Part shown: one piece after another, positions 1 through 64,000 of the stretch
Position numbering within the stretch: position 1 is the stretch's first letter
How the letters are laid out: each line of letters opens with the position of its first letter
Assembly (NCBI GenBank): GCA_013286385.1
Contig: JABDFU010000002.1
Span: 20,575 to 84,574 of the forward strand
Length of the DNA: 64,000 bases
Origin: Bacteroidota bacterium
GTDB lineage: Bacteria > Bacteroidota > Bacteroidia > JABDFU01
Reading direction: 5' to 3'
Notes under the pieces: model-generated
Databases searched by the model: none
What the model was told of the DNA's origin: nothing
What the model saw: the letters and a program-made list of their open reading frames with translations, nothing else
Made by a program: the position numbers and the translations under genes

Positions 1-532
1 GGGAATTGAAATTTTTTGCATAAAGTGAGCCTCTGACGAGCAGGCCGGCATTTGAATCGGTCTTTTTCCCATCTGTAAATCCTACGGCGCCCGATAGGTG
101 CATGTCGTACAGCTCAGCCATATCGACGCCTTCGAGTTGATGAGACAAAGCTCCTATGGGATAAACATCCACACCGTTTTTTTTGAGGAGCTTCACTTTA
201 TTGACCACGTATTCAACTTCTGATTTGGTATGTATGGGCGGATTGGTTGAAGGCAGGCAGGCCACACCCGTGAAACCTCCAAAGGCCGCTGCTTTCGTAC
301 CTGAATTCAAATCCTCTTTGTACTCAAATCCCGGATCCCGCAAGCTCACGTGAAGGTCAAACCATCCCGGGGAGACATGAAGATTTTCGGCTTCGAATAC
401 CGGTCCGCTTTTTTGCTCGATGTTTTTTCCGATTGCCTGAATGACGCCCTCTTCGATCAGCAGATCAGCCGATTTTCCATTGAACGGAGAGCCCGGATCG
501 ACAACCTTTGCATTTTTTATCAGTACGCCCAT
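1..532 (-). CDS. dihydroorotase-like cyclic amidohydrolase, N-terminal 177 aa (gene continues past the window start)
   Basis: Hand translation of the minus strand from ATG at 530-532: MGVLIKNAKVVDPGSPFNGKSADLLIEEGVIQAIG...HVSPGWFDLHVSLRDPGFEYKEDLNSGTKAAAFGGFTGVACLPSTNPP. It stays open for 177 codons to the window edge. It is absent from the ORF track because no stop lies inside the window. The pattern fits the DHOase/allantoinase family N-terminus. Confidence 0.7.
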   Translation of the reverse strand, partial: MGVLIKNAKVVDPGSPFNGKSADLLIEEGVIQAIGKNIEQKSGPVFEAENLHVSPGWFDLHVSLRDPGFEYKEDLNSGTKAAAFGGFTGVACLPSTNPPIHTKSEVEYVVNKVKLLKKNGVDVYPIGALSHQLEGVDMAELYDMHLSGAVGFTDGKKTDSNAGLLVRGSLYAKNFNS

Positions 533-544
533 GGTTTAAAAATG

Positions 545-2605
545 TTATTTCAATAATCTAAGCAGAGCAATTTCGCAGGCTAAAAAAACCAACGCTAATA
601 TAATACAAAGTTTCCACAGCTTTTTGCCTTCAGCAATTTCACTCAATGCGGCCCGTATGGTTTGGTTTTTAAAGTCGAGCACGTGAAAATTCGCCAGGCT
701 TTTTGATTCGATTAATTTTTTCAGCCCGTCGGCCGTGTAAACCGAAAGATCTGATTCATTCCTGTTGTAGTTAAAGGAAATTCCCCGAAGCGTTTCCTTA
801 TCCAGATTTAAAAAATAATTGCCGGGGTCCCGGATCTGGTCGTGAATAAAAAGGGTCGTTCTGGAATCCAGCACTTTGTATTCGGGAATAATTTCAATTT
901 TTTTATCCGAGCTGCAGATTTTAAAAATTTCATCTCCGGCGGGGTTTGCTGTTACGTCAATTTCTTCGGGATTCCCTATGGTGTAAAATAACCTGTACTG
1001 GGGCTGGCTGAACAGCACTGCCTGATAAAGGGTCGGTACAAACAAGGCGTGCTTTACAAAATTGCTCCAGCCGGTATTCAGCGGAACTGCCGAAAGGTAA
1101 ATCTGTCCTTTGCCGTGAACCGTACGGTCAAGGAAACTGTTGCCATCCCGAAGCTTTAGCAGTGTTTCTTCGGATGAGCGGGAATTGTGAGAAAGCATAA
1201 AGTGTCTGAAGACGACAGGGAGATCGATGTTTCCCGTTTTTTTCTCAAACACTTCCCGGTAAATATCGGCCGTGTAGTTGACCGAACCGACCTGGGTACG
1301 GGAGGTGTCCACCCCTTCGTAGTAATTGCAGTTCAGGCCTCCCAAAAATTCCTTGTACGAATTGATATCTGCTTCATCCGAAGGGAATACGATCAGGTTG
1401 CCGCCGCCCTGCACAAATTTGTTTAATTCCTGTGCCAGGCCCGAGGAAACTGTTTTAAGTTCATTCAGGATGATCATACGGAAGCCTGAAAGGGTGGAGT
1501 AGTCAATTTTGTTTTCTTCGGTGTTGCTGAAAACCACAACCGAATCTTTTGCGAAAAGCGATTTCAGGTAAGGATTGACACTTGCCTGGGGTTTGTCTTT
1601 AGCGGCCGGATTAATGGCAAGAATCGGAATTTGTTTTAAAACCGTGTAGGAAAAATAAAGCCTGTCATCAAAGGTTACCGGGTAGTCGCTCAGTTCAACC
1701 CAGCCGCTTTGAATACCGCCTTCCCTGATGGTGAAGGATAGAACTGTGTCCAGTTGAGCGTTGGCTTTCAGGTTAAAACTGGCAGGGGTTCTTTCCTGAT
1801 TGTTGATGACCAGCTTTACAGGAATGTTGTCATACGTTTTATTGGAAAAATTTTTAATACGGATATGCAGCTGTTCGACCTGATTTTGTTTACGGACAGG
1901 GGAGACGAACCAACAGGAGTCCATGGAGAGGTTGCTACGGTCTTCGGCGTTTAACGGAACCAGGTTAACCGAAATGTTCGTGTCGTTTTTGATCAGACCC
2001 TTGTTAAGCAGGGCTGATTGAAAATCTGAAATAACAAAAGCTGTTTTGTTTCTGGACCCGTTGGAATTGAGTAAATCGGCCTGGCGGGTAAAAACCTGCT
2101 GCAGGTTTTTAAAATCCGGAGAAAGTTTCACCTCTTCCAGTAATTGCAGAAATTCATCCCTGCTCAGCAGCCGCTGGTGCCGGCCCTCAAAATCATTGGT
2201 CAGCAGCTGAAAGCGGTCTCCGGGTTTGTAAGCAGCGGCAACCTCTGCGGCCGTTTTTTTTCCTTCGTCCAATAGCCTTCCGGATTTGCTAACGGCATCC
2301 ATGCTGAAGGAGTTGTCGAGGTATATACTCACCAGTTGCTCGCCTGAAGCAATTTTTTTATGGTCTACCGGAATGCAGGGTTGGGCAAAAGCCAGAACCA
2401 GCATTGAAATGGCAAGAATGCGGGAGAGGAGTACCAGCAGATGTTTTAACCTCGAACGGGATTTGGTTTCGAGCTGAACTTCCTTCAGGAAACGAACATT
2501 GGTAAAGTAAACGGTTTTGTAGCGTCTGAAATTGAAAAGGTGAATAAGTATCGGGATCGCAACCGCAGAAAGAGCGTATAAAAAAGAAGGGTTTACAAAC
2601 TTCAT
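545..2605 (-). CDS. BatA-type (aerotolerance-related) N-terminal double-transmembrane domain protein, 686 aa
   Basis: N-terminus MKFVNPSFLYALSAVAIPILIHLFNFRRYKTVYFTNVRFLKEV, followed by a second TM segment. This is the characteristic start of the Bacteroidota BatA-domain family. A C-terminal TM segment is also present. Confidence 0.6.
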   Translation of the reverse strand: MKFVNPSFLYALSAVAIPILIHLFNFRRYKTVYFTNVRFLKEVQLETKSRSRLKHLLVLLSRILAISMLVLAFAQPCIPVDHKKIASGEQLVSIYLDNSFSMDAVSKSGRLLDEGKKTAAEVAAAYKPGDRFQLLTNDFEGRHQRLLSRDEFLQLLEEVKLSPDFKNLQQVFTRQADLLNSNGSRNKTAFVISDFQSALLNKGLIKNDTNISVNLVPLNAEDRSNLSMDSCWFVSPVRKQNQVEQLHIRIKNFSNKTYDNIPVKLVINNQERTPASFNLKANAQLDTVLSFTIREGGIQSGWVELSDYPVTFDDRLYFSYTVLKQIPILAINPAAKDKPQASVNPYLKSLFAKDSVVVFSNTEENKIDYSTLSGFRMIILNELKTVSSGLAQELNKFVQGGGNLIVFPSDEADINSYKEFLGGLNCNYYEGVDTSRTQVGSVNYTADIYREVFEKKTGNIDLPVVFRHFMLSHNSRSSEETLLKLRDGNSFLDRTVHGKGQIYLSAVPLNTGWSNFVKHALFVPTLYQAVLFSQPQYRLFYTIGNPEEIDVTANPAGDEIFKICSSDKKIEIIPEYKVLDSRTTLFIHDQIRDPGNYFLNLDKETLRGISFNYNRNESDLSVYTADGLKKLIESKSLANFHVLDFKNQTIRAALSEIAEGKKLWKLCIILALVFLACEIALLRLLK

Positions 2606-2655
2606 ACCTGTATGCGAAGATAATCAAATAGTTACCTTTAGTAGCCGTTGTAATT

Positions 2656-3444
2656 ATGAAAAATCGTGTTCCCCAATCTGAACTCAGGTCCTTTCTGGAC
2701 GAAAAAGTTCTGAAGTACAATACGCCCTCGTTTATTGAATTGGATCCGATCAGCGTACCGCATCGCTATTCGTTGAAAGAAGATATTGAGATCGCCGGAT
2801 TTCTGGCCGCCACCATAGCCTGGGGAAACCGTAAAATGATTGTGAAAAATGGTCACCGGATGATGGACCTGCTGGGTGATTCGCCTTATGACTTTGTTAT
2901 GCATCACTCGGCAAGCCAACTTAAAAGGCTTGCCGGATTTACGCACCGAACCTTCAATGCACAGGATTTCACTTATTTTATAAAGGGACTCAGGCATATC
3001 TATACTAAAAAAGGCGGGCTTGAGACAATTTTATCGGGGCGCTCGAGGCACTCGCAAGCTGCTGAATCCCTGCAGCCGGCAATAAGCGAGTTTAAGCAAT
3101 TGTTTTTTGAAATTAATCATCCCCTGCGGACGGCCAAACATGTTTCCGACCCTTCAAAAGGGTCGGCTGCGAAAAAGATCAATATGTTTTTACGCTGGAT
3201 GGTTCGTAGTGATAAGGCGGGGGTTGATTTCGGGATCTGGAAAACAATCAAGCCAGGTCAGTTGTCATGTCCCCTGGATGTACACTCCGGAAATGTGGCC
3301 CGGAAACTGGGACTTTTAAGTCGAAAACAGAATGATGCGAGGGCGGTTGAGGAACTGGATATCGCTTTGCGGGCAATGGACAGCGAGGATCCTGTGAAAT
3401 ACGATTTTGCGTTGTTTGGGTTGGGGGTTTTCGAAAAGTTTTAG
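2656..3444 (+). CDS. TIGR02757 (DUF2400) family protein, 262 aa
   Basis: Length and motifs (DPISVPHRY, IAGFLAATIAWGNRKMI, PLDVHSGNVARKLGLL) match my recollection of this conserved family. Not verified by search. Confidence 0.6.
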   Translation: MKNRVPQSELRSFLDEKVLKYNTPSFIELDPISVPHRYSLKEDIEIAGFLAATIAWGNRKMIVKNGHRMMDLLGDSPYDFVMHHSASQLKRLAGFTHRTFNAQDFTYFIKGLRHIYTKKGGLETILSGRSRHSQAAESLQPAISEFKQLFFEINHPLRTAKHVSDPSKGSAAKKINMFLRWMVRSDKAGVDFGIWKTIKPGQLSCPLDVHSGNVARKLGLLSRKQNDARAVEELDIALRAMDSEDPVKYDFALFGLGVFEKF

Positions 3445-3588
3445 AGGCATCGAATCCCGGGTCTCTGGATATGAAATGGTCAGCCATGGTTCCTTCGTAA
3501 CCAAGAAGTCCTTACTAACCACCGGGTGCGGTAAGACCCGACCTATTGGAGAAGGGAATATTCCTCACTACCTGTGAAGAGGTAATAG

Positions 3589-6500
3589 CTATTTCATCAG
3601 CGTGACATTACCTTTTTTAGAGATCGTTCGTCCGTTGAAGATTGTTGCTGTGAGGTAATAGACAAAGACACCCATATTCATGGGCTGTCCTTTGTAAGAA
3701 CCGTCCCATCCTGTCTTTGGGTTGCTGGTAGAAAAGAGGAGTTCGCCCCATCGGTCATATATCTGAAACTCCATCTGCGTTACACAAGCGGGAGGACGCA
3801 CATAGAGCACATCGTTCATCCCGTCACCGTTTGGTGAAAAGGCCGTTGGAACGAAAATGGTTACTGAGTCGCAATCAATCTGGCGCACGGTTACCGTTAC
3901 ACTGTCAGAAGCCTGACACTCGTTGGGGCCAGTAACGATGACCGTATAGGTGGTGGTCTGGATAGGTTCTGCAATGGGGTTAAAGATGGCAGCATTAGTG
4001 AGTGAACCGGAGGGAGTCCATAAATAACTGATACCCCCGCCGGCCCATAACTGAGTGCTGGCGCCAGCCATGATTAAGGTATCGCGGCTCACATTTACAG
4101 TAGGTCCTGACAGCAGCCTGATGGTTGCTGATGTAGTGGCCGTGCAGCCTGTCCCATCGGTTACGGTGACTGAGTAGGTTCCGGAGGAGAGCTTACTTAG
4201 GTTTTGCGATCTCTGTCCGCTGCTCCACAGGTATGTTAATGCGGTTCCGGTGGCCTGAATGGTGATGCTTCCATCGGTTTTACCCTGGCAGGTATTGGAG
4301 GTGTCTTGTATGCTTACTGATGGCCCGCTGCTATTTTGAATGGTAACGGATGAGGTGCCGGTACAACCGTTTTGATCGGTGACTGTTACACTATATGATC
4401 CTGAAATCAGGCCTTTGAGTGAATCTGACCCCTGTCCCGAGAAAGCAGTCGAGCTGCCGCTCCAGCTATAGGCGTAATTACTTCCTGTGCCTCCCGAGGC
4501 AGTGACCGCAGCATTGCCGTTACTTTGTCCGCAAGAGGCTGAAGTGAGCTGGGATGCCTGTGCAATGACCGTCGAAGGAACACTGATGGTTGCTGATTGA
4601 GTTGTGCTGCAGCCATTGCTGTCTGTGATGGTTACCGTATAAGTTCCGCTGACAAGAATGGTATCGGTTGAACCTGTCTGCGCATTACTCCACCTATACG
4701 CCAGGCTACCCGCGCCGGTGGCGCTGACAGTGGCCAAGCCTGTTTCACCAGAACAGGCAGGATTCACAGGAGTAAGCGAGCTGATTGTCGGGCCGGCAGT
4801 AGTGGTGATGGTTAAAGTGGTGGTTAGGGTGCAGGCGTTTGCATCGGAAACGGTGAGGGTATAAATCCCGGGCCCCATTCCTGAAACGGTCTGGCCGGTA
4901 AACAGATTGGTTCCGCTGCTCCACTGATAGCTATAGGTGCCCACGCCTCCGCTTGCAGAAGCACTTGCCGATGCGTCGCTTTTGCCGCAAAGGCTGCTGT
5001 GGTCTGCCACAGCAAAGGGGTTGATGGCAGGGGGCTGGGTGATGTTTACCACCTGGTCTATTCTGCAGCCGAGCGAATCGGTTACTAAAACAACCTGAAA
5101 ACCAACCATCAGAGAGCTGATGGTTGTGGTTCCCGTCACTCCGCTACCCCAGCTGTAGGTAAGGGTGCCCGTTCCTCCGGAGGCAGACACTGTGGCAGAA
5201 CCATTATTGCCCCCATAACAGGAGACAGGGGTTTGGGTTAAACTGTTGATAACCGGGGGAGAGCTATTGCCGATGGAGACACTGGCTGTTGCAGAGCAGT
5301 TGTTTGCATCGGTAACAGTTACCGAGTAAATGCCGCCAGTTAATCCGGATAGGATTTGTCCGCTGATTATCCCGGAAGATGTGTTCCAGCTAAAATTATA
5401 GAGGCCGCTTCCTCCCAGAACATTTACGCCGGCACTTCCATTAGCTTGTCCACAGGTGGCAGAAACTTTGGTCGTACTTAGCTCAAGTGGAGCAGGCTGG
5501 GTAATGGTTACAGAGCTGTCTGCCTGACAGCCACTGGTATCGGTAACACGAATAAGATACGTTCCGCCGGCCAGGGATGAAACGACCTGTCCGCTAAGGG
5601 ACGTAAACCCATTGCTCCAGGTGTAGCTCAGCGCTCCGCTGCCCCCTGATGCGTTCACCAGGGCGGAGCCCGTTAAGGCCCCATTACACAAGGGATCAGT
5701 AACCTGTAAATTGGTTATTGCCGGCCCTGGGTTATTTCCCACAAAAACCAGAGCGGACTGAGTGCAGCCGTTGCCATCGGTGACTGTGACGGTATAGGTT
5801 CCTGCAGGAATGCCACTTAAGGCAGGCCCGCTGGCAGTGTTACTCCATAGATAGGACAACGCTCCGCTGCCCCCGCTGGCCAATGCGCTTGCCCCTGCGT
5901 TGGAAAGCCCGCAGCCGGCCCTGGTGGAAGATGTATTGATGGTAATGGGAGAAGGCGCTGTAACCGCTGTAGTTGAAATTGCACTACAGCCCTTGCTGTC
6001 GGTTACTGTAACGGAGTAGGTATTGTTTAAAAGGCCGCTCACCGATTGAGCTGTTGAGCCTACCGACCAGAAATAATTATACCCCGGGCTGCCACCACTC
6101 GCGTTCACATTCACCGAGCCTGATCCGCTGCAAAGCGGAGTGGTGGAGCTTGCTATAGCAATAAGCGCAGGGGACTGGGTGATGTTTACAGAATCGGTTG
6201 ACGTACAACCATTCCCATCGGTGACAGTTACTGAGTAGGTACCTGCCACAATACCTGGATTGTCTGAACCCTTTACTGTATTGCTCCAGCTGTACTGAAG
6301 TGCTCCGCTGCCTCCCGTAGCAATAGCCTGAGCCATACCGGAGGCAGATCCGTTACAGGCAACGTTGGTAAATTTATCAATATAGGCAGAGGGGCCGCTG
6401 ATGTTGGTAACTGCTAATGACCTTGTTACACTGCAGCCATTGGCGTCAGTTACCGTTACTGTATAACTGCCAGCCAGAAGATTACCGGCGGTTCGGCCTG

Positions 6501-9500
6501 AGGCTGCGTTGCTCCAAAGGCAGGTATAGCCCGGAGTACCTCCTTCGGGGGAAACGTTCACCCTGCCGTTCGCGTTTCCACAGGTTGAAGACACAGTGCC
6601 TGTGCCTGCGGTTAATGCCGCCGGCTGGGAGAGAACGGCCGAGGCAACAGCCCTGCAACCCAGTTGATCGGTTACACTTACTACAAAAGTTCCTGAGCTT
6701 AATCCGCTTATGGCTGTAACACCACTGCTGCCATTACTCCAGCTGTAGGTTAAAGCCCCGCTTCCTCCCGAGGCGGTTACAGTAACCGTACCACTATTGG
6801 CGCCGTTACAGCTAAGTTCAGGGGCTGTCAAACTGTTTATGGCCGGTGCCGGATCGTTGCTGATAGCAGCCACTGTGCTCTCTGTGCAGCCATTACCATC
6901 GGTGACAGTGACAGTATAACTTCCGGCTGCCTGCCCCGATATGGTCTGAGCAGTTGCAGAAGTACTCCATAGATAGCTCAGGGTCCCACTGCCACCTGTA
7001 GCCGAAACGCCTGCACTCCCGTTGGAAGAGCCGCAACTGGCCGGAACGCTGTTTATACTGGCAGAGATCGCCGGGGGCTGGGTGATGGCGGCCGTTGTCA
7101 CTACTGTGCAGCCTTTACCGTCGGTTACCGTTAGGGTATAGGTTCCCTGGGGTAATCCGACATCTGTTTGAGTTGCCTGGTTATTACTCCAGCTATAGGT
7201 ATAGAGTCCTGTGCCCGCACTGGGGTTGGCTGTAATACTTCCATTGGATGATCCGTTACAGCCCACAGCAGTTGGACTTGTGCTTACACTTACTGAAGGG
7301 TTAACCGTTACTGTTACCGCAGTGGTTGCCGTATTGGCCCCTGCATCGGTTACCGTAACAGTGTAGCCCGTACTTGTCAGAAGACCGCAGGGGGTGATCG
7401 TTGCCCCTGTGGCTCCCGTATTCCAGCTATACGCATAGGGTGCGGTCCCACTGCTTCCTGTGGCTGTTACTGTGGCACAGCCCTCCGAACAGATGGGATT
7501 GGCTGCCGCTGTGACACTAAGAAACGAGCAGGGGATCACGTTGATATAGTCGGGTTTTATCAAAGAGTCAGTAGTACATGGGGTTGTAATGATCAACTTC
7601 ACAGCATAGGTTCCTGGCGTATTGTATAAAATCCCTGTGGGGTTTTGCAGAGCGGAACTTGATGGAGTCCCCCCGGGAAAACTCCAGTTATAGGTTGTTC
7701 CTGCACTATTACAGGTCAAAAATGTGGAAGTGTAATTAACTGAATTTCCTGAACAACAACTACTTGAACTGCTTGTGAAAGCCAAGGCCTTGTTGGTGCT
7801 ATTACAAATGCTGATGTTCAGCTGAGGAAGCGAAAAGTCAGCATTTCCTCCACAAGTTGTCTGATATGCTCCCGGAGTGACCGGATAGGAACATACAGAG
7901 GATGCTGCCAGATAAACAAAACAGCCGCCCACGGCAATACAACCACCAAATCCACTGTATGTTTCATTGTCAGGTGAAGACGAATTGACACCCAATCCAA
8001 ATAGACTGGAGTAAATCAGATTTCCATTGTTGTCAAAAGAGGTAATGAAATTGTCTTCATGTCCGTAAAATGCAGATTGAAAAGCGCAGGAAGTAACCGG
8101 GAAGCCAGCGTCGTAGGTATCTCCTGCCACGATTACATTATTGTTTTTGTCGCAAACTATACCTGAACTTTCTCCGGTTCCATTCACAATTGCAGCTCCT
8201 GCAAGATAAGTACCCCATTGCCTTATTCCGGCATTGTTAAATTTTGCAACAAAAACAGTAGGATACCCCTGTCCTGCTTGCGGGTTGATTGGCTGGAAAG
8301 CACCCGGGGTGGTCATACCCGTAGCAGACTGGGTGACTCCGCTTATAAAAACATTTCCGTTGCAGTCAAGTGCAATCGCGTCGCATTGATCGTCCTGATC
8401 AGCTCCATAATAGGTAGACCAAATTGGAAATCCGGTACTTCCAAGTAGTTTGGCAATAAAAACTCCACCACGGCTAACCTGATAAGCTGACAGCAGGGGA
8501 AAGTCATTTTCATTACCGGTCGTGCCACAAAAATAAATATCTCCGGCAGCATCGCAGGTAATTCCGGTTCCGATTTCAGAACCACCCGAAGTTCCTCCGT
8601 AATAGGTCGACCATTGTCTTACACCGTTATTATCAAATTTAAGGATGATCGCATTGGAATTTCCCGCTGATGCATGATTCGTGGCCTGAAAAGGAGCCAG
8701 TACGGGAAAATCAGTATATTCTGAACAACCGGTTACGAAAAGATTGCCCGTTCCGTCAACAGTTACATCTTGTCCAGATTGAGAATGTAACCCAGAGGAT
8801 CCACCGTAAAAGGTTGACCACAGTAAGGTTCCTGCAGACGTAAATTTTACAATGATAATAGCCTCAAACCCCGGATATCCCTGCATATAAGCTCCTCCAC
8901 CAGGATTCATTGTGGGAAAGTTGTCAGAATAGGTCATGCCTGTAGCAAAAATAGTATTTGCGGCATCCGTCGAGACACCTGCTAAAACATCTGCGTCGTT
9001 TCCTCCAATGTAAGTAGCAAAAACCCTGGCACCCGCGCTGGTAAATTTTACTATACAGCCATTTTGAAATCCTCCTGCTGCTTTGGTAGACTGGAATGCT
9101 CCCGGATTTACTGGAAAATCAACCGAAGTTGTTATGCCTGTATAAATGATGTCACCATTCGCATCCGTTGTGACGGAAGTTGCAAAATCGTTCCCGCTCC
9201 CTCCATAATAGGTTATCCAAGGGTCTATTGTCAATGGATAATCATGATTGAAATGTCCTAATTTAAAAGTCACTTCGTAAGGGTTCAGATTGGCGCTGCC
9301 GCTTACTTCTCTCAAAACATACTCTGCCTTCACATCAATTGTTACTCCATTTATAATTTGGTACACCTTTGGAAGATATTCTCCTAATTGACCCCGAACA
9401 GTTTGAACTGTTAAATGACCGTGATTTAGACTCAGTTTCTCAGCACCGCTGTATTTTAAAATTATATCGTTCGGATCGGCTCCGGGATTAATAATTATAT

Positions 9501-10209
9501 CGTACTTCAAACCGCTTTCCTTGCCTCCATAATATTTTACATCGATATTGCGGTAAATATTTCTGATTTGTAATTCGTTGTAGGATTTTACGTTGAGAAT
9601 ACCGTTGGGGCAGTGTCCATAATAGAAATTGCAATAGCCCTCAATACTGTCTGAGCTAATCTCCTGAATCGCTGAATTGCAATTCACAAAATCCATATCC
9701 AACCGGTTGATTGTAACCTGTTGATTTGCCAAAAAATCCGGACTCTCTTTTTTTTCCGAAAAGCGTTTATGCTCATTCGGAAAATCAGAAAGATTGTTTT
9801 GGACATAGCTGATCCCGGTTTTTCTAATATAAATATCCATGCCGGAACCTGAGCCCATGTAAAGGATATCCGGTCGCAGTTGATGGGACATGTCGACAAT
9901 CTGGCCATTATTTTGGGTGAATGCTAACCCATTTCCTCTAAGCGAAGTTGGTTTTGGCACGGGGTTTTGTGATGATAAAACAGGACCTGCCAAAATGTGA
10001 AAAAGCAAAGTCAGAAGTGCAGTTTTGAAAGGATGGCAAGGCCTCTTTTCTTTTCTTTTTAATTTATCTACTAAGTAGTTTAGAAATACTCCTGTATCCA
10101 TAGTTTTCATTTCTGTGAGAGCAAGTTTGTCCGGATTATTTCCTGCAAGCAGCCTGGTTGCATCATTCTGTTTTTTCACATACAACGGGTACTTAATCGC
10201 GTTTTTCAT
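3589..10209 (-). CDS. giant cell-surface adhesin: N-terminal SBBP beta-propeller repeats, a PKD-like module, ~15 SprB-type repeats, and a type B T9SS C-terminal sorting domain (gliding-motility-associated CTD)
   Basis: Single open frame of 2211 codons from the TTG at 10224; the first ATG is at 10209. SBBP-like repeats (YGGSGNDFATSVTTDANGDIIYTG..DFP). Repeated C.G..NG...v.asGG...Y.Y.Ws.......i.gL.aGtYtVTVTD.nGC units. C-terminus FSPNGDGMNDVLYV...IYDRWGELLF...GWDG. Confidence 0.9.
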   Translation of the reverse strand: MKNAIKYPLYVKKQNDATRLLAGNNPDKLALTEMKTMDTGVFLNYLVDKLKRKEKRPCHPFKTALLTLLFHILAGPVLSSQNPVPKPTSLRGNGLAFTQNNGQIVDMSHQLRPDILYMGSGSGMDIYIRKTGISYVQNNLSDFPNEHKRFSEKKESPDFLANQQVTINRLDMDFVNCNSAIQEISSDSIEGYCNFYYGHCPNGILNVKSYNELQIRNIYRNIDVKYYGGKESGLKYDIIINPGADPNDIILKYSGAEKLSLNHGHLTVQTVRGQLGEYLPKVYQIINGVTIDVKAEYVLREVSGSANLNPYEVTFKLGHFNHDYPLTIDPWITYYGGSGNDFATSVTTDANGDIIYTGITTSVDFPVNPGAFQSTKAAGGFQNGCIVKFTSAGARVFATYIGGNDADVLAGVSTDAANTIFATGMTYSDNFPTMNPGGGAYMQGYPGFEAIIIVKFTSAGTLLWSTFYGGSSGLHSQSGQDVTVDGTGNLFVTGCSEYTDFPVLAPFQATNHASAGNSNAIILKFDNNGVRQWSTYYGGTSGGSEIGTGITCDAAGDIYFCGTTGNENDFPLLSAYQVSRGGVFIAKLLGSTGFPIWSTYYGADQDDQCDAIALDCNGNVFISGVTQSATGMTTPGAFQPINPQAGQGYPTVFVAKFNNAGIRQWGTYLAGAAIVNGTGESSGIVCDKNNNVIVAGDTYDAGFPVTSCAFQSAFYGHEDNFITSFDNNGNLIYSSLFGLGVNSSSPDNETYSGFGGCIAVGGCFVYLAASSVCSYPVTPGAYQTTCGGNADFSLPQLNISICNSTNKALAFTSSSSSCCSGNSVNYTSTFLTCNSAGTTYNWSFPGGTPSSSALQNPTGILYNTPGTYAVKLIITTPCTTDSLIKPDYINVIPCSFLSVTAAANPICSEGCATVTATGSSGTAPYAYSWNTGATGATITPCGLLTSTGYTVTVTDAGANTATTAVTVTVNPSVSVSTSPTAVGCNGSSNGSITANPSAGTGLYTYSWSNNQATQTDVGLPQGTYTLTVTDGKGCTVVTTAAITQPPAISASINSVPASCGSSNGSAGVSATGGSGTLSYLWSTSATAQTISGQAAGSYTVTVTDGNGCTESTVAAISNDPAPAINSLTAPELSCNGANSGTVTVTASGGSGALTYSWSNGSSGVTAISGLSSGTFVVSVTDQLGCRAVASAVLSQPAALTAGTGTVSSTCGNANGRVNVSPEGGTPGYTCLWSNAASGRTAGNLLAGSYTVTVTDANGCSVTRSLAVTNISGPSAYIDKFTNVACNGSASGMAQAIATGGSGALQYSWSNTVKGSDNPGIVAGTYSVTVTDGNGCTSTDSVNITQSPALIAIASSTTPLCSGSGSVNVNASGGSPGYNYFWSVGSTAQSVSGLLNNTYSVTVTDSKGCSAISTTAVTAPSPITINTSSTRAGCGLSNAGASALASGGSGALSYLWSNTASGPALSGIPAGTYTVTVTDGNGCTQSALVFVGNNPGPAITNLQVTDPLCNGALTGSALVNASGGSGALSYTWSNGFTSLSGQVVSSLAGGTYLIRVTDTSGCQADSSVTITQPAPLELSTTKVSATCGQANGSAGVNVLGGSGLYNFSWNTSSGIISGQILSGLTGGIYSVTVTDANNCSATASVSIGNSSPPVINSLTQTPVSCYGGNNGSATVSASGGTGTLTYSWGSGVTGTTTISSLMVGFQVVLVTDSLGCRIDQVVNITQPPAINPFAVADHSSLCGKSDASASASASGGVGTYSYQWSSGTNLFTGQTVSGMGPGIYTLTVSDANACTLTTTLTITTTAGPTISSLTPVNPACSGETGLATVSATGAGSLAYRWSNAQTGSTDTILVSGTYTVTITDSNGCSTTQSATISVPSTVIAQASQLTSASCGQSNGNAAVTASGGTGSNYAYSWSGSSTAFSGQGSDSLKGLISGSYSVTVTDQNGCTGTSSVTIQNSSGPSVSIQDTSNTCQGKTDGSITIQATGTALTYLWSSGQRSQNLSKLSSGTYSVTVTDGTGCTATTSATIRLLSGPTVNVSRDTLIMAGASTQLWAGGGISYLWTPSGSLTNAAIFNPIAEPIQTTTYTVIVTGPNECQASDSVTVTVRQIDCDSVTIFVPTAFSPNGDGMNDVLYVRPPACVTQMEFQIYDRWGELLFSTSNPKTGWDGSYKGQPMNMGVFVYYLTATIFNGRTISKKGNVTLMK
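4110..7500 (-). repeat. tandem array of ~15 SprB-type coding repeats (about 75-80 aa each) inside the 2211-aa gene
   Basis: I counted 15 occurrences of the Y.[WF]W[SNG] ... TVTVTD.NGC unit in the translation. Boundaries are approximate. Confidence 0.75.
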
Positions 10210-10216
10210 TTCAGTA

Positions 10217-11386
10217 CTATTCAATAACCATATAATTAAACGAAGGTGTTGCTCCTCCTCCGCTAAAATTGATTGTAAACGTTGTTGTGCCTGAGTTTAC
10301 AAAATAAGTCCAGGACTGAGCACTTGCATTTGCAGGGCTGATAATTACGACAGGAGCGACCGTAAATGACCCATTAAAAGTAATTGTTAAAACAGTATTG
10401 GTGCCATTATTAGTGCCGGTAGTTGTCACTATCCCTTTCATATCAGTTGAGCCTGTTGCAACTGCAGCTGCCGTTATACCATTGGCCATTGTAACCGCTA
10501 TTGCCGGAGCCGTTGTTTGTTGACTTCTGAGATGACCTCCATTTAAATTAAGCAAGGCAGTGTAATTTGGAGTAGTGCCGAGACTGACATTGCCAGCAAA
10601 ATAATTTTTGCCACCGGCCGAATATATCGCATAATTAGTTGTTCCACCCGTCATATTTTCGAGGTATAAACCGTAAACATTTGTGACGGTACTTGTGCTA
10701 ATAACGGGAGCAACGGCATAGTAATTATACAAATTTGTGACGGTTGCCTGGGCTACCACTTCAATGGTGGAATATACTCCAAAAAGGTTAGTGGCTGTCA
10801 GATTATTTCCAAATCCGTTTATTCCGGGCGAAGTAGAAATGCCATATACGTTAGCCGTTTGATTTGTAGTAAGTAAAACCAATGTTGGCTGTGAACTGAT
10901 TCCAAAAATTGCATTCGAGCTCCCATCGAAAAAAAGTCCACCGGTATTTAAAAGAATGTGCGGACTTACATTTCCACCCGCTCCTACTCCCAAATTTACA
11001 TCAATATTTGCGTTACCCTTTACTTCCAGATTGGTTCCGGGCGTTGATGTATTTATCCCTACATTACCCCCATTGGGATTTAAAAGCAAACTATAGTGTG
11101 TTCCTAACGCCCCGCTATTGGTTGCCTGGACATAGGCTCCGGTAGCTGTTGAGCCAAAACCAAAGTCGAGCACCCCCATATCACCACTGTTCTGACTCAG
11201 GCGTAAAATGCCAGTCTCTGCTATTCCTGTATTGGCTGGCAATCCTTCGGACGGAGCTTTAACTTCAAGGGTAAGAGCCGGTACAAACTGGTTACTGCCT
11301 ATCCCGATGCTTTGAGAAAGGCATGCGGTACTGTAATAACCGGACGACAATAGGATGAAAAAAAGACGAAAGTAAACTTTTCTCAT
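10217..11386 (-). CDS. secreted tail-fibre-family protein (paralog of 38624..40561) lacking the S74 chaperone domain, 389 aa
   Basis: Signal peptide, then SQSIGIGSNQFVPALTLEVKAP, which compares with SQSVGIGPAQFVPKSTLDVNGG in the 645-aa protein. Internal GGNVGINTSTPGTNLEVKG motif. Its stop lies 7 nt upstream of the ATG of the giant gene. Confidence 0.6.
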   Translation of the reverse strand: MRKVYFRLFFILLSSGYYSTACLSQSIGIGSNQFVPALTLEVKAPSEGLPANTGIAETGILRLSQNSGDMGVLDFGFGSTATGAYVQATNSGALGTHYSLLLNPNGGNVGINTSTPGTNLEVKGNANIDVNLGVGAGGNVSPHILLNTGGLFFDGSSNAIFGISSQPTLVLLTTNQTANVYGISTSPGINGFGNNLTATNLFGVYSTIEVVAQATVTNLYNYYAVAPVISTSTVTNVYGLYLENMTGGTTNYAIYSAGGKNYFAGNVSLGTTPNYTALLNLNGGHLRSQQTTAPAIAVTMANGITAAAVATGSTDMKGIVTTTGTNNGTNTVLTITFNGSFTVAPVVIISPANASAQSWTYFVNSGTTTFTINFSGGGATPSFNYMVIE

Positions 11387-11601
11387 GCCACTTTTTTATA
11401 TCACGCTTAAACGCAAAGAAACTTATAAATAAACAGTATACAATAAACAGTAAACAGCTAACCGATGACCTAAGTTAGTTGCTGTGTTGTCCATTGTCAA
11501 CCTAATATTTTACTATTTGTAGTAAATGAACCCCTGCTTGTAATAGCTAATTTGTTCATTTCGTTTTAAATAGTTCAATTTTTAGGGGCAATAATCTTTA
11601 T

Positions 11602-11609
11602 TATCTTTG
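11602..11609 (+). promoter_or_regulatory. candidate Bacteroidota -7 promoter box (TAnnTTTG) for the 508-aa gene
   Basis: tatctttg lies 26 nt upstream of the ATG at 11635. The motif is short, and several chance hits are expected in the window. Confidence 0.35.
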
Positions 11610-11634
11610 GTTCTTGTTTCGTTTAATGTAGGAA

Positions 11635-13161
11635 ATGAAAAAGGCATCGGAGGACTTGTTTCTGCTAATTAAGTCTTTGAACAGAAATGAGAAAGGCTAT
11701 TTTAAAAGGTTGTCTTCCTTTTACACTAAAAAAGGAGATGCCAATTACCTTGCTCTTTTTGATGCAATCCAGGAGCAGGATCATTACAATGAAGATGAAC
11801 TAAAGAAAAAATTCCAGGGTGAGAGGTTTGTCAGGCAAATCCATGTAGCGAAGAATTATTTATACAATTTCATTCTTGAAAGTACCGAATTGTACCAGAA
11901 AGATATTGATTCGAGACTTCGTAGTTATTTAAATCAAATTGAATTCCTTTCTGAAAAATCACTGTATCCTCAATGTGAAAAACTAGTTCGCAGGGCCAAA
12001 AAAATGGCGCTGCATTATGAGAGATTTACCCTGCTGCTTGATGTTCTTGCGCTTGAAAACAGATTGATGAGAAAACAGTTGTATACTGTTAAAAGTGAAA
12101 AGGAAATGGAAGAAATGTACATCAGGGAAATGGATTCAATTGACAAATATCGAAACATTGTTGAATACCGTCACTTTGTTTCATCCATTTTTATGAAGAT
12201 ATACAGCGGGAAGAAACAGGCTGCAGCTCAAAAACTAAAGAGCGTCGCTCATTCCCCATTGTTCACTTCAATGAAAAAGCTCAACTCCGGCAGGGCCAAA
12301 ATTTTGTATTACTATGGAAAAAGCTCATTTTCCCATTCCGTGGATGATCACCAAAATGCATATACCAACATGCGAAAATTAGTTGCTTTTTATGAATCCA
12401 ATCCCAAGTTTATCGAAATCAATCCGGGAGATTACCACAATGCCTTGAAGAACCTGGTTGCAGCCTGTAACAATCTTTCCCGTTTCGACGAAACTTTTAT
12501 TAACGTGCAAAAGCTGAAGTCATTGTCAACGAAATCAAAGCACCTGAATGAAGCAAACTTCTATTTCATCAATATTATTCTTCTGACCTTATATATTAAC
12601 ACGGGCGCACTCAAAGAAGGATTAAAGTTAATTGGCAGTATTCAGAAGGAATTTAAAGAACAGGACTTAAAACAAACTCGTAATAAGAGCGAAATTGAAT
12701 TATTCTACTGTTTCGCCTATCTATATATTTATGCAGAGCAATACGATAAAGCAAAATATTTCCTGCGTAAAATAATTAATAATTCAGACAAGCACCGGAC
12801 GGATCTGTATTGCAGTGCGAAAATAGTAAATCTAATTGTTCATTTTGAGATGAAAAGTGATGATCTTATGATTTCGGCATCCAGATCGACGAGCAGGTAT
12901 CTGCAAAAAATTAACCGGCATTATAAATTTGAAATCCTGCTGTTGAAATTTATCGAAGCCAACGGGTTCAGTATTCATTCAGAAAAAGAGAGGATGGCGG
13001 CATACAAATATTTGAGAGCAGAGCTGGTTAAAATTTTCCGTGATCCCACTGAAAAAAAGGAGCTTGATTATTTTGATTTTGAATCCTGGCTTGTCAGCAA
13101 AATAGAAAAGAGAAAATTCGTTGAAGTAGTGAAGGAAAAAAAACTGGCAATACATCACTGA
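11635..13161 (+). CDS. hypothetical all-helical (TPR-like) cytoplasmic protein, 508 aa, AT-rich gene
   Basis: Long clean ORF. No signal peptide or TM segment. Lys/Glu/Leu-rich helical composition. I recognise no catalytic motif. Confidence 0.55.
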   Translation: MKKASEDLFLLIKSLNRNEKGYFKRLSSFYTKKGDANYLALFDAIQEQDHYNEDELKKKFQGERFVRQIHVAKNYLYNFILESTELYQKDIDSRLRSYLNQIEFLSEKSLYPQCEKLVRRAKKMALHYERFTLLLDVLALENRLMRKQLYTVKSEKEMEEMYIREMDSIDKYRNIVEYRHFVSSIFMKIYSGKKQAAAQKLKSVAHSPLFTSMKKLNSGRAKILYYYGKSSFSHSVDDHQNAYTNMRKLVAFYESNPKFIEINPGDYHNALKNLVAACNNLSRFDETFINVQKLKSLSTKSKHLNEANFYFINIILLTLYINTGALKEGLKLIGSIQKEFKEQDLKQTRNKSEIELFYCFAYLYIYAEQYDKAKYFLRKIINNSDKHRTDLYCSAKIVNLIVHFEMKSDDLMISASRSTSRYLQKINRHYKFEILLLKFIEANGFSIHSEKERMAAYKYLRAELVKIFRDPTEKKELDYFDFESWLVSKIEKRKFVEVVKEKKLAIHH

Positions 13162-13193
13162 TTGCCGTTGTTTTTTTTAAGGAGGTCGAGCAA

Positions 13194-13346
13194 CTACTCC
13201 AGCCCATTCAGTTTAATCCCATAAATCGTCTGAAGCAGCAGCCCTAATTTTCCTTCGGGGAATCCCTTTCTGCTGAACCATTCGAGGTAAGACACGGGCA
13301 GATCAGCCAGCATCAAGCTTGTCGTGAAATATGTCCGCCATTTCAT
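13194..13346 (-). pseudogene. DUF3820-like remnant (50 codons carrying only the C-terminal conserved part)
   Basis: Hand translation: MKWRTYFTTSLMLADLPVSYLEWFSRKGFPEGKLGLLLQTIYGIKLNGLE*. The DLP.sYL.WF..KGFP.GKLG.LL...YEIKLNGL core is present. The usual N-terminal MPFGKYKG-type segment is missing. Confidence 0.45.
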
Positions 13347-13433
13347 CGCCGAAAGTCTCTACTCCATATAGATATATTTCCTTGACATCTTTAACAAACT
13401 GGAATGAACGAAAAACAGGAAGCGGAATGAAAA

Positions 13434-13616
13434 CTACTTCTTTATCTGTTTTCGCCATTTGTTAAATTCCTTTTTGTATTCTTCCTCGGATAAAAACCGG
13501 CCATTCTCTGCCTCCTTAATCATTGCCTTAAATGCTTTTTCAGACAATGGCTCGCCTGGAAGAATAGTGCTTTTAGCGGTTATTTTGGTGGTACTCATTT
13601 TTTCAATATTGTACAA
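13434..13616 (-). CDS. small hypothetical protein, possible orphan antitoxin, 60 aa
   Basis: ORF-track protein with a C-terminal ..AENGRFLSEEEYKKEFNKWRK pattern. It lies immediately upstream of a RelE/ParE-like fragment. This is weak evidence. Confidence 0.3.
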   Translation of the reverse strand: MYNIEKMSTTKITAKSTILPGEPLSEKAFKAMIKEAENGRFLSEEEYKKEFNKWRKQIKK

Positions 13617-13675
13617 AAAACGTACTACTTAAAGTTACTAATTAAAGGTCAGGAATAAAAGAGAAATGAATCTTT

Positions 13676-14935
13676 TCATAAATCCATGTCCCTCAGCATG
13701 GGGGCTACTTTAGCTGTGGTTCCTACCACCAGCAAAGTCATGACCCCGCCAAATATGACCGAAGGAATCAATCCCATGAGTTTGGCGGTGGCGCCTGATT
13801 CGAAGGCACCGATTTCGTTGGAGGAACCGATGAAGACGCTGTTGACTGAAGAAACACGGCCCCTCATTTCGTCGGGGGTAGCGAGCTGAAGGATAGTCGT
13901 TCGTATGACAACGCTCACATTGTCTACTCCTCCGGTAATGGCCAGCAGCACAAAGGAGAGGTAGAAATTTTCCGACAATGCAAAGGCTATGGTGAACACT
14001 CCGAAGGCCGCCACGTTTCCTAACAAAATTCTTCCGGCGCGCTTTTTAATCGGAAAAAATGCGATACTCAGAGCCACCACTACTGCACCGATTGCAGGAG
14101 CTGACCGTAAAAAGCCGAGTCCCGTGGCACCGGCGTGCAGGATCTGGTCTGAGAAGATGCGCAGCAAAGCGACTGCTCCTCCGAAAAGAACAGCGAACAA
14201 ATCTAAAGACAGTGCGCCCAGCAAAACCTGATTTGAAAAGACAAAACGTATTCCGGCTGAAATGCTTTCATAGACTGATTCGCTTCTGTCTTTTTTGCCT
14301 GCAGGCCGGGCCGGAATAAAGAAAATGAAAATCAGAGATGCCAGAATCAGGCCTGCATCGATGGCATAGGAAATGCAGGGCCCGAAAAACCCGTACAAAA
14401 GTCCGGCCGTTGCGGGCCCTGCAACGGCCGCGACCTGCCAGGTTGAGCTGCTCCAGGTGGCTGCATTTACGTAATGATTTTTTGCCACCAGTTGCGCAAA
14501 AAATGCAGAGTAGGAGGGGCCTATAAATCCCCGACACAGACCGGTTATGGCTATGGCGAAATAAATGGGGTAACTACCGAATCGCAATACATTCACGTGG
14601 ATGTCCATTGAGAAATAAAAAAGAAAGACGGTGCCCAGAACCAAAAAAAAAGTAGCCATCTGAATGACTTTTTTCCGGCTGATAATGTCTGCGATGTGTC
14701 CGGCGAAAAGGGCGACACAGAAAAAAGGAAGGGCTTCGGCCAGTCCGATAAGTCCCAGTTGCAAGGGGTCTTTGGTAATCTGCCACATCTGCCATTCGAC
14801 AACTACGCTTTGAATCAGGATGCCCATGGTCAGGGTGAAGCGTGCCAGAACAAAATACCTGAAATCCCGTATCCTCAAAGCTCCGAAAGGATCGTGCTTT
14901 ATTGGGCCAGGGCCTGAGCTAGATGTGTTTTCCAT
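13676..14935 (-). CDS. MFS transporter, 419 aa
   Basis: About 12 hydrophobic segments and the typical MFS loop composition. It overlaps the upstream ABC ATPase gene by 17 nt. Confidence 0.8.
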
Positions 14936-15569
14936 CCTTCAGTACAAATGTCCGGTCCGAAAGTTTTGCGAGTTCTTCGTTGTGCGTAACGATGATAAAT
15001 GTTTGTTTCATCTGATCCCGCAAGGTAAAAAACAGATGGTGCAATTCCCGGGCCGTGGTAGAATCCAGGTTGCCCGATGGTTCATCGGCCAGAATGATGG
15101 CCGGTTTGTTGATCAGGGCCCGGGCAACTGCAACGCGTTGCTGCTCGCCGCCTGAAAGCTCAGCGGGTTTGTGATGAACACGTTGCTCCAACCCCAGAAA
15201 TTCGAGTAACTGATTCGCGTTGGCCTCTGCTTGCTTTTGGGAAGTGCCGGCGATAAAGGCCGGGATGCATACGTTTTCAAGGGCCGTAAATTCAGGAAGC
15301 AGGTGGTGAAACTGAAATACAAAACCGATGTTTTTATTTCTGAAGGCGGCGAGCTTTCTGCTCCGAAGTCCGGTAATGGACACGCCATTAATGATAACCT
15401 CACCGGTGTCAGGTCTGTCCAGCGTACCCAGAATGTGGAGCAGTGTTGATTTGCCGGCACCGGATGCCCCTACAATGGAAACAATTTCTCCCTGCTTGAT
15501 TTCAATATCAATCCCTTTAAGGACTTCAAGGCTTCCGTAGGATTTATGAATATTTCGGGCACTGACCAT
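14919..15569 (-). CDS. ABC transporter ATP-binding protein (LolD/MacB-type ATPase), 216 aa
   Basis: Walker [10 protein letters not shown], signature [15 protein letters not shown], Walker [12 protein letters not shown]. Confidence 0.85.
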
Positions 15570-15574
15570 TCGTA

Positions 15575-15997
15575 CTATTTTTTATTTTGCTCATCCAGGG
15601 CGACTTTATCTTTGTACAGAACCAGCCACTTATCAACCGAAAGATACCGTTTTGTTTTCTCATCCATTACTTCAATGCTGCCTTTGTCCGGATTGGCTTT
15701 GAATTCGTATTTTTCAATGATGAAAGCTCCTCTCATAACTTTCATCACGCAAGTGTAATAATGCCGGTGCCCGGCAGGTTCCCGGTAGACCTCATATCCG
15801 TATGTTTCTGAGCTATAGGCTCTGGAAAAAGCGCTTAAATCGAGTTTGTTATGAATTTCCCTGACTTCTTTCAGCATTTTCTTTTCTACCAGCTGATCGA
15901 GTTTCAGTTTAGAGGAGTCGGATTGAAGGGGTTTGGCCTGCAGTCCGGGAATCAGAAAAATGAAAAGGGTAAAAAAGAGTGTACCTATTATTTTCAT
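15575..15997 (-). CDS. hypothetical secreted protein, 140 aa
   Basis: Signal peptide [21 protein letters not shown]. 4-nt start/stop overlap with the upstream gene. Confidence 0.5.
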
Positions 15998-16644
15998 TTC
16001 GCTTCCAAAGTTAATTTAAAATAAGAAACTTTGCAGCGACGGATGATGAGCTCAGCGAAAAGGGCATTCCCGATCAGGCTGGCCCATTGGCCCACTATGC
16101 TGCACAGCACAGGATCAAAATCCCCGAAGTATTCCAGGAGCAGGAAATAGGTTCTGAAACTTACCGCTGTGGCTGCATAGGCATAGGATCGTATCATCCA
16201 GGACGAATGCCGGAGGCGGTCTTTCTTTTTTATAAAAACGTAGCCCTTGTAGGTACTGTAGCCCCACAGTACCGATAAAATAAAAAACGGTATCCGGGCC
16301 ATAATCCCGCCGCTTGCATACATACTCAAAAATTGTCCACCCGGCCAGGCTAACAAGAGTACACTCAGTACATAAATCTGCCCCAGTATTCTATGAATAA
16401 TAGGTTTTTTTATAATGATCCATCTGGAAAACTGAAGTATGCCGGTCAGCAGACAAAGAATGGATCCGCTGATGTGCATGTAAAATGAACTGCGCCAGAT
16501 TATATTGTCAGCAAGCTCCATTTTGGATTCCAAAAAGGCAAAATCACGGCTTCCGCTCAGGTAGGGCAAGGCATTTTTGACAAGCAAAAGAGAAAGGAAG
16601 ATAAACAGTACGATCCCAATGAACGATAAGATTCGTCTGATCAT
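15994..16644 (-). CDS. DUF2306-like integral membrane protein, 216 aa
   Basis: About 6 TM segments, and an HRILGQIYVLSVLL motif typical of this family as I recall it. Confidence 0.5.
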   Translation of the reverse strand: MIRRILSFIGIVLFIFLSLLLVKNALPYLSGSRDFAFLESKMELADNIIWRSSFYMHISGSILCLLTGILQFSRWIIIKKPIIHRILGQIYVLSVLLLAWPGGQFLSMYASGGIMARIPFFILSVLWGYSTYKGYVFIKKKDRLRHSSWMIRSYAYAATAVSFRTYFLLLEYFGDFDPVLCSIVGQWASLIGNALFAELIIRRCKVSYFKLTLEAK

Positions 16645-17615
16645 CAGTTGGAGCCTGCGGTGGGAGCAGTCATGATCTTCTGGTACTTGTTGCTGTTGGC
16701 AGGATCAATCTCATTGAGTACTGCAATCACCTGGTTTTTTTCGTCTGCAGTGGCACCTGAAAAAAGGTTAACGATTTCATCTGATTTGGCATTGAAAAAC
16801 AATTGAAGTGAAAAGGAGGTAGGCCTGTCCCTGTAAGCCTTTTGCAACAAAGCCATGTTGGTGAGGATTACCGTTTTGCCCTGATCTCTGTTAATCGACA
16901 TCTGATCCAGTCCAAGACGATGGTACTTGTACATATACTCCCGGATGGGCGCGTATACCGGATCCAACAGGTTATTTACCATTACATAACGGTTCCGGTT
17001 GCTGTTATCCGCCTGGTTCCATCCCACAACGCTTTGGTCACCCTGTGCATTGGTGCAGACGGTGGCTGCTTTCTGAAAATAAGGGGTCCCTCCGTACAGC
17101 GAAAAACTGTCGTAATCAAGGCCTACGAACATGTAGGCATAAAAGGCCAGAACCGAAGTCAGGTTTGACAGGTAGGCGCTTTCGTTGAACTCCAGCGGCT
17201 GGTATTCCACGTATGGAAACGTGAAATTTGCATCGTTGTAATTGATTAATATCGAACTGTAGGAACTCTTATAAGTCGGTCTTCCGGACTGAACCTGAAT
17301 GGAAGCTTTGCAGGTATTGTTGGTGTTATCGCTGATGGTAATCATCACGCTGCAGTCTATTCGCTCCTCATTTTTAAAATTGTCCTTGGTCCAGTGGGTA
17401 TTGTTCATGAATTCAAAGATGGCTTTTTGAAGGGTTTCGTAAACGTGCTTGTCACCTGAAAGCTGGGGGGTCAGTACCTGAACCTTGCAGTTGAGTTCCT
17501 GTGCGTGCAGAATGGTTCCGGCTAAAAGGGTGAATAGAGAAATACGGAGCCTGGTGAAAACCCCTGAGCTATAACGATTGGCTAACAGGGAGGAGCGGTT
17601 CGTTCTAATTCCCAT
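16644..17615 (-). CDS. DUF4835-family protein (conserved neighbour of coaBC in Bacteroidota), 323 aa
   Basis: Position directly downstream of coaBC, with an 11-nt overlap. Signal-like N-terminus. The length fits the family. Confidence 0.5.
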   Translation of the reverse strand: MGIRTNRSSLLANRYSSGVFTRLRISLFTLLAGTILHAQELNCKVQVLTPQLSGDKHVYETLQKAIFEFMNNTHWTKDNFKNEERIDCSVMITISDNTNNTCKASIQVQSGRPTYKSSYSSILINYNDANFTFPYVEYQPLEFNESAYLSNLTSVLAFYAYMFVGLDYDSFSLYGGTPYFQKAATVCTNAQGDQSVVGWNQADNSNRNRYVMVNNLLDPVYAPIREYMYKYHRLGLDQMSINRDQGKTVILTNMALLQKAYRDRPTSFSLQLFFNAKSDEIVNLFSGATADEKNQVIAVLNEIDPANSNKYQKIMTAPTAGSN

Positions 17616-18867
17616 TTTTGTTAATTCCTTTTTTGATATTTTTTTTGCTCAGTTTCTGCACCAGGTAATCCACAATATCCGCAGCAACTTCTTTCTTGTC
17701 TTTCAACTCAAATTTACTGATTTTATTGTTTTTATCCAGTATGCTGATCTTGTTTGTATCGCCTTTAAAACCTGCACCTTTGTCCTTAAGGGAATTCAGA
17801 ACGATAAAATCCAGGTTTTTCTTTTTAAGCTTTTCTTTTGCGAAATTCAGCTCGTTTGCAGTTTCCAGCGCAAATCCGACCAGCAGTTGCCTGCTGGTTT
17901 TTTTCTGACTGAGTTCTTTAAGAATGTCCTTTGTCTCTACTAAGTCAAGGGAAAGCGTCGGTTCGGAGGCCGAAAGTCCGGCAGATTTCTTTTTGATTTT
18001 TTCCTTTGCCGCTGTTAGGGGCCTGTAATCGGCTACGGCTGCAGAAAGTATTGCGATATCGCATTTGTGAAAATGCGAAAGACAGGCAATGTGCATTTCC
18101 TGAGCCGAGACCACATCGATTCGGCGGATATTGGGATGTTCAGCCACCTGCGAGGTGGGGCCGGTTACCAGTACTACATGAGTACCGCGGCCAGCCAGTT
18201 CTTCGGCCAGGGCAAATCCCATTTTGCCGGATGAATGATTGCCGATAAAGCGAACCGGATCGATGGCTTCATACGTTGGACCTGCTGTAACAAGGGCTGT
18301 CTTGCCTTTTAAGTGATCTTTTTTTAGAAACTGAGAAGCAAGAAAAGCCACAATTTCTTCGGGTTCAGCCATTCTTCCTTCTCCTTTGAGTCCGCTGGCC
18401 AGTTCACCCGAATTGGGGCCAATGATATAATTTCCGAAGGATTTAAGCAGACGGAGGTTGGTTCTGACAGAAGGATGAGCGAACATGTCCAGGTCCATTG
18501 CGGGGGCAATGTAAACCTGACAACGGGCCGACAGGTAAGCTGCCAATAAGAGGTTGTCGCAGATGCCTGCAGCCATTTTGCCAATGGTATTTGCAGTGGC
18601 CGGGGCGACTAAAAAAATATCCGCCCAACGTCCAAGTTCTACATGATTGCTCCAGGTTCCGTCTGTGGTATTATACAGATCGGTAACGACCGGATTTTTT
18701 GAAAGCGTGGCGAACGTTAAAGGTGTAATAAATGCTTTAGCCGAATCCGTCAGGATTACTTTTACCTGGGCCCCTTCTTTTACAAGCAGGCGGGTAAGAA
18801 CGGCCGATTTGTATGCAGCAATACCTCCGGTAATACCAAGAAGCACTTTCTTGCCGCTAAATAGCAT
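17605..18867 (-). CDS. coaBC: bifunctional phosphopantothenoylcysteine decarboxylase / phosphopantothenate-cysteine ligase
   Basis: N-terminus KKVLLGITGGIAAYKSAVLTRLL (flavoprotein domain). C-terminal ligase domain GPTYEAIDPVRFIGNHSSGKMG. 420 aa. Confidence 0.9.
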   Translation of the reverse strand: MLFSGKKVLLGITGGIAAYKSAVLTRLLVKEGAQVKVILTDSAKAFITPLTFATLSKNPVVTDLYNTTDGTWSNHVELGRWADIFLVAPATANTIGKMAAGICDNLLLAAYLSARCQVYIAPAMDLDMFAHPSVRTNLRLLKSFGNYIIGPNSGELASGLKGEGRMAEPEEIVAFLASQFLKKDHLKGKTALVTAGPTYEAIDPVRFIGNHSSGKMGFALAEELAGRGTHVVLVTGPTSQVAEHPNIRRIDVVSAQEMHIACLSHFHKCDIAILSAAVADYRPLTAAKEKIKKKSAGLSASEPTLSLDLVETKDILKELSQKKTSRQLLVGFALETANELNFAKEKLKKKNLDFIVLNSLKDKGAGFKGDTNKISILDKNNKISKFELKDKKEVAADIVDYLVQKLSKKNIKKGINKNGN

Positions 18868-18876
18868 TGTAGTGAA

Positions 18877-19206
18877 TTAGACGATTGGCTCGATCACCGG
18901 CTTTCTGTAATACACTTTGTCATCCAGAAATTCATGAACGGCAATATCCGAAGGCTTCGGCAAGCGTTCGTAAAATTTAGAAATTTCAATCTGTTCCCTG
19001 TTTTCGAAAACTTCTTCCAGGTTATCTGTATGAGATGCAAATTCAGCAAGTTTGCCGGTTAATTCTTCCTTAATTTCACTGCCGATCTGATTGGCACGTT
19101 TGGATATTATTGAAATCGATTCATACAAATTGTTCGTTTTCTCTTCCATCAGTCTAAGATCGCGTGTAACAGTAGTGCTTTCGGCATTTGTTTTTTTGTA
19201 ATCCAT
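18877..19206 (-). CDS. rpoZ: DNA-directed RNA polymerase subunit omega (Bacteroidota type), 109 aa
   Basis: NLYESISIISKRANQIGSEIKEEL motif, and the conserved bamD-rpoZ-coaBC synteny. Confidence 0.7.
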   Translation of the reverse strand: MDYKKTNAESTTVTRDLRLMEEKTNNLYESISIISKRANQIGSEIKEELTGKLAEFASHTDNLEEVFENREQIEISKFYERLPKPSDIAVHEFLDDKVYYRKPVIEPIV

Positions 19207-19213
19207 GGTCGTT

Positions 19214-20038
19214 TTAGGTATTTAGTTGAATTTTATATTTATCCTTTAATTTTAATGCCAAATCATAAACTGCTCCTGCTTCCTTCAGGTACTGGCTGTT
19301 GGGGTATTTGTCAACAAATTTAAGGTAGCTGTCCACCGTACTCCTGAGACGCTCAGCTCTTTTTGAATCAATGCTGTTAACCGTCAGTAAATAATTGGCC
19401 TTCACCTGAACGAATTTAAGTTCTTCAATAAACTTTGAATCCGGGAAATCTTTGGTGAAATTATCAATGGCCACAATTGCTGATTTGTAATTGCTGATCT
19501 TGAAATACTGCTTGGCGATTTCGCTGGCTTTGGTTTCGAGCTTGATCCGTAGTTTGGAAATAATATCGTTGGCTTCATCCAGGTGTTTACTCTTGGGATA
19601 TTGATTTACAAAACTTTGCAACTCTCTGATGGCCATATGGGTATCGGTCTGATCAAGGCTGTAAACCGGGGAGGTCAGGTAATAGCAATAGGCATTCATG
19701 TAGGCGCACTCCTCGGTTTTGGTACTGGTAGGAAAGGATTTTACAAAACTTTTAAAATGATAGGCTGCAAGAATATAGTCCCCTGTATTGTAATTGCAAT
19801 AGGCATAATAATATTGTACTTTTTCAGCATTGGCCGTTCCTCTGTAAACCGTGATCAGTTCTTCCAGCAAAGGAAGTGCCCGGTAATATTCTCCTTTTTC
19901 GAAGGCGCTCATGGCCATCTGGTATTTCTGTTCTACAGAGGCTTTTTTGGCAATTTTGGCATAGGGGTCGCAGGAGCTCAAAAAAGCCGTTACAAAACCC
20001 AACAAAGCGAAAAAGCCGACGATCTTTTTTACTCGCAT
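19214..20038 (-). CDS. bamD: outer membrane protein assembly factor BamD (TPR lipoprotein)
   Basis: Start moved to the ATG at 20038, giving MRVKKIVGFFALLGFVTAFLSSC (lipobox). TPR-like repeats. Synteny with rpoZ and coaBC. Confidence 0.8.
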   Translation of the reverse strand: MRVKKIVGFFALLGFVTAFLSSCDPYAKIAKKASVEQKYQMAMSAFEKGEYYRALPLLEELITVYRGTANAEKVQYYYAYCNYNTGDYILAAYHFKSFVKSFPTSTKTEECAYMNAYCYYLTSPVYSLDQTDTHMAIRELQSFVNQYPKSKHLDEANDIISKLRIKLETKASEIAKQYFKISNYKSAIVAIDNFTKDFPDSKFIEELKFVQVKANYLLTVNSIDSKRAERLRSTVDSYLKFVDKYPNSQYLKEAGAVYDLALKLKDKYKIQLNT

Positions 20039-20151
20039 TTTCAAGACTGCAAAGATAAGCAAATTAATTCAGTATCAATCTTATAAATTGTTAATATCTA
20101 GTTTTTGTCATTCTTTAATTATCCTTTAATTTCGCTCTAATAACCAAGGAA

Positions 20152-21396
20152 ATGAAGGATTTATTTCAGAAGATAAAAGAAAACAGAGGGCCACTGGGAA
20201 TGCATGCCAAAGAATCCCATGGTTATTTTACATTTCCCAAATTGGAAGGGGCAATCGGGCCCCGAATGGTTTTCAGAGGAAAAGAGCGTTTGAACTGGAG
20301 CCTTAACAATTACTTAGGACTGGCCAATCATCCGGAGGTTCGTGAAACGGATGCCCAGGCTGCAGCCCACTATGGCTTCGCCCTTCCTATGGGAGCGCGC
20401 ATGATGTCAGGGAACTCAAACCAGCACGAAAAACTCGAAGTCGAATTGGCTTCGTATGTGAGTAAACAGGATGCTATATTAGTTAATTACGGTTATCAAG
20501 GCATGGTTTCGGCTATTGATTGCCTCGTTGACCGCCACGATGTCATTATTTACGATGCAGAGTCTCATGCGTGTATTATTGACGGAGTGCGGCTGCATAT
20601 GGGCAAACGCTTTGTATATTCCCACAATGATATCCAATCCCTTGAAAAACAGCTCGAAAGGGCTGTCAAATTAATTGCTGAAACAAACGGAGCAATTTTG
20701 GTTATTACAGAAGGTGTTTTCGGAATGAGCGGAGATCAGGGTAAACTAAAAGAAATAACCGCCCTGAAAAAGAAGTTCCCTTTCAGGCTATTTGTGGATG
20801 ACGCACATGGAATAGGTGTAATGGGGAAAACCGGAGGCGGAACAGGGGAGGAACAGGGTGTTCAGGATGAAATTGATATTTATTTCGGAACTTTTGCCAA
20901 ATCTTTTGCGCTCATTGGTGGTTTCATAGCCAGCAACGAGCAAATTGTAGAATACCTTCGTTACAATATGCGCTCCCAGATTTTTGCCAAGGCTTTGCCA
21001 ATGCCTCTTGTCGCAGGCGCACTGAAGCGCCTCGAACTGATGCGGACAATACCTTCCTTCCGGGAAAATTTGTGGAAAATTACCAGGGCTTTACAGGAAG
21101 GACTCAAAAAAGCGGGTTTTGAAATCGGAAAAACACAATCCCCGGTTACCCCGGTTTACCTGAACGGATCCATTCCGGAAGCGACCAACATGATATTTGA
21201 TTTACGGGAAAATTTCAATATTTTCTGTTCTATGGTCGTCTATCCTGTAGTTCCCAAGGGAATAATTATTCTAAGGTTGATACCTACAGCTGTACACACA
21301 TTAGAGGATGTCGAATACACGATTTCGTCATTTTCGAAAATAGTAGGCAAATTAAAGTCTGGTAAATATCAGGCAGATAAAATTGCCGCCGTTTAA
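20152..21396 (+). CDS. PLP-dependent alpha-oxoamine synthase family enzyme (AONS / KBL / serine- or cysteate-acyltransferase type), 414 aa
   Basis: FVDDAHGIGVMG and GTFAKSFALIGGF (PLP lysine) motifs. NYLGLANHPEV near the N-terminus. Confidence 0.8.
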   Translation: MKDLFQKIKENRGPLGMHAKESHGYFTFPKLEGAIGPRMVFRGKERLNWSLNNYLGLANHPEVRETDAQAAAHYGFALPMGARMMSGNSNQHEKLEVELASYVSKQDAILVNYGYQGMVSAIDCLVDRHDVIIYDAESHACIIDGVRLHMGKRFVYSHNDIQSLEKQLERAVKLIAETNGAILVITEGVFGMSGDQGKLKEITALKKKFPFRLFVDDAHGIGVMGKTGGGTGEEQGVQDEIDIYFGTFAKSFALIGGFIASNEQIVEYLRYNMRSQIFAKALPMPLVAGALKRLELMRTIPSFRENLWKITRALQEGLKKAGFEIGKTQSPVTPVYLNGSIPEATNMIFDLRENFNIFCSMVVYPVVPKGIIILRLIPTAVHTLEDVEYTISSFSKIVGKLKSGKYQADKIAAV

Positions 21397-21436
21397 TGCA
21401 TATATTGTTAACTTTAAACCTAAAACCTAACCTAAC

Positions 21437-21613
21437 ATGACAAAGTACGAAAACTTAAAAAACATCGTAGCTGCTATGGAAGCTGATGTAGAAAAATTTT
21501 ACAACGGAAACGCTGCCGCAGGAACCCGTGTTCGCAAGGCTCTTCAGGATGTAAAAAAAGCGGCTCAGGATTTCAGAATTGAAGTTCAGGAAATGAAAAA
21601 CAAAGGTAAATAA
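21437..21613 (+). CDS. histone H1-like small basic protein, 58 aa (not in the ORF track)
   Basis: Hand translation: MTKYENLKNIVAAMEADVEKFYNGNAAAGTRVRKALQDVKKAAQDFRIEVQEMKNKGK*. The ..KFY.GN.AAGTRVRKA.Q..K..AQ..R.EVQ pattern matches the small Bacteroidota proteins annotated as histone H1. Confidence 0.6.
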   Translation: MTKYENLKNIVAAMEADVEKFYNGNAAAGTRVRKALQDVKKAAQDFRIEVQEMKNKGK

Positions 21614-21623
21614 CCCAAGCAAC

Positions 21624-22064
21624 ATGAAAAAAATAATCGGAGCAACACTGATGCTGGCTTTTATGGCCAGCACAGTCCTGGCTCAAAAGAAGGAAAAAGT
21701 TCCTCCCGGACCTTTGGACAAGAAAACCTACACTATCGATCTGACCAAGGATGGTAAAAAACCGGGCCCTGCTGAAAAGGAAGAGCTTAGTTTTAAAATG
21801 GGAAAGTTCAGTTGGAAAAAAATGATAGCCGATGGATACAAGGCAACGGCCTATGAAGCCACCTTTGATTCAACGGCCAGCCCTATTACCTGTACCTTCA
21901 GTGTTGAGGCCACCGGTGACAACAAGGACCTGGTCTACAAATGGGACGGTACCATAACCGGGGATGACGTTGAGGGTACTGCTGCCGTTCTTAAGAAGGG
22001 AAAGCAGAAAGAGTCGTATACCTTCACCGGAACGCTGAAAGGGAAGAAACCCAAGAAGGAGTAA
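21624..22064 (+). CDS. hypothetical secreted Lys-rich protein, 146 aa
   Basis: Signal peptide MKKIIGATLMLAFMASTVLAQ. No recognisable domain. Confidence 0.5.
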   Translation: MKKIIGATLMLAFMASTVLAQKKEKVPPGPLDKKTYTIDLTKDGKKPGPAEKEELSFKMGKFSWKKMIADGYKATAYEATFDSTASPITCTFSVEATGDNKDLVYKWDGTITGDDVEGTAAVLKKGKQKESYTFTGTLKGKKPKKE

Positions 22065-22114
22065 TCTCAAATTTAGCGAATAGAGTTGGTTCTCACTGAT
22101 CGCAAATCGCTTGC

Positions 22115-22996
22115 CTATTCGCTCGCTAACTTTTTGATCTTTTCCTGAACATCCTTGTTCACTCTCACCAATGGCAGGCGAACCGCGTGTTCGCAAATTC
22201 CTATACGGTAGAGAAATTCCTTGACTCCTCCCGGATTGCCATCGGCAAACATCTGCTCTATGATATCGAGGTGCTTGTAGTGAAGCAAACGGGCTTTTTT
22301 GCAGTCTCCCCTGAGGGCACGTCTGACCATTTCAGAAAATTCCAACGGATAGGCATTGGCCAGTACAGATATGACCCCGTCGCCACCGCAGGCGATGATT
22401 GGCAATGTAAGCGCATCGTCACCTGATATTACTAAAAAGTCTTTCGGTTTGTTTTTGATGATTTTCATGCATTGCTCCAGATTGCCTGAAGCTTCTTTCA
22501 TGCCAATTACATTTTTTACTTCATGGGCAATCCTAAGCGTAGTTTCTGCTGTAAGATTTGAAGACGTCCGTCCGGGCACATTGTACAAAATAACAGGTTT
22601 GGGGGATTCTTTTGCAATCAGCCTGTAGTGCTCGAAAATGCCCTGCTGACTGGGTTTGTTGTAATAGGGCGACACCGACAGAACGGCAGCAATAGCGGAG
22701 AAATCGTATCCGTCAAATCCCCTGATAATTTCATGCGTATTGTTTCCTCCGTGTCCCAGAACCACCGGTACGCGTTTATCCGCGGCTTCCTGTATGCATT
22801 CCAGTACATCCGCTTTTTCCTTTTTTGAGAGTGTTGCGGTCTCACCGGTTGTTCCCAGAGCGACAAGGTATTCCACCTTCCCTTTTACAATGTGGTTAAC
22901 CAGTTTTTCAAGCGCTTTAAAATCGACACTTCCATTGGCTTTAAACGGAGTAACAAGTGCCACCCCTGTTCCCCTAAGCAGATTAACGATACTCAT
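22115..22996 (-). CDS. dapA: 4-hydroxy-tetrahydrodipicolinate synthase
   Basis: GVALVTPF, ALGTTGETATLS and YNVPGRT motifs. 293 aa. Confidence 0.9.
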   Translation of the reverse strand: MSIVNLLRGTGVALVTPFKANGSVDFKALEKLVNHIVKGKVEYLVALGTTGETATLSKKEKADVLECIQEAADKRVPVVLGHGGNNTHEIIRGFDGYDFSAIAAVLSVSPYYNKPSQQGIFEHYRLIAKESPKPVILYNVPGRTSSNLTAETTLRIAHEVKNVIGMKEASGNLEQCMKIIKNKPKDFLVISGDDALTLPIIACGGDGVISVLANAYPLEFSEMVRRALRGDCKKARLLHYKHLDIIEQMFADGNPGGVKEFLYRIGICEHAVRLPLVRVNKDVQEKIKKLASE

Positions 22997-23029
22997 TGCC
23001 GTACTATTTAATAATTATAATTAAGGATG

Positions 23030-23037
23030 CAAAGATA
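23030..23037 (-). promoter_or_regulatory. candidate -7 box (TAtcTTTG on the minus strand) for dapA
   Basis: The plus strand reads caaagata, 34 nt upstream of the dapA ATG at 22996. Confidence 0.35.
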
Positions 23038-23042
23038 CGATT

Positions 23043-26000
23043 TTAGCTTAACCTGATTCCGATCACACAAACATCATCCACCTGCTCCAGACTTCCCATC
23101 CAGGCTTTCAGAGATTTGTAAATGGCTTTCTTTTGCTCCTGCATGGGCAATGCAGAAACGTCCAGCAGCAATTGTTTAAAGGGCTTGTACAGGAATTTTT
23201 TTCCCCTGGAGCCCCCAAACTGATCGGCGAATCCGTCGGTAAATAAATACAGGAGATCTCCGCTTTCTATAGGGATGATGTGGTTGGTGAAATTCGAATT
23301 CATTTCGCTTTCACTGCCGATGGGTTGTTTGTCCGGTTTAATTTCAAACAGACAAAATTCGTTGCCGGTGAGGGAGGGTAGAATTTCTTTGCCATTGTCG
23401 ATTAGCTTCCTGTTCTTTTTTCTCAGCAGGTACATCCCGTTATTTGCACCTGCAAAATTCAGCTGACTGTTGGCCGAATCAATCATCAGCAGGGAGATAT
23501 CCATTCCGTCCCGAACAGCTGTTTTGTCATTCTGGCGGAGTGTTTCTTCAACCAGTGAATTCAGTTTGTCAAGTATGGCTCCGGGCTGGGTTAAGGCAAA
23601 CTCGTTTATCACTCTTGTTAATCCGTTGTGCCCCACCATGCTTACCAATGCTCCGGGTACCCCGTGTCCCGTACAGTCAACAGCGGCAATAAGCGATTTG
23701 TGATTCAGGTGATCAAACCAGTAAAAATCTCCGCTTACGATGTCCTTGGGTTTATAGAGGATGAAAAAATCTTTCAGGTATTGTTTAATTCTTTTGTGGG
23801 CCGGAAGAATTGCTTCCTGTATTCTTTTGGCATAGGTAATACTATCGGTAATGTTCTTGTTGTATTGTGCAATTTCACGATTTGCTTTTTCAAGTTCCTG
23901 GTTTTTTCCCTGGATAATGCTTTGTTGTTTTAAAATTTCAACATTCGAGCGCTTAATTTTAATGTACGAGAATACCCCGCCGATAGCAATCAGAATGCAA
24001 ATCGAATAAAACCACCAGGTCTGATAAAAAGGAGATTCAATCCTGAACGCAAAACAAACAGGTTCTGTATTCCATATCCCTTCGTTCGTACAGGCTTTTA
24101 CCTGAAATTCATACGTGCCGGGTTCCAGATTCGGATAAGGAACCTGAAGCTCGGTTGTTGCCATCCAGTCTTTGTCAAAACCTTTCAGGCGGTAGCGGTA
24201 AGAGACTTTCTGAGGGGCGGTTAAACTGACTCCGATAAAACTGAAAATAAAATTGTTCTGGGTATAGGGTAAAACAAGGATTTTTCCTTCTGCCCATTCT
24301 TTAGCACTGCCATTTATTTTAATATCCGTGATGTTTGTGATGGGCCTGCATTTGTTTTCAAAGTCCAGGTCTCTGTTGTAAATCAGGAGCCCATTGTTGG
24401 TTCCGATCCAGATCTGTCCGGTCGCTGAATCTGCTGTCATCACTCCCGCATTGCAGCTTTCTCCGGTAAAGCCGTCGGCTGCATCGAAGTGCCGAATCTC
24501 GGCTACCGAATCGTGCTCCATTTTTATTCTGTTCAGACCGTTGGTGGCACCGGCCCAAATGTATCCCCATGTGTCAACTGTAACCGAAGTTATGTCGTTC
24601 GAATTAAAATCTTTTCTGTCCGAAATCCGTGTAAAATCTTTTTGATTTTTTTTCTGCCGGAACAGGCCCGACTCAGTTGCAATAAATACGGTTCCCATTT
24701 TGTCTTCAAAAAAGGCCTGGACTATTTTCTCCGGCATACCCTCCTGCAAGGAAAAGTGAATCAGGTTGTTTTCACTGAGCAGGTAAAGTCCGTAATCGGT
24801 TCCTATCCAGATTCGCTTTTGCCGGTCTTCCATCAGGCATTTAACCGGCTTGCTTAGTTGCAGCCGGGAATAGGGTAAGATTCTGTTATTCTCCAGTTGG
24901 GCCAGGCCACCAAAGGTTCCCAACCAGGTTGTGCCTTTTGAATCCCGCATGATGCAATAACATTTGTCCAGGTTTTTATTTGCATTGCTTCGCAGGGTAT
25001 CATAATTAATTCCGTCAAACCGGTTTACCCCGTATTCCGAAGCCATTAGAAAAGATTTTTTATCTGAAATGAAGGATGTTAAATCACCTTGCAGAAGAAG
25101 TTTAGGAACAATTGCATTTTTAACAAGTTTCCCGTTATCCAGTTCAGATAATCCGGAAGCCGTCAGGACAAAGGTTTTAGAATCCTGAAGCAGAATACCC
25201 TTGATTTCATTTTTGGGAAGGCCTTCGTTGGTCGTTACCGATAAAAAACGTTCTGAGGACAACCTGGAAACTCCGTTTTGTTTTGAAGCAAACCAAAGGT
25301 TGTTTTCCCTGTCCTGAAAAATTTTCCAGATTGTGTTGTCAACCAATCCGTTTTTAACAGTAAGAAGATTAAATTTTCCCTTGCGGTAATTCAACACCCC
25401 CTGGTCGGTTCCTATCCAGATTGTACCATCTCTGCGATCTTTCAGGGAACAGTAAAAAAATGCACCTCCTTTTATCGCATCAATTTTGACAATTTGTAGT
25501 TTATTTTCCCTCAGTTCAAACAGGTTGTTTTCGGTCAGTATCCAATAGACCTTGTCTGAAATTTCAATTACCGAATACACCACTTCGCAATCCAAACCGT
25601 TTTTTGCCTGGTACCTCCGCATTGTTTTGCCGTCGTAACAAAAAAGTCCCTTGTGAGCAGTGCAAAACCAAATCTGTTTCCTGCTGTCCTCATAGATAGT
25701 AAATACAGTAGCGTTGCTCAGTGCCGAATCAGCTGTAAAGGCTTTAAACTGATGTTCAGAAAAAGTGCAAACACCTTTTCCGGTACCGAGCCACAGCGTA
25801 TTCCCCGAATCGAACAATCCGCTGAATACCGTTTCGTCCGGAAGGCCGTTATCCTTTGAATAATTGCTGAATTTTTTTCCATCAAAAACAGCGATGCCCT
25901 GATCTGTACCGGCAATCATTCTGTGCTGGTCTGGCCTGGTGAGACTGTAAATCAGGTTAGAGGGAAGCCCATCCTTATCACCTATTTTTTCAAAGCCGAC

Positions 26001-26204
26001 TCCGTTGTATTTTGTTATCCCTCCTTTATAGGTTCCCAACCAGATGCAACCTCTTTCGTCCTGTCCAATGGAAAGCACAACTTTGTCTGAAAGCCCCTGC
26101 TCTGAGCTGAAATTTTCAAAATGCAGTTGTTGCGTAAAGCCCTGAAGGGTAATAAATAAGAGGCTGACAATCGGTACAGCTAACCTAAAAGAGCACAGGT
26201 TCAA
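23043..26204 (-). CDS. sensor protein: periplasmic two-component-regulator propeller repeats + Y_Y_Y domain, one TM segment, coiled coil, cytoplasmic PP2C/SpoIIE phosphatase; 1053 aa
   Basis: Repeated GL..n.v..i..D..g.iW.GT units. TM segment WWFYSICILIAIGGVFSYI. PP2C motifs SGDFYWF, DCTGHGVPGA, DGMDISL, TDGFADQFGG. Confidence 0.85.
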   Translation of the reverse strand: MNLCSFRLAVPIVSLLFITLQGFTQQLHFENFSSEQGLSDKVVLSIGQDERGCIWLGTYKGGITKYNGVGFEKIGDKDGLPSNLIYSLTRPDQHRMIAGTDQGIAVFDGKKFSNYSKDNGLPDETVFSGLFDSGNTLWLGTGKGVCTFSEHQFKAFTADSALSNATVFTIYEDSRKQIWFCTAHKGLFCYDGKTMRRYQAKNGLDCEVVYSVIEISDKVYWILTENNLFELRENKLQIVKIDAIKGGAFFYCSLKDRRDGTIWIGTDQGVLNYRKGKFNLLTVKNGLVDNTIWKIFQDRENNLWFASKQNGVSRLSSERFLSVTTNEGLPKNEIKGILLQDSKTFVLTASGLSELDNGKLVKNAIVPKLLLQGDLTSFISDKKSFLMASEYGVNRFDGINYDTLRSNANKNLDKCYCIMRDSKGTTWLGTFGGLAQLENNRILPYSRLQLSKPVKCLMEDRQKRIWIGTDYGLYLLSENNLIHFSLQEGMPEKIVQAFFEDKMGTVFIATESGLFRQKKNQKDFTRISDRKDFNSNDITSVTVDTWGYIWAGATNGLNRIKMEHDSVAEIRHFDAADGFTGESCNAGVMTADSATGQIWIGTNNGLLIYNRDLDFENKCRPITNITDIKINGSAKEWAEGKILVLPYTQNNFIFSFIGVSLTAPQKVSYRYRLKGFDKDWMATTELQVPYPNLEPGTYEFQVKACTNEGIWNTEPVCFAFRIESPFYQTWWFYSICILIAIGGVFSYIKIKRSNVEILKQQSIIQGKNQELEKANREIAQYNKNITDSITYAKRIQEAILPAHKRIKQYLKDFFILYKPKDIVSGDFYWFDHLNHKSLIAAVDCTGHGVPGALVSMVGHNGLTRVINEFALTQPGAILDKLNSLVEETLRQNDKTAVRDGMDISLLMIDSANSQLNFAGANNGMYLLRKKNRKLIDNGKEILPSLTGNEFCLFEIKPDKQPIGSESEMNSNFTNHIIPIESGDLLYLFTDGFADQFGGSRGKKFLYKPFKQLLLDVSALPMQEQKKAIYKSLKAWMGSLEQVDDVCVIGIRLS

Positions 26205-26209
26205 CGAAA

Positions 26210-28066
26210 TTATTCTTTTATGATCTTAATCGTTTGGGTCGAATTGTTTGCCGATACCCGCAGTAAATAAATCCCGGAAGAGGGAAGGTTGTCCTGCTGA
26301 ATCGCATACTGGTAAGATCCGGAGGCCTTGCAGGCATTTTCAACCGTAGTGATTTTCTGACCCAGATTGTCATACAGATCGATCAGAACAAAGGAGTTGG
26401 AAGGGAGTTCAATTCCAATCCGGGTTTCAGCCGACCAGGGATTCGGATAAACGCGGGCAGAAAAATGGCCTGAATTGAAATCGGCTGCAGAGAGTGGTCC
26501 GCAAAGGGTGTTATCCGGATTGATCGAATCCGGGAAGATGGTGTAACTAAGGCAGTTTATTGAGCTTCCGGAGGAGACTGTGAACGAATAGGAGCCAGAA
26601 GAACTGATTCCCGGCATATCCACTATCATTGTATAATTGCCGGGATCGAGGTTGTTGAAGCTGAAATTACCGCTGCTGTCCGTGCTTGATTTAACGGCCA
26701 GTGATCCGCTGGGTTTCTTTTTTACGACGATGTCAATTCCTTTCACATCATTTGAGGCCATTACCAGATTCTTGTTTTTCCTGCTTCCCGATTTGCGCAT
26801 AGGATCCAAAGGGGCCATAAAGGGGTTTTCGTAGGGAAAGGTTGTTGTAATGCTTCCCGACAACGATACAGCATTGGATTGGGGGGCGTGGTATTTGATT
26901 TTAATATTGTTTCCGGTAGCGTTGCACCTGCAATTTATCGTATTGATCGAATCGGAGTGCATCCAGGTTGCCGGAGAACCTGCTACGGTATCCCCGTAAT
27001 AGGTTGTTACCGAATTGGGGTATTGTGTGGTATCCGGAATGACAGCCACACGGTAATAACCATAGGGAATTGAGTCGAACTGGTAATTTCCGTTCAGGTC
27101 AGTGACCGTATAATCCAGGATGTCATCCCGCATAAAATTAGAGTGGTCCCTGAACAATAAAACCTGATTTTTACCCTTGGTCAATGCGCTTTTCCCGGAT
27201 GAGTCCAGGGCCGTTCCTGAAATTGATCCGAATGCAACCGGCAGGGTATACCAGGCTGCATTTGCGTTACCGTCGAAATCGTCGTCCTGCAAATACATCA
27301 ACACCGAAGTGGCGAAGGTATTGTTGCGTAAAAATTCGCATCGTGAAAAGTCGGTTTCACTTGCAGGCACGTAGGCCGGATAATATTGATAGGTTCCCAA
27401 AACATTCACATAAAACGTATCTAATTCAGTGACCAGTTCATTTGTCATTACGACATTGGTATAGGTTACTCCCGGAATTTTTAAGGTTCCGTAACCCTCG
27501 TAGGACATGATTTTGTACTGGGTGTGCACATGCTTAACTGGAAAAGTGCCGTACGAAGGAATTGTGTAATTGAAATAAGCCACCTGTATGGACGTGTCGT
27601 AGGTGACCGGCGTACTGCTGTTGAATTCGAAAGGTGTTACCAGTTCTGCCCTAACGGCAGTATATACTGCATTGTTGAAAGCCTTTTTTTCATTGACGGT
27701 TCCTATATTATACAGGCCGTTATAATTCAGCCTATAATACAGAAAAAGCGAATCGACCGTTTCGTATTTTGGTATGGCCCGTACAAAGGCACCATTTGTA
27801 GCTGTTGGAAATGTTGTTCCCGAGGGTCCTGAAGCAGGCGGGACAGTCGAAAGCTGAAAGGTATCTGAACCGACATAGTTAAGGGAATAGTCCCATGTAA
27901 CTCCTGATCCGGAGGCAGGCATAGGCAATACATTGGTTGCCGTATCCCAGACCTCTTTTACAGCGGTACCATTGACTGGCAAAAATGAACCATAAATGGT
28001 TGGAGACTGGGCCCTTGTCAGGGAGCACAGCAACAGGGCGGAGAACAGGAAGTAAATTTGCTTCAT
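26210..28066 (-). CDS. T9SS type A cargo protein of unknown function, 618 aa
   Basis: Signal peptide MKQIYFLFSALLLCSLTRAQ. C-terminus VYPNPWSAETRIGIEL...GIYLLRVSANNSTQTIKIIKE (Por secretion tail). Its stop lies 5 nt upstream of the sensor gene start. Confidence 0.75.
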   Translation of the reverse strand: MKQIYFLFSALLLCSLTRAQSPTIYGSFLPVNGTAVKEVWDTATNVLPMPASGSGVTWDYSLNYVGSDTFQLSTVPPASGPSGTTFPTATNGAFVRAIPKYETVDSLFLYYRLNYNGLYNIGTVNEKKAFNNAVYTAVRAELVTPFEFNSSTPVTYDTSIQVAYFNYTIPSYGTFPVKHVHTQYKIMSYEGYGTLKIPGVTYTNVVMTNELVTELDTFYVNVLGTYQYYPAYVPASETDFSRCEFLRNNTFATSVLMYLQDDDFDGNANAAWYTLPVAFGSISGTALDSSGKSALTKGKNQVLLFRDHSNFMRDDILDYTVTDLNGNYQFDSIPYGYYRVAVIPDTTQYPNSVTTYYGDTVAGSPATWMHSDSINTINCRCNATGNNIKIKYHAPQSNAVSLSGSITTTFPYENPFMAPLDPMRKSGSRKNKNLVMASNDVKGIDIVVKKKPSGSLAVKSSTDSSGNFSFNNLDPGNYTMIVDMPGISSSGSYSFTVSSGSSINCLSYTIFPDSINPDNTLCGPLSAADFNSGHFSARVYPNPWSAETRIGIELPSNSFVLIDLYDNLGQKITTVENACKASGSYQYAIQQDNLPSSGIYLLRVSANNSTQTIKIIKE

Positions 28067-28092
28067 CGGGTTGGGTTTTTAATACACGATAC

Positions 28093-28100
28093 CAAATGTA
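28093..28100 (-). promoter_or_regulatory. candidate -7 box (TAcaTTTG on the minus strand) for the 618-aa cargo / sensor transcription unit
   Basis: The plus strand reads caaatgta, 27 nt upstream of the ATG at 28066. Confidence 0.35.
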
Positions 28101-28138
28101 AGATTTTAACCAAGTCCAGTCAAATCGTTGAATTTTCA

Positions 28139-29191
28139 TTAAAAAACAGGCTGCTTCCTGAGGTTCTGAAGAAATTTCAGGGTGTCCACTCCATCCGCAT
28201 AATCCCAAAGTTCCGGCGATTGGGCGCTCCCGAACTCAACTTTTCGGCTCACGTTATCCATGCCCGAAACCAGGCACTGGATATTCCCTGAATCCATCTG
28301 AAGTCTTTGGTTTAACTCAGTAGCATTGGAATAGTATTCATAAAATAATACAGCAACAGGAGAAGATAATCCGATATCTTCTTTCAGCAAAAGAAACCCA
28401 TTTTCAATCAGGTTGATTCCCTGCATGAGGTAAACGGTTTTGTTGTATTCATAGTTATTTGCGTATTTATTGTGGTTGATGATGTTTTTGTAATCAAAAA
28501 TACCTCCAAAAAAAAGATCAAAATCATAGCCTTCGGGGACGAATAATTTAGAGATGCTTCTGCAACCCAGGCCAAAATACTGAAACACATCTTTTCCAAG
28601 TAATTGCATTTGCTGTCTGCTTTCGCTGCCGCTTAAAACGGCAGCTGAATTTCTGTTTTTACGTATGATGTGCGGGTATTTCCCGAAATAGAAGTCGAAG
28701 TACCTGGAAGAATTAGAGCTGCCTGTTGCAATGATGGCATCAATTTTAGCAAGTCGTCCCTCTGTAAACTGAATTTGTTTTTTGAATCCGGGTTCAATCG
28801 AAATCAGGATTTCGCAAATCAGTCTTGGCAATTTTTCATCGTCGCCGGATGCTTTTACCAGTGCATTGTGTCCGGACAGAAGTACACAAAGCAGATCGTG
28901 AAAACCGGCAAGCGGAATATTGCCGGCCATGATCAGCCCTATGGTTACAGGTGATTCAGGTTCCAGGGAATAAGATTCGGCGGAATAGGGTTCCAGCCAG
29001 CGGCTGAGTTGTTCGGGTACCAGACTTTTTCCCCATTCTGTAAAGACATGCAGTACATTTTCTTCGGTAAACCATCCGTTGTAAATAGAACTGCTTGCGG
29101 CAAACTCAGCCAGTTTTCCCTTTTTTTGACCTGCCTGGAGTAAAACGGCCCCCAGTTTTTCCAGTGCATTTATTTTTTGCCGAAGCGTCAT
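28139..29191 (-). CDS. LuxC-like acyl-CoA reductase family protein, 350 aa
   Basis: Length and overall pattern (NGWFTEENV, LIMAGNIPLAGFHDLL, KYANNYEYNKTVYLM) match my recollection of the Bacteroidota acyl-CoA reductase family. Not verified. Confidence 0.55.
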   Translation of the reverse strand: MTLRQKINALEKLGAVLLQAGQKKGKLAEFAASSSIYNGWFTEENVLHVFTEWGKSLVPEQLSRWLEPYSAESYSLEPESPVTIGLIMAGNIPLAGFHDLLCVLLSGHNALVKASGDDEKLPRLICEILISIEPGFKKQIQFTEGRLAKIDAIIATGSSNSSRYFDFYFGKYPHIIRKNRNSAAVLSGSESRQQMQLLGKDVFQYFGLGCRSISKLFVPEGYDFDLFFGGIFDYKNIINHNKYANNYEYNKTVYLMQGINLIENGFLLLKEDIGLSSPVAVLFYEYYSNATELNQRLQMDSGNIQCLVSGMDNVSRKVEFGSAQSPELWDYADGVDTLKFLQNLRKQPVF

Positions 29192-29211
29192 GATTCTGTA
29201 TCTTTACAGTC

Positions 29212-29219
29212 CAAAGATA
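29212..29219 (-). promoter_or_regulatory. candidate -7 box (TAtcTTTG on the minus strand) for the reductase gene
   Basis: The plus strand reads caaagata, 21 nt upstream of the ATG at 29191. A near-match TAtcTTTa on the plus strand (29199..29206) faces the ferredoxin gene. Confidence 0.35.
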
Positions 29220-29226
29220 AACAGCT

Positions 29227-29577
29227 ATGGCTATTAAAATTACAGAAGAGTGCATTAATTGCGGAGCATGCGAGCCCGAGTGTCCCAACAATGCAATTTA
29301 CGAAGGCGGCGCCGAATGGCGCTTTTCAGACGGAACCGCTGTGAAAGGTTCTTTTACGGGAAAAAATTCAGGCATAACGGCAGAAGCTGATGCTGCCCAG
29401 ACTCCTGTATCGATGGATCTCTATTACATTGCTGCAGACAAATGCACCGAGTGTACGGGTTTTCACGATGAGCCGCAATGCGCCGCAGTATGTCCTGTTG
29501 ATTGCTGCATTAAAGACGAAAACAACGTAGAAGAAAAAGATGCCCTATTGGCTAAAAAGGATTCCCTGCACCTGTAA
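29227..29577 (+). CDS. 4Fe-4S dicluster ferredoxin, 116 aa
   Basis: CINCGACEPECP and CTECTGFHDEPQCAAVCPVDC cysteine motifs. Confidence 0.85.
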   Translation: MAIKITEECINCGACEPECPNNAIYEGGAEWRFSDGTAVKGSFTGKNSGITAEADAAQTPVSMDLYYIAADKCTECTGFHDEPQCAAVCPVDCCIKDENNVEEKDALLAKKDSLHL

Positions 29578-30475
29578 ACATCTTTTTATACTGGTTTGCA
29601 TACTTCCCTTCGGGTCGGGTTATGCACAGAAATCGTTGCGTGAATTTGAGGATTCTTTACTCTTGTTTCAGAGAAAATTGTACGCTGTCAAAAATGACCG
29701 GGAAAAACTGGAAGTAAACAGGAATCTGAATTCCTGCCTTGAAAGGGCCCTTCAGCTTGAAAAATCCTTTGAGTACCCCTTTGACTCCCTGACGGAAATC
29801 GGACGCCTGACTGACCCCGATCGCACTTTCAGGATCATCGAATGGGATGTCCCTCTGAATGATGGAACTCACCTGTACTGTGGTTTCATTCAGTCCTGGA
29901 ACCCTAAACGGAAAGCTTTTCAGCTCTACCCGCTTATCGATAAATCAGCCGATATCAAAAACCCTGAAAATTATACCGGTGAAGCTGCAAAGTGGTACGG
30001 CATGCTGTATTACAAAATTATCCCGGTTAAGAGCAGGGGCAAAAAGCTGTACACACTTTTGGGTCAACGTCTGCAGGACAAGCTCACGACAAAAAAAATA
30101 GTTGATGTCCTTGCTTTTAATTCGGACGGTAGCCCCCGCTTCGGAGCGGATATATTCAAATACGGGAAGGCTTCACCAAAGCGTGTAGTTTTTGAGTATT
30201 CGGCTCAGGTGGTTATGTCCCTGAAATACGACGAACACTTATCGCAGATTGTTTTTGATCACCTCTCTCCCTCCGAGCCGAGGTTTGAAGGACAGCATCA
30301 GTATTACGGACCCGACTTTAGTGTGGATGCCTTTCAGCTTAAGAAAGGCAAATGGCACTATGTTCAGGATGTGGATGCGAGAAACAAATCAAAACAAAAG
30401 GAAGGAAAGTACAACGACCCCCAAAACCAAGGTAAAGAACACGAGCCCAAACAGTTTTATACGCCTAAGAACTAA
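29540..30475 (+). CDS. hypothetical secreted protein, 311 aa
   Basis: Hydrophobic N-terminus LFILVCILPFGSGYAQ. The ATG at 29540 overlaps the ferredoxin 3' end by 38 nt. No recognised domain. Confidence 0.5.
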   Translation: MPYWLKRIPCTCKHLFILVCILPFGSGYAQKSLREFEDSLLLFQRKLYAVKNDREKLEVNRNLNSCLERALQLEKSFEYPFDSLTEIGRLTDPDRTFRIIEWDVPLNDGTHLYCGFIQSWNPKRKAFQLYPLIDKSADIKNPENYTGEAAKWYGMLYYKIIPVKSRGKKLYTLLGQRLQDKLTTKKIVDVLAFNSDGSPRFGADIFKYGKASPKRVVFEYSAQVVMSLKYDEHLSQIVFDHLSPSEPRFEGQHQYYGPDFSVDAFQLKKGKWHYVQDVDARNKSKQKEGKYNDPQNQGKEHEPKQFYTPKN

Positions 30476-31230
30476 TTCGAATTGCCGCCCTGGCCGTTTA
30501 CAAAATTGTCTGAGTTTTTGTAGGTGCCGTTGTCGTCGTAAAATTTCCAGAGGCCTTCTTTTACATAATCAATCTGATCGAGACTGTATTTCATCGGGCC
30601 TTCTTCTTTGATGTTTCCATTCTCATTGTATTCTTTCTTATAATAGTAATACACCTTTTTCTTTATCCCGGTTAATTCAAACAGACTCTGGGGCTTTCCG
30701 TTTTCTGCAAAGGAATTCATATGGATCAGGTTTTCCATGTTTCGTGTGTGCTCTTCCTGATATTTCAGCTGGCCGCCAGGGTAAAAGTCCTCTTCTTTTA
30801 ACACATTGTTTCCGTAGTATTCAATATCGGCTTTCAGTTTTCCATCCTTGTAATAAATTTTCATGGCAGCGCGTTTCAGATCTGTTACCTTGAAATCCCT
30901 TTCGAGCTGTCCGTTGTCGTAATAGTTTCTGTAAACTTTTAACTGGCCGTCCACATAATACCCTCTGTGTAACAATTTCCCATTGCTGTAATAATCCTCG
31001 AACCAGTTTTGCAGGGCATACCCCTTGGGGCCATTTCGTACGGAATCCCCGCCGATTATAAAATTGAGCCTGTCGTATTTTTTAATTCCGTAATCAGGAT
31101 CCAGCACCTCTGATTCGAGATACGTTTTGGGTGTTTTGTTGTCGCCCCTGAGGATTTGCTGGGCCGTCAAAGGCCTGGCCGCAAAAAGGACAGCAACAAA
31201 AAGCAGTGCAGTACAAATTTTATTGTACAT
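30472..31230 (-). CDS. MORN-variant (YwqK-like) repeat protein, secreted, 252 aa
   Basis: Signal peptide plus repeated YY.NG.L...G.Y.dG...G units (YYSNGKLLHRGYYVDGQLKVYRNYYDNGQLERDF). Confidence 0.65.
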   Translation of the reverse strand: MYNKICTALLFVAVLFAARPLTAQQILRGDNKTPKTYLESEVLDPDYGIKKYDRLNFIIGGDSVRNGPKGYALQNWFEDYYSNGKLLHRGYYVDGQLKVYRNYYDNGQLERDFKVTDLKRAAMKIYYKDGKLKADIEYYGNNVLKEEDFYPGGQLKYQEEHTRNMENLIHMNSFAENGKPQSLFELTGIKKKVYYYYKKEYNENGNIKEEGPMKYSLDQIDYVKEGLWKFYDDNGTYKNSDNFVNGQGGNSN

Positions 31231-31289
31231 GATTGAACCTTACATTTTCAGTGCAAGTATATGAAAATAAATGTTTTGTAGGCCAGCAT

Positions 31290-32234
31290 TTAGTGAATTC
31301 CTTTTTCAGCCAGGTAGCGTTCGGCGTCGAGGGCGCCCATGCAGCCACTTCCTGCGGCAGTAACGGCCTGGCGGTAAACTTTATCCTGTGCATCGCCTAC
31401 TGCAAAAACCCCGGGCCTGCCGGTCTTGCTGGTACCGGGTACTGTTTTAATATACCCGGTCTCGTCTAAGGTAAGCCAGTCCTTAAAAATGCCTGTGTTC
31501 GGCTGATGTCCTATGGCAACAAAAAAGCCGGTAATAACAAGGTTGCGCTCCTGACCGGTTTTCAGGTTGAGGATGCGTGCCCCGGTCACTCCTTTGTCTC
31601 CTGTGATTTCTTTGGTTTCGCTGTTCCACAAAATCTCAATATTTGCTGTTTTCAGCACCCTTTCCTGCATGGCTTTTGAAGCGCGCATTTCGCTTCTGCG
31701 TACAATCATGTAAACTTTTCTGCAAAGCTTGGCAAGGTAAGTGGCCTCTTCAGCAGCCGTGTCACCCGCGCCAACGATGGCCACATCCTGACCCTTGAAA
31801 AAGAACCCGTCACAAACGGCGCAGGCAGAAACGCCAAAGCCGTTGAATTTCTGTTCTGATTCCAGGCCCAGCCATTTTGCAGAAGCGCCGGTTGCAATTA
31901 TTAGTGCATGGGTTTGAACGGTGGTTTGATCATCAATAACCACTTTATGTAAAGGACCTGTCAAGTCGACTTTTGTTGCCATTCCCCAGCGCACTTCTGT
32001 TGCGAACCGCTCGGCCTGGGCTTTAAAATCCTCCATCATTTCAGGACCCTGGGTTCCTTTCGGGTAGCCCGGATAATTTTCAACTTCCGTAGTAGTTGTA
32101 AGCTGACCTCCGGGCTGGAGTCCCTGGTAAATAACGGGTTTAAGTCCGGCTCTTGCTGCATAAATAGCAGCTGTATATCCGGCAGGGCCGCTACCGAGAA
32201 TAAGGCACTGGATATGTTCAGGTTGATCGCTCAT
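31290..32234 (-). CDS. trxB: thioredoxin-disulfide reductase
   Basis: ILGSGPAGYTAAIYAARA FAD motif, redox-active CAVCDG, GAGDTAAEEA NADPH motif. 314 aa. Confidence 0.9.
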   Translation of the reverse strand: MSDQPEHIQCLILGSGPAGYTAAIYAARAGLKPVIYQGLQPGGQLTTTTEVENYPGYPKGTQGPEMMEDFKAQAERFATEVRWGMATKVDLTGPLHKVVIDDQTTVQTHALIIATGASAKWLGLESEQKFNGFGVSACAVCDGFFFKGQDVAIVGAGDTAAEEATYLAKLCRKVYMIVRRSEMRASKAMQERVLKTANIEILWNSETKEITGDKGVTGARILNLKTGQERNLVITGFFVAIGHQPNTGIFKDWLTLDETGYIKTVPGTSKTGRPGVFAVGDAQDKVYRQAVTAAGSGCMGALDAERYLAEKGIH

Positions 32235-32277
32235 AAGTTTTTTTTTGAGGGCCTAAAGGTAGCAATTATAAATAGTC

Positions 32278-32285
32278 TAATTTTG
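32278..32285 (+). promoter_or_regulatory. candidate -7 box (TAatTTTG) for the hydrolase gene
   Basis: taattttg lies 26 nt upstream of the TTG at 32311 and 35 nt upstream of the GTG at 32320. Confidence 0.35.
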
Positions 32286-32310
32286 GCGACAACAGCTTAA
32301 ATTTAAGATT

Positions 32311-33183
32311 TTGAATAAAGTGTCGTCCACTATTTGCCGGATTCCCCTGCTGCTGCTACTGGTCTTTACGCTTCTGCCCCTGTCGGTTTTTACACTTCTG
32401 CCCCTGTCGGTTTTTACGCCTGCCAAAGCTGTTCAACTATTTTTTCAGCGGGACACTACACTGGTTTTAAACGGGGACAGTGTGGATTTGCTTTTTCCCC
32501 GCATCCATCCCGTTGGTGAAATCCTGGTTTTGCCCGGATGGAATTTTTCGAGGAAAAAATGCTGTGCATCCTCCTCCTTTTGCAGCACAGCGTTGAGCAA
32601 AGGTTACATTCTCATTTTGCCTGAAATGGGCAAAAGCGTTTACGCTTCCCGCCTTTATCCCGAAACCCGAAAGGACTGGATACGCTATCCCGAATTGCCC
32701 TGGGTGCTGGACACCCTTTTCGGTACCCTCCAAAAAAAGTTCGGTCTATTGAAACCCGGACAGAATAATTACATTTTTGGTATTTCTACCGGAGGCAGAG
32801 GTGTCGCTCTGATCATGGAAAACAGTTTAACACTTTTCAAAGCCGGGGCAGCCCTTTCGGGAGATTACGATCAAACCCTTTTTCCGGGAGATAATCTGAT
32901 GAAGGGAGTTTATGGGGAGTTTGGTTCGTTCAGGTCGCGTTGGGAGGGAGCAGACAATCCGGCGCGAAACGCAGTAAAAATTACCGTGCCCCTCTATTTG
33001 GGGCATGGAGAGAATGATAAAATCGTGCCTTGCGGCCAGAGTAAATTGTTTTTTGAGGCTTTGAACAGCACCAAAAATCCTGAGAAATTCAAACTTCACC
33101 TTTCAGAAAAACACGGGCATGACTATGCCTACTGGGATTCAGAAACCTCAGCGGTTTTGGATTTCTTTGTGCGAAACCGCTAG
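32311..33183 (+). CDS. alpha/beta hydrolase (esterase/peptidase S9-like), secreted, about 290 aa
   Basis: GISTGG nucleophile elbow, GHGENDKIVP and EKHGHDY near the C-terminus. Non-ATG start (TTG at 32311 or GTG at 32320). The signal region contains an in-frame duplication. Confidence 0.65.
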   Translation: MNKVSSTICRIPLLLLLVFTLLPLSVFTLLPLSVFTPAKAVQLFFQRDTTLVLNGDSVDLLFPRIHPVGEILVLPGWNFSRKKCCASSSFCSTALSKGYILILPEMGKSVYASRLYPETRKDWIRYPELPWVLDTLFGTLQKKFGLLKPGQNNYIFGISTGGRGVALIMENSLTLFKAGAALSGDYDQTLFPGDNLMKGVYGEFGSFRSRWEGADNPARNAVKITVPLYLGHGENDKIVPCGQSKLFFEALNSTKNPEKFKLHLSEKHGHDYAYWDSETSAVLDFFVRNR

Positions 33184-33201
33184 TCGGTCTGGCTTGACTT
33201 C

Positions 33202-33837
33202 TTAATGCTTGGCCAGATAGCTGGCCACTCCGTCGTGTGTGTCTTTCATCGCCTCTTTCCCTTTGCTCCAGTTGGCAGGGCAGACTTCTCCGTTTTCTTC
33301 TGTAAACTGAATAGCATCCACCATGCGAAGGGCTTCGTCAACGTTGCGGCCCAGCGGAAGATCGTTGACCAGCAAATGCCTGACCACACCCTTTTTGTCA
33401 AGTATGAACAGCCCGCGGTAGGCAATCATAGAGCCGGTAGTACAGAGGTTTCCCTGTTCATCGGTGTAATAATCGCCGGTTAATACCCCGTAATTGGCTG
33501 CGATGGTTTTTGACGTGTCGGCCACGACAGGGTATGTAATGCCCTGAATGCCGCCCATTTTTTTAGGCATTTGCAGCCAGCCCCAATGGCTTTGCTCGGT
33601 ATCCGTTGAGCAGGCCACTACCGCAGTGTGGCGCTTTTCAAATTCAGCCAGCTTTTCCTGAAAGGCAAACAGTTCGGTCGGACAAACGAAAGTGAAATCC
33701 TTAGGGTAGAAAAAAAACACCACCATTTTTTTCCCTATGTATTGATCCAATGAAAAGTTTTTTACAAATTCGCCTCCGTTCACAACGGCATCTGCCTTAA
33801 ATGAAGGAGCCTGTTTTCCAACCAATGTTGTGTTCAT
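33202..33837 (-). CDS. ahpC: typical 2-Cys peroxiredoxin (alkyl hydroperoxide reductase C type)
   Basis: FFFYPKDFTFVCPTE (peroxidatic Cys) and EVCPANW (resolving Cys). 211 aa. Confidence 0.9.
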   Translation of the reverse strand: MNTTLVGKQAPSFKADAVVNGGEFVKNFSLDQYIGKKMVVFFFYPKDFTFVCPTELFAFQEKLAEFEKRHTAVVACSTDTEQSHWGWLQMPKKMGGIQGITYPVVADTSKTIAANYGVLTGDYYTDEQGNLCTTGSMIAYRGLFILDKKGVVRHLLVNDLPLGRNVDEALRMVDAIQFTEENGEVCPANWSKGKEAMKDTHDGVASYLAKH

Positions 33838-33921
33838 TTTAGTTTGTTTTTTTTAGATTGTTTTGTAAGGCGAATTTAGTGAATATTTGCTTTCTTTGTC
33901 TGAAACAAATAAATCAAAACA

Positions 33922-34395
33922 ATGCAAATTAAAATAGGAGACAAAGCCCCGCTTTTCGAACTGCCTGATACAGACAAGAAAATGGTAAAACTGGCCGACT
34001 GCCAGGGCAAAAACGTAGTAGTACTTTTTTTCCCTGCTGCCTTTACGGGTACCTGCACCAAAGAAATGTGTCAGACCAGGGATGAACTGGCTATGTTCAA
34101 CAGTCTGAATGCCGTCGTTTTCGGTATTTCCGTTGATCTCCCCTTTAGTCTGAATAAGTTCAAAGAAGACCAGAAACTCAACTTCACCCTTCTTTCTGAT
34201 TTTAACAAACAGGCCTGTACAGCCTACGGTTGCATGTTTCCGGAGTGGATTGCGGGATTAAAAGGTGTGGCTAAACGAGCCTCTTTCGTCATCGATAAGG
34301 CCGGAATCGTCCGTTTCGCCGAGGTTTTGGAAACAGCCGGTGAGTACCCAAATTTTGAAGGTATTCACGGGGCTCTCCAAAAAATGAGCGATTAA
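33922..34395 (+). CDS. peroxiredoxin, AhpC/TSA family (Bcp/PrxQ/AhpE-like), 157 aa
   Basis: KNVVVLFFPAAFTGTCTKEMC motif. Confidence 0.8.
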   Translation: MQIKIGDKAPLFELPDTDKKMVKLADCQGKNVVVLFFPAAFTGTCTKEMCQTRDELAMFNSLNAVVFGISVDLPFSLNKFKEDQKLNFTLLSDFNKQACTAYGCMFPEWIAGLKGVAKRASFVIDKAGIVRFAEVLETAGEYPNFEGIHGALQKMSD

Positions 34396-34436
34396 CCATT
34401 AGCCATTAGGGAGGTACCCCTATTCGCTGGTTTTTT
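34387..34436. terminator. possible bidirectional terminator structure between convergent genes
   Basis: Outer pairing agcga/tcgct and inner pairing taggg/cccta. Followed by TTTTTT on the plus strand and preceded by AAAA. The stems are imperfect. Confidence 0.3.
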
Positions 34437-34445
34437 GCTAATCAC

Positions 34446-35189
34446 TTAGATTTTCTGTCCGACCACAATCAGACGTTCTGATGTCTCCGGCTTGAAATCC
34501 TCTAACTGGTAATTGCCGAACAGATTGGTGATTTTTAAACCGGTCGCTTTAAAGTAGTGTTCAAAATCGGCCTGCCTGAGCAGTTGTACTTTTTCGCTGT
34601 ACTGACGAAGCCCTGAATCGGTTTTGAATTGAATGTCTTTCATCAATTGGTTACCTGAAATGTATTTGCGGATTTTAAAATGGATCCCGTCAATGTCTTT
34701 TTCTTCGCTGACCGGGCATTGCCTCAAAACGGTATTCGAATTGAAAAAATCAATAAGCAGAATACCCTCTTTTTTCAGGGCCGTGTACATGGTTTTTACC
34801 GCAAGTTCGTTTTCGTGTTCAGTTTTGAAATAACCGAAACTGGTAAATAAATTCAGGCACAGGTCAAAATAGTTGCTGACAAAGGGTTTGCGCATATCGT
34901 GTACAGCAAAACGCAGGTTTTCATTTTCATGGCTCCTGGCGAATGCAATGCTGTTTTCAGAAATGTCAATGCCGGTTACATCGTATCCTTTTTTATTCAG
35001 GTAGATGGCATGTCTTCCCCTCCCGCAGGCAATGTCTGCAATACGGGCATTATCCCTCAGCTTTAGCCGTCCCAGAATACTGTCAATAAAGCGTTTCGCT
35101 TCGGTCTCATCCCTGTTTTTGTATAAGGTATGGTAGTATGAACTGTTGAACCAATCTGAAAACCATTCTGTTTCCTGCGTTTTTGACAT
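34446..35189 (-). CDS. class I SAM-dependent methyltransferase, 247 aa
   Basis: Start moved to the ATG at 35189 (MSKTQETEWFSDWFNSSYYHTLY). Motif I is IADIACGRGRHAIYL. The 81 upstream codons of the track ORF are Trp/Thr-rich nonsense that overlaps the divergent promoter region. Confidence 0.75.
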   Translation of the reverse strand: MSKTQETEWFSDWFNSSYYHTLYKNRDETEAKRFIDSILGRLKLRDNARIADIACGRGRHAIYLNKKGYDVTGIDISENSIAFARSHENENLRFAVHDMRKPFVSNYFDLCLNLFTSFGYFKTEHENELAVKTMYTALKKEGILLIDFFNSNTVLRQCPVSEEKDIDGIHFKIRKYISGNQLMKDIQFKTDSGLRQYSEKVQLLRQADFEHYFKATGLKITNLFGNYQLEDFKPETSERLIVVGQKI

Positions 35190-35221
35190 TCTGCAAATGT
35201 AGTATTTCCGCATCAACTTCT

Positions 35222-35229
35222 TATATTTG
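35222..35229 (+). promoter_or_regulatory. candidate -7 box (TAtaTTTG) for sensor 2
   Basis: tatatttg lies 43 nt upstream of the ATG at 35272. Its 3' part lies inside the first copy of a 19-nt direct repeat. Confidence 0.35.
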
Positions 35230-35271
35230 GCTGGCTTTCCAATTGTATTTGGCCGGCTTTCCAAGAGGCTT

Positions 35272-38200
35272 ATGAAAGGTATTCCCAACTTATTCTGTAA
35301 AACAAGGCGCCTGGGAATCAGTTTGCTTCTTATCCAGCTATCCGTTGTCCAGCATGTCTCCGTAGGCCAGAATGTCCCGGCAGGCCAGAACTCATCCGTT
35401 GCCCAGAAATTAAACGTAAAGCTCAGGCACATTACTTCAGAGCAGGGTTTGTCCCAGTCGATGGTGAATTGTATTTTGCAGGATCACCGGGGATTCATGT
35501 GGTTCGGTACCCAGGACGGTTTAAACCGCTACGACGGCAATAAAATAAAGGTTTACAGCGCCGATCCCGATAACCCGCAAAGCATAGCAGGTAATTTTGT
35601 AAGCTGCCTGCTGGAAGATAATCAGGGCCGCATCTGGATAGGTTCTGAAAACAACGGTATCAGTATTTACGACCCCCGAACTGATAATTTTATACGGCTG
35701 CTGTCTGAAGAGGCCAACAAAAGTTCCCTGAGCGATAACTCGATTAAGAATTTATGTCTTGGGCGGGATACTAAAATATGGGTCGCAACTGCAAAGGGCT
35801 TAAACGCAATTGATTTGAATACCCTGGATGTGCAGCGCTATTTTATAGGTTCTTCAGAAAAACCGGAGATCATCACCAACGAAATCTACCTGATTGTCGA
35901 ACATCCGGCTGAGCAGAAGTTATGGGTCATTACTCCTCTTGGTATTTATTCCTTTGATAAACAAACGGCCCGTTTTACCAGGCTCAGTCTTTCAGACCGG
36001 GAATTGGGAAAAATAAATTCGGCTACAGTTGACAATGCGGGCCATATCTATATCAATACCAACCTGAAAGGAATTAAAATGCTTGACGTTCAGAACGGCT
36101 TGATAAAAGAAGATCAGTTTGCTCAGTTGAGGTACAAAAAGGGGGATGTCTTTCAGATTACTTCTGCCAGCCGGAATAATGAGGGCGTATATTATTATGG
36201 TACGGATAAAAAAGGAATTCTTCTGCTGGACAGCAAAGGAAACTACCGGGAAATCAGTTCGGGCGATCAGCCTGGAAATTTATTAAGTGATAAAATTCAC
36301 TGCATTTACTTTGATCCTTCGGGCTATATGTGGGTGGGAACCGATCTTGGGGTTGACTTTTTGCAGGCGGGGAAACTGAAATTCAAGACGATTACCACCC
36401 AGGATTTCGAAACCGGCGCACTTGGGAGCAACGATATTATGTCCGTGCTGAAAGATGGAAACAGGTTGCTTTTGGGAACCAGCAGCAAAGGCCTGAGCGT
36501 AATCGATCTGGTCAGCGGTAAGGCCCTGGAACTGCCCAAAGGTATCCCTTACGGAAGTGAAAACGGAGTCCTCAGCATACTGAAAAATGCTGAGGATAGT
36601 TACTGGCTGGGAACATGGGGAGGCGGGTTGGTTAAAGTTGATCTGAAAAATAAAACATTTCGCAATTTTAAGGCCTCCAACAGCATTTTGTCCGGACAGA
36701 ATATTACCTGCATGACCAAAGAGGGTGGTAAGCTCTGGATCGGAACTCTTGAAGAGGGTCTCTTTCTGCTCGACGAGCGGTCTGAAACTTTCAGTAAATA
36801 CACTGTCAATAATGGGCTCAGTTCCAACAGTATTTATTTTCTGGGTTTGGATAAAAACGGAGAATTGTGGATTGGCACAGTAGCAGGCGGTTTTGATGTA
36901 CTCAATACCCGCACAAAAAAGATCCGCGTTTACAAACACGAAAATTCTTCAAAACATTCCCTTAGTTCCAATACCGTCAACTATGTTTACCACGACGACA
37001 ACGGAATTGCCTGGATTGCCACTGACAACGGCCTGAACAGGTTCGACCCCGGATCAGGATCTTTTCTTTCCTATTACAAAAAGGACGGCTTGCCCAACAA
37101 TTACATTTACAGCATTCTTCCTGACGAAAGAGGTAATTTATGGATGAGCACTAACAAAGGGCTCAGTAAATTCAACCCCTTTGTTGAAAACACAGATGGT
37201 TCAGCCTTTACCAATTACGGTCCCGATGATGGCCTGCAAGGTGAGGAATTTAATCAGGGGGCTTACTATACTGCTTCGGACGGACAGCTGTATTTCGGCG
37301 GACTCAACGGAATCAGCGTTTTTTACCCCGAACGCCTGACCTCCAGCAGCCATATTCCTCCCGTATACATTACTTCCTATAAGCGATTTAATAAGGAAGT
37401 GAAACTCGACAGTTCGGTTCTTGTAAAGCGTCATATCGGGGTTTCGTACAAAGACAATTCCTTTTCGTTTGAATTTACGGCACTTGATTTTGATGATCCC
37501 GGAAGGAACAAATATTCCTGGAAAATGGAGGGCTTGCAGCGCGACTGGTCACCTCCCGGTATTCGGAATATTGCCGAATACCCCGAACTCAGTCCGGGTG
37601 AATACACGTTCAGGGTAAGGGCTTCCAACAGTGACGGAGAATGGAATACTACCGGCACTTCCATACGGATTTCTGTTTACCCTCCCTGGTACAAAACCAA
37701 ACTTGCTTATTTCTTTTTTGTGCTTGCAATGCTTGTTTCCACCTGGGGATTCAGTCAGTACCGAACCCTAAGGGTGGCCCTGCAAAAAAAGGCCCTGGAA
37801 CGAATGGTTCTTGACCGCACCATTCAGCTGGCTGATAAAAACAGGGACATCACGAGCAGCATCGAATACGCGAGAAAAATTCAGGATGCGATTTTGCCCC
37901 CGCTGTCAGACATTCACAAGGCTTTTTCGGACTCTTTTATTTTTTACAAACCCCGCGATATTGTCAGCGGGGATTTTTACTGGTTTTACGAAAAGGGGGA
38001 TAAAAAAATAATAGCAATTGTTGATTGTACAGGACATGGGGTGCCCGGGGCCTTCATGAGCATGATAGGTCATAATCTGTTGAATCAGGTCGTTATTGAA
38101 AAAGGTATTTTCTCAGCAGCCGAAATTCTCAATCAGCTGCGAAAAGGAATTCAGGCTGCCCTGAAACAGGGAAATTCAGGCATAGGCAGCAAGGACGGGA

Positions 38201-38610
38201 TGGACATCGCCCTCTGCGTTTTTGATGCCGGAAAAAATCAGATCCGCTATGCAGGGGCCTACCGCCCTCTTTATCTTTTCAGTGATGCGTATCCTGAAAA
38301 ACTAAAAAAAATAAACGGTGATAAATTTCCGGTAGGAGGGGCCCAGTTCGGAGAGGAGCAATCCTTTACAGAGCATATCCTTCAGCTTAACAAAGGAGAC
38401 ATGATTTACCTGTTTACAGATGGTTATTCTGATCAGTTTGGAGGAGAAAAGGGCAGGAAGTTTATGTTGAAACAGCTTACGGATTTACTGGGTACATGCT
38501 GGCATCATCCTGCAAAGGAACAACAGCGCATTCTGGAAGAATCGTTTGCGGACTGGAAAAAATCAAACGACCAGGTCGATGATGTTCTGATCGCGGGTAT
38601 ACGTGTTTAA
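35272..38610 (+). CDS. sensor protein paralog: periplasmic propeller repeats + Y_Y_Y, TM segment, coiled coil, PP2C/SpoIIE phosphatase; about 1112 aa
   Basis: Same architecture as 23043..26204. TM segment LAYFFFVLAMLVSTWGF. PP2C motifs SGDFYWF, DCTGHGVPGAFMSM, DGMDIAL, TDGYSDQFGG. The track ORF begins at the TTG at 35227; I prefer the ATG at 35272 (MKGIPNLF..). Confidence 0.85.
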   Translation: MKGIPNLFCKTRRLGISLLLIQLSVVQHVSVGQNVPAGQNSSVAQKLNVKLRHITSEQGLSQSMVNCILQDHRGFMWFGTQDGLNRYDGNKIKVYSADPDNPQSIAGNFVSCLLEDNQGRIWIGSENNGISIYDPRTDNFIRLLSEEANKSSLSDNSIKNLCLGRDTKIWVATAKGLNAIDLNTLDVQRYFIGSSEKPEIITNEIYLIVEHPAEQKLWVITPLGIYSFDKQTARFTRLSLSDRELGKINSATVDNAGHIYINTNLKGIKMLDVQNGLIKEDQFAQLRYKKGDVFQITSASRNNEGVYYYGTDKKGILLLDSKGNYREISSGDQPGNLLSDKIHCIYFDPSGYMWVGTDLGVDFLQAGKLKFKTITTQDFETGALGSNDIMSVLKDGNRLLLGTSSKGLSVIDLVSGKALELPKGIPYGSENGVLSILKNAEDSYWLGTWGGGLVKVDLKNKTFRNFKASNSILSGQNITCMTKEGGKLWIGTLEEGLFLLDERSETFSKYTVNNGLSSNSIYFLGLDKNGELWIGTVAGGFDVLNTRTKKIRVYKHENSSKHSLSSNTVNYVYHDDNGIAWIATDNGLNRFDPGSGSFLSYYKKDGLPNNYIYSILPDERGNLWMSTNKGLSKFNPFVENTDGSAFTNYGPDDGLQGEEFNQGAYYTASDGQLYFGGLNGISVFYPERLTSSSHIPPVYITSYKRFNKEVKLDSSVLVKRHIGVSYKDNSFSFEFTALDFDDPGRNKYSWKMEGLQRDWSPPGIRNIAEYPELSPGEYTFRVRASNSDGEWNTTGTSIRISVYPPWYKTKLAYFFFVLAMLVSTWGFSQYRTLRVALQKKALERMVLDRTIQLADKNRDITSSIEYARKIQDAILPPLSDIHKAFSDSFIFYKPRDIVSGDFYWFYEKGDKKIIAIVDCTGHGVPGAFMSMIGHNLLNQVVIEKGIFSAAEILNQLRKGIQAALKQGNSGIGSKDGMDIALCVFDAGKNQIRYAGAYRPLYLFSDAYPEKLKKINGDKFPVGGAQFGEEQSFTEHILQLNKGDMIYLFTDGYSDQFGGEKGRKFMLKQLTDLLGTCWHHPAKEQQRILEESFADWKKSNDQVDDVLIAGIRV

Positions 38611-38623
38611 GGGGTTCCTGAGT

Positions 38624-40561
38624 TTAGGGCGTGCTTAGTTTTTTAAGCAGAAGCCCTTGTTGTGCAACCAAGGCTTCCAGTTCTTCAATTTTCTTTTGTT
38701 GTTCCTTCACTGCTTCAACCAATACGGGTGTGATCTGGGCATAGTCAATTCTAAGAAGGTTATCTCCGGGAGCCTCTTGAACGGCTTCTGGCATGACTTT
38801 CTGAACTTCCTGTGCTATGAATCCGAAATACGTGCGGTCATCCATTGTCATTCCTTCTCTGGCGGTTTTTTCAAGATCCCAGTTGTACGTCACGGCCTGC
38901 AGGGACTTTACTTTATCCAGTGCATTTGAAACGCAGGTAATATTTTTTTTGTACCGTCCGTCCGATGCGCTCCAGACTCCACCTGTGCAGGATGTATTTC
39001 CGTTAACCGCCAAAAGATAGCCCGGACTGGTGGTTCCGATACCCACATTGCCCGAAGATTTTAACACAGATACTGCTTCTATCACTCCGTTGGTGGTGGA
39101 ATTGGGAACAAATATACCTGCACGTTCAGAAGAAAGACCATCGTCCGTTGCTCCGAATTGCACATAGGTGCCTGCTGCCATTCCTGACCAGGTTCTGATT
39201 TGCAGTCCGGTCGCATTTCCACCACCTCCGGCTCCTCCCTGAATCAGCATACTTGAAGCAGTAGTTGTCGAGTTGTACAATTCAAGCATGTTGGATGGGC
39301 TTGTTGTTCCAATACCTACATTCCCGTTACTGGCAATCGTCATTCTGGCTGCTACATAGCCCGTGCTGCCGGCCGGAGTTGTGTAAAAGCCCATGTATGT
39401 TTCAGCATTGGTCGAACTCCAGTTGCTTCCGGCCGTCATTTGAATGGATCCTCCGAATTGGTTAGCTGCGGTCCCGTAACCCCCACCGTCTAATATCAAA
39501 AGGTTATCTCCGGCCTGAGTTGCCGATGGGGAAGCCTTGCTTCCTCTTATTGCATAACCTGTAATTTCTCCCCCATCGTTACCGCCGGAACCTGAATAGG
39601 CGCGTAAGGAAATTTGCGCGTTCAAAGAGCCTGCATTCTGATCAGCCTCCATAATCATCATGGCATAATTTGGAGCGGCCAGACCGGTCCAATTCGAATT
39701 GTAAATATGGAGGTCGGCCTGGGGTTCCGTAATTCCAATCCCGACATTACCACCGAAATAGTTGATCTGATTTCCTGCACAGTAAACCCCATAGGCGGTT
39801 GTTGCATTTAACGAAAGATCGGTAACATAGATTCCGTAGGCATTCAGCAAATGGCCTGATCCCGTAGCGGTCACGTAATCTCCGTAGGCAGTTGACAGGG
39901 AGCCTTCGAACAGGGTATAGGTTCCGTACCCGGTTGAACTCGCCGTGGAGTTACCGGTACCAATTGTATTGGATGTACCGTATATAGTGCTGGCTGTCTG
40001 ATGCGACCAGGAAACATCCAATGAGTTTAAGGTACCATACAACGAGTTGACCGTACTGAAGGTGCAACAGCTGTTAACCTGATTGTAAACGCCCGCTACC
40101 GTTCCGATTGTGTTATTCGATGCGAATGCAATAACGTTGTGCAGGCCATCGTAAAAACCGGTATTGTCATTGGCCGGAGGTACGGTACCAATATTATTCT
40201 GAATTACATCATTGATGCCGCCGGTAACGGTTGGACCCGGGAAAAATCCAATATTCACTGCCGGTGTCCCGTTTGCAGGGGAGTAGGATATGGTCAAAGG
40301 GGAAGTTATTCCGCCCGGAGCACCTACTCCTATGCCAACGAACCCCTGAACGGTTAAGCCATTTGCCGGGGCAGCATATACGCCTGCATAGCCAGTCCCT
40401 ACAGTTATACCGCCATTCACATCAAGCGTACTTTTAGGTACGAACTGAGCTGGCCCGATTCCGACAGATTGAGAAAAGGCTTCCCCGGCTCCGTCCCAAA
40501 ATAGCGGAAGGAAGAGCAATGCGGCAAGAAATTTTGGAACGGAGGGTTTTTCGGAGTACAT
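38624..40561 (-). CDS. tail-fibre domain protein with C-terminal peptidase S74 intramolecular chaperone (self-cleaving) domain, signal peptide, 645 aa
   Basis: C-terminal 113 aa: SDGRYKKNITCVSNALDKVKSLQAVTYNWD...YFGFIAQEVQKVMPEAV...coiled coil. Repeated GNVGIGTTSP.. motifs. N-terminus LFLPLFWDGAGEAFSQSVGIG. Confidence 0.8.
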   Translation of the reverse strand: MYSEKPSVPKFLAALLFLPLFWDGAGEAFSQSVGIGPAQFVPKSTLDVNGGITVGTGYAGVYAAPANGLTVQGFVGIGVGAPGGITSPLTISYSPANGTPAVNIGFFPGPTVTGGINDVIQNNIGTVPPANDNTGFYDGLHNVIAFASNNTIGTVAGVYNQVNSCCTFSTVNSLYGTLNSLDVSWSHQTASTIYGTSNTIGTGNSTASSTGYGTYTLFEGSLSTAYGDYVTATGSGHLLNAYGIYVTDLSLNATTAYGVYCAGNQINYFGGNVGIGITEPQADLHIYNSNWTGLAAPNYAMMIMEADQNAGSLNAQISLRAYSGSGGNDGGEITGYAIRGSKASPSATQAGDNLLILDGGGYGTAANQFGGSIQMTAGSNWSSTNAETYMGFYTTPAGSTGYVAARMTIASNGNVGIGTTSPSNMLELYNSTTTASSMLIQGGAGGGGNATGLQIRTWSGMAAGTYVQFGATDDGLSSERAGIFVPNSTTNGVIEAVSVLKSSGNVGIGTTSPGYLLAVNGNTSCTGGVWSASDGRYKKNITCVSNALDKVKSLQAVTYNWDLEKTAREGMTMDDRTYFGFIAQEVQKVMPEAVQEAPGDNLLRIDYAQITPVLVEAVKEQQKKIEELEALVAQQGLLLKKLSTP

Positions 40562-40625
40562 GTGACTAGGTTTTAGTTCGCGGTTCGTTTTACGTAAAGC
40601 GGAAGCCTAAAGTTTGTAAAAAAAT

Positions 40626-40656
40626 AAGCACGGGTTGCAGAGCCCGTGCTTTTTTA
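40626..40656. terminator. rho-independent terminator hairpin with U-tracts on both strands
   Basis: Stem aagcacggg / cccgtgctt with loop ttgcagag. TTTTT follows on the plus strand, and a run of 7 A precedes it (T7 on the minus strand). It lies 35 nt downstream of the S8 peptidase stop. Confidence 0.6.
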
Positions 40657-40690
40657 AAGATAAAATCTCAGGTAGAGGAAAATCCGGTGT

Positions 40691-43096
40691 TTAACGTTCC
40701 AGTACGATTTTTCTGATTTCGGTTCCCTTGCCTGTAGTGCTTTGTATGTAATAAACACCGGTAGCTTCTCTGCTAAGATTTACGACTACCGATCCTCCGT
40801 GCAGATCTGAGTTGCCCGCTTTTGCCACCAAAGCTCCCCATTCATTGTAAACCGAAATGCTGACCGGTTCATTGAACCCCGGAGGATACAGGATATTAAC
40901 TTCTCCGGTTGAAGGATTGGGGAAAACAGTCAGTGTAGTTTTGCCGGCTGACCCGGCAATTCCGGTAGCGCTGCCATGGCACAGAATCGGAGCGATGGCC
41001 TCTGCCGTTCGGAAGTTGGTCCACACTGCAGAGTCGTTTGCCCAAAGCCCCTGATACCTCATCCAGGCCCTATTGGGTGTTACTTCTCCGCTTATGGTAC
41101 AGGCAATAGCGATCGTATCCGCCGGTGAATTTGTCGTGCTGAACTGAATGCCCAGGTAATAGGAACCTGTAACGTTTACCGGGGAGTCGAAGTTAATGAA
41201 ATTCCACTCATCTACTTTCAGGGTATTGATCTTAACCTCTTTATTGGCGAGGGTATTGGAGGGATATCCGTTTGCATTGTCCCAGATGGATACCTGTACA
41301 ACGTCTCCCGAACTGCCGGCAAAGTTCTTTACAAATAAAACCCCGGCTCCTGTGATATCGTAGCCGGAAGGAGGAGGGCTTGAAAAATAATCGCAATTCG
41401 CTTCGTCTCCTAAGTTATTTGAGCCTAAAACATATCCCCAGTTACCCTTTCCTTCCGAATTCAGGTAAATGGTCAAGGTATCTTTGTTGACAAAGTTGGC
41501 GATGGTATCGCACTCATTTGTCAAACTGCCTGCCACTGTAATGTAACAGGTCTTCGTAACAGGACTGGAGCCTATGTTGTTTGTGGCTGTCAAACTGACT
41601 GCATAGCATCCTTTTGTGTTGTATACAATTCCTGAAGGATTCTGTACAGCCGAACTTGTAGTGGCCGCTCCGGTAAAAGTCCAGGACCAGGAAGTCGGGT
41701 TATTGGTCGACAAGTCGGTGAAGTTTATGCTTTGCCCCGTTTTTATTGTTACCTGGTTGGCTACAAAGTTTGTCACGGGAGCAGAACCCGCAATTCCTGC
41801 CACACACTGAAGCGCGGCCTGGGCATTTATTAATCCGGCTCCGACATTTCCTGAGTTTGTTCCGATTGAACTGATATTGGTACAACTGCTGGTCAGGCAA
41901 CTGGTCAGCTGAGCAGGTGTCAGCGTGGGGTTCAGTGAAAGCATTAATCCTGCAAGACCCGCAACCATAGGGGTTGCCATAGAAGTTCCCGAAAGGCAAT
42001 CGTAGTAATTTACATTATTGCCATTGACACATCCCGCTGTGCCCGTGTGATTGGTAATGGTACTGAGGATGTTCTCTCCGGGTGCACAAAGCGTTATCCA
42101 GCTTCCGTAATCGGAAAAGCCTGAAAGTGCATTCGTTGCTCCGGTTGAGGCTACAGCTATAACATGGGTATAAGCTGCAGGATAGATCATGGTCGTATTT
42201 CCGTTATTTCCTGCTGCCGCAACGATAAGGACGCCCTTGTTATAGGCATAATTAACCACGTCCTGCTCGTATGCTGAAGAGTTCGATCCGCCCCAGGAGC
42301 AACTGATGACTCTCGCACCCGAATCTACGGCGTAAATGATCGCATCCCAACCCACATCGATGGCCTCTGTGTTGGACGCGGTGTCGTATGTAGCTTTAAT
42401 AGCCATTATCGTGATGCCAAATCCGATTGACGAAACCCCGGTCGAATTGTTTGTACCTGCTCCGATCAGTCCGGCCGTATGGGTTCCGTGGTCCCAGTTT
42501 GAATTTTGAAAAGGGGGGTTGGGATTGTTGTCGTTGTCGGCCACATCCCAGGATTTGGAAGATATCTGGGCAGAGAGGTCAGGGTGGCTAATCAGAATTG
42601 CACCGTCCACATCTGCAACAACTACAGATGGGTTTCCTTTACTTATATCCCAGGCTGCTGCTGCATTGATTTGAGGCAAATGCCACTGATACGTGTAATA
42701 GGGATCATTTGGAGTTAAAAACTGGTAACGCAGGTATTTCTTTTCAGCATATTTTATAAATGAGTTTCTGCCCAGCTCTGCAATCAGCGAATCGATCATG
42801 CTGAAATTGTTGAACTGAATCTCATATACATTGCTCAAATGAGCGTCGGAAATTTTCGGATGCTTGCGGATAACGTTTGTAATCGCATATTTTCCGCTGA
42901 TCTGAGAAAGGAAAGGGGTGCCGTTGATGTTTACCACACCATTTACATCAGCGGGAATCTGCACAATTGCGTTTTCCAGAATCTGAAAAACCACCCTTCC
43001 GTTCTGGTAATTTTGAATTTCCGTTAAAGCTTTTGCTGAATCAGTGGTCAGCAGCACTAAAGAAGCGATAAATCCCACCAGTAATTTTCTTTTCAT
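40691..43096 (-). CDS. S8 (subtilisin) family serine peptidase with PKD-like module and type A T9SS sorting domain, 801 aa
   Basis: HGTHTAGLIGAG (His), GTSMATPMVAGLAGL (Ser), AAAGNNGN (oxyanion Asn), VVVADVDGAI (Asp region). PKD-like NFTDLSTNNPTSWSWTF. C-terminus VFPNPSTGEVNILY...YYIQSTTGKGTEIRKIVLER. Confidence 0.9.
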   Translation of the reverse strand: MKRKLLVGFIASLVLLTTDSAKALTEIQNYQNGRVVFQILENAIVQIPADVNGVVNINGTPFLSQISGKYAITNVIRKHPKISDAHLSNVYEIQFNNFSMIDSLIAELGRNSFIKYAEKKYLRYQFLTPNDPYYTYQWHLPQINAAAAWDISKGNPSVVVADVDGAILISHPDLSAQISSKSWDVADNDNNPNPPFQNSNWDHGTHTAGLIGAGTNNSTGVSSIGFGITIMAIKATYDTASNTEAIDVGWDAIIYAVDSGARVISCSWGGSNSSAYEQDVVNYAYNKGVLIVAAAGNNGNTTMIYPAAYTHVIAVASTGATNALSGFSDYGSWITLCAPGENILSTITNHTGTAGCVNGNNVNYYDCLSGTSMATPMVAGLAGLMLSLNPTLTPAQLTSCLTSSCTNISSIGTNSGNVGAGLINAQAALQCVAGIAGSAPVTNFVANQVTIKTGQSINFTDLSTNNPTSWSWTFTGAATTSSAVQNPSGIVYNTKGCYAVSLTATNNIGSSPVTKTCYITVAGSLTNECDTIANFVNKDTLTIYLNSEGKGNWGYVLGSNNLGDEANCDYFSSPPPSGYDITGAGVLFVKNFAGSSGDVVQVSIWDNANGYPSNTLANKEVKINTLKVDEWNFINFDSPVNVTGSYYLGIQFSTTNSPADTIAIACTISGEVTPNRAWMRYQGLWANDSAVWTNFRTAEAIAPILCHGSATGIAGSAGKTTLTVFPNPSTGEVNILYPPGFNEPVSISVYNEWGALVAKAGNSDLHGGSVVVNLSREATGVYYIQSTTGKGTEIRKIVLER

Positions 43097-43204
43097 TTTC
43101 GTCTTTTTTTTAATTAATAGCCTTGTTTGCCTTAATCCAACTAAAAAATGGACTACTAATGAAGGTAGTAAAAATCTTTGCGAATAACCAACGAATTTAT
43201 TGCT

Positions 43205-44419
43205 TCAATCTTCCTGAACGATTTTTTGAACCGAAGGGACCCCGTTGATCAGGCTGTGAATGAAGTAAACACCTCTGTTTGACACGGTCAGGGTATACAG
43301 GTAATTTCCGGCGCTCAGGTTTTTGTTCTCGACAGCTTGCACAAGCTGTCCAAGAGCGTTGTAAACAGAAATCTGCACCAGGGCATTTTCCTGCAATTTC
43401 AGGCTCAGGTTGCTGCTGGTGTTGAACGGATTCGGGTAAACGCTTACGGCAGCCGGATTCGAATGTTCTTCAATTCCGGTACTGATATTGGTAATGTAAA
43501 CTCCGCTTCCGTTTGAACCCGCATAGAGGTCAGAGCCGATTGCAGCCAGCGAAGTGATGTTTGCGGTGGTCATTCCTCCGTTATAAGCAGACCAGCTGGT
43601 CCCGTTATTGGCGGACATATAAACTCCGGAGCCATCCGTGGCAGCATAGATGTTGCCACCTGAGGAAAGCATAACGTACACATAACCTCCTCCTCCGATT
43701 CCTGTATTGATTGCAGACCAGGAAACTCCGTTGTTCGATGACATGAATATTCCGCTGCCCCAGGTAACGGCATACAGATAGTTTCCGGACGCATAGAGTT
43801 GTGTTAAATTATTTCCGCCGGTATTCAGGGAATCTGATCCGCTTCCGCTTGCAACGGTCCAGTTGCTGCCATTGTTGGTTGACATAAAAACCAGACCATT
43901 TTCAGTTCCGGCATATAGGTTTTTTCCGGATACCGCAAGGGACACTACATCAAGGCTGGTCAAACCGGTGTTCACCGTCTTCCAGGAAGTTCCGTTGTTG
44001 GTAGACATAAAAACCCCGCTGAAGGTTGCTGCAAACAGATCGCTGCCGATCAGCGCAAGCGAATAAACCCCGGTATTTGTAAGGCCGCTATTTTCAGCTG
44101 TCCAGGTGGTTCCGTAATTGCTGGAGAGAAAAACCCCTCCGCTTTGTGTTGCGGCAAAGAGCAAGGTATCTGATACGGCAAGGGCCAGAACGGAAGTATA
44201 GGCTGTAAGGCCGCTGTTGATCGCAGTCCAGACCGTTCCGCTGTTTGTGGTTACAAACAGGCCTGAACCTGCGTCGGTTGCTGCATAAACATTACTTTTA
44301 ACGGAAGTAATGGCGGTAACAATACCAGTTGAAACGCTTCCGGTTGTTTTGGTCCATTGGGCCGTTGCAAACTGAGTGGCAACTAAAAGGCTGAGGGAAA
44401 TAAGTACGATTCTTTTCAT
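43205..44419 (-). CDS. 6-7-bladed BNR/Ycf48-like propeller protein with type A T9SS sorting domain, 404 aa
   Basis: Six clear units of about 42 aa, GvF.StNnGtsW..vNtGL...v.sLa..g..lyA, plus a short partial seventh. C-terminus VYPNPFNTSSNLSL...GVYFIHSLINGVPSVQKIVQED. Confidence 0.75.
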   Translation of the reverse strand: MKRIVLISLSLLVATQFATAQWTKTTGSVSTGIVTAITSVKSNVYAATDAGSGLFVTTNSGTVWTAINSGLTAYTSVLALAVSDTLLFAATQSGGVFLSSNYGTTWTAENSGLTNTGVYSLALIGSDLFAATFSGVFMSTNNGTSWKTVNTGLTSLDVVSLAVSGKNLYAGTENGLVFMSTNNGSNWTVASGSGSDSLNTGGNNLTQLYASGNYLYAVTWGSGIFMSSNNGVSWSAINTGIGGGGYVYVMLSSGGNIYAATDGSGVYMSANNGTSWSAYNGGMTTANITSLAAIGSDLYAGSNGSGVYITNISTGIEEHSNPAAVSVYPNPFNTSSNLSLKLQENALVQISVYNALGQLVQAVENKNLSAGNYLYTLTVSNRGVYFIHSLINGVPSVQKIVQED

Positions 44420-44512
44420 GCCGCCAAATTAAGATTATTTTGGATTCCGGGGCTGAATTTTTTAGGCTGAATTCGGGCAAAGCTTAAATGTCGGAAGTTA
44501 CGCAGTGTTTCC

Positions 44513-47500
44513 CTACTTAAGCAGGGTGACATCCCCGATATAGGTGTGATAGATGTCAAAAACGTCGGTTAACTCAACCTGCCAGACATAAACATCCTGC
44601 TGGGCGACAGAACTTCCGTAATTGGCTCTTCCGTCCCAGCCTATGCTCAGGCTATTGGTTTCAAAAATCAGATTTCCCCAACGGTCGAAAATGTCCATTT
44701 TGTATTTCTTGATATAGGTACCGACCCCGTTAAAAGTGTCGTTGAGGCCATCTCCGTTAGGGGTAAAGGCATTGGGAATATAAAAGGTGAACTGCGGGTA
44801 TACCACCAGGCAGTTTTCTGCGGAATCCTTGCATCCGTAAAGGTTCGTTACCAGCTGCCAGACGCAGTACGTCCCGGTGTCCTTATAGGTGTGCCGGGGG
44901 TTTTGAACATAATTCATTGAATCAATTTCGGAACCATCACCGAAATTCCATTTCCAGGTTACTGCACCTGAAGATTTGTCCTGAAAATTTACAAAAGGTG
45001 CCAGTACGCTGACCGAATTCGGGTTGCAGACAAATCCTGCAACCGGTAATCCCTCTATAGTGATGTAATCGGGTTTAGTGGCAACGTTCGTGCAGCCGTG
45101 CGAAGTCGTAACTCTAAGGGATACCGTGTATTTGCCCACCCTATCATAGCAATGTGAGGGATTTTGCTGGGTGGAAGTTTTACCGTCACCGAAGGTCCAG
45201 AGCCAGGATTGAATTGCAGAGCCGTCAGGAGAGGTGCTTTTATCCGTAAAGCTGACGCAAACATTCTGACAGGCACCCGTGTCGTTTGCCGTAAAATTCA
45301 CAATGGGATTTGAATAGACCGACACTGTAATCAGGGCTGAATCGGGAGGAGTGGTACATCCGTCGTTTACAACTACCGTATACGTTGTGGTTACTTCAGG
45401 CGCTACGGTGATCGTGTCCCCTGTATAGTTAAAGGGTTCCCAGGTAAAGGAATAGCTGCCCGAACCGCCGCTGGCGTATACAGACAGTTTAGCCGGGGAG
45501 CCCGGACAAATGCCCGCAGGAGAGGCCTGTGCCTGAATATCCAAAGGAGGCTTGACGTGGACGGTTATCGTAACCGGGTTTGAGGGACATCCGTTTTCAT
45601 CCGTTGCAATAACGGTGTAGGTAGTGGTGAGGGTCGGGTTGGGGCTGAAATTGGCTCCGGTAAACAATCCGTTATTCCAGGTAAAGGTATAAGCCGGAGT
45701 GCCTCCGGTAGCAGCTGCATTGAGGTGGGCGACCTGGCCTATGCAGATATTTGTGTCTCCTGAGGTAATCACAATCAGAACAGAGGGGGAGCTGATTTTA
45801 ACCCGGGCTGTATCCTTGCAGCCAAACTGATCGCTGACGGTGACGGTATAGGTGCCTGTACATAAATCGCTGATAGCAGAAGTGTCCTGCACCGGTACGG
45901 TATTCCAGCTATAGGAATAAGGGCCGACGCCTCCGCTGGCTGTGGCGGAGGCAAGGCCGTTGCAGTTTCCGAAGCAGGTTACATTGCTGAAGCTGGTAAT
46001 GGCGGCTTTTGGTCCGCCGGCATTGGCCACGCTAAGTTTCAGGGAATCCCGGCATCCGTTGTTATCTGTTACCAAGACAGCGTAGTTGCCCGGATAAGCG
46101 CTGTCAATTAAACTTGCTGTATCATTGCCTGGTTTCCAAAGGTAGCTGTAGGGAGGAGTGGCTCCGCTTGCCGTTACGGTGAGTACCCCGTCGTTCTGAT
46201 TGCAATGCGCCGTGACACTGGTTCCGCTTAGCGAAAGTGCAGTGGGTTCCGTAATAACGATGCTGGTTGTATTCGTACAGCCGTTTGCGTCTGTCACCTG
46301 TACCGAGTAGGTGCCGATGCAAAGACTATCAATACTTAAATTGTGGCTGCCGGTCGACCACTCTACCGTGTATGGTTTTATACCGGCAGAAGGGATGATT
46401 ACCGCTTGTCCGTTACAGGATTTGTAACATCCAACCGGAAAACCTGCTGAGGCAATTGCTACCTGTGTGGCCTGGCTTACAATTGCAGAATCCTGGATGC
46501 TGCAGTTTTTTGAATCGGTTATAGTCACAGTGTAAACTCCGGAAGTAAGGTTCGGGATTAAATTGGCTGAGCTTCCGGTATTCCAGGAGTAACTATAGCC
46601 GCCGTTTCCGCCGTAAGCGCTGATCTGAATGCTCCCCGTGCCTTTGCTGAAACAAAGCACATTCACAATTTTCATACTGTCCGTAATGGCCGGTGGCTGT
46701 GTGATGACTACCGTATCTGCAAGGCTGCAACCCGAAAGGTCTGTAATGGTCAGGGTATAGGATCCGGCCAGAAGATAGTTGACAGAGCCGCCTGTAAGGT
46801 TTCCCGGCATCCAGGAATAGGCATATCCTCCTGTTCCTCCTCCCGCTATGGCGTTGGCCGATCCCGATGAATCCTGATAGCAGGTCAGGTTTGAAACGGC
46901 TATGGTTGAAGTCAGCGGAGATGGCTGGGTCAGTGTTGCGCTGGCACTGTCCAGGCAACCATTGGCGTCTGTGACATAGACCGAGTAGCTCCCTGCTGCC
47001 AGTTTCACAGCGGCAGAATCTGATCCGGCAATTGTCTTCCAGCTGTAGCTGTAAAGCGGCGTTCCTCCGCTTGCCTGAGCAGTTGCTGATCCTGTTTTGG
47101 CTCCGGCGCAGCTGACATTGACCTGCGAAATACTTGTATTCAGTTGTGTAGGTTGAACCAGCACAATGGTATCAGAAAATGTACAACCCAGGGAGTCGAA
47201 CACATTCAAGGTGTACGAACCGGCCGGCTGGCCTGTCATACTATCGGTGAAATTACTCATGGGCTGCCAGGAATAAATATAAGGGGCAGTGGCCCCTGAA
47301 ACTGTAACATAGGCGCTTCCGTTTTTGTCCGAAAAACACCGGGGATTATTTTGCAAGACTGTAGCAGCGAAGGCGGCAGGCTGAGTCAGCACAGCTGAAC
47401 TGTCAAATGTGCAGCCATTGTTATCGGTAATGGTCAGGCTGTAGGTTCCTGCCGGCAGGTTGGCATTGGTTGAATCGTTCACTGAAACCGGTGACCAGGA

Positions 47501-50500
47501 ATACGTGTACGGCAGCGTCCCGCCCGCAGGAGTTACGCTGATACTGCCGTTGCTTCCCTTGTTGCAAAACACATTGTTGACTACATGAAGTTGCCCCTGC
47601 AGCAGCAGTGGTTCTGTTATTGTTACCGTATCCAGAGCAGTACAGGAGTTGGCATCGGTCAGTGTAAAATAATACTGTCCTTTGGCAAGATTTGAAATTG
47701 AAGAAACTGTTGAGCCTGTGGACCAGCTGTAGGTATAGGCCGGAGTTCCTCCCCCTGCAAAGGCGCTTGCCGTTCCTGAGGCTCCTCCAAAGCAGGAAAC
47801 ATTCTGCCGGTTTACCAAAATCGAAAACGGACCCGGTTGAGTTACAGTTGCAGAAGCGGTAGCTGTACAGGACTGTCCGTCCGTTACGGTAATGGTGTAG
47901 GTGCCTGCCGCAACCAACGAAGTGGTGATGCCGGTTCCTCCCGAAGGTGACCAGGAATAGGCATACGGAAGAGATCCTGCATTGGGGACTGCTGTAACCA
48001 TTCCATTGCTTCCGCCCGGACAACTCACCGGACTGGCCGTGGCAACAACATTCGGGGGCAAGGCAAAATTATCCAGCGTCAGGGTACGGGTATCTGTACA
48101 ACTGAATGCATCTGTAACCGTAACCGTATAGGTACCCGGCGAAAGATTGTTGGCAACAGAATCGGTACTCACCGAAGGACTCCAGGCGTAGGCATAAGGT
48201 CTTACTCCTCCGAAAATGCTGATTGATACACTGCCGTTGGGAAGCAGGCATTTCGGATTCTGAATGACAGGGGGCATTATAAAAGGGGTGGAAGATGGTG
48301 TAATCGAAAAAATCTGAGCGGTGTCGCAGCCATTGGTATCGGTAACTTCGACAATATAGGTACCCGGACTCAGGTTGCTTTCTACCTGTCCGGTGCCTGC
48401 GAAACTCCAGGTATAAAAATACCCGGGAGTACCGCCTCCGGGTATAGCCGTTACCACATAGTTATTGCTTCCGCTACAGGCAACTTTTGTTACCGACAGG
48501 TTGACCGTAACCTTTTCGGGTTGTCCAACCTGAACCGAATCAACCAAAATACATCCGCTGATATGAATATCCGTGATGGTAACGGTATACATACCGGGAA
48601 CAAGATTCACCTGACTCTGATTGGTATTGTTTCCGGGAGCCCAGTTGTACGTGAATACCCCCGAGCCCCCGTTTGCAGTAACACTGGCCTGTCCGTTTAC
48701 GTCCCCGTAACAGGTGACGGGGACCGAAGACATCGCGGCTGTGATACCGTTGCTTAAAGTGATGGAAGCTGAATCCAGCGTACTGCATCCGTTTGCGTCT
48801 GTGATGTAGACGTACTCCTTACCGGGTAACAGGCCTTTTATGGTATCGTTGGCTGAATAAACCGGAGACCAGGAATAGGTATACGATCCGGTACCTCCGC
48901 TGGCAGTTGCCCAGGCTTCCCCGTTCGAACTGCCGCAACTGGCCAGTTTAACCCCGGTGGTTCCGCTGATTTTGGAGGGCTGAGAAACCGATCCCAGGGC
49001 TGAAATGCTGCAACCTTTGCTATCTGTGACAGTCACCGCATAAGCACCGGCAGCCACATGAGCGAGGGTATCTGATGTCCCGGATCCCGGTATCCAGGAA
49101 TACGAGTACGGTTCGTTTCCTCCGACGGGGCTTATCCAGATAGCGCCGCTGCTATCTCCGAAGCAGGTAAGGCTCCTGGTCGAAATCCCTGCGCTCAGCG
49201 CCAGGGGTTGGGTAAGAACAGCAGAATCCATGGACGAACAAAAGGTATTGACGGCATCCGTCACTTTTACGTAATAAGTTCCCGGAGAAAGTCCGCTGAT
49301 GGTGCTTCCGGTGCTGCCTCCGGTCCAGGAATACCGGTAACTTCCGGAGCCTCCGCTGGCGCTTGCAGAAATGCTGCCGTTCGACAGGCCGTTGCAACTG
49401 ATATTCTGCGGGGTCAATGTAATGACAATGCCATTGGGCTCGGTAATTTTTGCCGAATCTTTCGTCGTACAGCCGTTGTTATCTGTGACGGTTACAAAAT
49501 AGGTCCCTTTATAAAGTGAACTGATGGCGGCTGAACTTGATCCCGTACTCCACAGATAGGTATATGGGGCAACGGCACCGCTAACACTGACCCCGGCAGT
49601 TCCGAAATCTGATCCGCATGCGGTATTGGTATGATTCATCGTGAGATTCATCCCGGAAGGCTGAGTAAGGCTAATCGATCGTGTTGCAGAACAACCGTTT
49701 GCATCTGTTGCGTTGACGGTATATGTTCCCGGACTTAGATTTTTCAGCGTATCGGCAAGAACAAGTCCGGGGTTCCAGGTGAACTGGTAGGCTCCGGTTC
49801 CTCCGCTGCCTGAAATACTTACCTGACCATTGCCGTAACCGAAGCAACTGATATCCGATGAGTCCGCTTTCAAAACAAAAGCGGCCGGTTGTGTGATCGG
49901 GGCCGCACTTACAGAGGTGCAGCCATTTGCATCGGTTACCGTAACCGAATACGTGGCAGGGCTTAGATCTGAAAGTGAATTTCCGGTTGAAGCATTCGAC
50001 CAGAGGTAGGTATATGGGTTGGTTCCGCCCGAAACAACAAGGCCGGCTGTTCCGTTTGAATTACCGAAACAATTGATGTTGACTGCATTTACGGTAGAAA
50101 CCAAAAGCCCGGGCTGAGTGATCCGGATGGTATCCGATACGAAACAGGCTGCGTTGGCGGCATCGGTTACTGTAACGCTGTAAAGCGAGGGTGATAATCC
50201 ATTGATTGCTGCAGAGCTATAGCCGCCAGGGCTCCAGCTGTAAACATAGGTACCCGAACCTCCGGTTGCCACCACGGTCGCCGTACCATTGGCAGCCGAA
50301 TTGCACAGTACATTTGTCCGGCTGATGCTGTTTAGTGCAACGGGATTGGGTTCACTAATTTGTACGGAGTCAACAGCGCTGCAGCCTTTTTTATCGGTAA
50401 CGGTGACCGTGTAGGTTCCTTTGGAGAGATTTACAAGACTGTCAGCAGTGCCTGTAACCGGAGCCCATTGATAGGTATAGGAACCGTTACTGCCTGAAGC

Positions 50501-53500
50501 GTGCACGTAAGCTTTTCCTGTAGCCAGCCCACAGTCTGTATTGACAAGGCTTGTGCCAAGCGAAAGAAGAGTTGGGTTGATCACATGTGTAGAGTCCGAA
50601 ACGGTGCATCCATTCGCATCTGTAACGGTGAGGGTATAGGTTCCCGCGGACAGGTTGCCTGCTGTTGAAGTTGCACCGCCACCAGGCATCCAGGAATAGG
50701 TGTAGGCACCGGCTCCTCCGCTTACGCTTGCAAAGGCCGAGCCGTCCGTACCTCCGTTGCAACTCGGGCTTACAGAGTCTGCGCGTATCAAAATCTGCGT
50801 GGGCAGATTCAGCAGTACCGAGTCCTTCAGGCTGCAATTGTTGCTATCGCTGACCAGTACATAATACTGGCCCTCGTTTAACCCACTGATGGCACTGCTT
50901 CCCTGACCTGTAAAAGCTGATGATCCCGAACTTTTTTCTGACCAGGTATAGGAATAAGGCAGGCTGCCTCCACTGACCGAAATCTGTGCAGCGCCGTTGG
51001 CTGCATTGAAACAACTCAGTGCGGTTCCTGTTATCGTTGCTGCCAAAGCAGCAGGCTGGCTTACACTGGCAGTGGCGGTATTGACACAGCCATTCTGGTC
51101 ATGAACAGTCACGGTATAGGTTCCGGGTGCCAGTCCCGACAAGGTATCCTGGGCAGCTCCTGAGAAACTCCAGGAATAGGAGTAAGGTGCGGCAGCGCCT
51201 GAAGCATTCACCCAGACTTTTGCGTTTGAAAAATTAAAACAGCTCACATTAACGGAGTCGGTTTTCAGACTTACAACCGGATAAGCCAGATTGATCTGTC
51301 CCAGCGTATCGCAGCCCGAAGTTGTATTGGTAACCTTAACCTGGTAGAGCCCCGGGGCCAATCCTGTAATGGTGTCGCTTGTACTTCCGGTAGGTGTCCA
51401 TACGACGCTGAAAGGAGGAGGTCCTCCGGTAATCGTCACATAAGCCTCCCCGTTATCCAGGTAACAGGTCGGATTCTTTCCGTTCACAGCAATCCTGAAA
51501 GGCGGAGGTTCGGTAATGGTAATGGATTTGGTAATGGTGCAGCCATTGGCATCCGTTACAGTCAGCGTATACGTTCCGGGACCCAGTCCCCCTATTGTAT
51601 CGCCGGGACCACCGGCCGGAGCCCAGTTATACGTATAAGCCGGAGTGCCTCCTCCTGCCCTGGCTCCAATACCTCCGTTGTAAGCTCCAATGCAGCTGAC
51701 ATTGACTGAATCCAGGGTAAGGGTTAACGGAGGTGGTTGCAGGACAGTTACGGACTGGGTCGTCGTGCAACCGTTCGCATCCGAAACACTGACTACATAC
51801 GTACCTGCCGGGATGCCTGTTTCATTCGATCCGTTCCCTCCTCCGGGTGTCCAGTTGTAGGTGTAGGCAGGTGTTCCGCCGTTTACATGGGCGGTCACCG
51901 AACCGGTGTTCTGGCCATTACAGCCCAGATTGGTATGCGTGGGTGCAGCTGTCAGCGGATTGGGCTGGGTCACATTGATGACTACAGAAGCTGTGCAGCC
52001 GGGGTTTACGGCGTCGGAAACAGTTACGGTATACGTGCCGGCAGCCAATCCGGAGAGGGATGAAGAGACTCCTCCTGCGGGAGCCCAGTTGTAATTGTAG
52101 CTTCCCGTTCCTCCAGTGGCAACAACACTTGCTGTGCCGTTCCCGGAGCCGTTACAGCTAAGGTCAGTTTTCGATCCGGTCAGACTGAGCGGGTCTGCCA
52201 CTGCGATCGTAACGGTCTGAAAAACTGTACAGCCGTTGGCATCGGTTACAGTTACTACATAGGAGCCTGGTGCCAGTCCCGATTCAGATGAGGTGACTCC
52301 TCCGCTGCTCCAGTTGTAGGTATAAGGCAGCGTTCCTCCGGCGGGGGTAACCGTAGAGCTTCCGTTGGAAACTCCGCAGGAGGCGTTCGTTGCAGATTGT
52401 GTAAAACTCAGCTGCGCGGGCTGTGTAATTGAAACCGACAGGGTAGAGGAGCACCCGTTTGCATCCTTAATTAAAACCGTATAGGTATTTGCTGCAAGTC
52501 CGCTGGCTGTTGCAGCAGCTCCGCCGCCGGGTGACCAGGAATAGGTAAGTGTGCCGGTTCCACCTGATGCGCTGACCGAAGCCGATCCGTTTGTCAATCC
52601 GAAGCAGCTGACATTTTTCTGTGCGTTCACGGAGACATTGAGTGCCGAGCCCTGCGTAATGTTGACTGCGGATGAACCCGTGCACCCATTCGCATCTGTT
52701 ACAGTCAGTGTGTAGCCTCCAACCCCAAGTCCGGAAAGGGAAGGGGAGGTCGTGCCGGTGCTCCAGCTATAGGTGTAAGCCGGAGTTCCTCCAAGGGAAG
52801 CAGATGAAGCCGTTCCGTCATTGCTTCCGTTACAGGTAATGTTTACGGCAGTTACATTGGGGTTAAGGGGCGGTGGTTGCGTAATCGTAATTATTTCAGA
52901 GCTTGAACAGGCTGCATTCGCTGCGTCACTGACCGTCACCGAATACGTTCCGGCAGACAGCCCTGAGGCCAGTGGCCCGGCGCCTCCTGAAGGGGCCCAG
53001 GTATAGTTGTAGGCTCCCGAACCTCCGCTTGCTGCAATGCTGATGGATCCGCTGGAAGCCCCGTTGCAATTGATATTGGCGGCGACCGGGGTAACGGATA
53101 AGGGATCTGAAACCGCAATCACCACAGTCGCTGTCTGCGAACAGAGGTTGGCGTCGTTCACGACAACGGTATACGTTCCGGGAGCGAGGCTGCTAACTGC
53201 AGCCGTAGTTGCGGAAGTTGTCCAGGCATAGACGTACGGAGAAAGGCCTCCGCCGGGGGTGACCGTTGCTGTTCCGTTATCAGAACCGCAACTTGCATTG
53301 GTGCCGGTCATGCTCAGACTTAAATTAGGAGGCTGGGTCAGGCTGACAGTTGAAGTCGCTGTGCAACCTCCGGCATCTGTTACTGAAACGGTATAGGTAT
53401 TGGCTCCCAATCCGCCCGCTGTTGCAGCGTTCCCACCCGAAGGGGACCAGTTATAGGTATACGGCCCTGTTCCACCGCCGGCCGTAACGACGGCCTGGCC

Positions 53501-56500
53501 GCTTGTCTGACCGAAACACTTGATGTTGGTTCCTGAAGTGTTTGCTGTCACAAGTGATCCGGGGTTTACCGTTGCGGCTGCTGTTTTTGTGCAGCCGTTT
53601 GCATCTGTGACTGTTACCGTGTATCCTCCGGGACTCAGACCAGAAATCGAACTGCTGCTGCCCGAATTCGACCACTGATAGGTATAGGGAGAAGTTCCTC
53701 CTGTTGAATTCACCGTCACGCTTCCATTGTCCGAACCCGAGCAGGTATTGCCAACGGTTGTCAGAGGGGCTGTCAGGACAGCGGGCTGTGTTATCACAGC
53801 CGTTGCGGCAGCTGAACAGGAAGGTGTACTATCGTCAATAACGGTAACCGTATATGTTCCCGGTGCCAATCCCGAAGCGACCGATGTTGTTCCGCCCGAA
53901 GGAGCCCAGTTGAAGCTGTACCCTCCGCTGCCTCCTGTAATATTCAGGACAACTTTGCCGTTTGCCGCTCCGTTACAGGAATTATCTGTTACAGTTGGTG
54001 TAACCGACAAGGGGTTCGAAAGTATTACGGTAAGCGCATCTGTCATCGTACAGCCATCCGCATCGGTAACAGTAACCGAAAATGTGCCCGGATTTAGCCC
54101 GCCCGAAACAGCGCTGGTGGCTGAATTCGACCAGAGGTAGGTGTAGGGTAACGTTCCGCCGGCGGGTGCCACGCTTACCGAACCGTTGGCCAAACCGCAG
54201 CCGGCATTAGCAGATGAGGGATTCAGCACCATAGCAGGAGGCTGGGTAATTGTGGAACTCGAAGCAGAGGTGCATCCGTTCACATCCGTAACCGTAACCG
54301 AATAGGTGCCCGGCGCTAAATTGCTTTCCGTAGCACCTGCGCCTCCACCCGGAGACCAGTTGTATGAATAGGCCGGAGTTCCGGCTGTTGCAGTAACGGC
54401 GACTGCTCCGTTATCGGCCCCAAAGCAACTGACGTTAGAAGGCGTGCTGGCAATGGCAACGGGAGGATTGTACAGATTTGTTTCTGCGACGGCCGTGGTA
54501 CTCGTACATCCTTTGCTGTCAGTGACGGTAACGGTATAGGTTCCTGCAGCAAGATTGCTTGCCGTAGCTGTTGTTCCTCCAGAGGGGGCCCAGTCATAGG
54601 TCAGCGGGGCGGTCCCGCCTACAGTCGTAATCGAAATTTTTCCATTCGAAAGTTCACAGGTCTCTTTGGTTATAACCGGTGTGTTTATGAAAATCGGAGG
54701 AGCTTCAGAAATGGTGACATTGGCATAATACTCACAGCCGTTCGCGTCCGTAAGTTTTATCGTAAATATTCCCGGGCCCAGGCCTGTTGCCGTTGCAGTT
54801 GTCTGTGCGGGCACTGTGTTCCAGGAATAAGTATAAGCTCCGGTTCCTCCCGAAGGAACCAAGGTTGCCGTTCCGTCATTTGTTCCGCTGCAACTACTGT
54901 TGGTAAAGCTTGTTGTTCCTCCAAGCTGGGTTGGCTGGGTAATTGCGATTACCGTTGATTCGCTGCAGCCACTGTTATCGGTTACGGTCAGGCTGTAATT
55001 GCCCGCGGTCAGGCCAAATATTGTATCATTGATGCTCAGACTCGGTTTCCAGGCATATACATACGGTGGTTTGCCTCCGTCAGGTGTTACCCATGCTTTT
55101 CCGTTATTCCCTCCGAAACAAGTAACGTTGTTGCCGGCAGTGCCCTTTATCACGGGCGGGGGCTGGGTAATGGTGATAGCCGAACTGGCTGTACAACCCC
55201 TGGCATCGGTAACGGTTACCGAATACGTGCCTGCAGCCAACGAACTGATACCCGGTCCGGTCTGTCCACCCGACCAGAGGTAGGTATAGGCCGTTGTTCC
55301 TCCATTGGCACTGAGTGAAGCTGTGCCGTTAGGGACAGCATTGCAGTTTAAATTTGTTCCGGCTACAGAAACCGTCAGCAGAGGAGGTTGCGTAATGTTT
55401 ACGCTTACAGTTCTTGTGCAACCATTGGCATCGCTTACTGTTGCCGTATACGATCCGGCAGGCAGACCGCTTGCATTGGCACTGTTGCCTCCGACGGGTG
55501 TCCAGGAATAGGTATACGCTCCTGCGCCACCTCCCGCTGTAAGACTCGCTGTGCCTGTAGAAGTTCCAAAACAGGTAACATTTGCAGATGTTGCAGAAAC
55601 AGTAAGAAGCGGAGGTTGGGTAATCTGAACTGAACTGCTGGCTGTACAGCCTTCTGCATCTGTAACCGTAACGGTATAATTTCCGGCCCCGAGACCGCCC
55701 GGGTTAGCTATTGTCTGGGTCGTACCATTCCAGCTGTAGGTATAAGGGTTTGTTCCGCCTGATGTGTTTGTGCTTATGCTGCCGGTGGCGTTACCGTTGC
55801 AGAGCACATTGCCGGCAGTGGCTGAAATGCCCAGAACAGGAGGTTGGGTAATGACTGCTGAGGTTGTACCTGTGCAGCCTTTTGAATCGGTAACGGTAAG
55901 CGAATACGTCCCCGGGCCAATTCCTGTCAGGTTTGTATCCGTGCCCAGATTGCTCCAGCCGTAAGTGTACGGGCCTGTGCCGCCACTCACTGTACCCGAA
56001 ACGCTGCCATTCGAAAGCCCGAAGCAGCTGACATTTGCAGCCGTATTAGCAACGGTCAGTGCAGCATCAGCGACTATCGTTACAAAGGCTGTTTTTGTAC
56101 AGCCGTTCTGGTCTGTAACCTCCACTATATAAGCTCCGGCTTCCAGGCCTGTGGCCGTTTGTCCGGCAGAACCGCTGGTCCAGGAATAGGTGTAATTTCC
56201 GGTTCCCCCGGAGGGGTTGGCTGTAGCCGTTCCGTTAGCGCTGCCGGCGCAGGTTTCGGTTTGAGTTACCGAAACACCTATTGCAAGAGGTTGAGTGACC
56301 GAAACAGTAGCCGTGGCTGTGCAGCCCCCGCTATTGTCCATAACTGTTACCGTGTAGGTACCGGCGCTCAGTCCAGAAGAGGCCGAATCGAGCTCTGTAC
56401 CTGAATTCCAGCTGTAACTGTAGTTTCCGCTACCTCCTGAAACCAGAACCACAGTGTTTCCGTCAGCGCCCCCATTGCAGGAAACGGGGTTGGAGGAGGT

Positions 56501-56641
56501 TGTTAGATTAAGTGTACAAACAGGATACAGGGTTGAAATGAAGGCCGATGCTGAAGCAGATATAAATAAAGAAGCCCAGACCAACAGAGCGGCAGATCTG
56601 GCGTATTTCGAAAAAGCGCTTTGTTTAAAGGTAAGGTTCAC
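44513..56641 (-). CDS. giant cell-surface adhesin, 4042 aa: signal peptide, roughly four dozen SprB-type repeats, Ig-like and 2 PKD-like modules, type B T9SS sorting domain
   Basis: Uninterrupted 12.1-kb frame. GTG start, with signal-like KYARSAALLVWASLFISASASA. Repeat unit C.G..nG...v...GGt.pYtYsW.p.g.....l..L.aGtYtvtVtDanGC. C-terminus FTPNGDGLNDTF...IFDRWGNLIF...GWDG. Confidence 0.9.
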   Translation of the reverse strand: MNLTFKQSAFSKYARSAALLVWASLFISASASAFISTLYPVCTLNLTTSSNPVSCNGGADGNTVVLVSGGSGNYSYSWNSGTELDSASSGLSAGTYTVTVMDNSGGCTATATVSVTQPLAIGVSVTQTETCAGSANGTATANPSGGTGNYTYSWTSGSAGQTATGLEAGAYIVEVTDQNGCTKTAFVTIVADAALTVANTAANVSCFGLSNGSVSGTVSGGTGPYTYGWSNLGTDTNLTGIGPGTYSLTVTDSKGCTGTTSAVITQPPVLGISATAGNVLCNGNATGSISTNTSGGTNPYTYSWNGTTQTIANPGGLGAGNYTVTVTDAEGCTASSSVQITQPPLLTVSATSANVTCFGTSTGTASLTAGGGAGAYTYSWTPVGGNSANASGLPAGSYTATVSDANGCTRTVSVNITQPPLLTVSVAGTNLNCNAVPNGTASLSANGGTTAYTYLWSGGQTGPGISSLAAGTYSVTVTDARGCTASSAITITQPPPVIKGTAGNNVTCFGGNNGKAWVTPDGGKPPYVYAWKPSLSINDTIFGLTAGNYSLTVTDNSGCSESTVIAITQPTQLGGTTSFTNSSCSGTNDGTATLVPSGGTGAYTYSWNTVPAQTTATATGLGPGIFTIKLTDANGCEYYANVTISEAPPIFINTPVITKETCELSNGKISITTVGGTAPLTYDWAPSGGTTATASNLAAGTYTVTVTDSKGCTSTTAVAETNLYNPPVAIASTPSNVSCFGADNGAVAVTATAGTPAYSYNWSPGGGAGATESNLAPGTYSVTVTDVNGCTSASSSTITQPPAMVLNPSSANAGCGLANGSVSVAPAGGTLPYTYLWSNSATSAVSGGLNPGTFSVTVTDADGCTMTDALTVILSNPLSVTPTVTDNSCNGAANGKVVLNITGGSGGYSFNWAPSGGTTSVASGLAPGTYTVTVIDDSTPSCSAAATAVITQPAVLTAPLTTVGNTCSGSDNGSVTVNSTGGTSPYTYQWSNSGSSSSISGLSPGGYTVTVTDANGCTKTAAATVNPGSLVTANTSGTNIKCFGQTSGQAVVTAGGGTGPYTYNWSPSGGNAATAGGLGANTYTVSVTDAGGCTATSTVSLTQPPNLSLSMTGTNASCGSDNGTATVTPGGGLSPYVYAWTTSATTAAVSSLAPGTYTVVVNDANLCSQTATVVIAVSDPLSVTPVAANINCNGASSGSISIAASGGSGAYNYTWAPSGGAGPLASGLSAGTYSVTVSDAANAACSSSEIITITQPPPLNPNVTAVNITCNGSNDGTASSASLGGTPAYTYSWSTGTTSPSLSGLGVGGYTLTVTDANGCTGSSAVNITQGSALNVSVNAQKNVSCFGLTNGSASVSASGGTGTLTYSWSPGGGAAATASGLAANTYTVLIKDANGCSSTLSVSITQPAQLSFTQSATNASCGVSNGSSTVTPAGGTLPYTYNWSSGGVTSSESGLAPGSYVVTVTDANGCTVFQTVTIAVADPLSLTGSKTDLSCNGSGNGTASVVATGGTGSYNYNWAPAGGVSSSLSGLAAGTYTVTVSDAVNPGCTASVVINVTQPNPLTAAPTHTNLGCNGQNTGSVTAHVNGGTPAYTYNWTPGGGNGSNETGIPAGTYVVSVSDANGCTTTQSVTVLQPPPLTLTLDSVNVSCIGAYNGGIGARAGGGTPAYTYNWAPAGGPGDTIGGLGPGTYTLTVTDANGCTITKSITITEPPPFRIAVNGKNPTCYLDNGEAYVTITGGPPPFSVVWTPTGSTSDTITGLAPGLYQVKVTNTTSGCDTLGQINLAYPVVSLKTDSVNVSCFNFSNAKVWVNASGAAAPYSYSWSFSGAAQDTLSGLAPGTYTVTVHDQNGCVNTATASVSQPAALAATITGTALSCFNAANGAAQISVSGGSLPYSYTWSEKSSGSSAFTGQGSSAISGLNEGQYYVLVSDSNNCSLKDSVLLNLPTQILIRADSVSPSCNGGTDGSAFASVSGGAGAYTYSWMPGGGATSTAGNLSAGTYTLTVTDANGCTVSDSTHVINPTLLSLGTSLVNTDCGLATGKAYVHASGSNGSYTYQWAPVTGTADSLVNLSKGTYTVTVTDKKGCSAVDSVQISEPNPVALNSISRTNVLCNSAANGTATVVATGGSGTYVYSWSPGGYSSAAINGLSPSLYSVTVTDAANAACFVSDTIRITQPGLLVSTVNAVNINCFGNSNGTAGLVVSGGTNPYTYLWSNASTGNSLSDLSPATYSVTVTDANGCTSVSAAPITQPAAFVLKADSSDISCFGYGNGQVSISGSGGTGAYQFTWNPGLVLADTLKNLSPGTYTVNATDANGCSATRSISLTQPSGMNLTMNHTNTACGSDFGTAGVSVSGAVAPYTYLWSTGSSSAAISSLYKGTYFVTVTDNNGCTTKDSAKITEPNGIVITLTPQNISCNGLSNGSISASASGGSGSYRYSWTGGSTGSTISGLSPGTYYVKVTDAVNTFCSSMDSAVLTQPLALSAGISTRSLTCFGDSSGAIWISPVGGNEPYSYSWIPGSGTSDTLAHVAAGAYAVTVTDSKGCSISALGSVSQPSKISGTTGVKLASCGSSNGEAWATASGGTGSYTYSWSPVYSANDTIKGLLPGKEYVYITDANGCSTLDSASITLSNGITAAMSSVPVTCYGDVNGQASVTANGGSGVFTYNWAPGNNTNQSQVNLVPGMYTVTITDIHISGCILVDSVQVGQPEKVTVNLSVTKVACSGSNNYVVTAIPGGGTPGYFYTWSFAGTGQVESNLSPGTYIVEVTDTNGCDTAQIFSITPSSTPFIMPPVIQNPKCLLPNGSVSISIFGGVRPYAYAWSPSVSTDSVANNLSPGTYTVTVTDAFSCTDTRTLTLDNFALPPNVVATASPVSCPGGSNGMVTAVPNAGSLPYAYSWSPSGGTGITTSLVAAGTYTITVTDGQSCTATASATVTQPGPFSILVNRQNVSCFGGASGTASAFAGGGTPAYTYSWSTGSTVSSISNLAKGQYYFTLTDANSCTALDTVTITEPLLLQGQLHVVNNVFCNKGSNGSISVTPAGGTLPYTYSWSPVSVNDSTNANLPAGTYSLTITDNNGCTFDSSAVLTQPAAFAATVLQNNPRCFSDKNGSAYVTVSGATAPYIYSWQPMSNFTDSMTGQPAGSYTLNVFDSLGCTFSDTIVLVQPTQLNTSISQVNVSCAGAKTGSATAQASGGTPLYSYSWKTIAGSDSAAVKLAAGSYSVYVTDANGCLDSASATLTQPSPLTSTIAVSNLTCYQDSSGSANAIAGGGTGGYAYSWMPGNLTGGSVNYLLAGSYTLTITDLSGCSLADTVVITQPPAITDSMKIVNVLCFSKGTGSIQISAYGGNGGYSYSWNTGSSANLIPNLTSGVYTVTITDSKNCSIQDSAIVSQATQVAIASAGFPVGCYKSCNGQAVIIPSAGIKPYTVEWSTGSHNLSIDSLCIGTYSVQVTDANGCTNTTSIVITEPTALSLSGTSVTAHCNQNDGVLTVTASGATPPYSYLWKPGNDTASLIDSAYPGNYAVLVTDNNGCRDSLKLSVANAGGPKAAITSFSNVTCFGNCNGLASATASGGVGPYSYSWNTVPVQDTSAISDLCTGTYTVTVSDQFGCKDTARVKISSPSVLIVITSGDTNICIGQVAHLNAAATGGTPAYTFTWNNGLFTGANFSPNPTLTTTYTVIATDENGCPSNPVTITVHVKPPLDIQAQASPAGICPGSPAKLSVYASGGSGSYSFTWEPFNYTGDTITVAPEVTTTYTVVVNDGCTTPPDSALITVSVYSNPIVNFTANDTGACQNVCVSFTDKSTSPDGSAIQSWLWTFGDGKTSTQQNPSHCYDRVGKYTVSLRVTTSHGCTNVATKPDYITIEGLPVAGFVCNPNSVSVLAPFVNFQDKSSGAVTWKWNFGDGSEIDSMNYVQNPRHTYKDTGTYCVWQLVTNLYGCKDSAENCLVVYPQFTFYIPNAFTPNGDGLNDTFNGVGTYIKKYKMDIFDRWGNLIFETNSLSIGWDGRANYGSSVAQQDVYVWQVELTDVFDIYHTYIGDVTLLK
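45800..56520 (-). repeat. tandem array of about 45-48 SprB-type coding repeats (estimated from a ~76-aa period over ~3600 aa)
   Basis: The periodic motif is visible through nearly the whole translation. The count is an estimate, not an exact tally. Confidence 0.7.
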
Positions 56642-57039
56642 TTCATCGGTAATTTGTAAAAATTTCAGCTTTAAGTTAACGATTTAAATTCGCAATAACC
56701 AGCTTAAAATCTCTTCACTAAATTCAACCCATCAACACCCTGCAGAATCCCCCTACATGAAACCGGATTTATGAAAATTTCCTGATTCCACCCGTTTTTT
56801 TGTACGAAAAACAACCCCAAAAGTTGTAAGTGTTTGTAAAAATGATATAAGTTATTGGAAACCTTTGACATTGAATTTCGTAAACCAAGTCAGTGGGAAA
56901 AGTGCAGTTGTTTTTAGTCAGAAAGAAAGGGTTCCCCAATGAAACAGATTTATGTACTGGCGCTGATTGTGATACTACTGGTGGCATCCTGTAAAACAAC
57001 GACCTACCGAGGGGGATTTGCCTCCACTCATAAGGTCTG

Positions 57040-57402
57040 TCACAAACCTTCCAGGGACTGGCTAGACCGATAGTTTTTCGGGAGACTTTCCTGTATAAGC
57101 CCGTAGGAATGATCGATCCAATCTTTCAGCAATTTATCGCTGACCGAACCGTCAGCGATTATGCTGTTCCAGTGTTTTTTATTCATGTGGTAGCCGGGTA
57201 AAACACAGCTGTGTCGTTCCCTGAGTTCAATGGCTTTTTCAGGATCACATTTGACATTGAACCGAAGGGGCTCGCTATCCAGACTGACCAGCAAAAAGAT
57301 TTTCGTTCGAACCTTAAATACCAGTACCGTTTCGTCGAACGGAAAACTTTCTTCAACTCCTTTTTTACCAAGGCAATACTCCCTGAGTTCTTCGATATTC
57401 AT
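57040..57402 (-). CDS. MmcQ/YjbR family DNA-binding protein, 120 aa
   Basis: MNIEELREYCLGKKGVEESFPFDETVLVFKV..KIF...KCDPEKAIELRE....V.PGYHMNKKHWNSI matches the family pattern. Confidence 0.75.
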   Translation of the reverse strand: MNIEELREYCLGKKGVEESFPFDETVLVFKVRTKIFLLVSLDSEPLRFNVKCDPEKAIELRERHSCVLPGYHMNKKHWNSIIADGSVSDKLLKDWIDHSYGLIQESLPKNYRSSQSLEGL

Positions 57403-57485
57403 TTTCGCTAAATTAACAATATCTTAAACCGGCGATTCATTGCACTTGTTAAATATTTTTAATTTTACCGTCCAAACCCAAACCC

Positions 57486-58127
57486 ATGAAGACCCGGAAA
57501 AAAATAAAAAAAGCAGCCTCAAAAAAAAACGCAGCGAAAAAAGTAACGGCGAAAAAAGCGGTCTCTGAAAAGGCAACTGCCAAAAAAGTTCCGGTTAAAA
57601 AGGCTTCATTCCCGAAAACAGCTCCTTCCGCAAAAATAATCGGGATGTTCCTCAAGGAAATGGAGCAGGAGGCTAAAACTACCCGAAAACTACTCGAACG
57701 TGTTCCCGATGATAAACACAACTGGAAGCCTCACGAAAAAAGCATGACCATGGCACGGCTCGCTACCCATATCGCTGAGTTGCCAACCTGGGTTTCAATG
57801 GCCGTTCATACCGATGAACTCAATTTCGAAAGCGGCAACTACGTTCCCAAAACCATAAAAAACAATGCCGAACTTTTAGAACTCCTCGAAAAGTCATTGG
57901 AAGAGGCCAGGGCTACCCTTGAAAAAGCAACTGATGAAATCCTTTCCAAGACCTGGGTGATGCGCAGCGGAGACAAGATATTCAGCAAATCAAGCAAGGC
58001 TGAAGTCATCCGCATGGCCTATTGCCAGATTGTTCACCACCGCGCCCAGCTTGGCGTATACCTGCGTTTGCTGAATATTCCGTTGCCGGGAAGTTATGGG
58101 CCCAGCGCAGACGATCAGAGCTTCTGA
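57486..58127 (+). CDS. DinB-family (DinB_2-like) protein with a 53-aa Lys/Ala-rich N-terminal extension, 213 aa
   Basis: Core from MFLKEMEQEAKTTRKLLERVPDDKHNWKPHEKSMTMARLATHIAELP to ..VHHRAQLGVYLRLLNIPLPGSYGPSAD. Upstream in-frame tail MKTRKKIKKAASKKNAAKKVTAKKAVSEKATAKKVPVKKA. Confidence 0.75.
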   Translation: MKTRKKIKKAASKKNAAKKVTAKKAVSEKATAKKVPVKKASFPKTAPSAKIIGMFLKEMEQEAKTTRKLLERVPDDKHNWKPHEKSMTMARLATHIAELPTWVSMAVHTDELNFESGNYVPKTIKNNAELLELLEKSLEEARATLEKATDEILSKTWVMRSGDKIFSKSSKAEVIRMAYCQIVHHRAQLGVYLRLLNIPLPGSYGPSADDQSF

Positions 58128-58137
58128 TTTTCAGGAT

Positions 58138-58465
58138 ATGAAGAAAGGGATATCCGGTTTTCCGGCGCTGGCAATCGCGATTGTCGGAACAAAAAAAACA
58201 GGCTGCTGTTGTGGATACCAGTCTTTATGTCCAGAACGTTTTACTAGAAGATTATTCGGGTCATCGGTGTCCAAATTGTCCGAATGCGGCTGTGTATAAA
58301 ACACTTCCTTCCACCTACAATGTGACCAATCGTTATACTTATGGTCCGATTCCCATAAATACGTCTATCGTCAACCTCAAACACTGCAACGTCATTGCTT
58401 ACGTTTACAATGCCACAACCTGCGAAGTCATCCAGGTGGTCAGCAAGAACATGCTGACCCCGTAG
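58138..58465 (+). pseudogene. Omp28-related (thioredoxin-like CxxC) outer-membrane lipoprotein remnant: frameshifted and internally deleted
   Basis: Frame 1 from the ATG at 58138 gives MKKGISGFPALAIAIVGTKK. After the A8 run at 58191..58198 the sense continues in another frame: ..VVDTSLYVQNVLLEDYSGHRCPNCPNAA, then jumps straight to C-terminal-like ..NVIAYVYNATTCEVIQVV. Total length is far below the family norm. Confidence 0.4.
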
Positions 58466-58473
58466 AAAAACTT

Positions 58474-58671
58474 TTATTTCTTGTGTTCTGTATTGATTTC
58501 CCCTCCATGCACATCATGGTGGTATCCATGGTTGTATGCCTCGTGGTGGTCAGGGTAATGCGAATGTTCGTATCCGTAAAAGTGGTGGTACCTTACATCC
58601 CCTCGGTATTCGGTCTCGCAGGAGGACAGTAACAAAACCCCTGCACATGCGCTAATCAGTATTTTTTTCAT
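58474..58671 (-). CDS. small His/Tyr-rich lipoprotein, 65 aa
   Basis: Start moved to the ATG at 58671: MKKILISACAGVLLLSSC (lipobox), then ETEYRGDVRYHHFYGYEHSHYPDHHEAYNHGYHHDVHGGEINTEHKK. Confidence 0.5.
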   Translation of the reverse strand: MKKILISACAGVLLLSSCETEYRGDVRYHHFYGYEHSHYPDHHEAYNHGYHHDVHGGEINTEHKK

Positions 58672-58765
58672 CTGGATTATTTTACTGCAAGGATACGGCC
58701 ACCCGCAGGATATAGGCTTACACAATCGCACGTGCGATTTGCATAATTCACAGAGGCTCTGGGAA

Positions 58766-59131
58766 TTACTTCCAGTAGTTCTTCATCAGGTCGGCAACCC
58801 AGCCTGGTTGCCTGATTTCTCCTTTGGGCTGAAACTCCCTGAAAACGGGCTTTATGTCCAGTACGGGCGTACCGTCAATGGCATCGAGATGCCACACTTT
58901 GATTGTTCTTCCCATGTGTTCGAGTAACTCGACGGTACAGAGTCCGAGGGATTGGCTTTATCAAAAAAAATAAATGATTTCGAGATGAGAAAACCGAGTA
59001 ATGTTTTCAAAGGCTTCGTCCGGGATATCTTCAGCAAGAACCAGTTCAGAAATTACCGGTCCCCAGTGATCATCCGTCGGCGTCCGGCGCGAATTCAGAA
59101 CGGTTGCAATTGTTTTGAGTTTTATTTCCAT
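58766..59131 (-). pseudogene. TsaA/TrmO-like (UPF0066) gene remnant with in-frame TGA TAA and an internal deletion
   Basis: Hand translation: MEIKLKTIATVLNSRRTPTDDHWGPVISELVLAEDIPDEAFENITRFSHLEIIYFF ** SQSLGLCTVELLEHMGRTIKVWHLDAIDGTPVLDIKPVFREF...*. The FSHL and DGTPVLDIKP hallmarks are present. The central ~30 aa (GVFATRSP.RPNP region) is missing. Confidence 0.55.
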
Positions 59132-59164
59132 TTTTTTTAAAGGATAAGCCTTAACTTTAAGGTA

Positions 59165-59827
59165 ATGAAAAAAATCATCCTCCTTCCACTGGTTGCAGTC
59201 CTTTTTTCTTCCTTTAATCTTAAAAAAAAAGAGCTTCTTAAAAAGAAAGAGTTTATCGGGAAAATCACCTATTCAATTGATACCTATTCGAAAAAGCCCG
59301 ATATTATTTCTCAGAACAGACTGGCGTCTTTGTACGGAGATAAAATGATCATTTACATAAAGAAAGGCGATATCCTGCGGGATTACAACGGACTTGATAT
59401 CAGTAAAGTCTATATTTTAAAATCGACCAATAAAGAATATTCGAAAAGAAACCATGTTGACAGCCTCTACGTCATGTCACTTGATTCCTCTGCCGAGAAA
59501 TTAATCAGCATGAAAAAGAGGGACTCGGTATTTGTTATTGCAAGACACCCCTGCCAGAGCCTGATCATTGAAACCGGAAATTCGCCTACGCACACCTTCC
59601 GGAATACCTATTACTACGATAAAGATCTGTATGTAGATCCGTCCGATTATAAAAACAGAAAATTCGGATACACGAACCTGTATTATGAGACAGCCAAAGC
59701 CCAGTGGCTGAAATACGTTCTGGAAACTGAAAACTGTATCATCACTTACACGGCAATTGAGATAGAAGAAACGGATGTGGACGATTCAATGTTCGTAGTG
59801 CCTAATTTTCCTAAGACACATTGGTAA
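59165..59827 (+). CDS. hypothetical secreted protein, 220 aa, AT-rich
   Basis: Signal peptide MKKIILLPLVAVLFSSF. No recognised domain. Confidence 0.5.
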   Translation: MKKIILLPLVAVLFSSFNLKKKELLKKKEFIGKITYSIDTYSKKPDIISQNRLASLYGDKMIIYIKKGDILRDYNGLDISKVYILKSTNKEYSKRNHVDSLYVMSLDSSAEKLISMKKRDSVFVIARHPCQSLIIETGNSPTHTFRNTYYYDKDLYVDPSDYKNRKFGYTNLYYETAKAQWLKYVLETENCIITYTAIEIEETDVDDSMFVVPNFPKTHW

Positions 59828-59836
59828 GCTATCAAT

Positions 59837-59870
59837 AAAGAGCCCCTCATCTGTAAATGAGGGGCTCTTT
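59837..59870. terminator. bidirectional rho-independent terminator between convergent genes
   Basis: Perfect 14-bp stem aaagagcccctcat / atgaggggctcttt with loop ctgtaa. A/T tracts are built into both ends. Confidence 0.7.
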
Positions 59871-59891
59871 AAGCAAATTGAACGCAAATTC

Positions 59892-60167
59892 TTATTTGTT
59901 CACGGCTGCTTTCAGTTCTGCGCCAGCTTTGAATTTTGCAACTTTCTTTGCAGAAATTTTAATTGCTTTTCCTGTTTGGGGATTGCGACCAGTTCTGGCA
60001 GCACGTTTTCCTACTGAGAAAGAACCAAATCCTACCAGCGCAACACGGTCTCCTTTTTTAAGAGCCTTTGTTGTTGCATTAACAAATCCATCAAGTGCGC
60101 GACCTGCTTCGCTTTTTGCGATTTTTGCTTCTGCAGCAATTGCATCAATTAATTCTGCTTTGTTCAT
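59892..60167 (-). CDS. hup: HU family DNA-binding protein, 91 aa
   Basis: [11 protein letters not shown]...[30 protein letters not shown]. Confidence 0.9.
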
Positions 60168-60212
60168 TTTAATTTAATTTTTTAGGGTTAAACAATTAGT
60201 TATTTGTCTCTG

Positions 60213-60220
60213 CAAATATA
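60213..60220 (-). promoter_or_regulatory. candidate -7 box (TAtaTTTG on the minus strand) for hup, embedded in a 20-nt palindrome
   Basis: The plus strand reads caaatata, 46 nt upstream of the ATG at 60167. The palindrome tctgca-aatatata-tgcaga spans 60209..60228. Confidence 0.35.
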
Positions 60221-60313
60221 TATGCAGAAATAACTAAACTCAATGCCTGTGGATAATTCGGGGATTTTGTTAATAAAAATTGCATGTTTGACGACTCCTG
60301 TGCAGCTGATTGG

Positions 60314-61036
60314 CTAGGGATTCATTTTACTGAAAAATCCGCTTATCGCCTCGGTGTTGGCCTTTGCCCTGGCCTCGCTGGTTCCAAAAGTCAATTCTGT
60401 TTTTCCTTCCTTCATCTGATTGAAGACAGCTTCCACAAAATCACTGACAGCCGGGTTTCCGTCGTGTATCCCTTTTGCTCCCAGATCGGTGTTTAAAGCC
60501 GGGGGTATCATTTCGATTACCTCGATATTCTTAGTCTTTACCTGGTGCCGCAAGGAAAGTGTAAAGGAGCGCATGAACGCCTTTGTGCCACAGTAAACAG
60601 GAACCTTTGAGAGTGGAATAAAGGCAAGACCCGAGGAAACGTTGATGATGGTATTCAATGCTTTCAGCCCCAAAAATAAATTAGTCAGATGCAAGGGTGC
60701 AAGTACATTGGTTGTAATTTCTTCATGGGCCTTCTGATAAAAGTCTTTATCCGAAACATTCATCCATTTCTGTATACCCGCATTGTTTACGAGTACATTT
60801 AAACCGGGGTGATTTTTTGAAATCCAATTGTACAAGTCGATGCGTTCTGATTCGACAGACAAATCGCAAACTCTTGTAATCAAAGCGGGAAATTTTTCCG
60901 CCGCTGCTTTTAGTGCGTCTTCCCGCCTTCCGCATATAATAACCGTATTGTTTTCCCTGATAAAACGCTCAGCCAGTCCCAGGCCTATGCCCGTGGCTCC
61001 GCCGGTAATGAGAATTTTGTTGCTGTCTGGTTTCAT
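60314..61036 (-). CDS. SDR family oxidoreductase, 240 aa
   Basis: ILITGGATGIGLGLA cofactor motif and YCGTKAF catalytic YxxxK. Confidence 0.85.
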   Translation of the reverse strand: MKPDSNKILITGGATGIGLGLAERFIRENNTVIICGRREDALKAAAEKFPALITRVCDLSVESERIDLYNWISKNHPGLNVLVNNAGIQKWMNVSDKDFYQKAHEEITTNVLAPLHLTNLFLGLKALNTIINVSSGLAFIPLSKVPVYCGTKAFMRSFTLSLRHQVKTKNIEVIEMIPPALNTDLGAKGIHDGNPAVSDFVEAVFNQMKEGKTELTFGTSEARAKANTEAISGFFSKMNP

Positions 61037-61120
61037 GATTCGATGGCTTAGTTCATTTTTACTAAGGTAAGTTTTTTGAGGAATTTGTCTAAATTAGGCA
61101 TGCTTTAAAGCATGCCTGCA

Positions 61121-61682
61121 ATGACTAAAAAAATACTTGTACTTCTGATTTTTTCAGTTTCTGTTTTCAATGGCAACGCTTTTGCCGGTTCTCCTAAAAT
61201 CAACTCGTTCAGTCCATCAAGTGGTTCTGCAGGTACGCTGGTAATGGTAATCGGTAAAAACCTTGGCAGACCTGAATCTGTTACAATAGGCGGAGTTAAT
61301 GCACTAGTGGTATCTGCCACTTCTGTTTTGTTATCCAATTATGGTGACACGCTCGTGGCTATGGTAATGCCAGGTTCTTCTACAGGTGATGTGTCCATTA
61401 CAATATCCAAAGGCGCAGCAAAAGCCGGTGGTACTTTTAAAGTTATATCAACTTCTGATGCGGGTGCAATGCCTGAACGTAAATTAGTGGGCACAGGAGC
61501 GGTTGGTCATGTGCGTCAGGGGGGGGGCATAGCGCTTTCTGCTGGTGAGTGAAGTATATCAGGGGAACGCTGTTTCCATTTCGGCAGATGGGAATACGGC
61601 TGTAGTTGGAGGCAGTGTTGATGATAAGGCTAAGGGTGCGACCTGGATTTTTAACCGCTCATCCGGCGTTTGGTCCCGATAA
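61121..61682 (+). pseudogene. 5' remnant of a large IPT/TIG-domain repeat protein (frameshifted and truncated)
   Basis: Signal peptide MTKKILVLLIFSVSVFNGNAFA. IPT/TIG-like PKINSFSPSSGSAGTLVMVIGKNLG. The frame ends at 61552 (..QGGGIALSAGE*). Repeat-like sense resumes in another frame (VYQGNAVSISADGNTAVVGGSVDDKAKGATWIFNRSSGVW) and stops at 61682, 20 nt from a convergent gene. Confidence 0.5.
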
Positions 61683-61701
61683 ATTTTCAACTAAAGATCA
61701 T

Positions 61702-62157
61702 TTATTGAACCTGGGCAGGAGTTTTGTTGCTTGCAAATAAATCCTTGATTGATTTTCCAATGTCATCCATGCCCTTATCAAAATCAGTTTTAAATGAAGC
61801 CCATTTGTCCTTTCCGTCCGCTTTATACTCCTCCATTTTCTTTTTCATTTCACGGTTTTTTTGTTCCAGATCAGCGACACTTTTCGTATAATCTTCCCTG
61901 GCATCCTTTTTGACAGTTTCCGCTTTTACCTTAAGTTCTGCAATGTACCTGTCATTTGTTGAAATCTTTACCGCGGTTTCCTTCTTGCAATTTTCAATCT
62001 CAGCCAGGTATTCCTGATTTGCTTTGTCCAGGTCATTGTTTGCCTGCACAACATTGTTTTCTGCATTTTCTACTTTTTGGGTAGGCGTATTGCAACTTGT
62101 CGTTATCAGACCTGCAACGAAAGCAGATATTACCAGAATTAAATTTGACTTTTTCAT
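61702..62157 (-). CDS. helical lipoprotein of unknown function, 151 aa
   Basis: MKKSNLILVISAFVAGLITTSC lipobox. Lys/Glu/Asp-rich coiled-coil-like remainder. Confidence 0.5.
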   Translation of the reverse strand: MKKSNLILVISAFVAGLITTSCNTPTQKVENAENNVVQANNDLDKANQEYLAEIENCKKETAVKISTNDRYIAELKVKAETVKKDAREDYTKSVADLEQKNREMKKKMEEYKADGKDKWASFKTDFDKGMDDIGKSIKDLFASNKTPAQVQ

Positions 62158-62185
62158 TTTGTTTTTTTATTAGGTTAGTGAACGC

Positions 62186-62374
62186 TTATAAGTCGGCAAT
62201 AATTTTTTGTATTTGTTCCTTGGTTTTACCAAGTTTGGCTTGAAGTCTTTCCATAAGCTCATCCAGTTTGCCTTCTGCCAACTATAAATCACTATCGGTA
62301 AGAATGGCGAATTTTTGTTTCAGTTTTCCTTTGGTCTGGTTCCAATTTCCTTTCAGTTCAGTTAGATTTCCCAT
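62186..62374 (-). pseudogene. CsbD-family stress protein gene with an in-frame TAG at codon 31
   Basis: Hand translation: MGNLTELKGNWNQTKGKLKQKFAILTDSDL*LAEGKLDELMERLQAKLGKTKEQIQKIIADL*. It matches the CsbD pattern (GnW.q.kGk.K.k...LTddDl....Gk.d.L.g.lQ...G) on both sides of the stop. Confidence 0.6.
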
Positions 62375-62644
62375 CGTATAATTTACGTTAATTTTTCAGC
62401 TACAAAAGTCGGGAATGAAGGCCAGGTAGTTATTACAGGACAATAGGAAAGAGTTGTGAAATTCACATGCCGATCTTTGGTGAGCCTGTGCCTATAGTGA
62501 TTCTGTGAAATGTGCAACCGGTAAGATAGGTTCTGTAATAAAAACGCAAGAGTTGATTTTTTTGTCTGGACGAAGACCTCCCGTAGTGAAATAGGTGGGG
62601 GGGGCTGTCGTTTCAAAAGGTAATGGGATTTACGTCTAAAAGCA

Positions 62645-62670
62645 GAACGCCTCCAATATTGGAGGCGTTC
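62645..62670 (-). terminator. rho-independent terminator of the Cys-rich two-gene unit
   Basis: Perfect 26-nt palindrome gaacgcctccaatattggaggcgttc, 19 nt downstream of the stop at 62689. On the minus strand it is followed by ctgcTTTTag. Confidence 0.6.
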
Positions 62671-62688
62671 CACAATTAACTGCTGCCT

Positions 62689-62853
62689 TTACTTTTTGCA
62701 GCAACTTTTTCCGTCTATTCCGGAGCAGATTTTGGTGCAATCCATGCCACAACTGCAGTCGTTGCAAGATTTTGCATCAGCTTTTGCAATAACTCGGCTG
62801 ACGGTAAAGGTCAGGGCACATAGCAAAGCTATGATTGACAAATAGTTTTTCAT
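62689..62853 (-). CDS. small secreted Cys-rich peptide, 54 aa (not in the ORF track)
   Basis: Hand translation: MKNYLSIIALLCALTFTVSRVIA / KADAKSCNDCSCGMDCTKICSGIDGKSCCKK*. A signal peptide is followed by a 31-aa mature part with 7 Cys. A terminator lies immediately downstream. Confidence 0.5.
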   Translation of the reverse strand: MKNYLSIIALLCALTFTVSRVIAKADAKSCNDCSCGMDCTKICSGIDGKSCCKK

Positions 62854-62901
62854 TTGATTTAAGATTAAATTGTTTGACTTATTTTTTGACTAAAGGTGAA
62901 G

Positions 62902-63213
62902 TCAAACAATCTTCGGAGGGTGCCATGCGTCAGAAAGAAAATCAACGCAGGCTTTTTCTATTGGTGAACTGAAATTTTGATTGGAGTAAACAAACGGAGT
63001 GGAACAATTCTGAGGCTGTTCAGTGAGCGCATAAATTGAGCAGCAACTCATAAAAGGATTGCCCATTCCATTGCACTCTTTCGGCATCTTATCCGTACCG
63101 TGAGAACAGCAAGACCTGTGGCATTCAGTCTTTGGAGAAAATGCCAGGGTCAGTGACGGGGAAGCTGTCAGGAATAAAACGGTGATGCTTACCAGGAAGG
63201 CCAGGACTTTCAT
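62902..63213 (-). CDS. small Cys/His-rich protein with N-terminal hydrophobic anchor (resembles the DUF6660-type small proteins of Bacteroidota)
   Basis: MKVLAFLVSITVLFLTASPSL...ECHRSCCSHG...NPFMSCCSIY...WHPPKIV. The family resemblance comes from memory of the anchor ... C.PFC.C.CC ... PP pattern and is unverified. Confidence 0.45.
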   Translation of the reverse strand: MKVLAFLVSITVLFLTASPSLTLAFSPKTECHRSCCSHGTDKMPKECNGMGNPFMSCCSIYALTEQPQNCSTPFVYSNQNFSSPIEKACVDFLSDAWHPPKIV

Positions 63214-63294
63214 GTGCACTAAGGTAGTGAAAATTATGCCTGGTATTTTTCATAATTGTTGTAACTTCGGATTGAGTTTGATAAGTTCCCTGCC

Positions 63295-64000
63295 GTGAAA
63301 AAATGCCTGACGCTGCTTTATATTCTGCTTTTTTCGTTTTCAGTTCAGTTGCAAGCACAGATTTATGAAGCGGCCGAATTAACCTACTCCCGGGTATCGG
63401 GAAATACGTATGATTTTACAGTGAGGGCTTACGTTCGTGACAGCACAAAGGTTCAACAGATTTATTTTAATTTCGGGGGAGGTATCATTGCCGTGAGTCC
63501 CACCTCTTCAAAAGCAGATACATTTTATTTCACTGCCTCCCAAACACTCGACGGCCCCGGGTCTTATTATGTAACTGCAACATTACCCAACAGGGTGGCC
63601 GGGATTCAGAACATTCCCGGCAGTGATACAACGGCAATCGGCTTAATGGCTCTTTTGGTAATAAATCCTTCATTAGGTCCCGGTTTTTTTCCTTGTCCTG
63701 TTTACCACAATCCTCCAATTGCTACCGGTGGACTGACAACGTATTCCTATAATTCAGATGCCACAGTCTCAATAAGTGATAGCCTGAGCTACAAAATACT
63801 ACCGTGCCGAAATGTCTCCGGCTATACGTATCCTTCTTCAAGCGGAACGTTCCGTATCGATTCTTTAACCGGAACTGTTGTTTGGAATGCACCCGTGTCT
63901 ACGGGGTTGTTTAATTTTTGTATTGAAATTGATGAATTTTTTGACGGATATATAGTCGGTAGCAGTATGAGAGAAGTTGAAGTAAAAATTTCAAATCTGT
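63295..64000 (+). CDS. N-terminal 235 aa of another large surface protein (open to the window end)
   Basis: Hand translation from the GTG at 63295: (M)KKCLTLLYILLFSFSVQLQAQIYEAAELTYSRVSGNTYDFTVRAYVRD...FRIDSLTGTVVWNAPVSTGLFNFCIEIDEF. Signal peptide plus an AAE.TY..v....Y.f....YRD start, as seen in gliding-CTD proteins. No stop before position 64000. Confidence 0.55.
   Translation, partial: MKKCLTLLYILLFSFSVQLQAQIYEAAELTYSRVSGNTYDFTVRAYVRDSTKVQQIYFNFGGGIIAVSPTSSKADTFYFTASQTLDGPGSYYVTATLPNRVAGIQNIPGSDTTAIGLMALLVINPSLGPGFFPCPVYHNPPIATGGLTTYSYNSDATVSISDSLSYKILPCRNVSGYTYPSSSGTFRIDSLTGTVVWNAPVSTGLFNFCIEIDEFFDGYIVGSSMREVEVKISNL

Follow-up and report, generated by a model that had tools for sequence, protein, structure and literature searches.

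Partner switches of Firmicutes (RsbU/RsbP/SpoIIE, RsbV/SpoIIAA, and RsbW/SpoIIAB) are well described: a sensor-regulated PPM phosphatase works against a small kinase of the GHKL type, and their common substrate is a phosphoprotein with the STAS fold. A system of closer relevance here is SiaABCD of Pseudomonas aeruginosa (PA0172-PA0169; 6K4E, 6K4F, and 6KKO), in which the cytoplasmic PP2C domain of the membrane sensor SiaA follows a helical linker, and in which the biochemistry of SiaA, SiaB, and SiaC has been worked out (10.1101/674879; PMC8457831). The SiaA active site is formed by D457, D474, G477, D600, G601, and D653, and R652 was proposed to contact the phospho-threonine (10.1101/674879). 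The SiaABC switch has so far been known only as a controller of c-di-GMP and biofilm in Pseudomonas. Our literature search for SiaB, SiaC, DUF1987, or PP2C in Bacteroidota found only Pseudomonas work and none on Bacteroidota; the "SiaC" of PMC11885536 is an unrelated sialidase, not the DUF1987 protein. On the input side, the closest described proteins are the hybrid two-component systems (HTCS) of Bacteroides (BT4663; 4A2L/4A2M), in which periplasmic Reg_prop and Y_Y_Y domains are followed by a single TM helix and a HisKA-HATPase-REC-HTH_AraC output.

The window analyzed here, which means the whole 64-kb stretch of DNA from a Bacteroidota MAG (66% complete, 94 contigs), encodes two sensor phosphatases, P0001 and P0002 (Table 1). 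Both ORFs were confirmed, as was the common architecture given in the preliminary description of this window, namely Reg_prop/Y_Y_Y, TM, linker, and PP2C (28% identity end to end, E 7e-111; Pfam E-values for P0001 and P0002, respectively: Reg_prop, 2.5e-43 and 3.2e-35; Y_Y_Y, 1.7e-15 and 4e-16; SpoIIE, 4.4e-17 and 4.2e-18). They are indeed paralogs, but not simply a pair, because at least six propeller/Y_Y_Y-PP2C proteins are encoded by the genome. The assignment of the periplasmic part to the HTCS type was also correct, since the N-terminal ~800 aa match the periplasmic structures of Bacteroides hybrid two-component systems (4A2L, E 9e-115; 3V9F, E 1e-83). Each sensor begins with a hydrophobic signal/anchor and has a single hydrophobic TM segment past Y_Y_Y (residues about 811-829 in P0001 and 732-750 in P0002), and the tandem β-propeller region of P0001 covers residues about 49-700. 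The input is therefore a ~750-aa HTCS-type double propeller plus Y_Y_Y, unlike the periplasmic/HAMP module of SiaA. Transmembrane signaling is probably dimeric and ligand-induced, as in HTCS. In contrast to HTCS, the output is a PP2C phosphatase: Pfam detected SpoIIE and no HisKA, HATPase_c, REC, or HTH_AraC in either sensor, and no PUL (SusC/SusD) is adjacent. In these environmental Bacteroidia, the glycan-sensing ectodomain of Bacteroides transcriptional sensors appears to have been re-wired to Ser/Thr phospho-signaling. The same length was obtained for P0001 when genes were called independently on a Logan contig, and an exact-protein look-up with either start matched no record.

Table 1. 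Features of the two sensor phosphatase loci (positions within the window).
Feature	Position	Strand	Description
P0001 sensor phosphatase	35272..38610	+	1112 aa; signal/anchor, Reg_prop, Y_Y_Y, TM, helical linker, SiaA-type PP2C
P0001 Y_Y_Y domain	37486..37677	+	residues 739-802 (Pfam); membrane-proximal, Ig-like, as in HTCS-type sensors
P0001 PP2C (SpoIIE/SiaA-type) catalytic domain	37912..38607	+	residues about 881-1112
SAM-dependent methyltransferase	34446..35213	-	255 aa (Logan gene call); divergent from P0001
Spacer	38611..38623	.	13 nt; P0001 stop (38610) to stop of convergent Peptidase_S74 fiber gene (38624)
P0002 paralogous sensor phosphatase	23043..26204	-	1053 aa, TTG start; architecture as P0001
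618-aa T9SS cargo	26210..28066	-	CarboxypepD_reg-like domain and type-A CTD; 5 nt upstream of P0002, same strand

The preliminary description looked for partners of the RsbU/SpoIIE type (STAS and RsbW), whereas the PP2C domains are of the SiaA type. They match the SiaA-PP2C structure 6K4E at E 6e-36 (about 36% identity over 270 residues); for RsbU-like structures the match is weaker by some 30 orders of magnitude (Rv1364c, E 4e-4; RssB, about 1e-3). The NCBIfam SiaA profile was also matched (E 1.7e-54 and 1.6e-60; positions 383-657 of 658). The scores of 185 and 205 bits stay below the NF038263 SiaA equivalog cut-off of 700 bits because the N-terminal sensor halves are unrelated to SiaA, and the two sensors are not SiaA equivalogs. 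The PP2C motifs of P0001 are GD901FYW, D918-C-T-G921-HG, DGMD978, TD1050-G1051-YSD1054, and QVD1103D; the corresponding motif residues of P0002 are D826, D843, G846, D902, D990, G991, D994, and D1043. All six active-site residues of SiaA, and with them the metal-binding residues, are present both in P0001 (D901, D918, G921, D1050, G1051, and D1103) and in P0002 (D826, D843, G846, D990, G991, and D1043). The catalytic Asp residues, whose possible degeneracy had been raised, are thus intact, and the idea of pseudo-phosphatases was rejected for this reason. The position of SiaA R652 is Val in both sensors, which counts against the SiaB/SiaC reading given below.

Genes for partners were sought with Pfam on 40 ORFs of the window (every ORF above 177 aa other than the two giant adhesin genes, and all but a few of the shorter ones) and with whole-genome profile scans for STAS, HATPase_c_2, SiaB, and SiaC. 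As previously noted, the window itself is empty in this respect: neither approach matched a STAS protein, an anti-sigma kinase (HATPase_c_2), SiaB, or SiaC there, and no HK, RR, or sigma factor was found among the scanned ORFs. The claim that the sensors have no partner-switching components or recognizable substrate did not hold for the genome as a whole. Four SiaB-family kinases score above the NF038262 cut-off (one on contig C8, two on C31, and one on C4), each directly preceding a SiaC (DUF1987) gene and all on contigs other than that of the window, and one extra orphan SiaC brings the SiaC-like genes to five. The PDB SiaB 6KKO_A was matched at E 5e-14, and C8 SiaB retains the E61 position, at which SiaB has its predicted catalytic Glu. 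The T68 phospho-site position of SiaC (YxN-T/S) is phosphorylatable as in SiaABCD, being T in C8 and S in C4, in both C31 copies, and in C9. The C8 SiaC gene is interrupted by a 10-N scaffold gap; a frameshift was considered and rejected, the break being this gap and no real lesion. The genome has 13 SpoIIE-domain genes, 12 of them SiaA-type, so that, unlike in SiaABCD, many sensors stand against few kinase/substrate pairs.

Judging from these sequence comparisons, it is likely that P0001 and P0002 are SiaA-type sensor phosphatases feeding a c-di-GMP-independent SiaB/SiaC switch, and that a STAS/anti-sigma pair is not the partner. We infer the ligand, the direction of regulation, the substrate, and the target of the two sensors as follows. 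The dimeric propeller/Y_Y_Y module would bind a ligand in the periplasm, probably a glycan if the homologous HTCS domains of Bacteroides are a guide, and the resulting conformational change would reach a dimeric PP2C domain by way of the single TM helix and then the helical linker, in the manner of the coiled-coil linker and PP2C dimer signaling described elsewhere (PMC12143880). The active PP2C would strip the phosphate that a SiaB-family kinase had placed on a SiaC-like DUF1987 protein at its conserved Thr/Ser, and unphosphorylated SiaC would then bind and modulate a target other than a diguanylate cyclase. At least 12 SiaA-type sensor phosphatases may converge in this way on the 4-5 SiaB/SiaC modules of this genome.

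Gene order in relatives agrees with this assignment. In 34 of the 43 loci related to P0001 (full-length relatives), SiaB and SiaC follow on the same strand at a distance of 0.1-1.1 kb. Of the 24 sequences in the clade within which P0001 nests (SH-aLRT 98), 21 are followed by SiaB-SiaC, usually behind a lipoprotein. Sediminibacterium, Arcticibacter, and Chitinophagaceae lineages are among the relatives. In three same-genus genomes (G004, G002, and L016), the P0001 ortholog (63-65% identity) is followed by lipoprotein X, SiaB, and SiaC, and their SiaB is 94-97% identical to the C8 SiaB of the present genome. Relatives have the methyltransferase gene as the conserved left border of their sensor/SiaB/SiaC locus; in G003 and G005 the same border is joined to SiaB-SiaC-YfiR-like-TPR-HAMP-PP2C, as on C8 of the present genome. 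P0001 orthologs are accordingly operonic with SiaB-SiaC as in SiaABCD, with the differences that their operon contains the conserved lipoprotein X as an inserted gene and that neither P0001 nor P0002 adjoins SiaB/SiaC in this genome. Pfam finds nothing in lipoprotein X, and its AlphaFold model (pLDDT 73.8, all-β) had no PDB match at E < 0.07. Here, lipoprotein X, SiaB, and SiaC are located on another contig (C8:58983-60861) and are most likely the cognate module of P0001. What looked like a sensor lacking a pathway becomes testable in this way, as a kinase and a candidate phospho-substrate can be named with coordinates.

A canonical RsbU/SpoIIE-type switch, in which the sensors dephosphorylate a STAS anti-anti-sigma factor, an RsbW-like kinase opposes them, and a sigma factor is freed, would need its partners elsewhere in the genome, and we regard it as improbable. 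SiaC is itself STAS-like in structure (PMC8457831), and the whole-genome search for STAS, RsbW, and kinase genes proposed in the preliminary description did find one stand-alone STAS protein (C56:2107-2472; TIGR00377, E 2.8e-16; relatives have 2-3) and one RsbW-like kinase (C6:69428-69841; E 2e-16). However, the two genes lie apart from one another and from every PP2C gene, and a separate phosphatase on C41 is their natural partner: it is an RsbU-type GAF-PP2C with the motifs GGDYYD and GDVSGKG and the best Pfam SpoIIE score (3.6e-40). The SiaA-type match of the PP2C domains and the operons of P0001 orthologs with SiaB/SiaC also argue against it; no STAS gene was noticed beside the latter among the neighbors examined, by inspection rather than with a STAS model. 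The likeness to the Firmicutes systems lies in the logic of phosphatase against kinase, and control through a helical linker and PP2C dimer is likely common to them (PMC12143880), whereas DUF1987 (SiaC) takes the place of STAS and SiaB that of RsbW, no sigma factor is implicated, and the sensors are extracytoplasmic. The same search found no Hanks kinases (Pkinase) in this genome, nor in three others of the genus, of which one is 97% complete. Because Pkinase genes are absent from these four genomes, Hanks-kinase substrates for the sensors were rejected; the only Ser/Thr kinases encoded are of the SiaB and RsbW types.

Both sensors were originally described as abutting T9SS cargo genes, and the adjacencies were confirmed (13 nt from P0001 to the convergent Peptidase_S74 gene and 5 nt from P0002 to the 618-aa cargo), while the association itself finds support for P0002 and not for P0001. 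A homolog of the 618-aa cargo, a single-copy family, directly adjoins P0002 orthologs in 4 of the 8 bacterial families sampled, namely its own family and three others (G047, G017, and G045), and a different CTD protein flanks the P0002 orthologs of G004 and G001. In the same-genus genome G005, the cargo-P0002 pair is missing from the equivalent site between a 350-aa gene and dapA, relative to which it behaves as a two-gene insertion. SiaB/SiaC were found within 8 kb of a P0002 ortholog in none of the 10 genomes examined, so that the evidence placing P0002 in the pathway consists of its domain subtype and co-occurrence. P0002 most likely serves as an input that is constitutively unlinked from SiaB/SiaC and accompanies a surface protein secreted by the T9SS. 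The cargo may be a co-receptor of P0002 or may be co-regulated with it, and the recurrent pairing suggests a link of surface-protein secretion to the SiaB/SiaC pathway.

The recurrence of CTD proteins beside P0002 orthologs, and the movement of cargo and P0002 as one insertion, would also be expected if the cargo adjacency marked the real target and the sensors acted locally without a partner switch, for example by direct dephosphorylation of a T9SS/gliding component or regulator. We give this little credence. The cargo is secreted and the PP2C domain is cytoplasmic, and therefore the cargo cannot be the phospho-substrate; Ser/Thr kinases beyond those named above are not encoded; and no close relative shares the adjacency of P0001 to the fiber cluster. 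The cargo adjacency fits input to the SiaB/SiaC switch too, if the cargo is a co-receptor or a co-regulated gene.

The position of P0001 next to the fiber/protease/adhesin cluster is a lineage-specific breakpoint with no conserved association. The ancestral sensor-X-SiaB-SiaC operon is broken at the spacer past P0001, the place at which X follows in same-genus genomes, and a rearrangement directly past the P0001 stop codon most likely split the sensor from X-SiaB-SiaC. A chimeric contig, with the real P0001 in an ordinary sensor-X-SiaB-SiaC operon, might be suspected from the fragmentation of the MAG, from the scaffold gap within C8 SiaC, and from the presence of X directly downstream in every close relative with a P0001 ortholog, but is unlikely, as a 47-kb contig of the Logan assembly of SRR8422909, which may come from the sample that gave the MAG, reproduces the junction with 100% identity over 13.9 kb, P0001 and the convergent fiber gene are both complete with natural stops, and no repeat is apparent where they meet.

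Our phyletic survey covered 61 Bacteroidia genomes of 52 families, 43 of which carry the SiaB/SiaC switch. Of these genomes, 41 had both sensor-like proteins and SiaB, 16 had neither, and 2 + 2 were discordant (Fisher p = 1e-10, in a test that ignores deep phylogenetic non-independence). No GGDEF protein was found in the present genome or in 60 of the 61 surveyed, and a c-di-GMP output was rejected on this ground. Because no diguanylate cyclase is encoded in the lineage, SiaC cannot target one here, and with neither SiaD nor any other GGDEF protein the output must differ from that of SiaABCD. As a tentative synthesis, it is possible that SiaB/SiaC forms a class-wide c-di-GMP-independent hub in Bacteroidia, served by interchangeable extracytoplasmic sensor phosphatases (HTCS-like propeller, 7TM, TPR, and HAMP with a YfiR-like partner); the P0002 orthogroup and its T9SS-secreted protein would then be an old two-gene unit for surface sensing via a secreted co-receptor, and the effector would be a non-cyclase, for which a TerB-ABCG-type exporter operon is the best positional candidate. 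Clustering of 44 loci found no universally conserved neighbor of SiaB/SiaC. The commonest neighbor, a TerB-ABC exporter with a lipoprotein, occurs at 13 of 81 SiaB-bearing loci pooled over all fetched sets, and its link to the output of the switch is taken as a lead only.

P0001 and P0002, the two sensor phosphatases of the window, lie where the preliminary description placed them, and a Pfam domain search bore out the architecture ascribed to both, in which several Reg_prop repeats and a single Y_Y_Y domain precede a SpoIIE/PP2C domain at the C-terminus; the proteins align over their full length with 28% identity. The N-terminal ~800 residues are, as had been proposed, homologous to periplasmic domains of known structure from Bacteroides hybrid two-component systems (HTCS), namely 4A2L (E 9e-115), 3V9F, and 3OTT. 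The N-terminus of each protein is hydrophobic and a single hydrophobic segment follows Y_Y_Y, which gives the expected topology of a periplasmic sensor and a cytoplasmic phosphatase. The sole strong PDB match to the phosphatase region was the PP2C domain of Pseudomonas aeruginosa SiaA (6K4E, E 6e-36), whereas RsbU-like structures matched at E 4e-4 or worse. The conserved active-site residues of SiaA (D457, D474, G477, D600, G601, and D653) and the pair supporting its third metal (D534 and D604; 10.1101/674879) correspond in P0001 to D901, D918, G921, D1050, G1051, and D1103, and to D978 and D1054, and P0002 likewise keeps all of them, so the degeneration of catalytic Asp residues that had been raised as an objection is not found in either sensor. 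SiaA R652, a proposed substrate contact, is Val in both, and the sensors score 185–205 bits against the 700-bit cut-off of the NCBIfam SiaA equivalog model. Judged by homology, the Bacteroidia system appears SiaABC-like in its working, yet the sensors are not SiaA equivalogs.

Models of STAS, HATPase_c_2, SiaB, and SiaC were run across the whole genome, and Pfam scans covered 40 window ORFs, all but the two giant adhesin ORFs and a few others of ≤177 aa. These scans gave no match to any of the four models in the window, nor did the 40 ORFs include a histidine kinase, a response regulator or a sigma factor, as first noted. The further reading that partner-switching components are lacking does not hold, because SiaB/SiaC pairs are encoded on other contigs of the genome (a 2.37-Mb MAG of 94 contigs, 66% complete), and the puzzle of the missing partners is largely resolved. 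Four SiaB-family kinases of this genome score above the curated cut-off, and a SiaC/DUF1987 gene lies directly 3' of each. The genome further has one orphan SiaC, and a single STAS gene and a single RsbW-like kinase that are mutually unlinked. The position of the SiaC phospho-threonine (T68, peptide LLYLNTSSIK) is T or S in every aligned SiaC copy of the genome. Its 13 SpoIIE-domain genes comprise six propeller/Y_Y_Y, three TPR, one 7TM and one HAMP sensors, one partial gene, and one RsbU-type GAF protein with distinct motifs. No Hanks-type kinase was found in this genome or in three same-genus genomes, leaving the SiaB and RsbW types as the sole candidate kinases to write the phosphate that these PP2Cs erase. 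Two complete SiaB-SiaC pairs stand in tandem at C31:672-2652, and many relatives have a tandem or fused double SiaB (open frames of 360–390 aa) 5' of one SiaC (e.g., G008:C1:28405-29469, G004:C14:68589-69662, and G025:C8:92891-93973). An apparent frameshift in the SiaC of contig C8 was rejected, since a 10-N scaffold gap (C8:60621-60630) mimics one in six-frame searches.

Features of the sensor system (C, contigs of the window's own genome; L, loci of relatives)
Feature	Location	Strand	Description
P0001	window 35272-38610	+	sensor phosphatase, 1112 aa
P0002	window 23043-26204	-	sensor phosphatase, 1053 aa
X-SiaB-SiaC	C8:58983-60861		orthologues in own genome
Lipoprotein X	C8:58983-59855; L017:14945-15778; 29 further loci		encoded between propeller sensor and SiaB in 30 of 34 linked loci
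Exporter	L136:8042-12519; L153; L165; L017:21237-24320; others; own orthologue C7:60522-63602		TerB + ABC_tran + ABC2_membrane, ~1020 aa

A homology scan with P0001, restricted to one genome per species, yielded 584 relatives. The best 80 of these include ~45 full-length propeller-PP2C proteins, nearly all from Bacteroidia MAGs, and 34 of the ~45 have SiaB and SiaC genes on the same strand 0.1–1.1 kb downstream. Maximum-likelihood analysis placed P0001 and its orthologue L016 (65% identical) with an SH-aLRT of 98 inside a 24-member clade with 21 SiaB/SiaC-linked sequences (34/41 in the enclosing clade). The typical gene order is methyltransferase (divergent), 7TM-PP2C, sometimes TPR-PP2C, propeller-PP2C, lipoprotein X, SiaB, and SiaC; of the 34 loci with SiaB/SiaC linkage, 30 include X. 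Proteins of the X family (~280 aa) share a lipobox (SCKK/GCRKK) along with several invariant Cys; the family matched nothing in Pfam, and its all-beta AlphaFold model (pLDDT 74) had no fold match in the PDB. Compared with distant relatives, the C8 copies of SiaB and SiaC are 66–82% and ~90% identical, respectively, while the sensors are far less conserved (~40%).

In the same-genus genomes G004 (97% complete) and G002 and in L016, the P0001 orthologue is followed by X, SiaB, and SiaC, and SiaB is 94–97% identical to that of C8. G003 has methyltransferase, 7TM-PP2C, SiaB, SiaC, YfiR-like, TPR, and HAMP-PP2C genes; G005 has the same order but for the 7TM-PP2C, and is syntenic with the window on the left side of its methyltransferase. 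These orders indicate an ancestral locus of methyltransferase, variable sensor cassette, SiaB, SiaC, YfiR-like, TPR, and HAMP-PP2C, which in the window's genome is split exactly between the P0001 stop codon and X: P0001 now adjoins the fibre gene, and X through HAMP-PP2C lie on C8. A chimeric contig would give the same picture; because the P0001-fibre junction recurs with 100% identity over 13.9 kb in an independent Logan assembly of run SRR8422909, a real rearrangement is the more likely explanation. Given the rearrangement, P0001 lies near the adhesin cluster only through a recent, accidental change of gene order. The adjacency first remarked on is real in its spacing, 13 nt from P0001 to the convergent Peptidase_S74 (fibre) gene and 5 nt between the 618-aa CTD cargo gene and P0002. 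Members of the genus differ in how many sensor genes separate methyltransferase and SiaB (L141, L176, L177, and L178 versus window 34446-38610), from none in G005 and 7TM-PP2C alone in G003 to 7TM-PP2C, propeller-PP2C, and X in G004, which points to a plug-in sensor cassette. Downstream of SiaB-SiaC, C8:60979-64256 encodes the YfiR-like periplasmic protein (NF053591, E 1.4e-32), the TPR protein, and the HAMP-PP2C sensor, an arrangement conserved in G003 and G005; by analogy, it resembles the repressor logic of YfiR-YfiN, a SiaA-type phosphatase taking the place of the GGDEF domain.

P0002 is an orphan sensor in every genome examined: in nine other genomes, no SiaB/SiaC lies within 8 kb of its reciprocal-best orthologue (35–66% identity). 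Its neighbourhood is otherwise unconserved, the one exception being the T9SS cargo, a single-copy protein with a CarboxypepD_reg-like domain and a type-A CTD. A cargo homologue directly adjoins the P0002 orthologue in G047 (upstream, same strand), G017 (divergent), and G045 (two copies, divergent), that is, in 4/8 families represented, own genome counted. In G004 and G001 (same genus), a different CTD protein with an SprB repeat is convergent downstream. In G005 the 350-aa gene (window 28139-29191) stands directly before dapA (window 22115-22996; compare window 22115-29191 with L177:16072-18345), indicating that in the window's genome the cargo and P0002 genes form a two-gene insertion of ~5 kb. 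The cargo cannot be the phosphatase substrate, being secreted whereas the PP2C domain is cytoplasmic; it may be a co-receptor at the surface or a co-regulated product.

P0002-like proteins (E ≤ 1e-50) and SiaB each occur in 43 of 61 Bacteroidia genomes (52 families); both are present in 41 and neither in 16, with 2+2 discordant (Fisher p = 1e-10), one sensor-only match being confined to the propeller part. Many genomes have at least 10 such phosphatases versus 1–9 SiaB genes, some tandem or fused. GGDEF domains are absent from the window's genome and from 60 of the 61, so the Pseudomonas output, the cyclase SiaD, cannot apply. The only GGDEF match (G002:C21:61-471) lies right at a contig start, in a MAG of 67% completeness, and may therefore be contamination.

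Ligand binding to a dimeric propeller/Y_Y_Y ectodomain would be relayed by the TM helix and the helical linker to the PP2C dimer, a control comparable to that of RsbU and other sensor PPMs (PMC12143880). The phosphatase would dephosphorylate SiaC~P, opposing SiaB, and an effector would be engaged by free SiaC, or by SiaB once released from SiaC; DUF1987 proteins have been proposed to modulate adjacent proteins in general (PMC8457831). Unlike Pseudomonas SiaABC(D), the Bacteroidia system has an input domain derived from HTCS sensors, a many-to-few wiring, and no cyclase output. Our literature search found no paper on SiaB/SiaC/DUF1987 or the propeller/Y_Y_Y-PP2C architecture in Bacteroidota. 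Only two non-sensor neighbours of SiaB-SiaC were found repeatedly: lipoprotein X, and a TerB-ABC_tran-ABC2 exporter accompanied by a lipoprotein of its own (~300 aa) and a small secreted Cys-rich protein. The exporter lies within 10 kb in 13/81 loci, in different families and varying orientation, which makes it a positional candidate for the switch output, as a lead only. As for the giant ORFs of the window (3589-10224, 2211 aa; 44513-56641, 4042 aa, with SprB repeats in the latter), their G+C content is 51–54% (window 4001-8000 and 44001-56000) versus ~44% in the remaining window.

Follow-up and report, generated by a model that had tools for sequence, protein, structure and literature searches.

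The gene at positions 38624..40561 of the window (the whole 64,000-nucleotide stretch of Bacteroidota DNA that was analysed) most likely encodes a chromosomal homotrimeric fibre, composed of a signal peptide, a beta-rich trimeric shaft and a Peptidase_S74 (S74) chaperone, and not a part of a phage. The complete account given here, that of a cell-encoded homotrimeric surface fibre passing through five steps, is considered probable. Its first three steps (export, chaperone-templated folding and self-cleavage), taken jointly with the non-phage, cellular-fibre identity of the protein, are held with high confidence, and the last two (surface display associated with T9SS, and a role as adhesin or in recognition), again taken jointly, are proposed tentatively. 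The parts of the gene are the following (window coordinates):

38624..40561, minus strand: fibre gene, 645 aa, precursor of 66.4 kDa (ORF list)
40472..40561, minus strand: Sec signal peptide, aa 1-30, with a predicted SPase I site AFS↓Q31 (Q-rule)
39707..40471, minus strand: N-module, aa 31-285, a clade-specific shaft module
39056..39706, minus strand: middle shaft extension, aa 286-502; a capping-loop unit, GNVGIGTTSP, lies at aa 413
38966..39055, minus strand: final unit of capping loop and stalk, aa 503-532 (GNVGIGTTSPGYLLAVNGN...WSA), aligning to the MyRF stalk (7dc3)
38627..38965, minus strand: Peptidase_S74 intramolecular chaperone, aa 533-645, 12.7 kDa (Pfam, conserved motif, model and Foldseek)
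38963..38965 and 38948..38950, minus strand: catalytic Ser533 and Lys538, respectively (SDxxxK motif)

The last 113 aa begin, as a previous sequence-only reading of this DNA had noted, at Ser533 in the context SDGRYKKNI, and the S74 domain proposed there was recovered by the profile search: PF13884 matches aa 533-594 (63.3 bits against a cut-off of 22, E 2.7e-17), over profile positions 1-57 of 58. The motifs LQAVTYNW and YFGFIAQEVQKVMPEAV quoted in that reading are found in the protein, and its terminal coiled coil corresponds to a predicted helix of 37 residues (607-643, pLDDT about 90). At S533, D534, R536 and K538, conservation among 45 homologues is 90% or more, and the SDxxxK motif is present in all seven S74 copies of the genome. 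The AF2 model, which is that of a monomer of a presumed intertwined trimer, has a mean pLDDT of 58.6, with values of about 90 for aa 540-645, of 74-88 for aa 350-430 of the middle shaft and below 50 in the N-module, and is uninformative for aa 1-210. The top 29 Foldseek matches in the PDB are all S74 or fibre proteins, among them MyRF ICA (7dc3, 3.7e-7, TM 0.65-0.70), Bd2133 (8ond, 8e-7) and T5 (4uw8, 1.7e-5), with Bd2439, Bd1334, Bd3182 and endoNF (3gw6) as further matches in this order. The profile score, the SDxxxK dyad and, in the monomer model, a C-terminal fold placed behind a beta-helical stalk and ending in a helix identify the domain as S74, and the profile match, motif, conservation, model and Foldseek results all agree that the chaperone is intact, as had been claimed. 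We infer cleavage, trimer formation and localisation of the fibre, as discussed below.

The reading frame is intact over 1,938 nt and has a single possible in-frame ATG. Capping motifs of the fibre shaft were found by motif scan at aa 273, 415 and 506, and the unit at aa 503-532 is predicted to form the C-terminus of the mature fibre. The N-module, of which the genome has four copies, opens with a generic fibre repeat of ~50 aa and closes with YG.Y...NYFGGNVGIG..P...L. In a search of 1.84 billion representatives, full-length matches to it came only from the same clade, and its first 50 aa occur elsewhere as a repeat in up to 15 copies; its last ~65 aa are common to fibres of Bdellovibrionales and Patescibacteria. 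The middle shaft extension is missing in relatives of ~400 aa (P0002-P0004). This extension does not share its nearest relatives with the N-module or with S74, which points to a mosaic protein. The assignment of aa 31-285 as an anchor domain like that of the MAT (mosaic adhesive trimeric) fibres of the predator Bdellovibrio bacteriovorus was considered and rejected, because only the first ~50 and last ~65 aa recur elsewhere, as shaft repeats, and because a match to Bdellovibrionales N-domains is absent. A search of NCBIfam with the fibre protein returned no family.

The signal-like N-terminus described in the sequence-only reading has an h-region LAALLFLPLF (Kyte-Doolittle 2.66) and A-F-S↓Q at -3/-1/+1, the signal peptide being called by a hydrophobicity heuristic, the AxS↓Q site and the conserved boundary. 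This boundary, FS↓QSVGIG, is kept in P0002, P0003, P0004, P0009 and a 389-aa paralogue, with leaders that differ. Sec export of the fibre is proposed because the signal peptide fits the Q-rule of Bacteroidetes signal peptides (PMC5837995, PMC10653852) and the boundary is preserved behind leaders that vary. Five of the seven paralogues likewise have a signal peptide with Gln in the +1 position, as do 30 of the 40 S74 ORFs taken from 22 related genomes (background 22.6%, P 3e-12). The T9SS CTD is absent, as had been stated: neither Por_Secre_tail nor CHU_C is matched at E<=1 (Pfam), and a custom CTD HMM, which does match paralogues on contig C16, gives nothing at E<=10. Without a recognisable anchor domain, lipobox or CTD, the fibre could remain periplasmic or be released. 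Of the earlier claim that it is exported to the envelope, the Sec step is thus retained from the sequence, and outer-membrane crossing and surface display are what we infer from T9SS-tagged paralogues and genomic linkage. The surroundings in which this linkage is seen are:

40626..40651, minus strand: terminator-like hairpin separating the fibre gene from that of the S8 peptidase (9-bp stem, 6 GC pairs, T-run)
40691..43096, minus strand: S8 subtilase with PKD and type-A T9SS CTD, 801 aa, the upstream neighbour (Pfam; Por_Secre_tail at C2:61277-61501)
43205..44419, minus strand: BNR/sortilin-like propeller with type-A T9SS CTD (Pfam)
44513..56641, minus strand: SprB-repeat protein, 4042 aa, with type-B (CHU_C) T9SS CTD (Pfam: 42 SprB repeat stretches and CHU_C)
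10217..11386, minus strand: S74-less paralogue, 389 aa (BLASTP E 9e-9; alignment)
3589..10224, minus strand: DUF7948-SBBP-SprB-CHU_C protein, 2211 aa, encoded by the partner gene of the S74-less paralogue (Pfam)

The three genes upstream of the fibre gene on the same strand are those of the S8 peptidase, which is the nearest CTD gene, the propeller and the SprB-repeat/CHU_C protein. No small gene encoding just a CTD lies next to the fibre gene. A T9SS cargo gene on the same strand is directly adjacent to five of the seven tag-less fibre genes, compared with a background of 8.0% (P about 5e-5 to 6e-5), a statistic that describes 6-7 paralogous loci in one MAG of 66% completeness. A type-A CTD lies behind S74 in 14 of 40 relatives and in two paralogues of the genome, most of the Pfam CTD matches in relatives being just below the gathering cut-off. 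For CHU_C (type-B), adjacency was found at three of nine genes in this genome (P 2.5e-3). Since CHU_C adjacency is weak in relatives, with CHU_C genes within about 5 kb of 6 of the 40 S74 loci, the specific CHU_C link was dropped and that to any T9SS cargo was kept. These sequence data suggest, without proving it, that display of the fibre at the surface is linked to T9SS. In a bolder form, neighbouring T9SS cargo (here the S8 peptidase or the SprB-like protein, elsewhere CHU_C proteins) would carry the tag-less S74 fibres through export to display, and these fibres, together with the relatives that tag the cleavable chaperone, would constitute a Bacteroidota-wide 'fold, export, self-release' trimeric adhesin system, which we consider unlikely.

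The main alternative to surface display is a Sec-exported, self-processed fibre that is not anchored at the surface, and would be periplasmic, packed into OMVs, or a soluble trimeric factor with a lectin-like or antagonistic function. It would agree with the lack of CTD, lipobox and anchor domain, with an N-terminus that is a generic shaft repeat, and with an OMV proteome in which a 'tail fiber domain-containing protein' of T. forsythia was detected (PMC10682907). The T9SS CTDs carried by the 14 relatives and the linkage to T9SS cargo point instead to a destination past the outer membrane, and the cell surface is where MAT fibres are found (PMC10769870); this alternative is judged distinctly unlikely.

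Co-expression of the fibre gene with its neighbours is doubtful, since the hairpin lies between it and the S8 peptidase gene, and the 339 nt upstream contain no TAnnTTTG promoter. Terminator-like sites of the whole region are not in excess over shuffled sequence, and scans for sigma-70 and Bacteroidota -7 promoters gave no convincing match. The lack of a recognisable upstream promoter, along with the in-frame stop in a paralogue on contig C23, could indicate a gene that is silent or decaying; a related possibility is an S74 domain that trimerises and does not cleave. The uninterrupted frame, the conserved active-site S, D, R and K and the high confidence with which S74 was modelled make both very improbable.

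No phage genes had been seen in the window by the sequence-only reading, and Pfam scans of 45 of its larger ORFs are in agreement: the families recovered belong to housekeeping genes (coaBC, dapA, BamD, TrxB and peroxiredoxins) and T9SS cargo, none of them to phages. Nor does the gene lie within a prophage or border on one: it is located mid-window, no integrase is encoded on its contig (C2, 100 kb), and sheath, HK97 capsid and Terminase_6N are all missing from the genome, these negatives resting on a MAG that is 66% complete. No integrase was found on any contig bearing S74 genes. The GC content of the fibre gene is 0.49, with 0.47-0.53 in its neighbours, and its GC3 resembles that of dapA. 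No phage record covers at least 80% of the fibre protein, and the best phage matches have 25-33% identity over the shaft and S74 region only. We give hardly any credence to an orphan phage, tailocin or eCIS tail fibre (prophage remnant or moron) assembled onto a particle encoded elsewhere, for although PHROGs tail-fibre families match (up to 1.6e-31), S74-bearing eCIS fibres exist in Bacteroidota (PMC12923769) and the genome is incomplete, a Sec signal peptide is at odds with cytoplasmic particle assembly, the phage and integrase genes named above are missing, seven copies are scattered among housekeeping and T9SS genes, and the composition is native, with low identity to phage proteins. The description of the fibre as 'domesticated' presupposes a phage-to-cell transfer that is beyond what the data show.

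As a cell-encoded trimeric fibre, which is how the earlier reading had seen it, the protein belongs to a multi-copy family of this genome, of a kind already described as Bdellovibrio MAT fibres (PMC10769870). At least nine fibre-family genes are present, seven with S74 and two with other tips (10217..11386 and one on contig C26), the latter having their N-terminus in common with the S74 copies. The 389-aa paralogue has the same signal-peptide boundary and N-module as the target, a different tip of ~110 aa and no Pfam family. Its gene overlaps by 8 nt with the next one, and the gene of its 2211-aa partner is syntenic with locus L009, at which the fibre gene codes for an S74 tip (a swapped tip). 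The variety of the family may thus arise by swapping of modules and tips. Among cellular genomes, this family is a large and old one: S74 domains are found in 30 of 41 related genomes, with up to 19 per genome, and also in Bdellovibrionales and Patescibacteria. A search for orthologues within the order (six species genomes, one genus) gave no full-length orthologue, and the closest relative, P0002 (68% identity over the N-module), sits on a 1.3-kb contig without context.

Judging from sequence and model comparisons, the target is closest among known proteins to the Bdellovibrio MAT fibres of the S74 subgroup, such as Bd3182, which self-cleaves and whose cleavage is blocked in the S782A mutant (Caulton et al. 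2024, Nat Microbiol, PMC10769870). Four MAT structures (Bd2133, Bd2439, Bd1334 and Bd3182) are among the Foldseek matches, and the target shaft and S74 match Bdellovibrionales proteins in BLASTP. Like the target, MAT fibres are chromosomal, multi-copy and mosaic, carry a signal peptide, an SDxxxK-containing S74 at the C-terminus and a long beta-rich trimeric shaft (the trimer being predicted for the target) with V-G-I-G/N-x-x-x-P-x-x-x-L capping loops, and have paralogues with non-S74 tips in the same genome. They differ in length (about 1,000 aa, compared to 645) and in having a beta-rich domain, conserved and ~130 aa long, after the signal peptide, where the mature N-terminus of the target is a generic shaft repeat. 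The MAT N-terminal domain was not detectable in the target by sequence: against signal-peptide and S74 proteins of Bdellovibrionales (MAG proteins, not the HD100 set), which match one another at 7e-58, the target's first 200 aa reached an E of 0.27 at best. The target also comes from a Bacteroidota host with T9SS that is not a predator, and is linked to T9SS cargo genes, with some relatives fusing a T9SS CTD behind S74.

The phage chaperone domains (endoNF 3GW6, T5 pb1 4UW8 and S16 gp37 6F45) have in common with the target the S74 fold with its Ser-Lys dyad, a triple-beta-helix stalk before S74 and a C-terminal helical bundle, whereas the target has a signal peptide, no virion or phage gene context, and at most 33% identity to phage fibres, in the C-terminal part only. 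The best PDB match to the target stalk and S74 is MYRF ICA (7DC3; sequence E 2.6e-7, Foldseek 3.7e-7), another non-viral use of this domain, although MYRF is a eukaryotic membrane-bound transcription factor in which cleavage frees a DNA-binding domain instead of a fibre. Those Bacteroidota S74 fibres that have a type-A CTD of their own, annotated as 'tail fiber domain-containing protein', are of the same family and bacterial class as the target, which lacks that CTD and ends at the S74 coiled coil. Our literature search found no functional study of these tagged fibres, nor any paper that treats Peptidase_S74 together with Bacteroidetes, or S74 fibres together with T9SS; Bacteroidota are not mentioned in the supplementary text considered here of the MAT paper (PMC10769870).

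The following sequence of events is proposed for the fibre. The precursor would be exported by Sec and cut by signal peptidase I before Gln31, which, to judge from the sequence, would then be cyclised to pyroglutamate. In the periplasm, three S74 domains would associate, aided by helix 607-643, and, as in the rest of the family, the resulting trimer would serve as the template on which the intertwined shaft folds, in the direction from C- to N-terminus. If the analogy with endoNF, T5 pb1 and Bd3182 holds, the Ser533/Lys538 dyad would then cut between Ala532 and Ser533 and free the 12.7-kDa chaperone, leaving an acidic fibre (Gln31-Ala532, 50 kDa per chain) whose new C-terminal end would be the distal, ligand-binding tip. 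The fourth and weakest step, in which the fibre would reach the surface with T9SS despite having no sorting domain of its own, is proposed because tag-less fibres adjoin T9SS cargo genes and many relatives are tagged behind S74. In the fifth, the fibre would act as an adhesin or recognition fibre.

Cell-encoded, self-cleaving S74 fibres were first shown to be surface adhesins in 2024, in a bacterial predator (PMC10769870). The present analysis indicates that a MAT-like building plan is widespread, and is diversifying, in a lineage of Bacteroidota that has T9SS and for which no functional study was found. A practical consequence is that genes annotated as 'tail fiber domain-containing protein' in Bacteroidota are poor prophage markers, and should not be counted as such. 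If the link to T9SS cargo is real, it would offer a concrete test of how a folded trimer without a sorting signal crosses the Bacteroidota outer membrane, and would also show the fate of a sorting signal placed on a self-cleaving domain. Should the 'fold, export, self-release' system be true, it would be a functional counterpart of the trimeric autotransporters, operating by a T9SS mode not yet described.

The minus-strand open reading frame at window 38624..40561 has a single available start codon and codes for 645 amino acids, of which residues 533–594 match Peptidase_S74 (S74, PF13884) in Pfam (63.3 bits, cut-off 22). Ser533, whose codon occupies 38963..38965, exactly where the sequence-only reading had placed it, is the first residue of S-D-G-R-Y-K, the SDxxxK Ser/Lys dyad of the S74 family. 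Residues S533, D534, R536 and K538 are conserved at 90% or more in an alignment of 45 sequences, and the HMM search bears out the proposed intact S74 chaperone. The PHROGs matches are to tail-fibre families only (best 1.6e-31, aa 370–632), and the PDB sequence matches are the ICA domain of MyRF (7dc3) and the S16 long-tail-fibre tip (6f45). The AlphaFold2 model is of a monomer and reaches confidence only in the parts that a single chain allows, with a pLDDT of ~90 at aa 540–645, including helix 607–643, and of 74–88 at aa 350–430. Its top 29 Foldseek matches in the PDB are all S74 or fibre proteins, amongst them MyRF, Bdellovibrio Bd2133, Bd2439, Bd1334 and Bd3182, T5 pb1, endoNF and T4 gp34.

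The segments preceding the S74 domain are as follows:

aa 1–30, signal peptide (heuristic call), with the core LAALLFLPLF and the site A-F-S↓Q
aa 31–285, N-terminal module, full-length in the clade of this protein only
aa 286–502, additional shaft segment, absent from relatives of ~400 aa

Signal-peptide calls are heuristic for the protein and its relatives alike; the boundary FS↓QS[VI]GIG is kept in five relatives with varying leaders, in agreement with the signal-like N-terminus noted earlier. Gln at +1 is what the Bacteroidetes Q-rule expects of a signal peptidase I substrate (PMC5837995, PMC10653852). The full-length N-terminal module is found in four genes of the source genome and in two metagenome proteins (P0002 and P0004). 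Two parts of it, the opening ~50 residues and the closing ~65, are each generic fibre-shaft units; giant proteins from Bdellovibrionales, Patescibacteria and other phyla contain up to 15–37 copies of these units. Capping-loop units of the form GNVGIG..P...L, a motif described by Caulton et al. for MyRF and the mosaic adhesive trimeric (MAT) fibres of Bdellovibrio bacteriovorus (PMC10769870), begin at aa 271, 413 and 504. Since the nearest relatives differ among its three segments, the protein is a mosaic. Predicted cleavage before Ser533 would release a 12.7-kDa chaperone from an acidic mature chain of 50.3 kDa. Giant proteins made from the same shaft/capping-loop unit (2,000–4,800 aa, up to 37 units, several with an S74 motif) are encoded by episymbiotic Patescibacteria (L018–L020, L038, L064, L081, L087) and predatory Bdellovibrionales (L014, L045, L080).

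A phage gene was considered and rejected. Genes in the window include coaBC, dapA, BamD, TrxB, those for peroxiredoxins and transporters, and a large number for cargo of the type IX secretion system (T9SS); Pfam, run on 45 of the larger ORFs, finds no phage family, in line with the sequence-only reading. Nor does the gene lie at the edge of a prophage: it is 38 kb and 23 kb away from the window ends, and the full 100-kb contig has no tyrosine integrase. Phage sheath, HK97 capsid and Terminase_6N are absent from the 2.37 Mb of the genome, which is 66% complete. GC and GC3 are in line with those of adjoining genes. The protein was compared with 50,697 phage records; in none does the match extend over 80% or more of its length, and the identities, 25–33%, are restricted to roughly aa 220–645. 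A part of a virion is also disfavoured because a signal peptide is unsuited to cytoplasmic virion assembly.

The genome has seven S74 domains, all with S[DS]xxxK and five with a signal peptide followed by Gln. Two paralogues share the N-terminus and lack S74: a 1547-aa protein in tandem with a 1675-aa S74 fibre (contig C26, 19294–29034), and a 389-aa protein at window 10217..11386 (E 9e-9). The gene of the latter overlaps a DUF7948-SBBP-SprB-CHU_C gene by 8 nt and lies opposite a divergent 508-aa gene without a Pfam family (window 3589–13161). In a related metagenome locus (L009) this three-gene layout is otherwise equal, and an S74-tipped fibre takes the place of the 389-aa gene upstream of the corresponding DUF7948-SprB-CHU_C gene; the difference is a tip swap. 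S74 is present in 30 of 41 related genomes, with a maximum of 19 copies per genome, and 30 of 40 S74 ORFs from 22 of these genomes begin with a signal peptide with Gln, against a background of 22.6% obtained with the identical crude heuristic (P 3e-12). The isolate Hymenobacter aquaticus likewise has a lectin-domain S74 fibre in tandem with an S74-less paralogue, adjoining BamA. At this locus (SRLC01000001.1) the S74 fibre carries PTL_trimer (PF26696) and discoidin domains, the paralogue also has PTL_trimer, and an ECF sigma factor adjoins as well; PF26696 has no match on the protein studied here. Another paralogue (contig C23, 30151–31917) joins the N-terminal module and S74 in one frame with a single in-frame stop (...GYSQNGGS-stop-NVSVGYNSG...), which could reflect a pseudogene, a sequencing error or read-through. 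On contig C19 (19426–30295), a 528-aa S74 paralogue and a CHU_C/PKD protein lie inside a Bacteroidota conjugation cluster (TraG, a TrbL/VirB6-like protein, DUF4138, TraM and a TraO-like protein); one possible role for the paralogue is that of a mating-pair adhesin for an integrative conjugative element.

The T9SS cargo set of this 2.37-Mb, 66%-complete genome is very large, with at least 94 genes; above-cut-off matches number 38 for CHU_C (the type-B sorting domain) and 59 for Por_Secre_tail (type A), or ~5% of called genes. Of the seven tag-less fibre-family genes, five (at five of six loci) are directly adjoined by a same-strand cargo gene; the rate among all genes is 8.0% (P 2e-5 to 6e-5). 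This statistic comes from a small set of paralogous loci in a single incomplete MAG. These partners are mutually unrelated (an S8 peptidase, SprB-like giants and a PKD/CHU_C protein). A simple operon is disfavoured: a terminator-like hairpin (9-bp stem and T-run) separates the S8 gene from that of the fibre, 65 nt before the fibre start, and neither the Bacteroidota −7 motif (TAnnTTTG) nor a sigma-70-like promoter is found upstream (window 40562–40900, minus strand). The weakness of the CHU_C-specific link outside this genome and the small number of loci in one MAG also count against it. A Reg_prop/Y_Y_Y sensor with a SpoIIE (PP2C) output domain is convergent with the fibre gene, with 13 nt between the stop codons; it is one of two such paralogues (window 23043–26204 and 35227–38610).

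The protein itself has no T9SS sorting domain by Pfam or by a custom HMM, as first read. The same custom HMM places a type-A domain behind S74 and the coiled coil in two paralogues on contig C16 (9168–10142 and 40278–41541) and in 14 of 40 relatives (within L103–L140). Pfam Por_Secre_tail matches five of six sampled relatives (E 2e-8 to 2e-5), one above the cut-off, and the complete C16 paralogue (9168–10142) with 23.8 bits, under the 27-bit cut-off; most of these matches cover the full profile at a score slightly below cut-off. Sorting domains in this position indicate that the family includes T9SS substrates, and make a destination past the outer membrane plausible for the protein studied here. 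In such members the export tag sits on the portion predicted to cut itself off.

Among described systems the Bdellovibrio MAT family is nearest. Its 21 chromosomal fibres each combine a signal peptide with a trimeric shaft, 13 of them ending in an S74 tip and 8 in other domains, and they sit on the surface of the predator; self-cleavage of Bd3182 at S782 is abolished by S782A (PMC10769870). Our protein resembles them in its shaft, capping loops, S74 domain and S74/non-S74 paralogy, but the conserved MAT N-terminal domain is not matched by sequence, and the host is a T9SS-bearing Bacteroidota bacterium. By this analogy it probably functions in the manner of a MAT fibre and is of that known kind, without belonging to the Bdellovibrio family in the strict sense. 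The earlier interpretation is supported in substance. In databases, proteins of this sort already bear the name 'tail fiber domain-containing protein'; our literature search found no functional study of those from Bacteroidota, only a listing in a T. forsythia OMV proteome. The class is already described and abundant in databases; what it does in Bacteroidota, and how it relates to the T9SS, can be tested.

Follow-up and report, generated by a model that had tools for sequence, protein, structure and literature searches.

Proteins are at present recognised as T9SS cargo by their C-terminal sorting domain (CTD). In the 64-kb stretch of Bacteroidota DNA analysed here (the window), four consecutive minus-strand genes (locus 2) encode exported proteins, one of which, a fibre with an S74 chaperone, has no such domain. 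The question raised by this locus is whether the four genes specify one surface apparatus, as the original prediction proposed, or a looser assembly. All four genes were present as open reading frames, and a Sec-type N-terminal signal-peptide-like sequence was found in each product (4/4). The features of locus 2 are as follows:

38624-40561, minus strand: fibre gene, 645 aa
40626..40651, minus strand: strong intrinsic terminator hairpin, after the subtilisin stop codon and ahead of the fibre gene
40691-43096, minus strand: subtilisin gene, 801 aa
43205-44419, minus strand: propeller gene, 404 aa
44513-56641, minus strand: giant adhesin gene, 4042 aa, GTG start

Annotation with Pfam and TIGRFAM models found every predicted domain (SprB, CHU_C, Por_Secre_tail, Peptidase_S8, PKD and Peptidase_S74). 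The giant protein, predicted to combine SprB repeats with a type B domain, does so: a signal peptide is followed by 44 SprB stretches (PF13573, E=0; 49 with a local HMM) spanning aa ~68-3750, and it also has two PKD domains and a type-B CTD (CHU_C/TIGR04131) at aa 3955-4032 scoring 49.1 bits with PF13585 (cutoff 27) and 49.4 bits with TIGR04131 (cutoff 35). No DUF7948 head was found in this protein. These features suggest a putative SprB-like type-B T9SS cargo that would act as a surface adhesin. It resembles F. johnsoniae SprB in its SprB repeats, Sec signal and type-B CTD. In contrast to the SprB locus, locus 2 has no sprC/sprD/sprF-like neighbour, PF11751 (PorP/SprF) had no match in any ORF of at least 150 aa in the 64-kb window, and the genes after that of the giant encode a propeller and a subtilisin, each with a type-A CTD. 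PorP-like proteins, often paired with PorE-like ones, anchor type-B cargo (PMC9143113), and some type-B cargoes are 'orphans' that share a shuttle encoded elsewhere (PMC12618676). Since no PorP/SprF gene lies nearby, the 4042-aa giant would be such an orphan cargo.

The 404-aa protein has BNR/Sortilin matches and a type-A CTD (Por_Secre_tail/TIGR04183, aa 327-401; 34.4/36.9 bits, cutoffs 27/23). Its AF2 model (pLDDT 88.8) consists of seven blades and a CTD sandwich, in agreement with the predicted 6-7 blades. No orthologue of the propeller was found at more than 48% identity. The 801-aa subtilisin comprises Peptidase_S8 (9e-44), PKD and type-A CTD regions, the last scoring 41.1/43.5 bits with Por_Secre_tail/TIGR04183 (cutoffs 27/23). 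It aligned with thermitase 1THM (E 1.4e-49) at D164, H203, N297 and S372, and the Asp-His-Ser triad and oxyanion Asn thus appear intact, as predicted. No I9 propeptide was matched by Pfam (E<=0.01); ~100 aa precede the start of the mature-domain alignment at aa 128. Proteins that fuse S8 with a BNR/Sortilin propeller occur among the subtilisin homologues.

The 645-aa fibre has a signal peptide, an N-module at aa ~30-266, three GNVGIG shaft motifs at 271, 413 and 504, and an S74 region at aa 533-645. The expected chaperone was recovered with PF13884 (63.3 bits, cutoff 22, 3e-17, aa 533-594), with an intact Ser-Lys dyad (SDGRYK, S533/K538), and no T9SS CTD was found on the protein. The product would be a trimeric, self-cleaving S74-chaperone fibre. 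The AF2 monomer model has pLDDT >90 over aa 540-645 and <50 over the N-module, so no docking surface can be proposed. Foldseek matched the model at a probability of 1.0 to T5 pb1, the MYRF ICA domain and four Bdellovibrio MAT fibres, with low TM-scores because a monomer model was compared. Sequence matches were to 7dc3 and 6f45, and fold matches included 4uw8 and 3gw6. In the fibres of the window a shaft repeat comes first, and after it a region of ~180 aa for which only five representatives are known among 1.84 billion proteins.

The intergenic gaps of locus 2 are 129 nt (fibre/subtilisin), 108 nt (subtilisin/propeller) and 93 nt (propeller/giant), matching the predicted 90-130 nt. The terminator in the first of these has a 9-bp stem with 6 GC pairs, a flanking A6 run and T7 after it, and looks bidirectional. 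It folds at a dG of -15.8 kcal/mol (z -5.54), and 0 of 200 shuffles were as stable. No comparable structure was found in the other two gaps, and the propeller gene is probably co-transcribed with the giant gene, given the unstructured 93-nt gap between them. In a pattern scan, neither terminator-like nor promoter-like sites showed an excess over shuffles, a sigma-70 promoter scan did not rise above shuffled expectation, and a strict Bacteroidota TAnnTTTG box was found in none of the locus-2 gaps, none of which yielded an identifiable promoter. Terminators can be leaky, a caveat on reading the locus as two units. T9SS cargo is dense here, with 5 CTD proteins within the 64-kb window, so the clustering of exported proteins is by itself weak evidence.

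On balance, locus 2 is probably not one four-part machine but a T9SS surface-protein cluster of two transcription units that belongs, in rearranged form, to a family of modular cassettes found in this lineage. Unit 1, a probable operon, would encode the SprB-like type-B adhesin, the 7-bladed propeller and the thermitase-like subtilisin, and would end at the intrinsic terminator. Unit 2 would consist of the fibre gene alone, which would encode a MAT-like trimer carrying a self-cleaving S74 chaperone. The cassette family would combine a SprB-repeat/type-B adhesin with one accessory secreted protein, either an N-module fibre or this subtilisin, usually together with a divergent BT2802/RusR-like regulator. 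Such a cassette is present at locus 1 of the same window:

3589..10224, minus strand: giant gene, 2211 aa, with DUF7948, an SBBP propeller, 13-15 SprB repeats and a type-B CTD (CHU_C)
10217..11386, minus strand: fibre gene, 389 aa, with a signal peptide and N-module
11635..13161, plus strand: gene for a BT2802/RusR-like putative regulator (u508), 508 aa, cytoplasmic and all-helical

Locus 1 had been predicted to pair a giant SprB-repeat protein with a member of the same fibre family. The 389-aa and 645-aa fibres are indeed true relatives, if distant ones (27% identity, E 9e-9), and 39 columns are invariant in an alignment of six fibre sequences; the S74 domain is absent from the 389-aa protein. 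The last 8 nt of the fibre gene are shared with the beginning of the giant gene, so the two may be translationally coupled; the locus-1 giant is of the kind that N-module fibres typically accompany. The regulator gene is divergent from the fibre gene across a 248-nt intergenic region (11387-11634). Its product aligned over the full length of NCBIfam BT_2802_fam (E 2e-53) at 182 bits, far under the cutoff of 550, and Pfam found no DNA-binding domain in it. BT2802 (RusR) putatively regulates the ribose utilisation locus of Bacteroides thetaiotaomicron (bioRxiv 10.1101/574913). Both BT2802 and the 508-aa protein are encoded immediately upstream of the genes they presumably control; unlike BT2802, the 508-aa protein goes with adhesin cassettes and not with a PUL. 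A homologue is present in every related cassette locus and absent from locus 2. We also considered the 508-aa protein as a PorP/SprF-like outer-membrane anchor and rejected this assignment, as it is all-helical, BT2802-like and has no signal peptide.

The fibre family was found to be linked to type-B CTD genes. Among nine distinct fibres that start with QSVGIG..QF.P after the signal peptide, eight have a type-B CTD gene within 2 kb. The sole exception is the locus-2 fibre, which has no type-B gene beside it and stands two genes away from the 4042-aa giant. Fibre/type-B junctions were observed at locus 1 and at L002/L086 (28 nt), L084 (two fibres), L085 and L087. In Roseivirga (L014/L015) the gene order is fibre, CHU_C protein, PorP/SprF and a PorE-like protein (PD40/OmpA), and Flammeovirgaceae-type loci (L034/L035/L040) likewise have fibre, CHU_C, PorP_SprF and PD40/OmpA, with PorP_SprF matches at 5e-53 and 3e-64 across these two groups. 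A CHU_C gene lies immediately downstream of the fibre gene in all Bacteroidota genome loci that contain any CHU_C (5/5). These gene orders support a non-random linkage of the fibre family to T9SS type-B CTD genes, in a sample of a few related metagenome contigs and two other Bacteroidota lineages where paralogous cassettes are not independent. The metagenome search with the N-module returned four loci only, so the statistics rest on few lineages. The genome-contig search with the full fibre alignment returned mostly generic shaft+S74 fibres of other phyla and no close relatives, this architecture including 32 Patescibacteria and 15 Bdellovibrionota loci among 79 genome loci. All fibre-adjacent giants with a visible N-terminus have a DUF7948 head, in contrast to the locus-2 giant. 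The small CHU_C partners in Roseivirga, with their ~280-aa N-domain, resemble the window giants in the CTD alone; a docking domain shared by the two was not detected by sequence. No S8 or propeller gene lies near the closest relative of the locus-2 fibre (P0002, L084).

Subtilisin genes show a similar association. Of four loci with ~800-aa subtilisin orthologues, three (the window, L088 and L091) have them beside SprB/CHU_C genes, separated by 27 nt in L088 and 70 nt in L091. The L088 genome is syntenic with positions 28142-33180 of the window (60-84% identity) and has the S8 and SprB/CHU_C pair at a different place, so the pair has stayed together through rearrangement. In L088, the closest relative with local synteny, SprB/CHU_C is followed by S8, with neither fibre nor propeller. 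The orthologue in L090 and the more distant S8 homologues examined (L093, L094, L095) are not beside SprB genes. On contig Ga0206957_1036, three tandem cassettes carry S8 or a fibre in the same slot. A functional tie of both fibre and protease to SprB-type adhesins is thus plausible. Across gene neighbourhoods, then, the fibre/type-B pair (8/9) and the S8/SprB-CHU_C pair (3/4) recur, but the predicted set of four genes was found together in none of 10 informative loci (L002/L086, L084, L085, L087, L088, L090, L091, L014, L015, L035). Locus 1 has the divergent BT2802-like gene, the abutting accessory gene and the DUF7948 head of a cassette, whereas at locus 2 the regulator and DUF7948 are missing and the fibre is two genes off. 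At most, locus 2 derives from such a modular SprB-adhesin cassette by rearrangement. The recurrent unit is an adhesin, one accessory protein and a regulator, not a fixed four-part machine.

These neighbourhoods bear on two other explanations of the cluster. One dedicated T9SS-dependent filament apparatus, whose parts are matured by the protease and in which the S74 fibre is the anchor or tip of the 4042-aa giant, would account for the four exported proteins encoded on one strand at short intervals, for the recurrence of the fibre and S8 families each beside SprB/CHU_C genes, and for the existence of S8-propeller fusions. We consider it improbable, as no second locus has all four genes, a terminator precedes the fibre gene, the propeller is not conserved, fibre and S8 are alternatives in one slot of the cassette array rather than companions, and the adjacent giant lacks the DUF7948 head. 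The original interpretation is partly supported, in its links of fibre and protease to SprB-type adhesins and not in a conserved set of four parts. For the fibre, a role as anchor is less likely than one as tip or distal passenger, to judge from the analogy of MAT and phage fibres and from the Roseivirga operon. Alternatively, the genes may have clustered by coincidence in a T9SS cargo hotspot, through cargo density and recombination among repeat-rich genes and with no functional interdependence. The 5 CTD proteins in the window, the rearrangement of cassettes between relatives, the unlinked S8 homologues (L090 and the distant ones) and the pattern scan are all consistent with this. Coincidence is nevertheless unlikely, since it fits poorly with CHU_C lying directly downstream of the fibre in 5/5 loci, with overlapping or <30-nt junctions (window locus 1, L002, L014 and L088), and with the joint movement of the S8 and SprB/CHU_C pair.

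Two further explanations concern the fibre itself. Bdellovibrio lacks a T9SS and its MAT fibres reach the cell surface, where what they dock to has yet to be identified (Caulton et al. 2024, PMC10769870). The locus-2 fibre resembles the MAT superfamily in its signal peptide, its long β-rich shaft, predicted to be a trimeric β-prism/β-helix, and its variable C-terminal end, and its fold matches include Bd1334, Bd2133, Bd3182 and Bd2439 (8oml, 8ond, 8onc, 8onf). The S74 (SDxxxK) and non-S74 subfamilies of MAT are mirrored by the 645-aa and 389-aa fibres. The fibre could accordingly be an autonomous MAT-like adhesin that binds other cells or particles, with T9SS-independent export and anchoring, loosely co-located since both it and the giant serve attachment, and the abundance of its shaft+S74 architecture in phyla without a T9SS (Patescibacteria, Bdellovibrionota) would fit. 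However, the ~130-aa MAT N-terminal domain is missing from the window fibres, the N-termini of the full-length Bdellovibrionota fibres L045, L052, L066 and L072, which begin with another domain, are unrelated to the N-module, only shaft repeats being common to these and the window fibres, and the window fibres, unlike MAT fibres, are genomically coupled to T9SS type-B cargo. An autonomous fibre would leave unexplained why, in Bacteroidota, fibre genes are so closely coupled, and in a set orientation, to those for type-B CTD and PorP/SprF proteins, and we regard it as quite unlikely. A prophage or tailocin remnant would explain the S74 chaperone and shaft motif, which are typical of phage tail fibres: the Ser-Lys dyad is common to phage fibres and spikes (T5 pb1, K1F endosialidase, S16 gp37) and MYRF ICA, the phage-type motif GNVGIG..P...L.V likewise precedes S74 in the locus-2 fibre, and 1359 phage records match its C-terminal part. 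In contrast to phage fibres, it is chromosomal, has a Sec signal and lies among genes for a PP2C sensor, a methyltransferase, peroxiredoxins and T9SS cargo, with no flanking phage genes. Its N-terminal 220 aa have no phage counterpart, the N-module being without a match in phage genomes or IMG/VR, and its GC is like that of its neighbours. We therefore rejected a prophage origin, the chance of which is negligible; the predicted phage derivation holds for the C-terminal shaft and S74 and not for the N-module. A composition anomaly indicating horizontal transfer of locus 2 was likewise rejected (GC 0.47-0.53, window 0.46).

Returning to the modular cassette, the giant would leave the cell through the T9SS and, as with the orphan cargoes of F. 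johnsoniae, a PorP/SprF-type shuttle from another part of the genome would keep it on the surface. Type-A T9SS cargoes pass via PorV and are then released or linked to A-LPS. As judged only from gene linkage, the protease may trim or shed the adhesin, and the fibre may trimerise in the periplasm, cut off its chaperone at S533, and reach the surface or stay there by association with a type-B CTD protein, the variable C-terminus of the fibre pointing outward. The partner of the fibre may be the DUF7948-headed locus-1 giant rather than the adjacent one. All functional links proposed here rest on gene neighbourhood. We know of no route by which a CTD-less protein crosses the outer membrane with the T9SS.

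Tentatively, and with some doubt, we suggest that in Bacteroidota CTD-less, Sec-signal MAT-like fibres are displayed by docking to a co-encoded type-B CTD protein, and that in the lineage of the window fibre and subtilisin are interchangeable accessory modules of adhesin cassettes, each under a RusR-like regulator. The docking partner would be either a SprB giant with a DUF7948 head or a small CHU_C adaptor, the latter kept in place by its own PorP/SprF-PorE pair. If true, fibres of this class would gain T9SS-dependent display by a piggy-back or capture route, and the kind of surface partner long sought for them would be named. The operon running from fibre to type-B CTD protein, PorP/SprF and PorE-like anchor would point to a second, indirect surface route, and would suggest what MAT-type fibres dock to, the question left open for Bdellovibrio. 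The tandem cassette arrays of regulator, accessory and giant adhesin look like a toolkit for switching alternative adhesins, which would bear on how environmental Bacteroidota glide, attach to particles and form biofilms. For locus 2 itself the lesson is modest: the four genes are real, yet they are not a conserved unit. At its downstream edge, a PP2C sensor gene (35227-38610, plus strand) abuts the locus as predicted, with 13 nt between stops; it is convergent with the fibre gene and has a paralogue in the same window at 23043-26204.

The evidence best fits a reading of locus 2 as a rearranged cassette from a modular SprB-type adhesin family, in which an SprB-repeat, type B CTD adhesin gene is paired with one accessory secreted protein and usually a divergent BT2802/RusR-like regulator, and not as a conserved four-component apparatus. 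Four minus-strand ORFs were located as originally predicted and each of their predicted domains was upheld by Pfam and NCBIfam, so that the earlier observation is confirmed.

44513-56641, minus strand: giant adhesin, 4042 aa, GTG start, 93 nt to the next gene downstream
43205-44419, minus strand: propeller protein, 404 aa, 108 nt to the next gene downstream
40691-43096, minus strand: subtilisin, 801 aa, 129 nt to the next gene downstream
38624-40561, minus strand: S74 fibre, 645 aa, last of the four
35227-38610, plus strand: PP2C sensor, convergent with the fibre gene

The individual parts are of known kinds. In the giant, 44 SprB stretches and two PKD domains accompany a type B CTD (CHU_C, 49 bits; TIGR04131, 49 bits where the cutoff is 35), and its SprB repeats run from the very start with no head domain. 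The 404-aa protein has BNR/Sortilin repeats and a type A CTD, the 801-aa protein a Peptidase_S8 domain, PKD and a type A CTD, and the 645-aa protein a Peptidase_S74 domain at its C-terminal end. The predicted intact catalytic motifs of the subtilisin were recovered by alignment to thermitase 1THM (E 1e-49), with D164, H203, N297 and S372 in canonical motifs. The Ser-Lys dyad of the S74 domain is present (S533-DGRY-K538), and the domain could be aligned to the MYRF ICA domain and a phage long-tail-fibre tip. An AlphaFold model of the propeller (45-sequence alignment; pLDDT 88.8) comprised seven blades and, C-terminal to them, the CTD beta-sandwich; its closest folds were generic ligand-binding propellers (BT4663 sensor, PorZ, Ycf48, GH74), which pointed to no function. 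The GC composition of the locus 2 genes was without anomaly.

A textbook terminator hairpin, AAAAAAGCACGGG-loop-CCCGTGCTTATTTTTTT (dG -15.8 kcal/mol, z -5.5; equalled by 0 of 200 shuffles), lies in the 129 nt that separate the subtilisin gene from the fibre gene, and the remaining two intergenic gaps showed no structure on folding (z +1.9 and +0.3). The giant, propeller and subtilisin genes are therefore likely transcribed together and the fibre gene separately. Promoter scans gave nothing informative. The PP2C sensor had been noted as abutting the locus, and its stop codon does lie 13 nt from that of the fibre gene; however, it is convergent and has a paralogue within the window at 23043-26204, and is therefore not evidence for a dedicated regulator. 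The two paralogues (23043-26204, minus strand; 35227-38610, plus strand) are Reg_prop + Y_Y_Y + SpoIIE(PP2C) sensor-phosphatases, both within the 64-kb window, the former directly downstream of a CarboxypepD_reg/type A CTD protein gene (26210-28066).

Four full-length orthologues of the subtilisin were found, at 46-57% identity. Contig locus L088 has two SprB-CHU_C genes, a 27-nt gap and the S8 gene, with neither fibre nor propeller. L088 (JGI Ga0206820_1065; 6336-11324) shares with window 28142-33180 a syntenic six-gene block (LuxC-like, ferredoxin, unknown, MORN, thioredoxin reductase and esterase genes) at 60-84% protein identity, which marks it as a relative; its SprB-CHU_C/S8 unit lies on the opposite side of the block, the adhesin genes being shifted with respect to the block. 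L091 has a divergent gene like that of the 508-aa protein u508 and an S8 gene 70 nt from that of a 2888-aa DUF7948-SprB-CHU_C giant. The S8 gene of L090 has no adjacent SprB gene, and more distant S8 homologues (L093, L094, L095) lie in ordinary neighbourhoods. No orthologue of the propeller was found, the best match covering 80% of the query at 40% identity and all matches having at most 48%. The sole support for an S8-propeller link came from S8 homologues with fused Sortilin/BNR domains. Homologues fused to a Sortilin/BNR propeller or SprB repeats (P0143, P0145, P0155, P0162, P0167, P0176, P0192, P0221; P0172, P0238) are Rosetta-stone-type hints at possible S8-propeller and S8-SprB links.

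Locus 1 contains a second giant and fibre.

3589-10224, minus strand: giant adhesin, 2211 aa, DUF7948 + SBBP + SprB repeats + CHU_C
10217-11386, minus strand: fibre, 389 aa, its gene overlapping the start of the giant gene by 8 nt
11635-13161, plus strand: u508, 508 aa, divergent from the fibre/giant cassette

The claim that one fibre family occurs at both loci holds at the level of homology (27% identity, E 9e-9), but the 389-aa protein lacks an S74 domain and had no Pfam or NCBIfam match. Aligned with four database relatives, the two fibres shared 39 invariant columns. In all six, a signal peptide is followed immediately by [SA]QS[VI]GIG..QF.P and a ~260-aa module ending in ...YGxY...NYFxGN. 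They diverge C-terminal to this module: S74 is attached directly in P0002-P0004 and absent from the 389-aa fibre and P0009, and the 645-aa fibre has ~250 extra aa with two further GNVGIGTTSP shaft motifs. Fibre aa 30-85 (~55 aa; window ~40307-40474, minus strand) are a widespread shaft repeat, of which long proteins can carry as many as 14 in tandem; of 1.84 billion representatives searched exhaustively with HMMER, only 5 have the complete N-module (aa ~30-266). Under the Bacteroidetes 'Q-rule', exported proteins bear an N-terminal pyroglutamate, and the Gln after the predicted signal-peptidase sites of the two fibres (…AFS↓QSVGIG, …CLS↓QSIGIG) and the propeller (…ATA↓QWTK) is consistent with this. 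The locus 1 fibre (GC 0.43, GC3 0.35) and regulator gene (GC 0.36), together spanning 10217-13161, have a distinctly lower GC content than the window (0.46) and the neighbouring giant gene (0.49).

Gene neighbourhoods around N-module fibres came from JGI and Logan contigs. A SprB/type B giant adjoins every such fibre recovered (L002/L086, with a 28-nt gap; L084, with two fibres; L085; L087), as at window locus 1, and each fibre-adjacent giant whose N-terminus is within the contig has a DUF7948 head. Neither subtilisin nor propeller was found beside the fibre at any of these loci. A genome-collection scan with the fibre, which included nine Bacteroidota loci among its matches, gave independent support for the predicted fibre/type B link. 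At five of the nine (L014 and L015, Roseivirga; L034, L035 and L040, Flammeovirgaceae-type, including L035 1-4772), a ~370-aa type B CTD protein gene lies immediately downstream of the S74 fibre and is followed by PorP/SprF (Pfam 5e-53, 3e-64). At L035 and in the Roseivirga MAGs (L014 7466-13967; L015 7685-13991), these genes read as an operon and the fibre has a signal peptide; in Roseivirga, PorP/SprF is followed by a PorE-like PD40+OmpA protein, and the fibres have a collagen-repeat shaft, yet start with AQSVGIG..QF.P as in the window. Across all fetched ORFs, a type B gene lies within 2 kb of 8 of the 9 distinct fibres with a QSVGIG..QF.P start (within 600 nt for 7). Only the 645-aa locus 2 fibre departs from this, its closest CHU_C gene being 3.95 kb away, past two genes and the terminator.

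A u508 homologue is divergently transcribed at every N-module fibre/SprB-CHU_C cassette recovered (window, L084, L085, L086, L087). The protein is all-helical, has no signal peptide (cytoplasmic) and can be aligned to NCBIfam BT_2802_fam along its whole length (E 2e-53, under the curated cutoff). BT2802 is RusR, which putatively regulates the ribose locus of B. thetaiotaomicron (bioRxiv 10.1101/574913). The adhesin cassettes may have in u508 a regulator dedicated to them. A strict -7 box of the Bacteroidota type, TATCTTTG, lies 33 nt ahead of the ATG of its gene. L091 runs on into L002 (JGI contig Ga0206957_1036, 37.9 kb), giving three cassettes in tandem: u508 divergent from S8 and the 2888-aa giant, u508 divergent from a 2651-aa giant, and u508 divergent from an S74 fibre and a 2046-aa giant. 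The slot that holds the subtilisin in one cassette holds the fibre in another.

The four-gene hypothesis is thus only partly supported, on gene neighbourhood in a few lineages: fibre/type B and S8/SprB (L088, L091) linkages recur, but the fibre neighbourhoods lack S8 and propeller, the propeller has no orthologue and a terminator precedes the fibre. From established T9SS knowledge, the giant would be exported through its type B CTD and anchored by a PorP/SprF-type shuttle, and the propeller and protease would be exported through their type A CTDs. Gene linkage suggests that the protease may act on the adhesin and that the CTD-less fibre may reach or stay on the surface by binding a type B protein. 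Its partner may be the DUF7948-headed locus 1 giant rather than the adjacent locus 2 giant, because the latter has no head domain. Our literature search found no paper tying S74 fibres to the T9SS; the recurrent coupling of S74 fibre, type B cargo, PorP/SprF and PorE-like genes and the cassette arrays bearing regulator genes are testable leads.

The AF2 monomer of the 645-aa fibre was confident solely over aa ~350-430 and the S74 domain. Foldseek matched the model to T5 pb1 plus chaperone, the MYRF ICA domain and four Bdellovibrio MAT fibres (prob 1.0 each). MAT fibres are trimeric surface-located adhesins with S74 and non-S74 subfamilies, whose docking partner is not known (PMC10769870). The N-terminus of the window fibres is unlike that of the Bdellovibrionota fibres fetched, and they are therefore MAT-like in design and outside the MAT family as defined by its N-terminus. 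A phage origin had been proposed for the fibre; phage genome matches were confined to its C-terminal part, and the N-module had no match in phage genomes or IMG/VR. Among 79 shaft/S74 genome matches (loci L005-L083), 47 were from Patescibacteria/Saccharibacteria (32) or Bdellovibrionota (15), so the fibre type is not specific to T9SS-bearing phyla. Members of these groups live attached to other cells or prey on them. On contigs labelled 'Patescibacteria group', ORFs at L022 12275-15047 and L080 2692-3606 had T9SS type A CTD-like tails by a small local HMM, which may reflect misbinned Bacteroidota DNA or false positives of that model.
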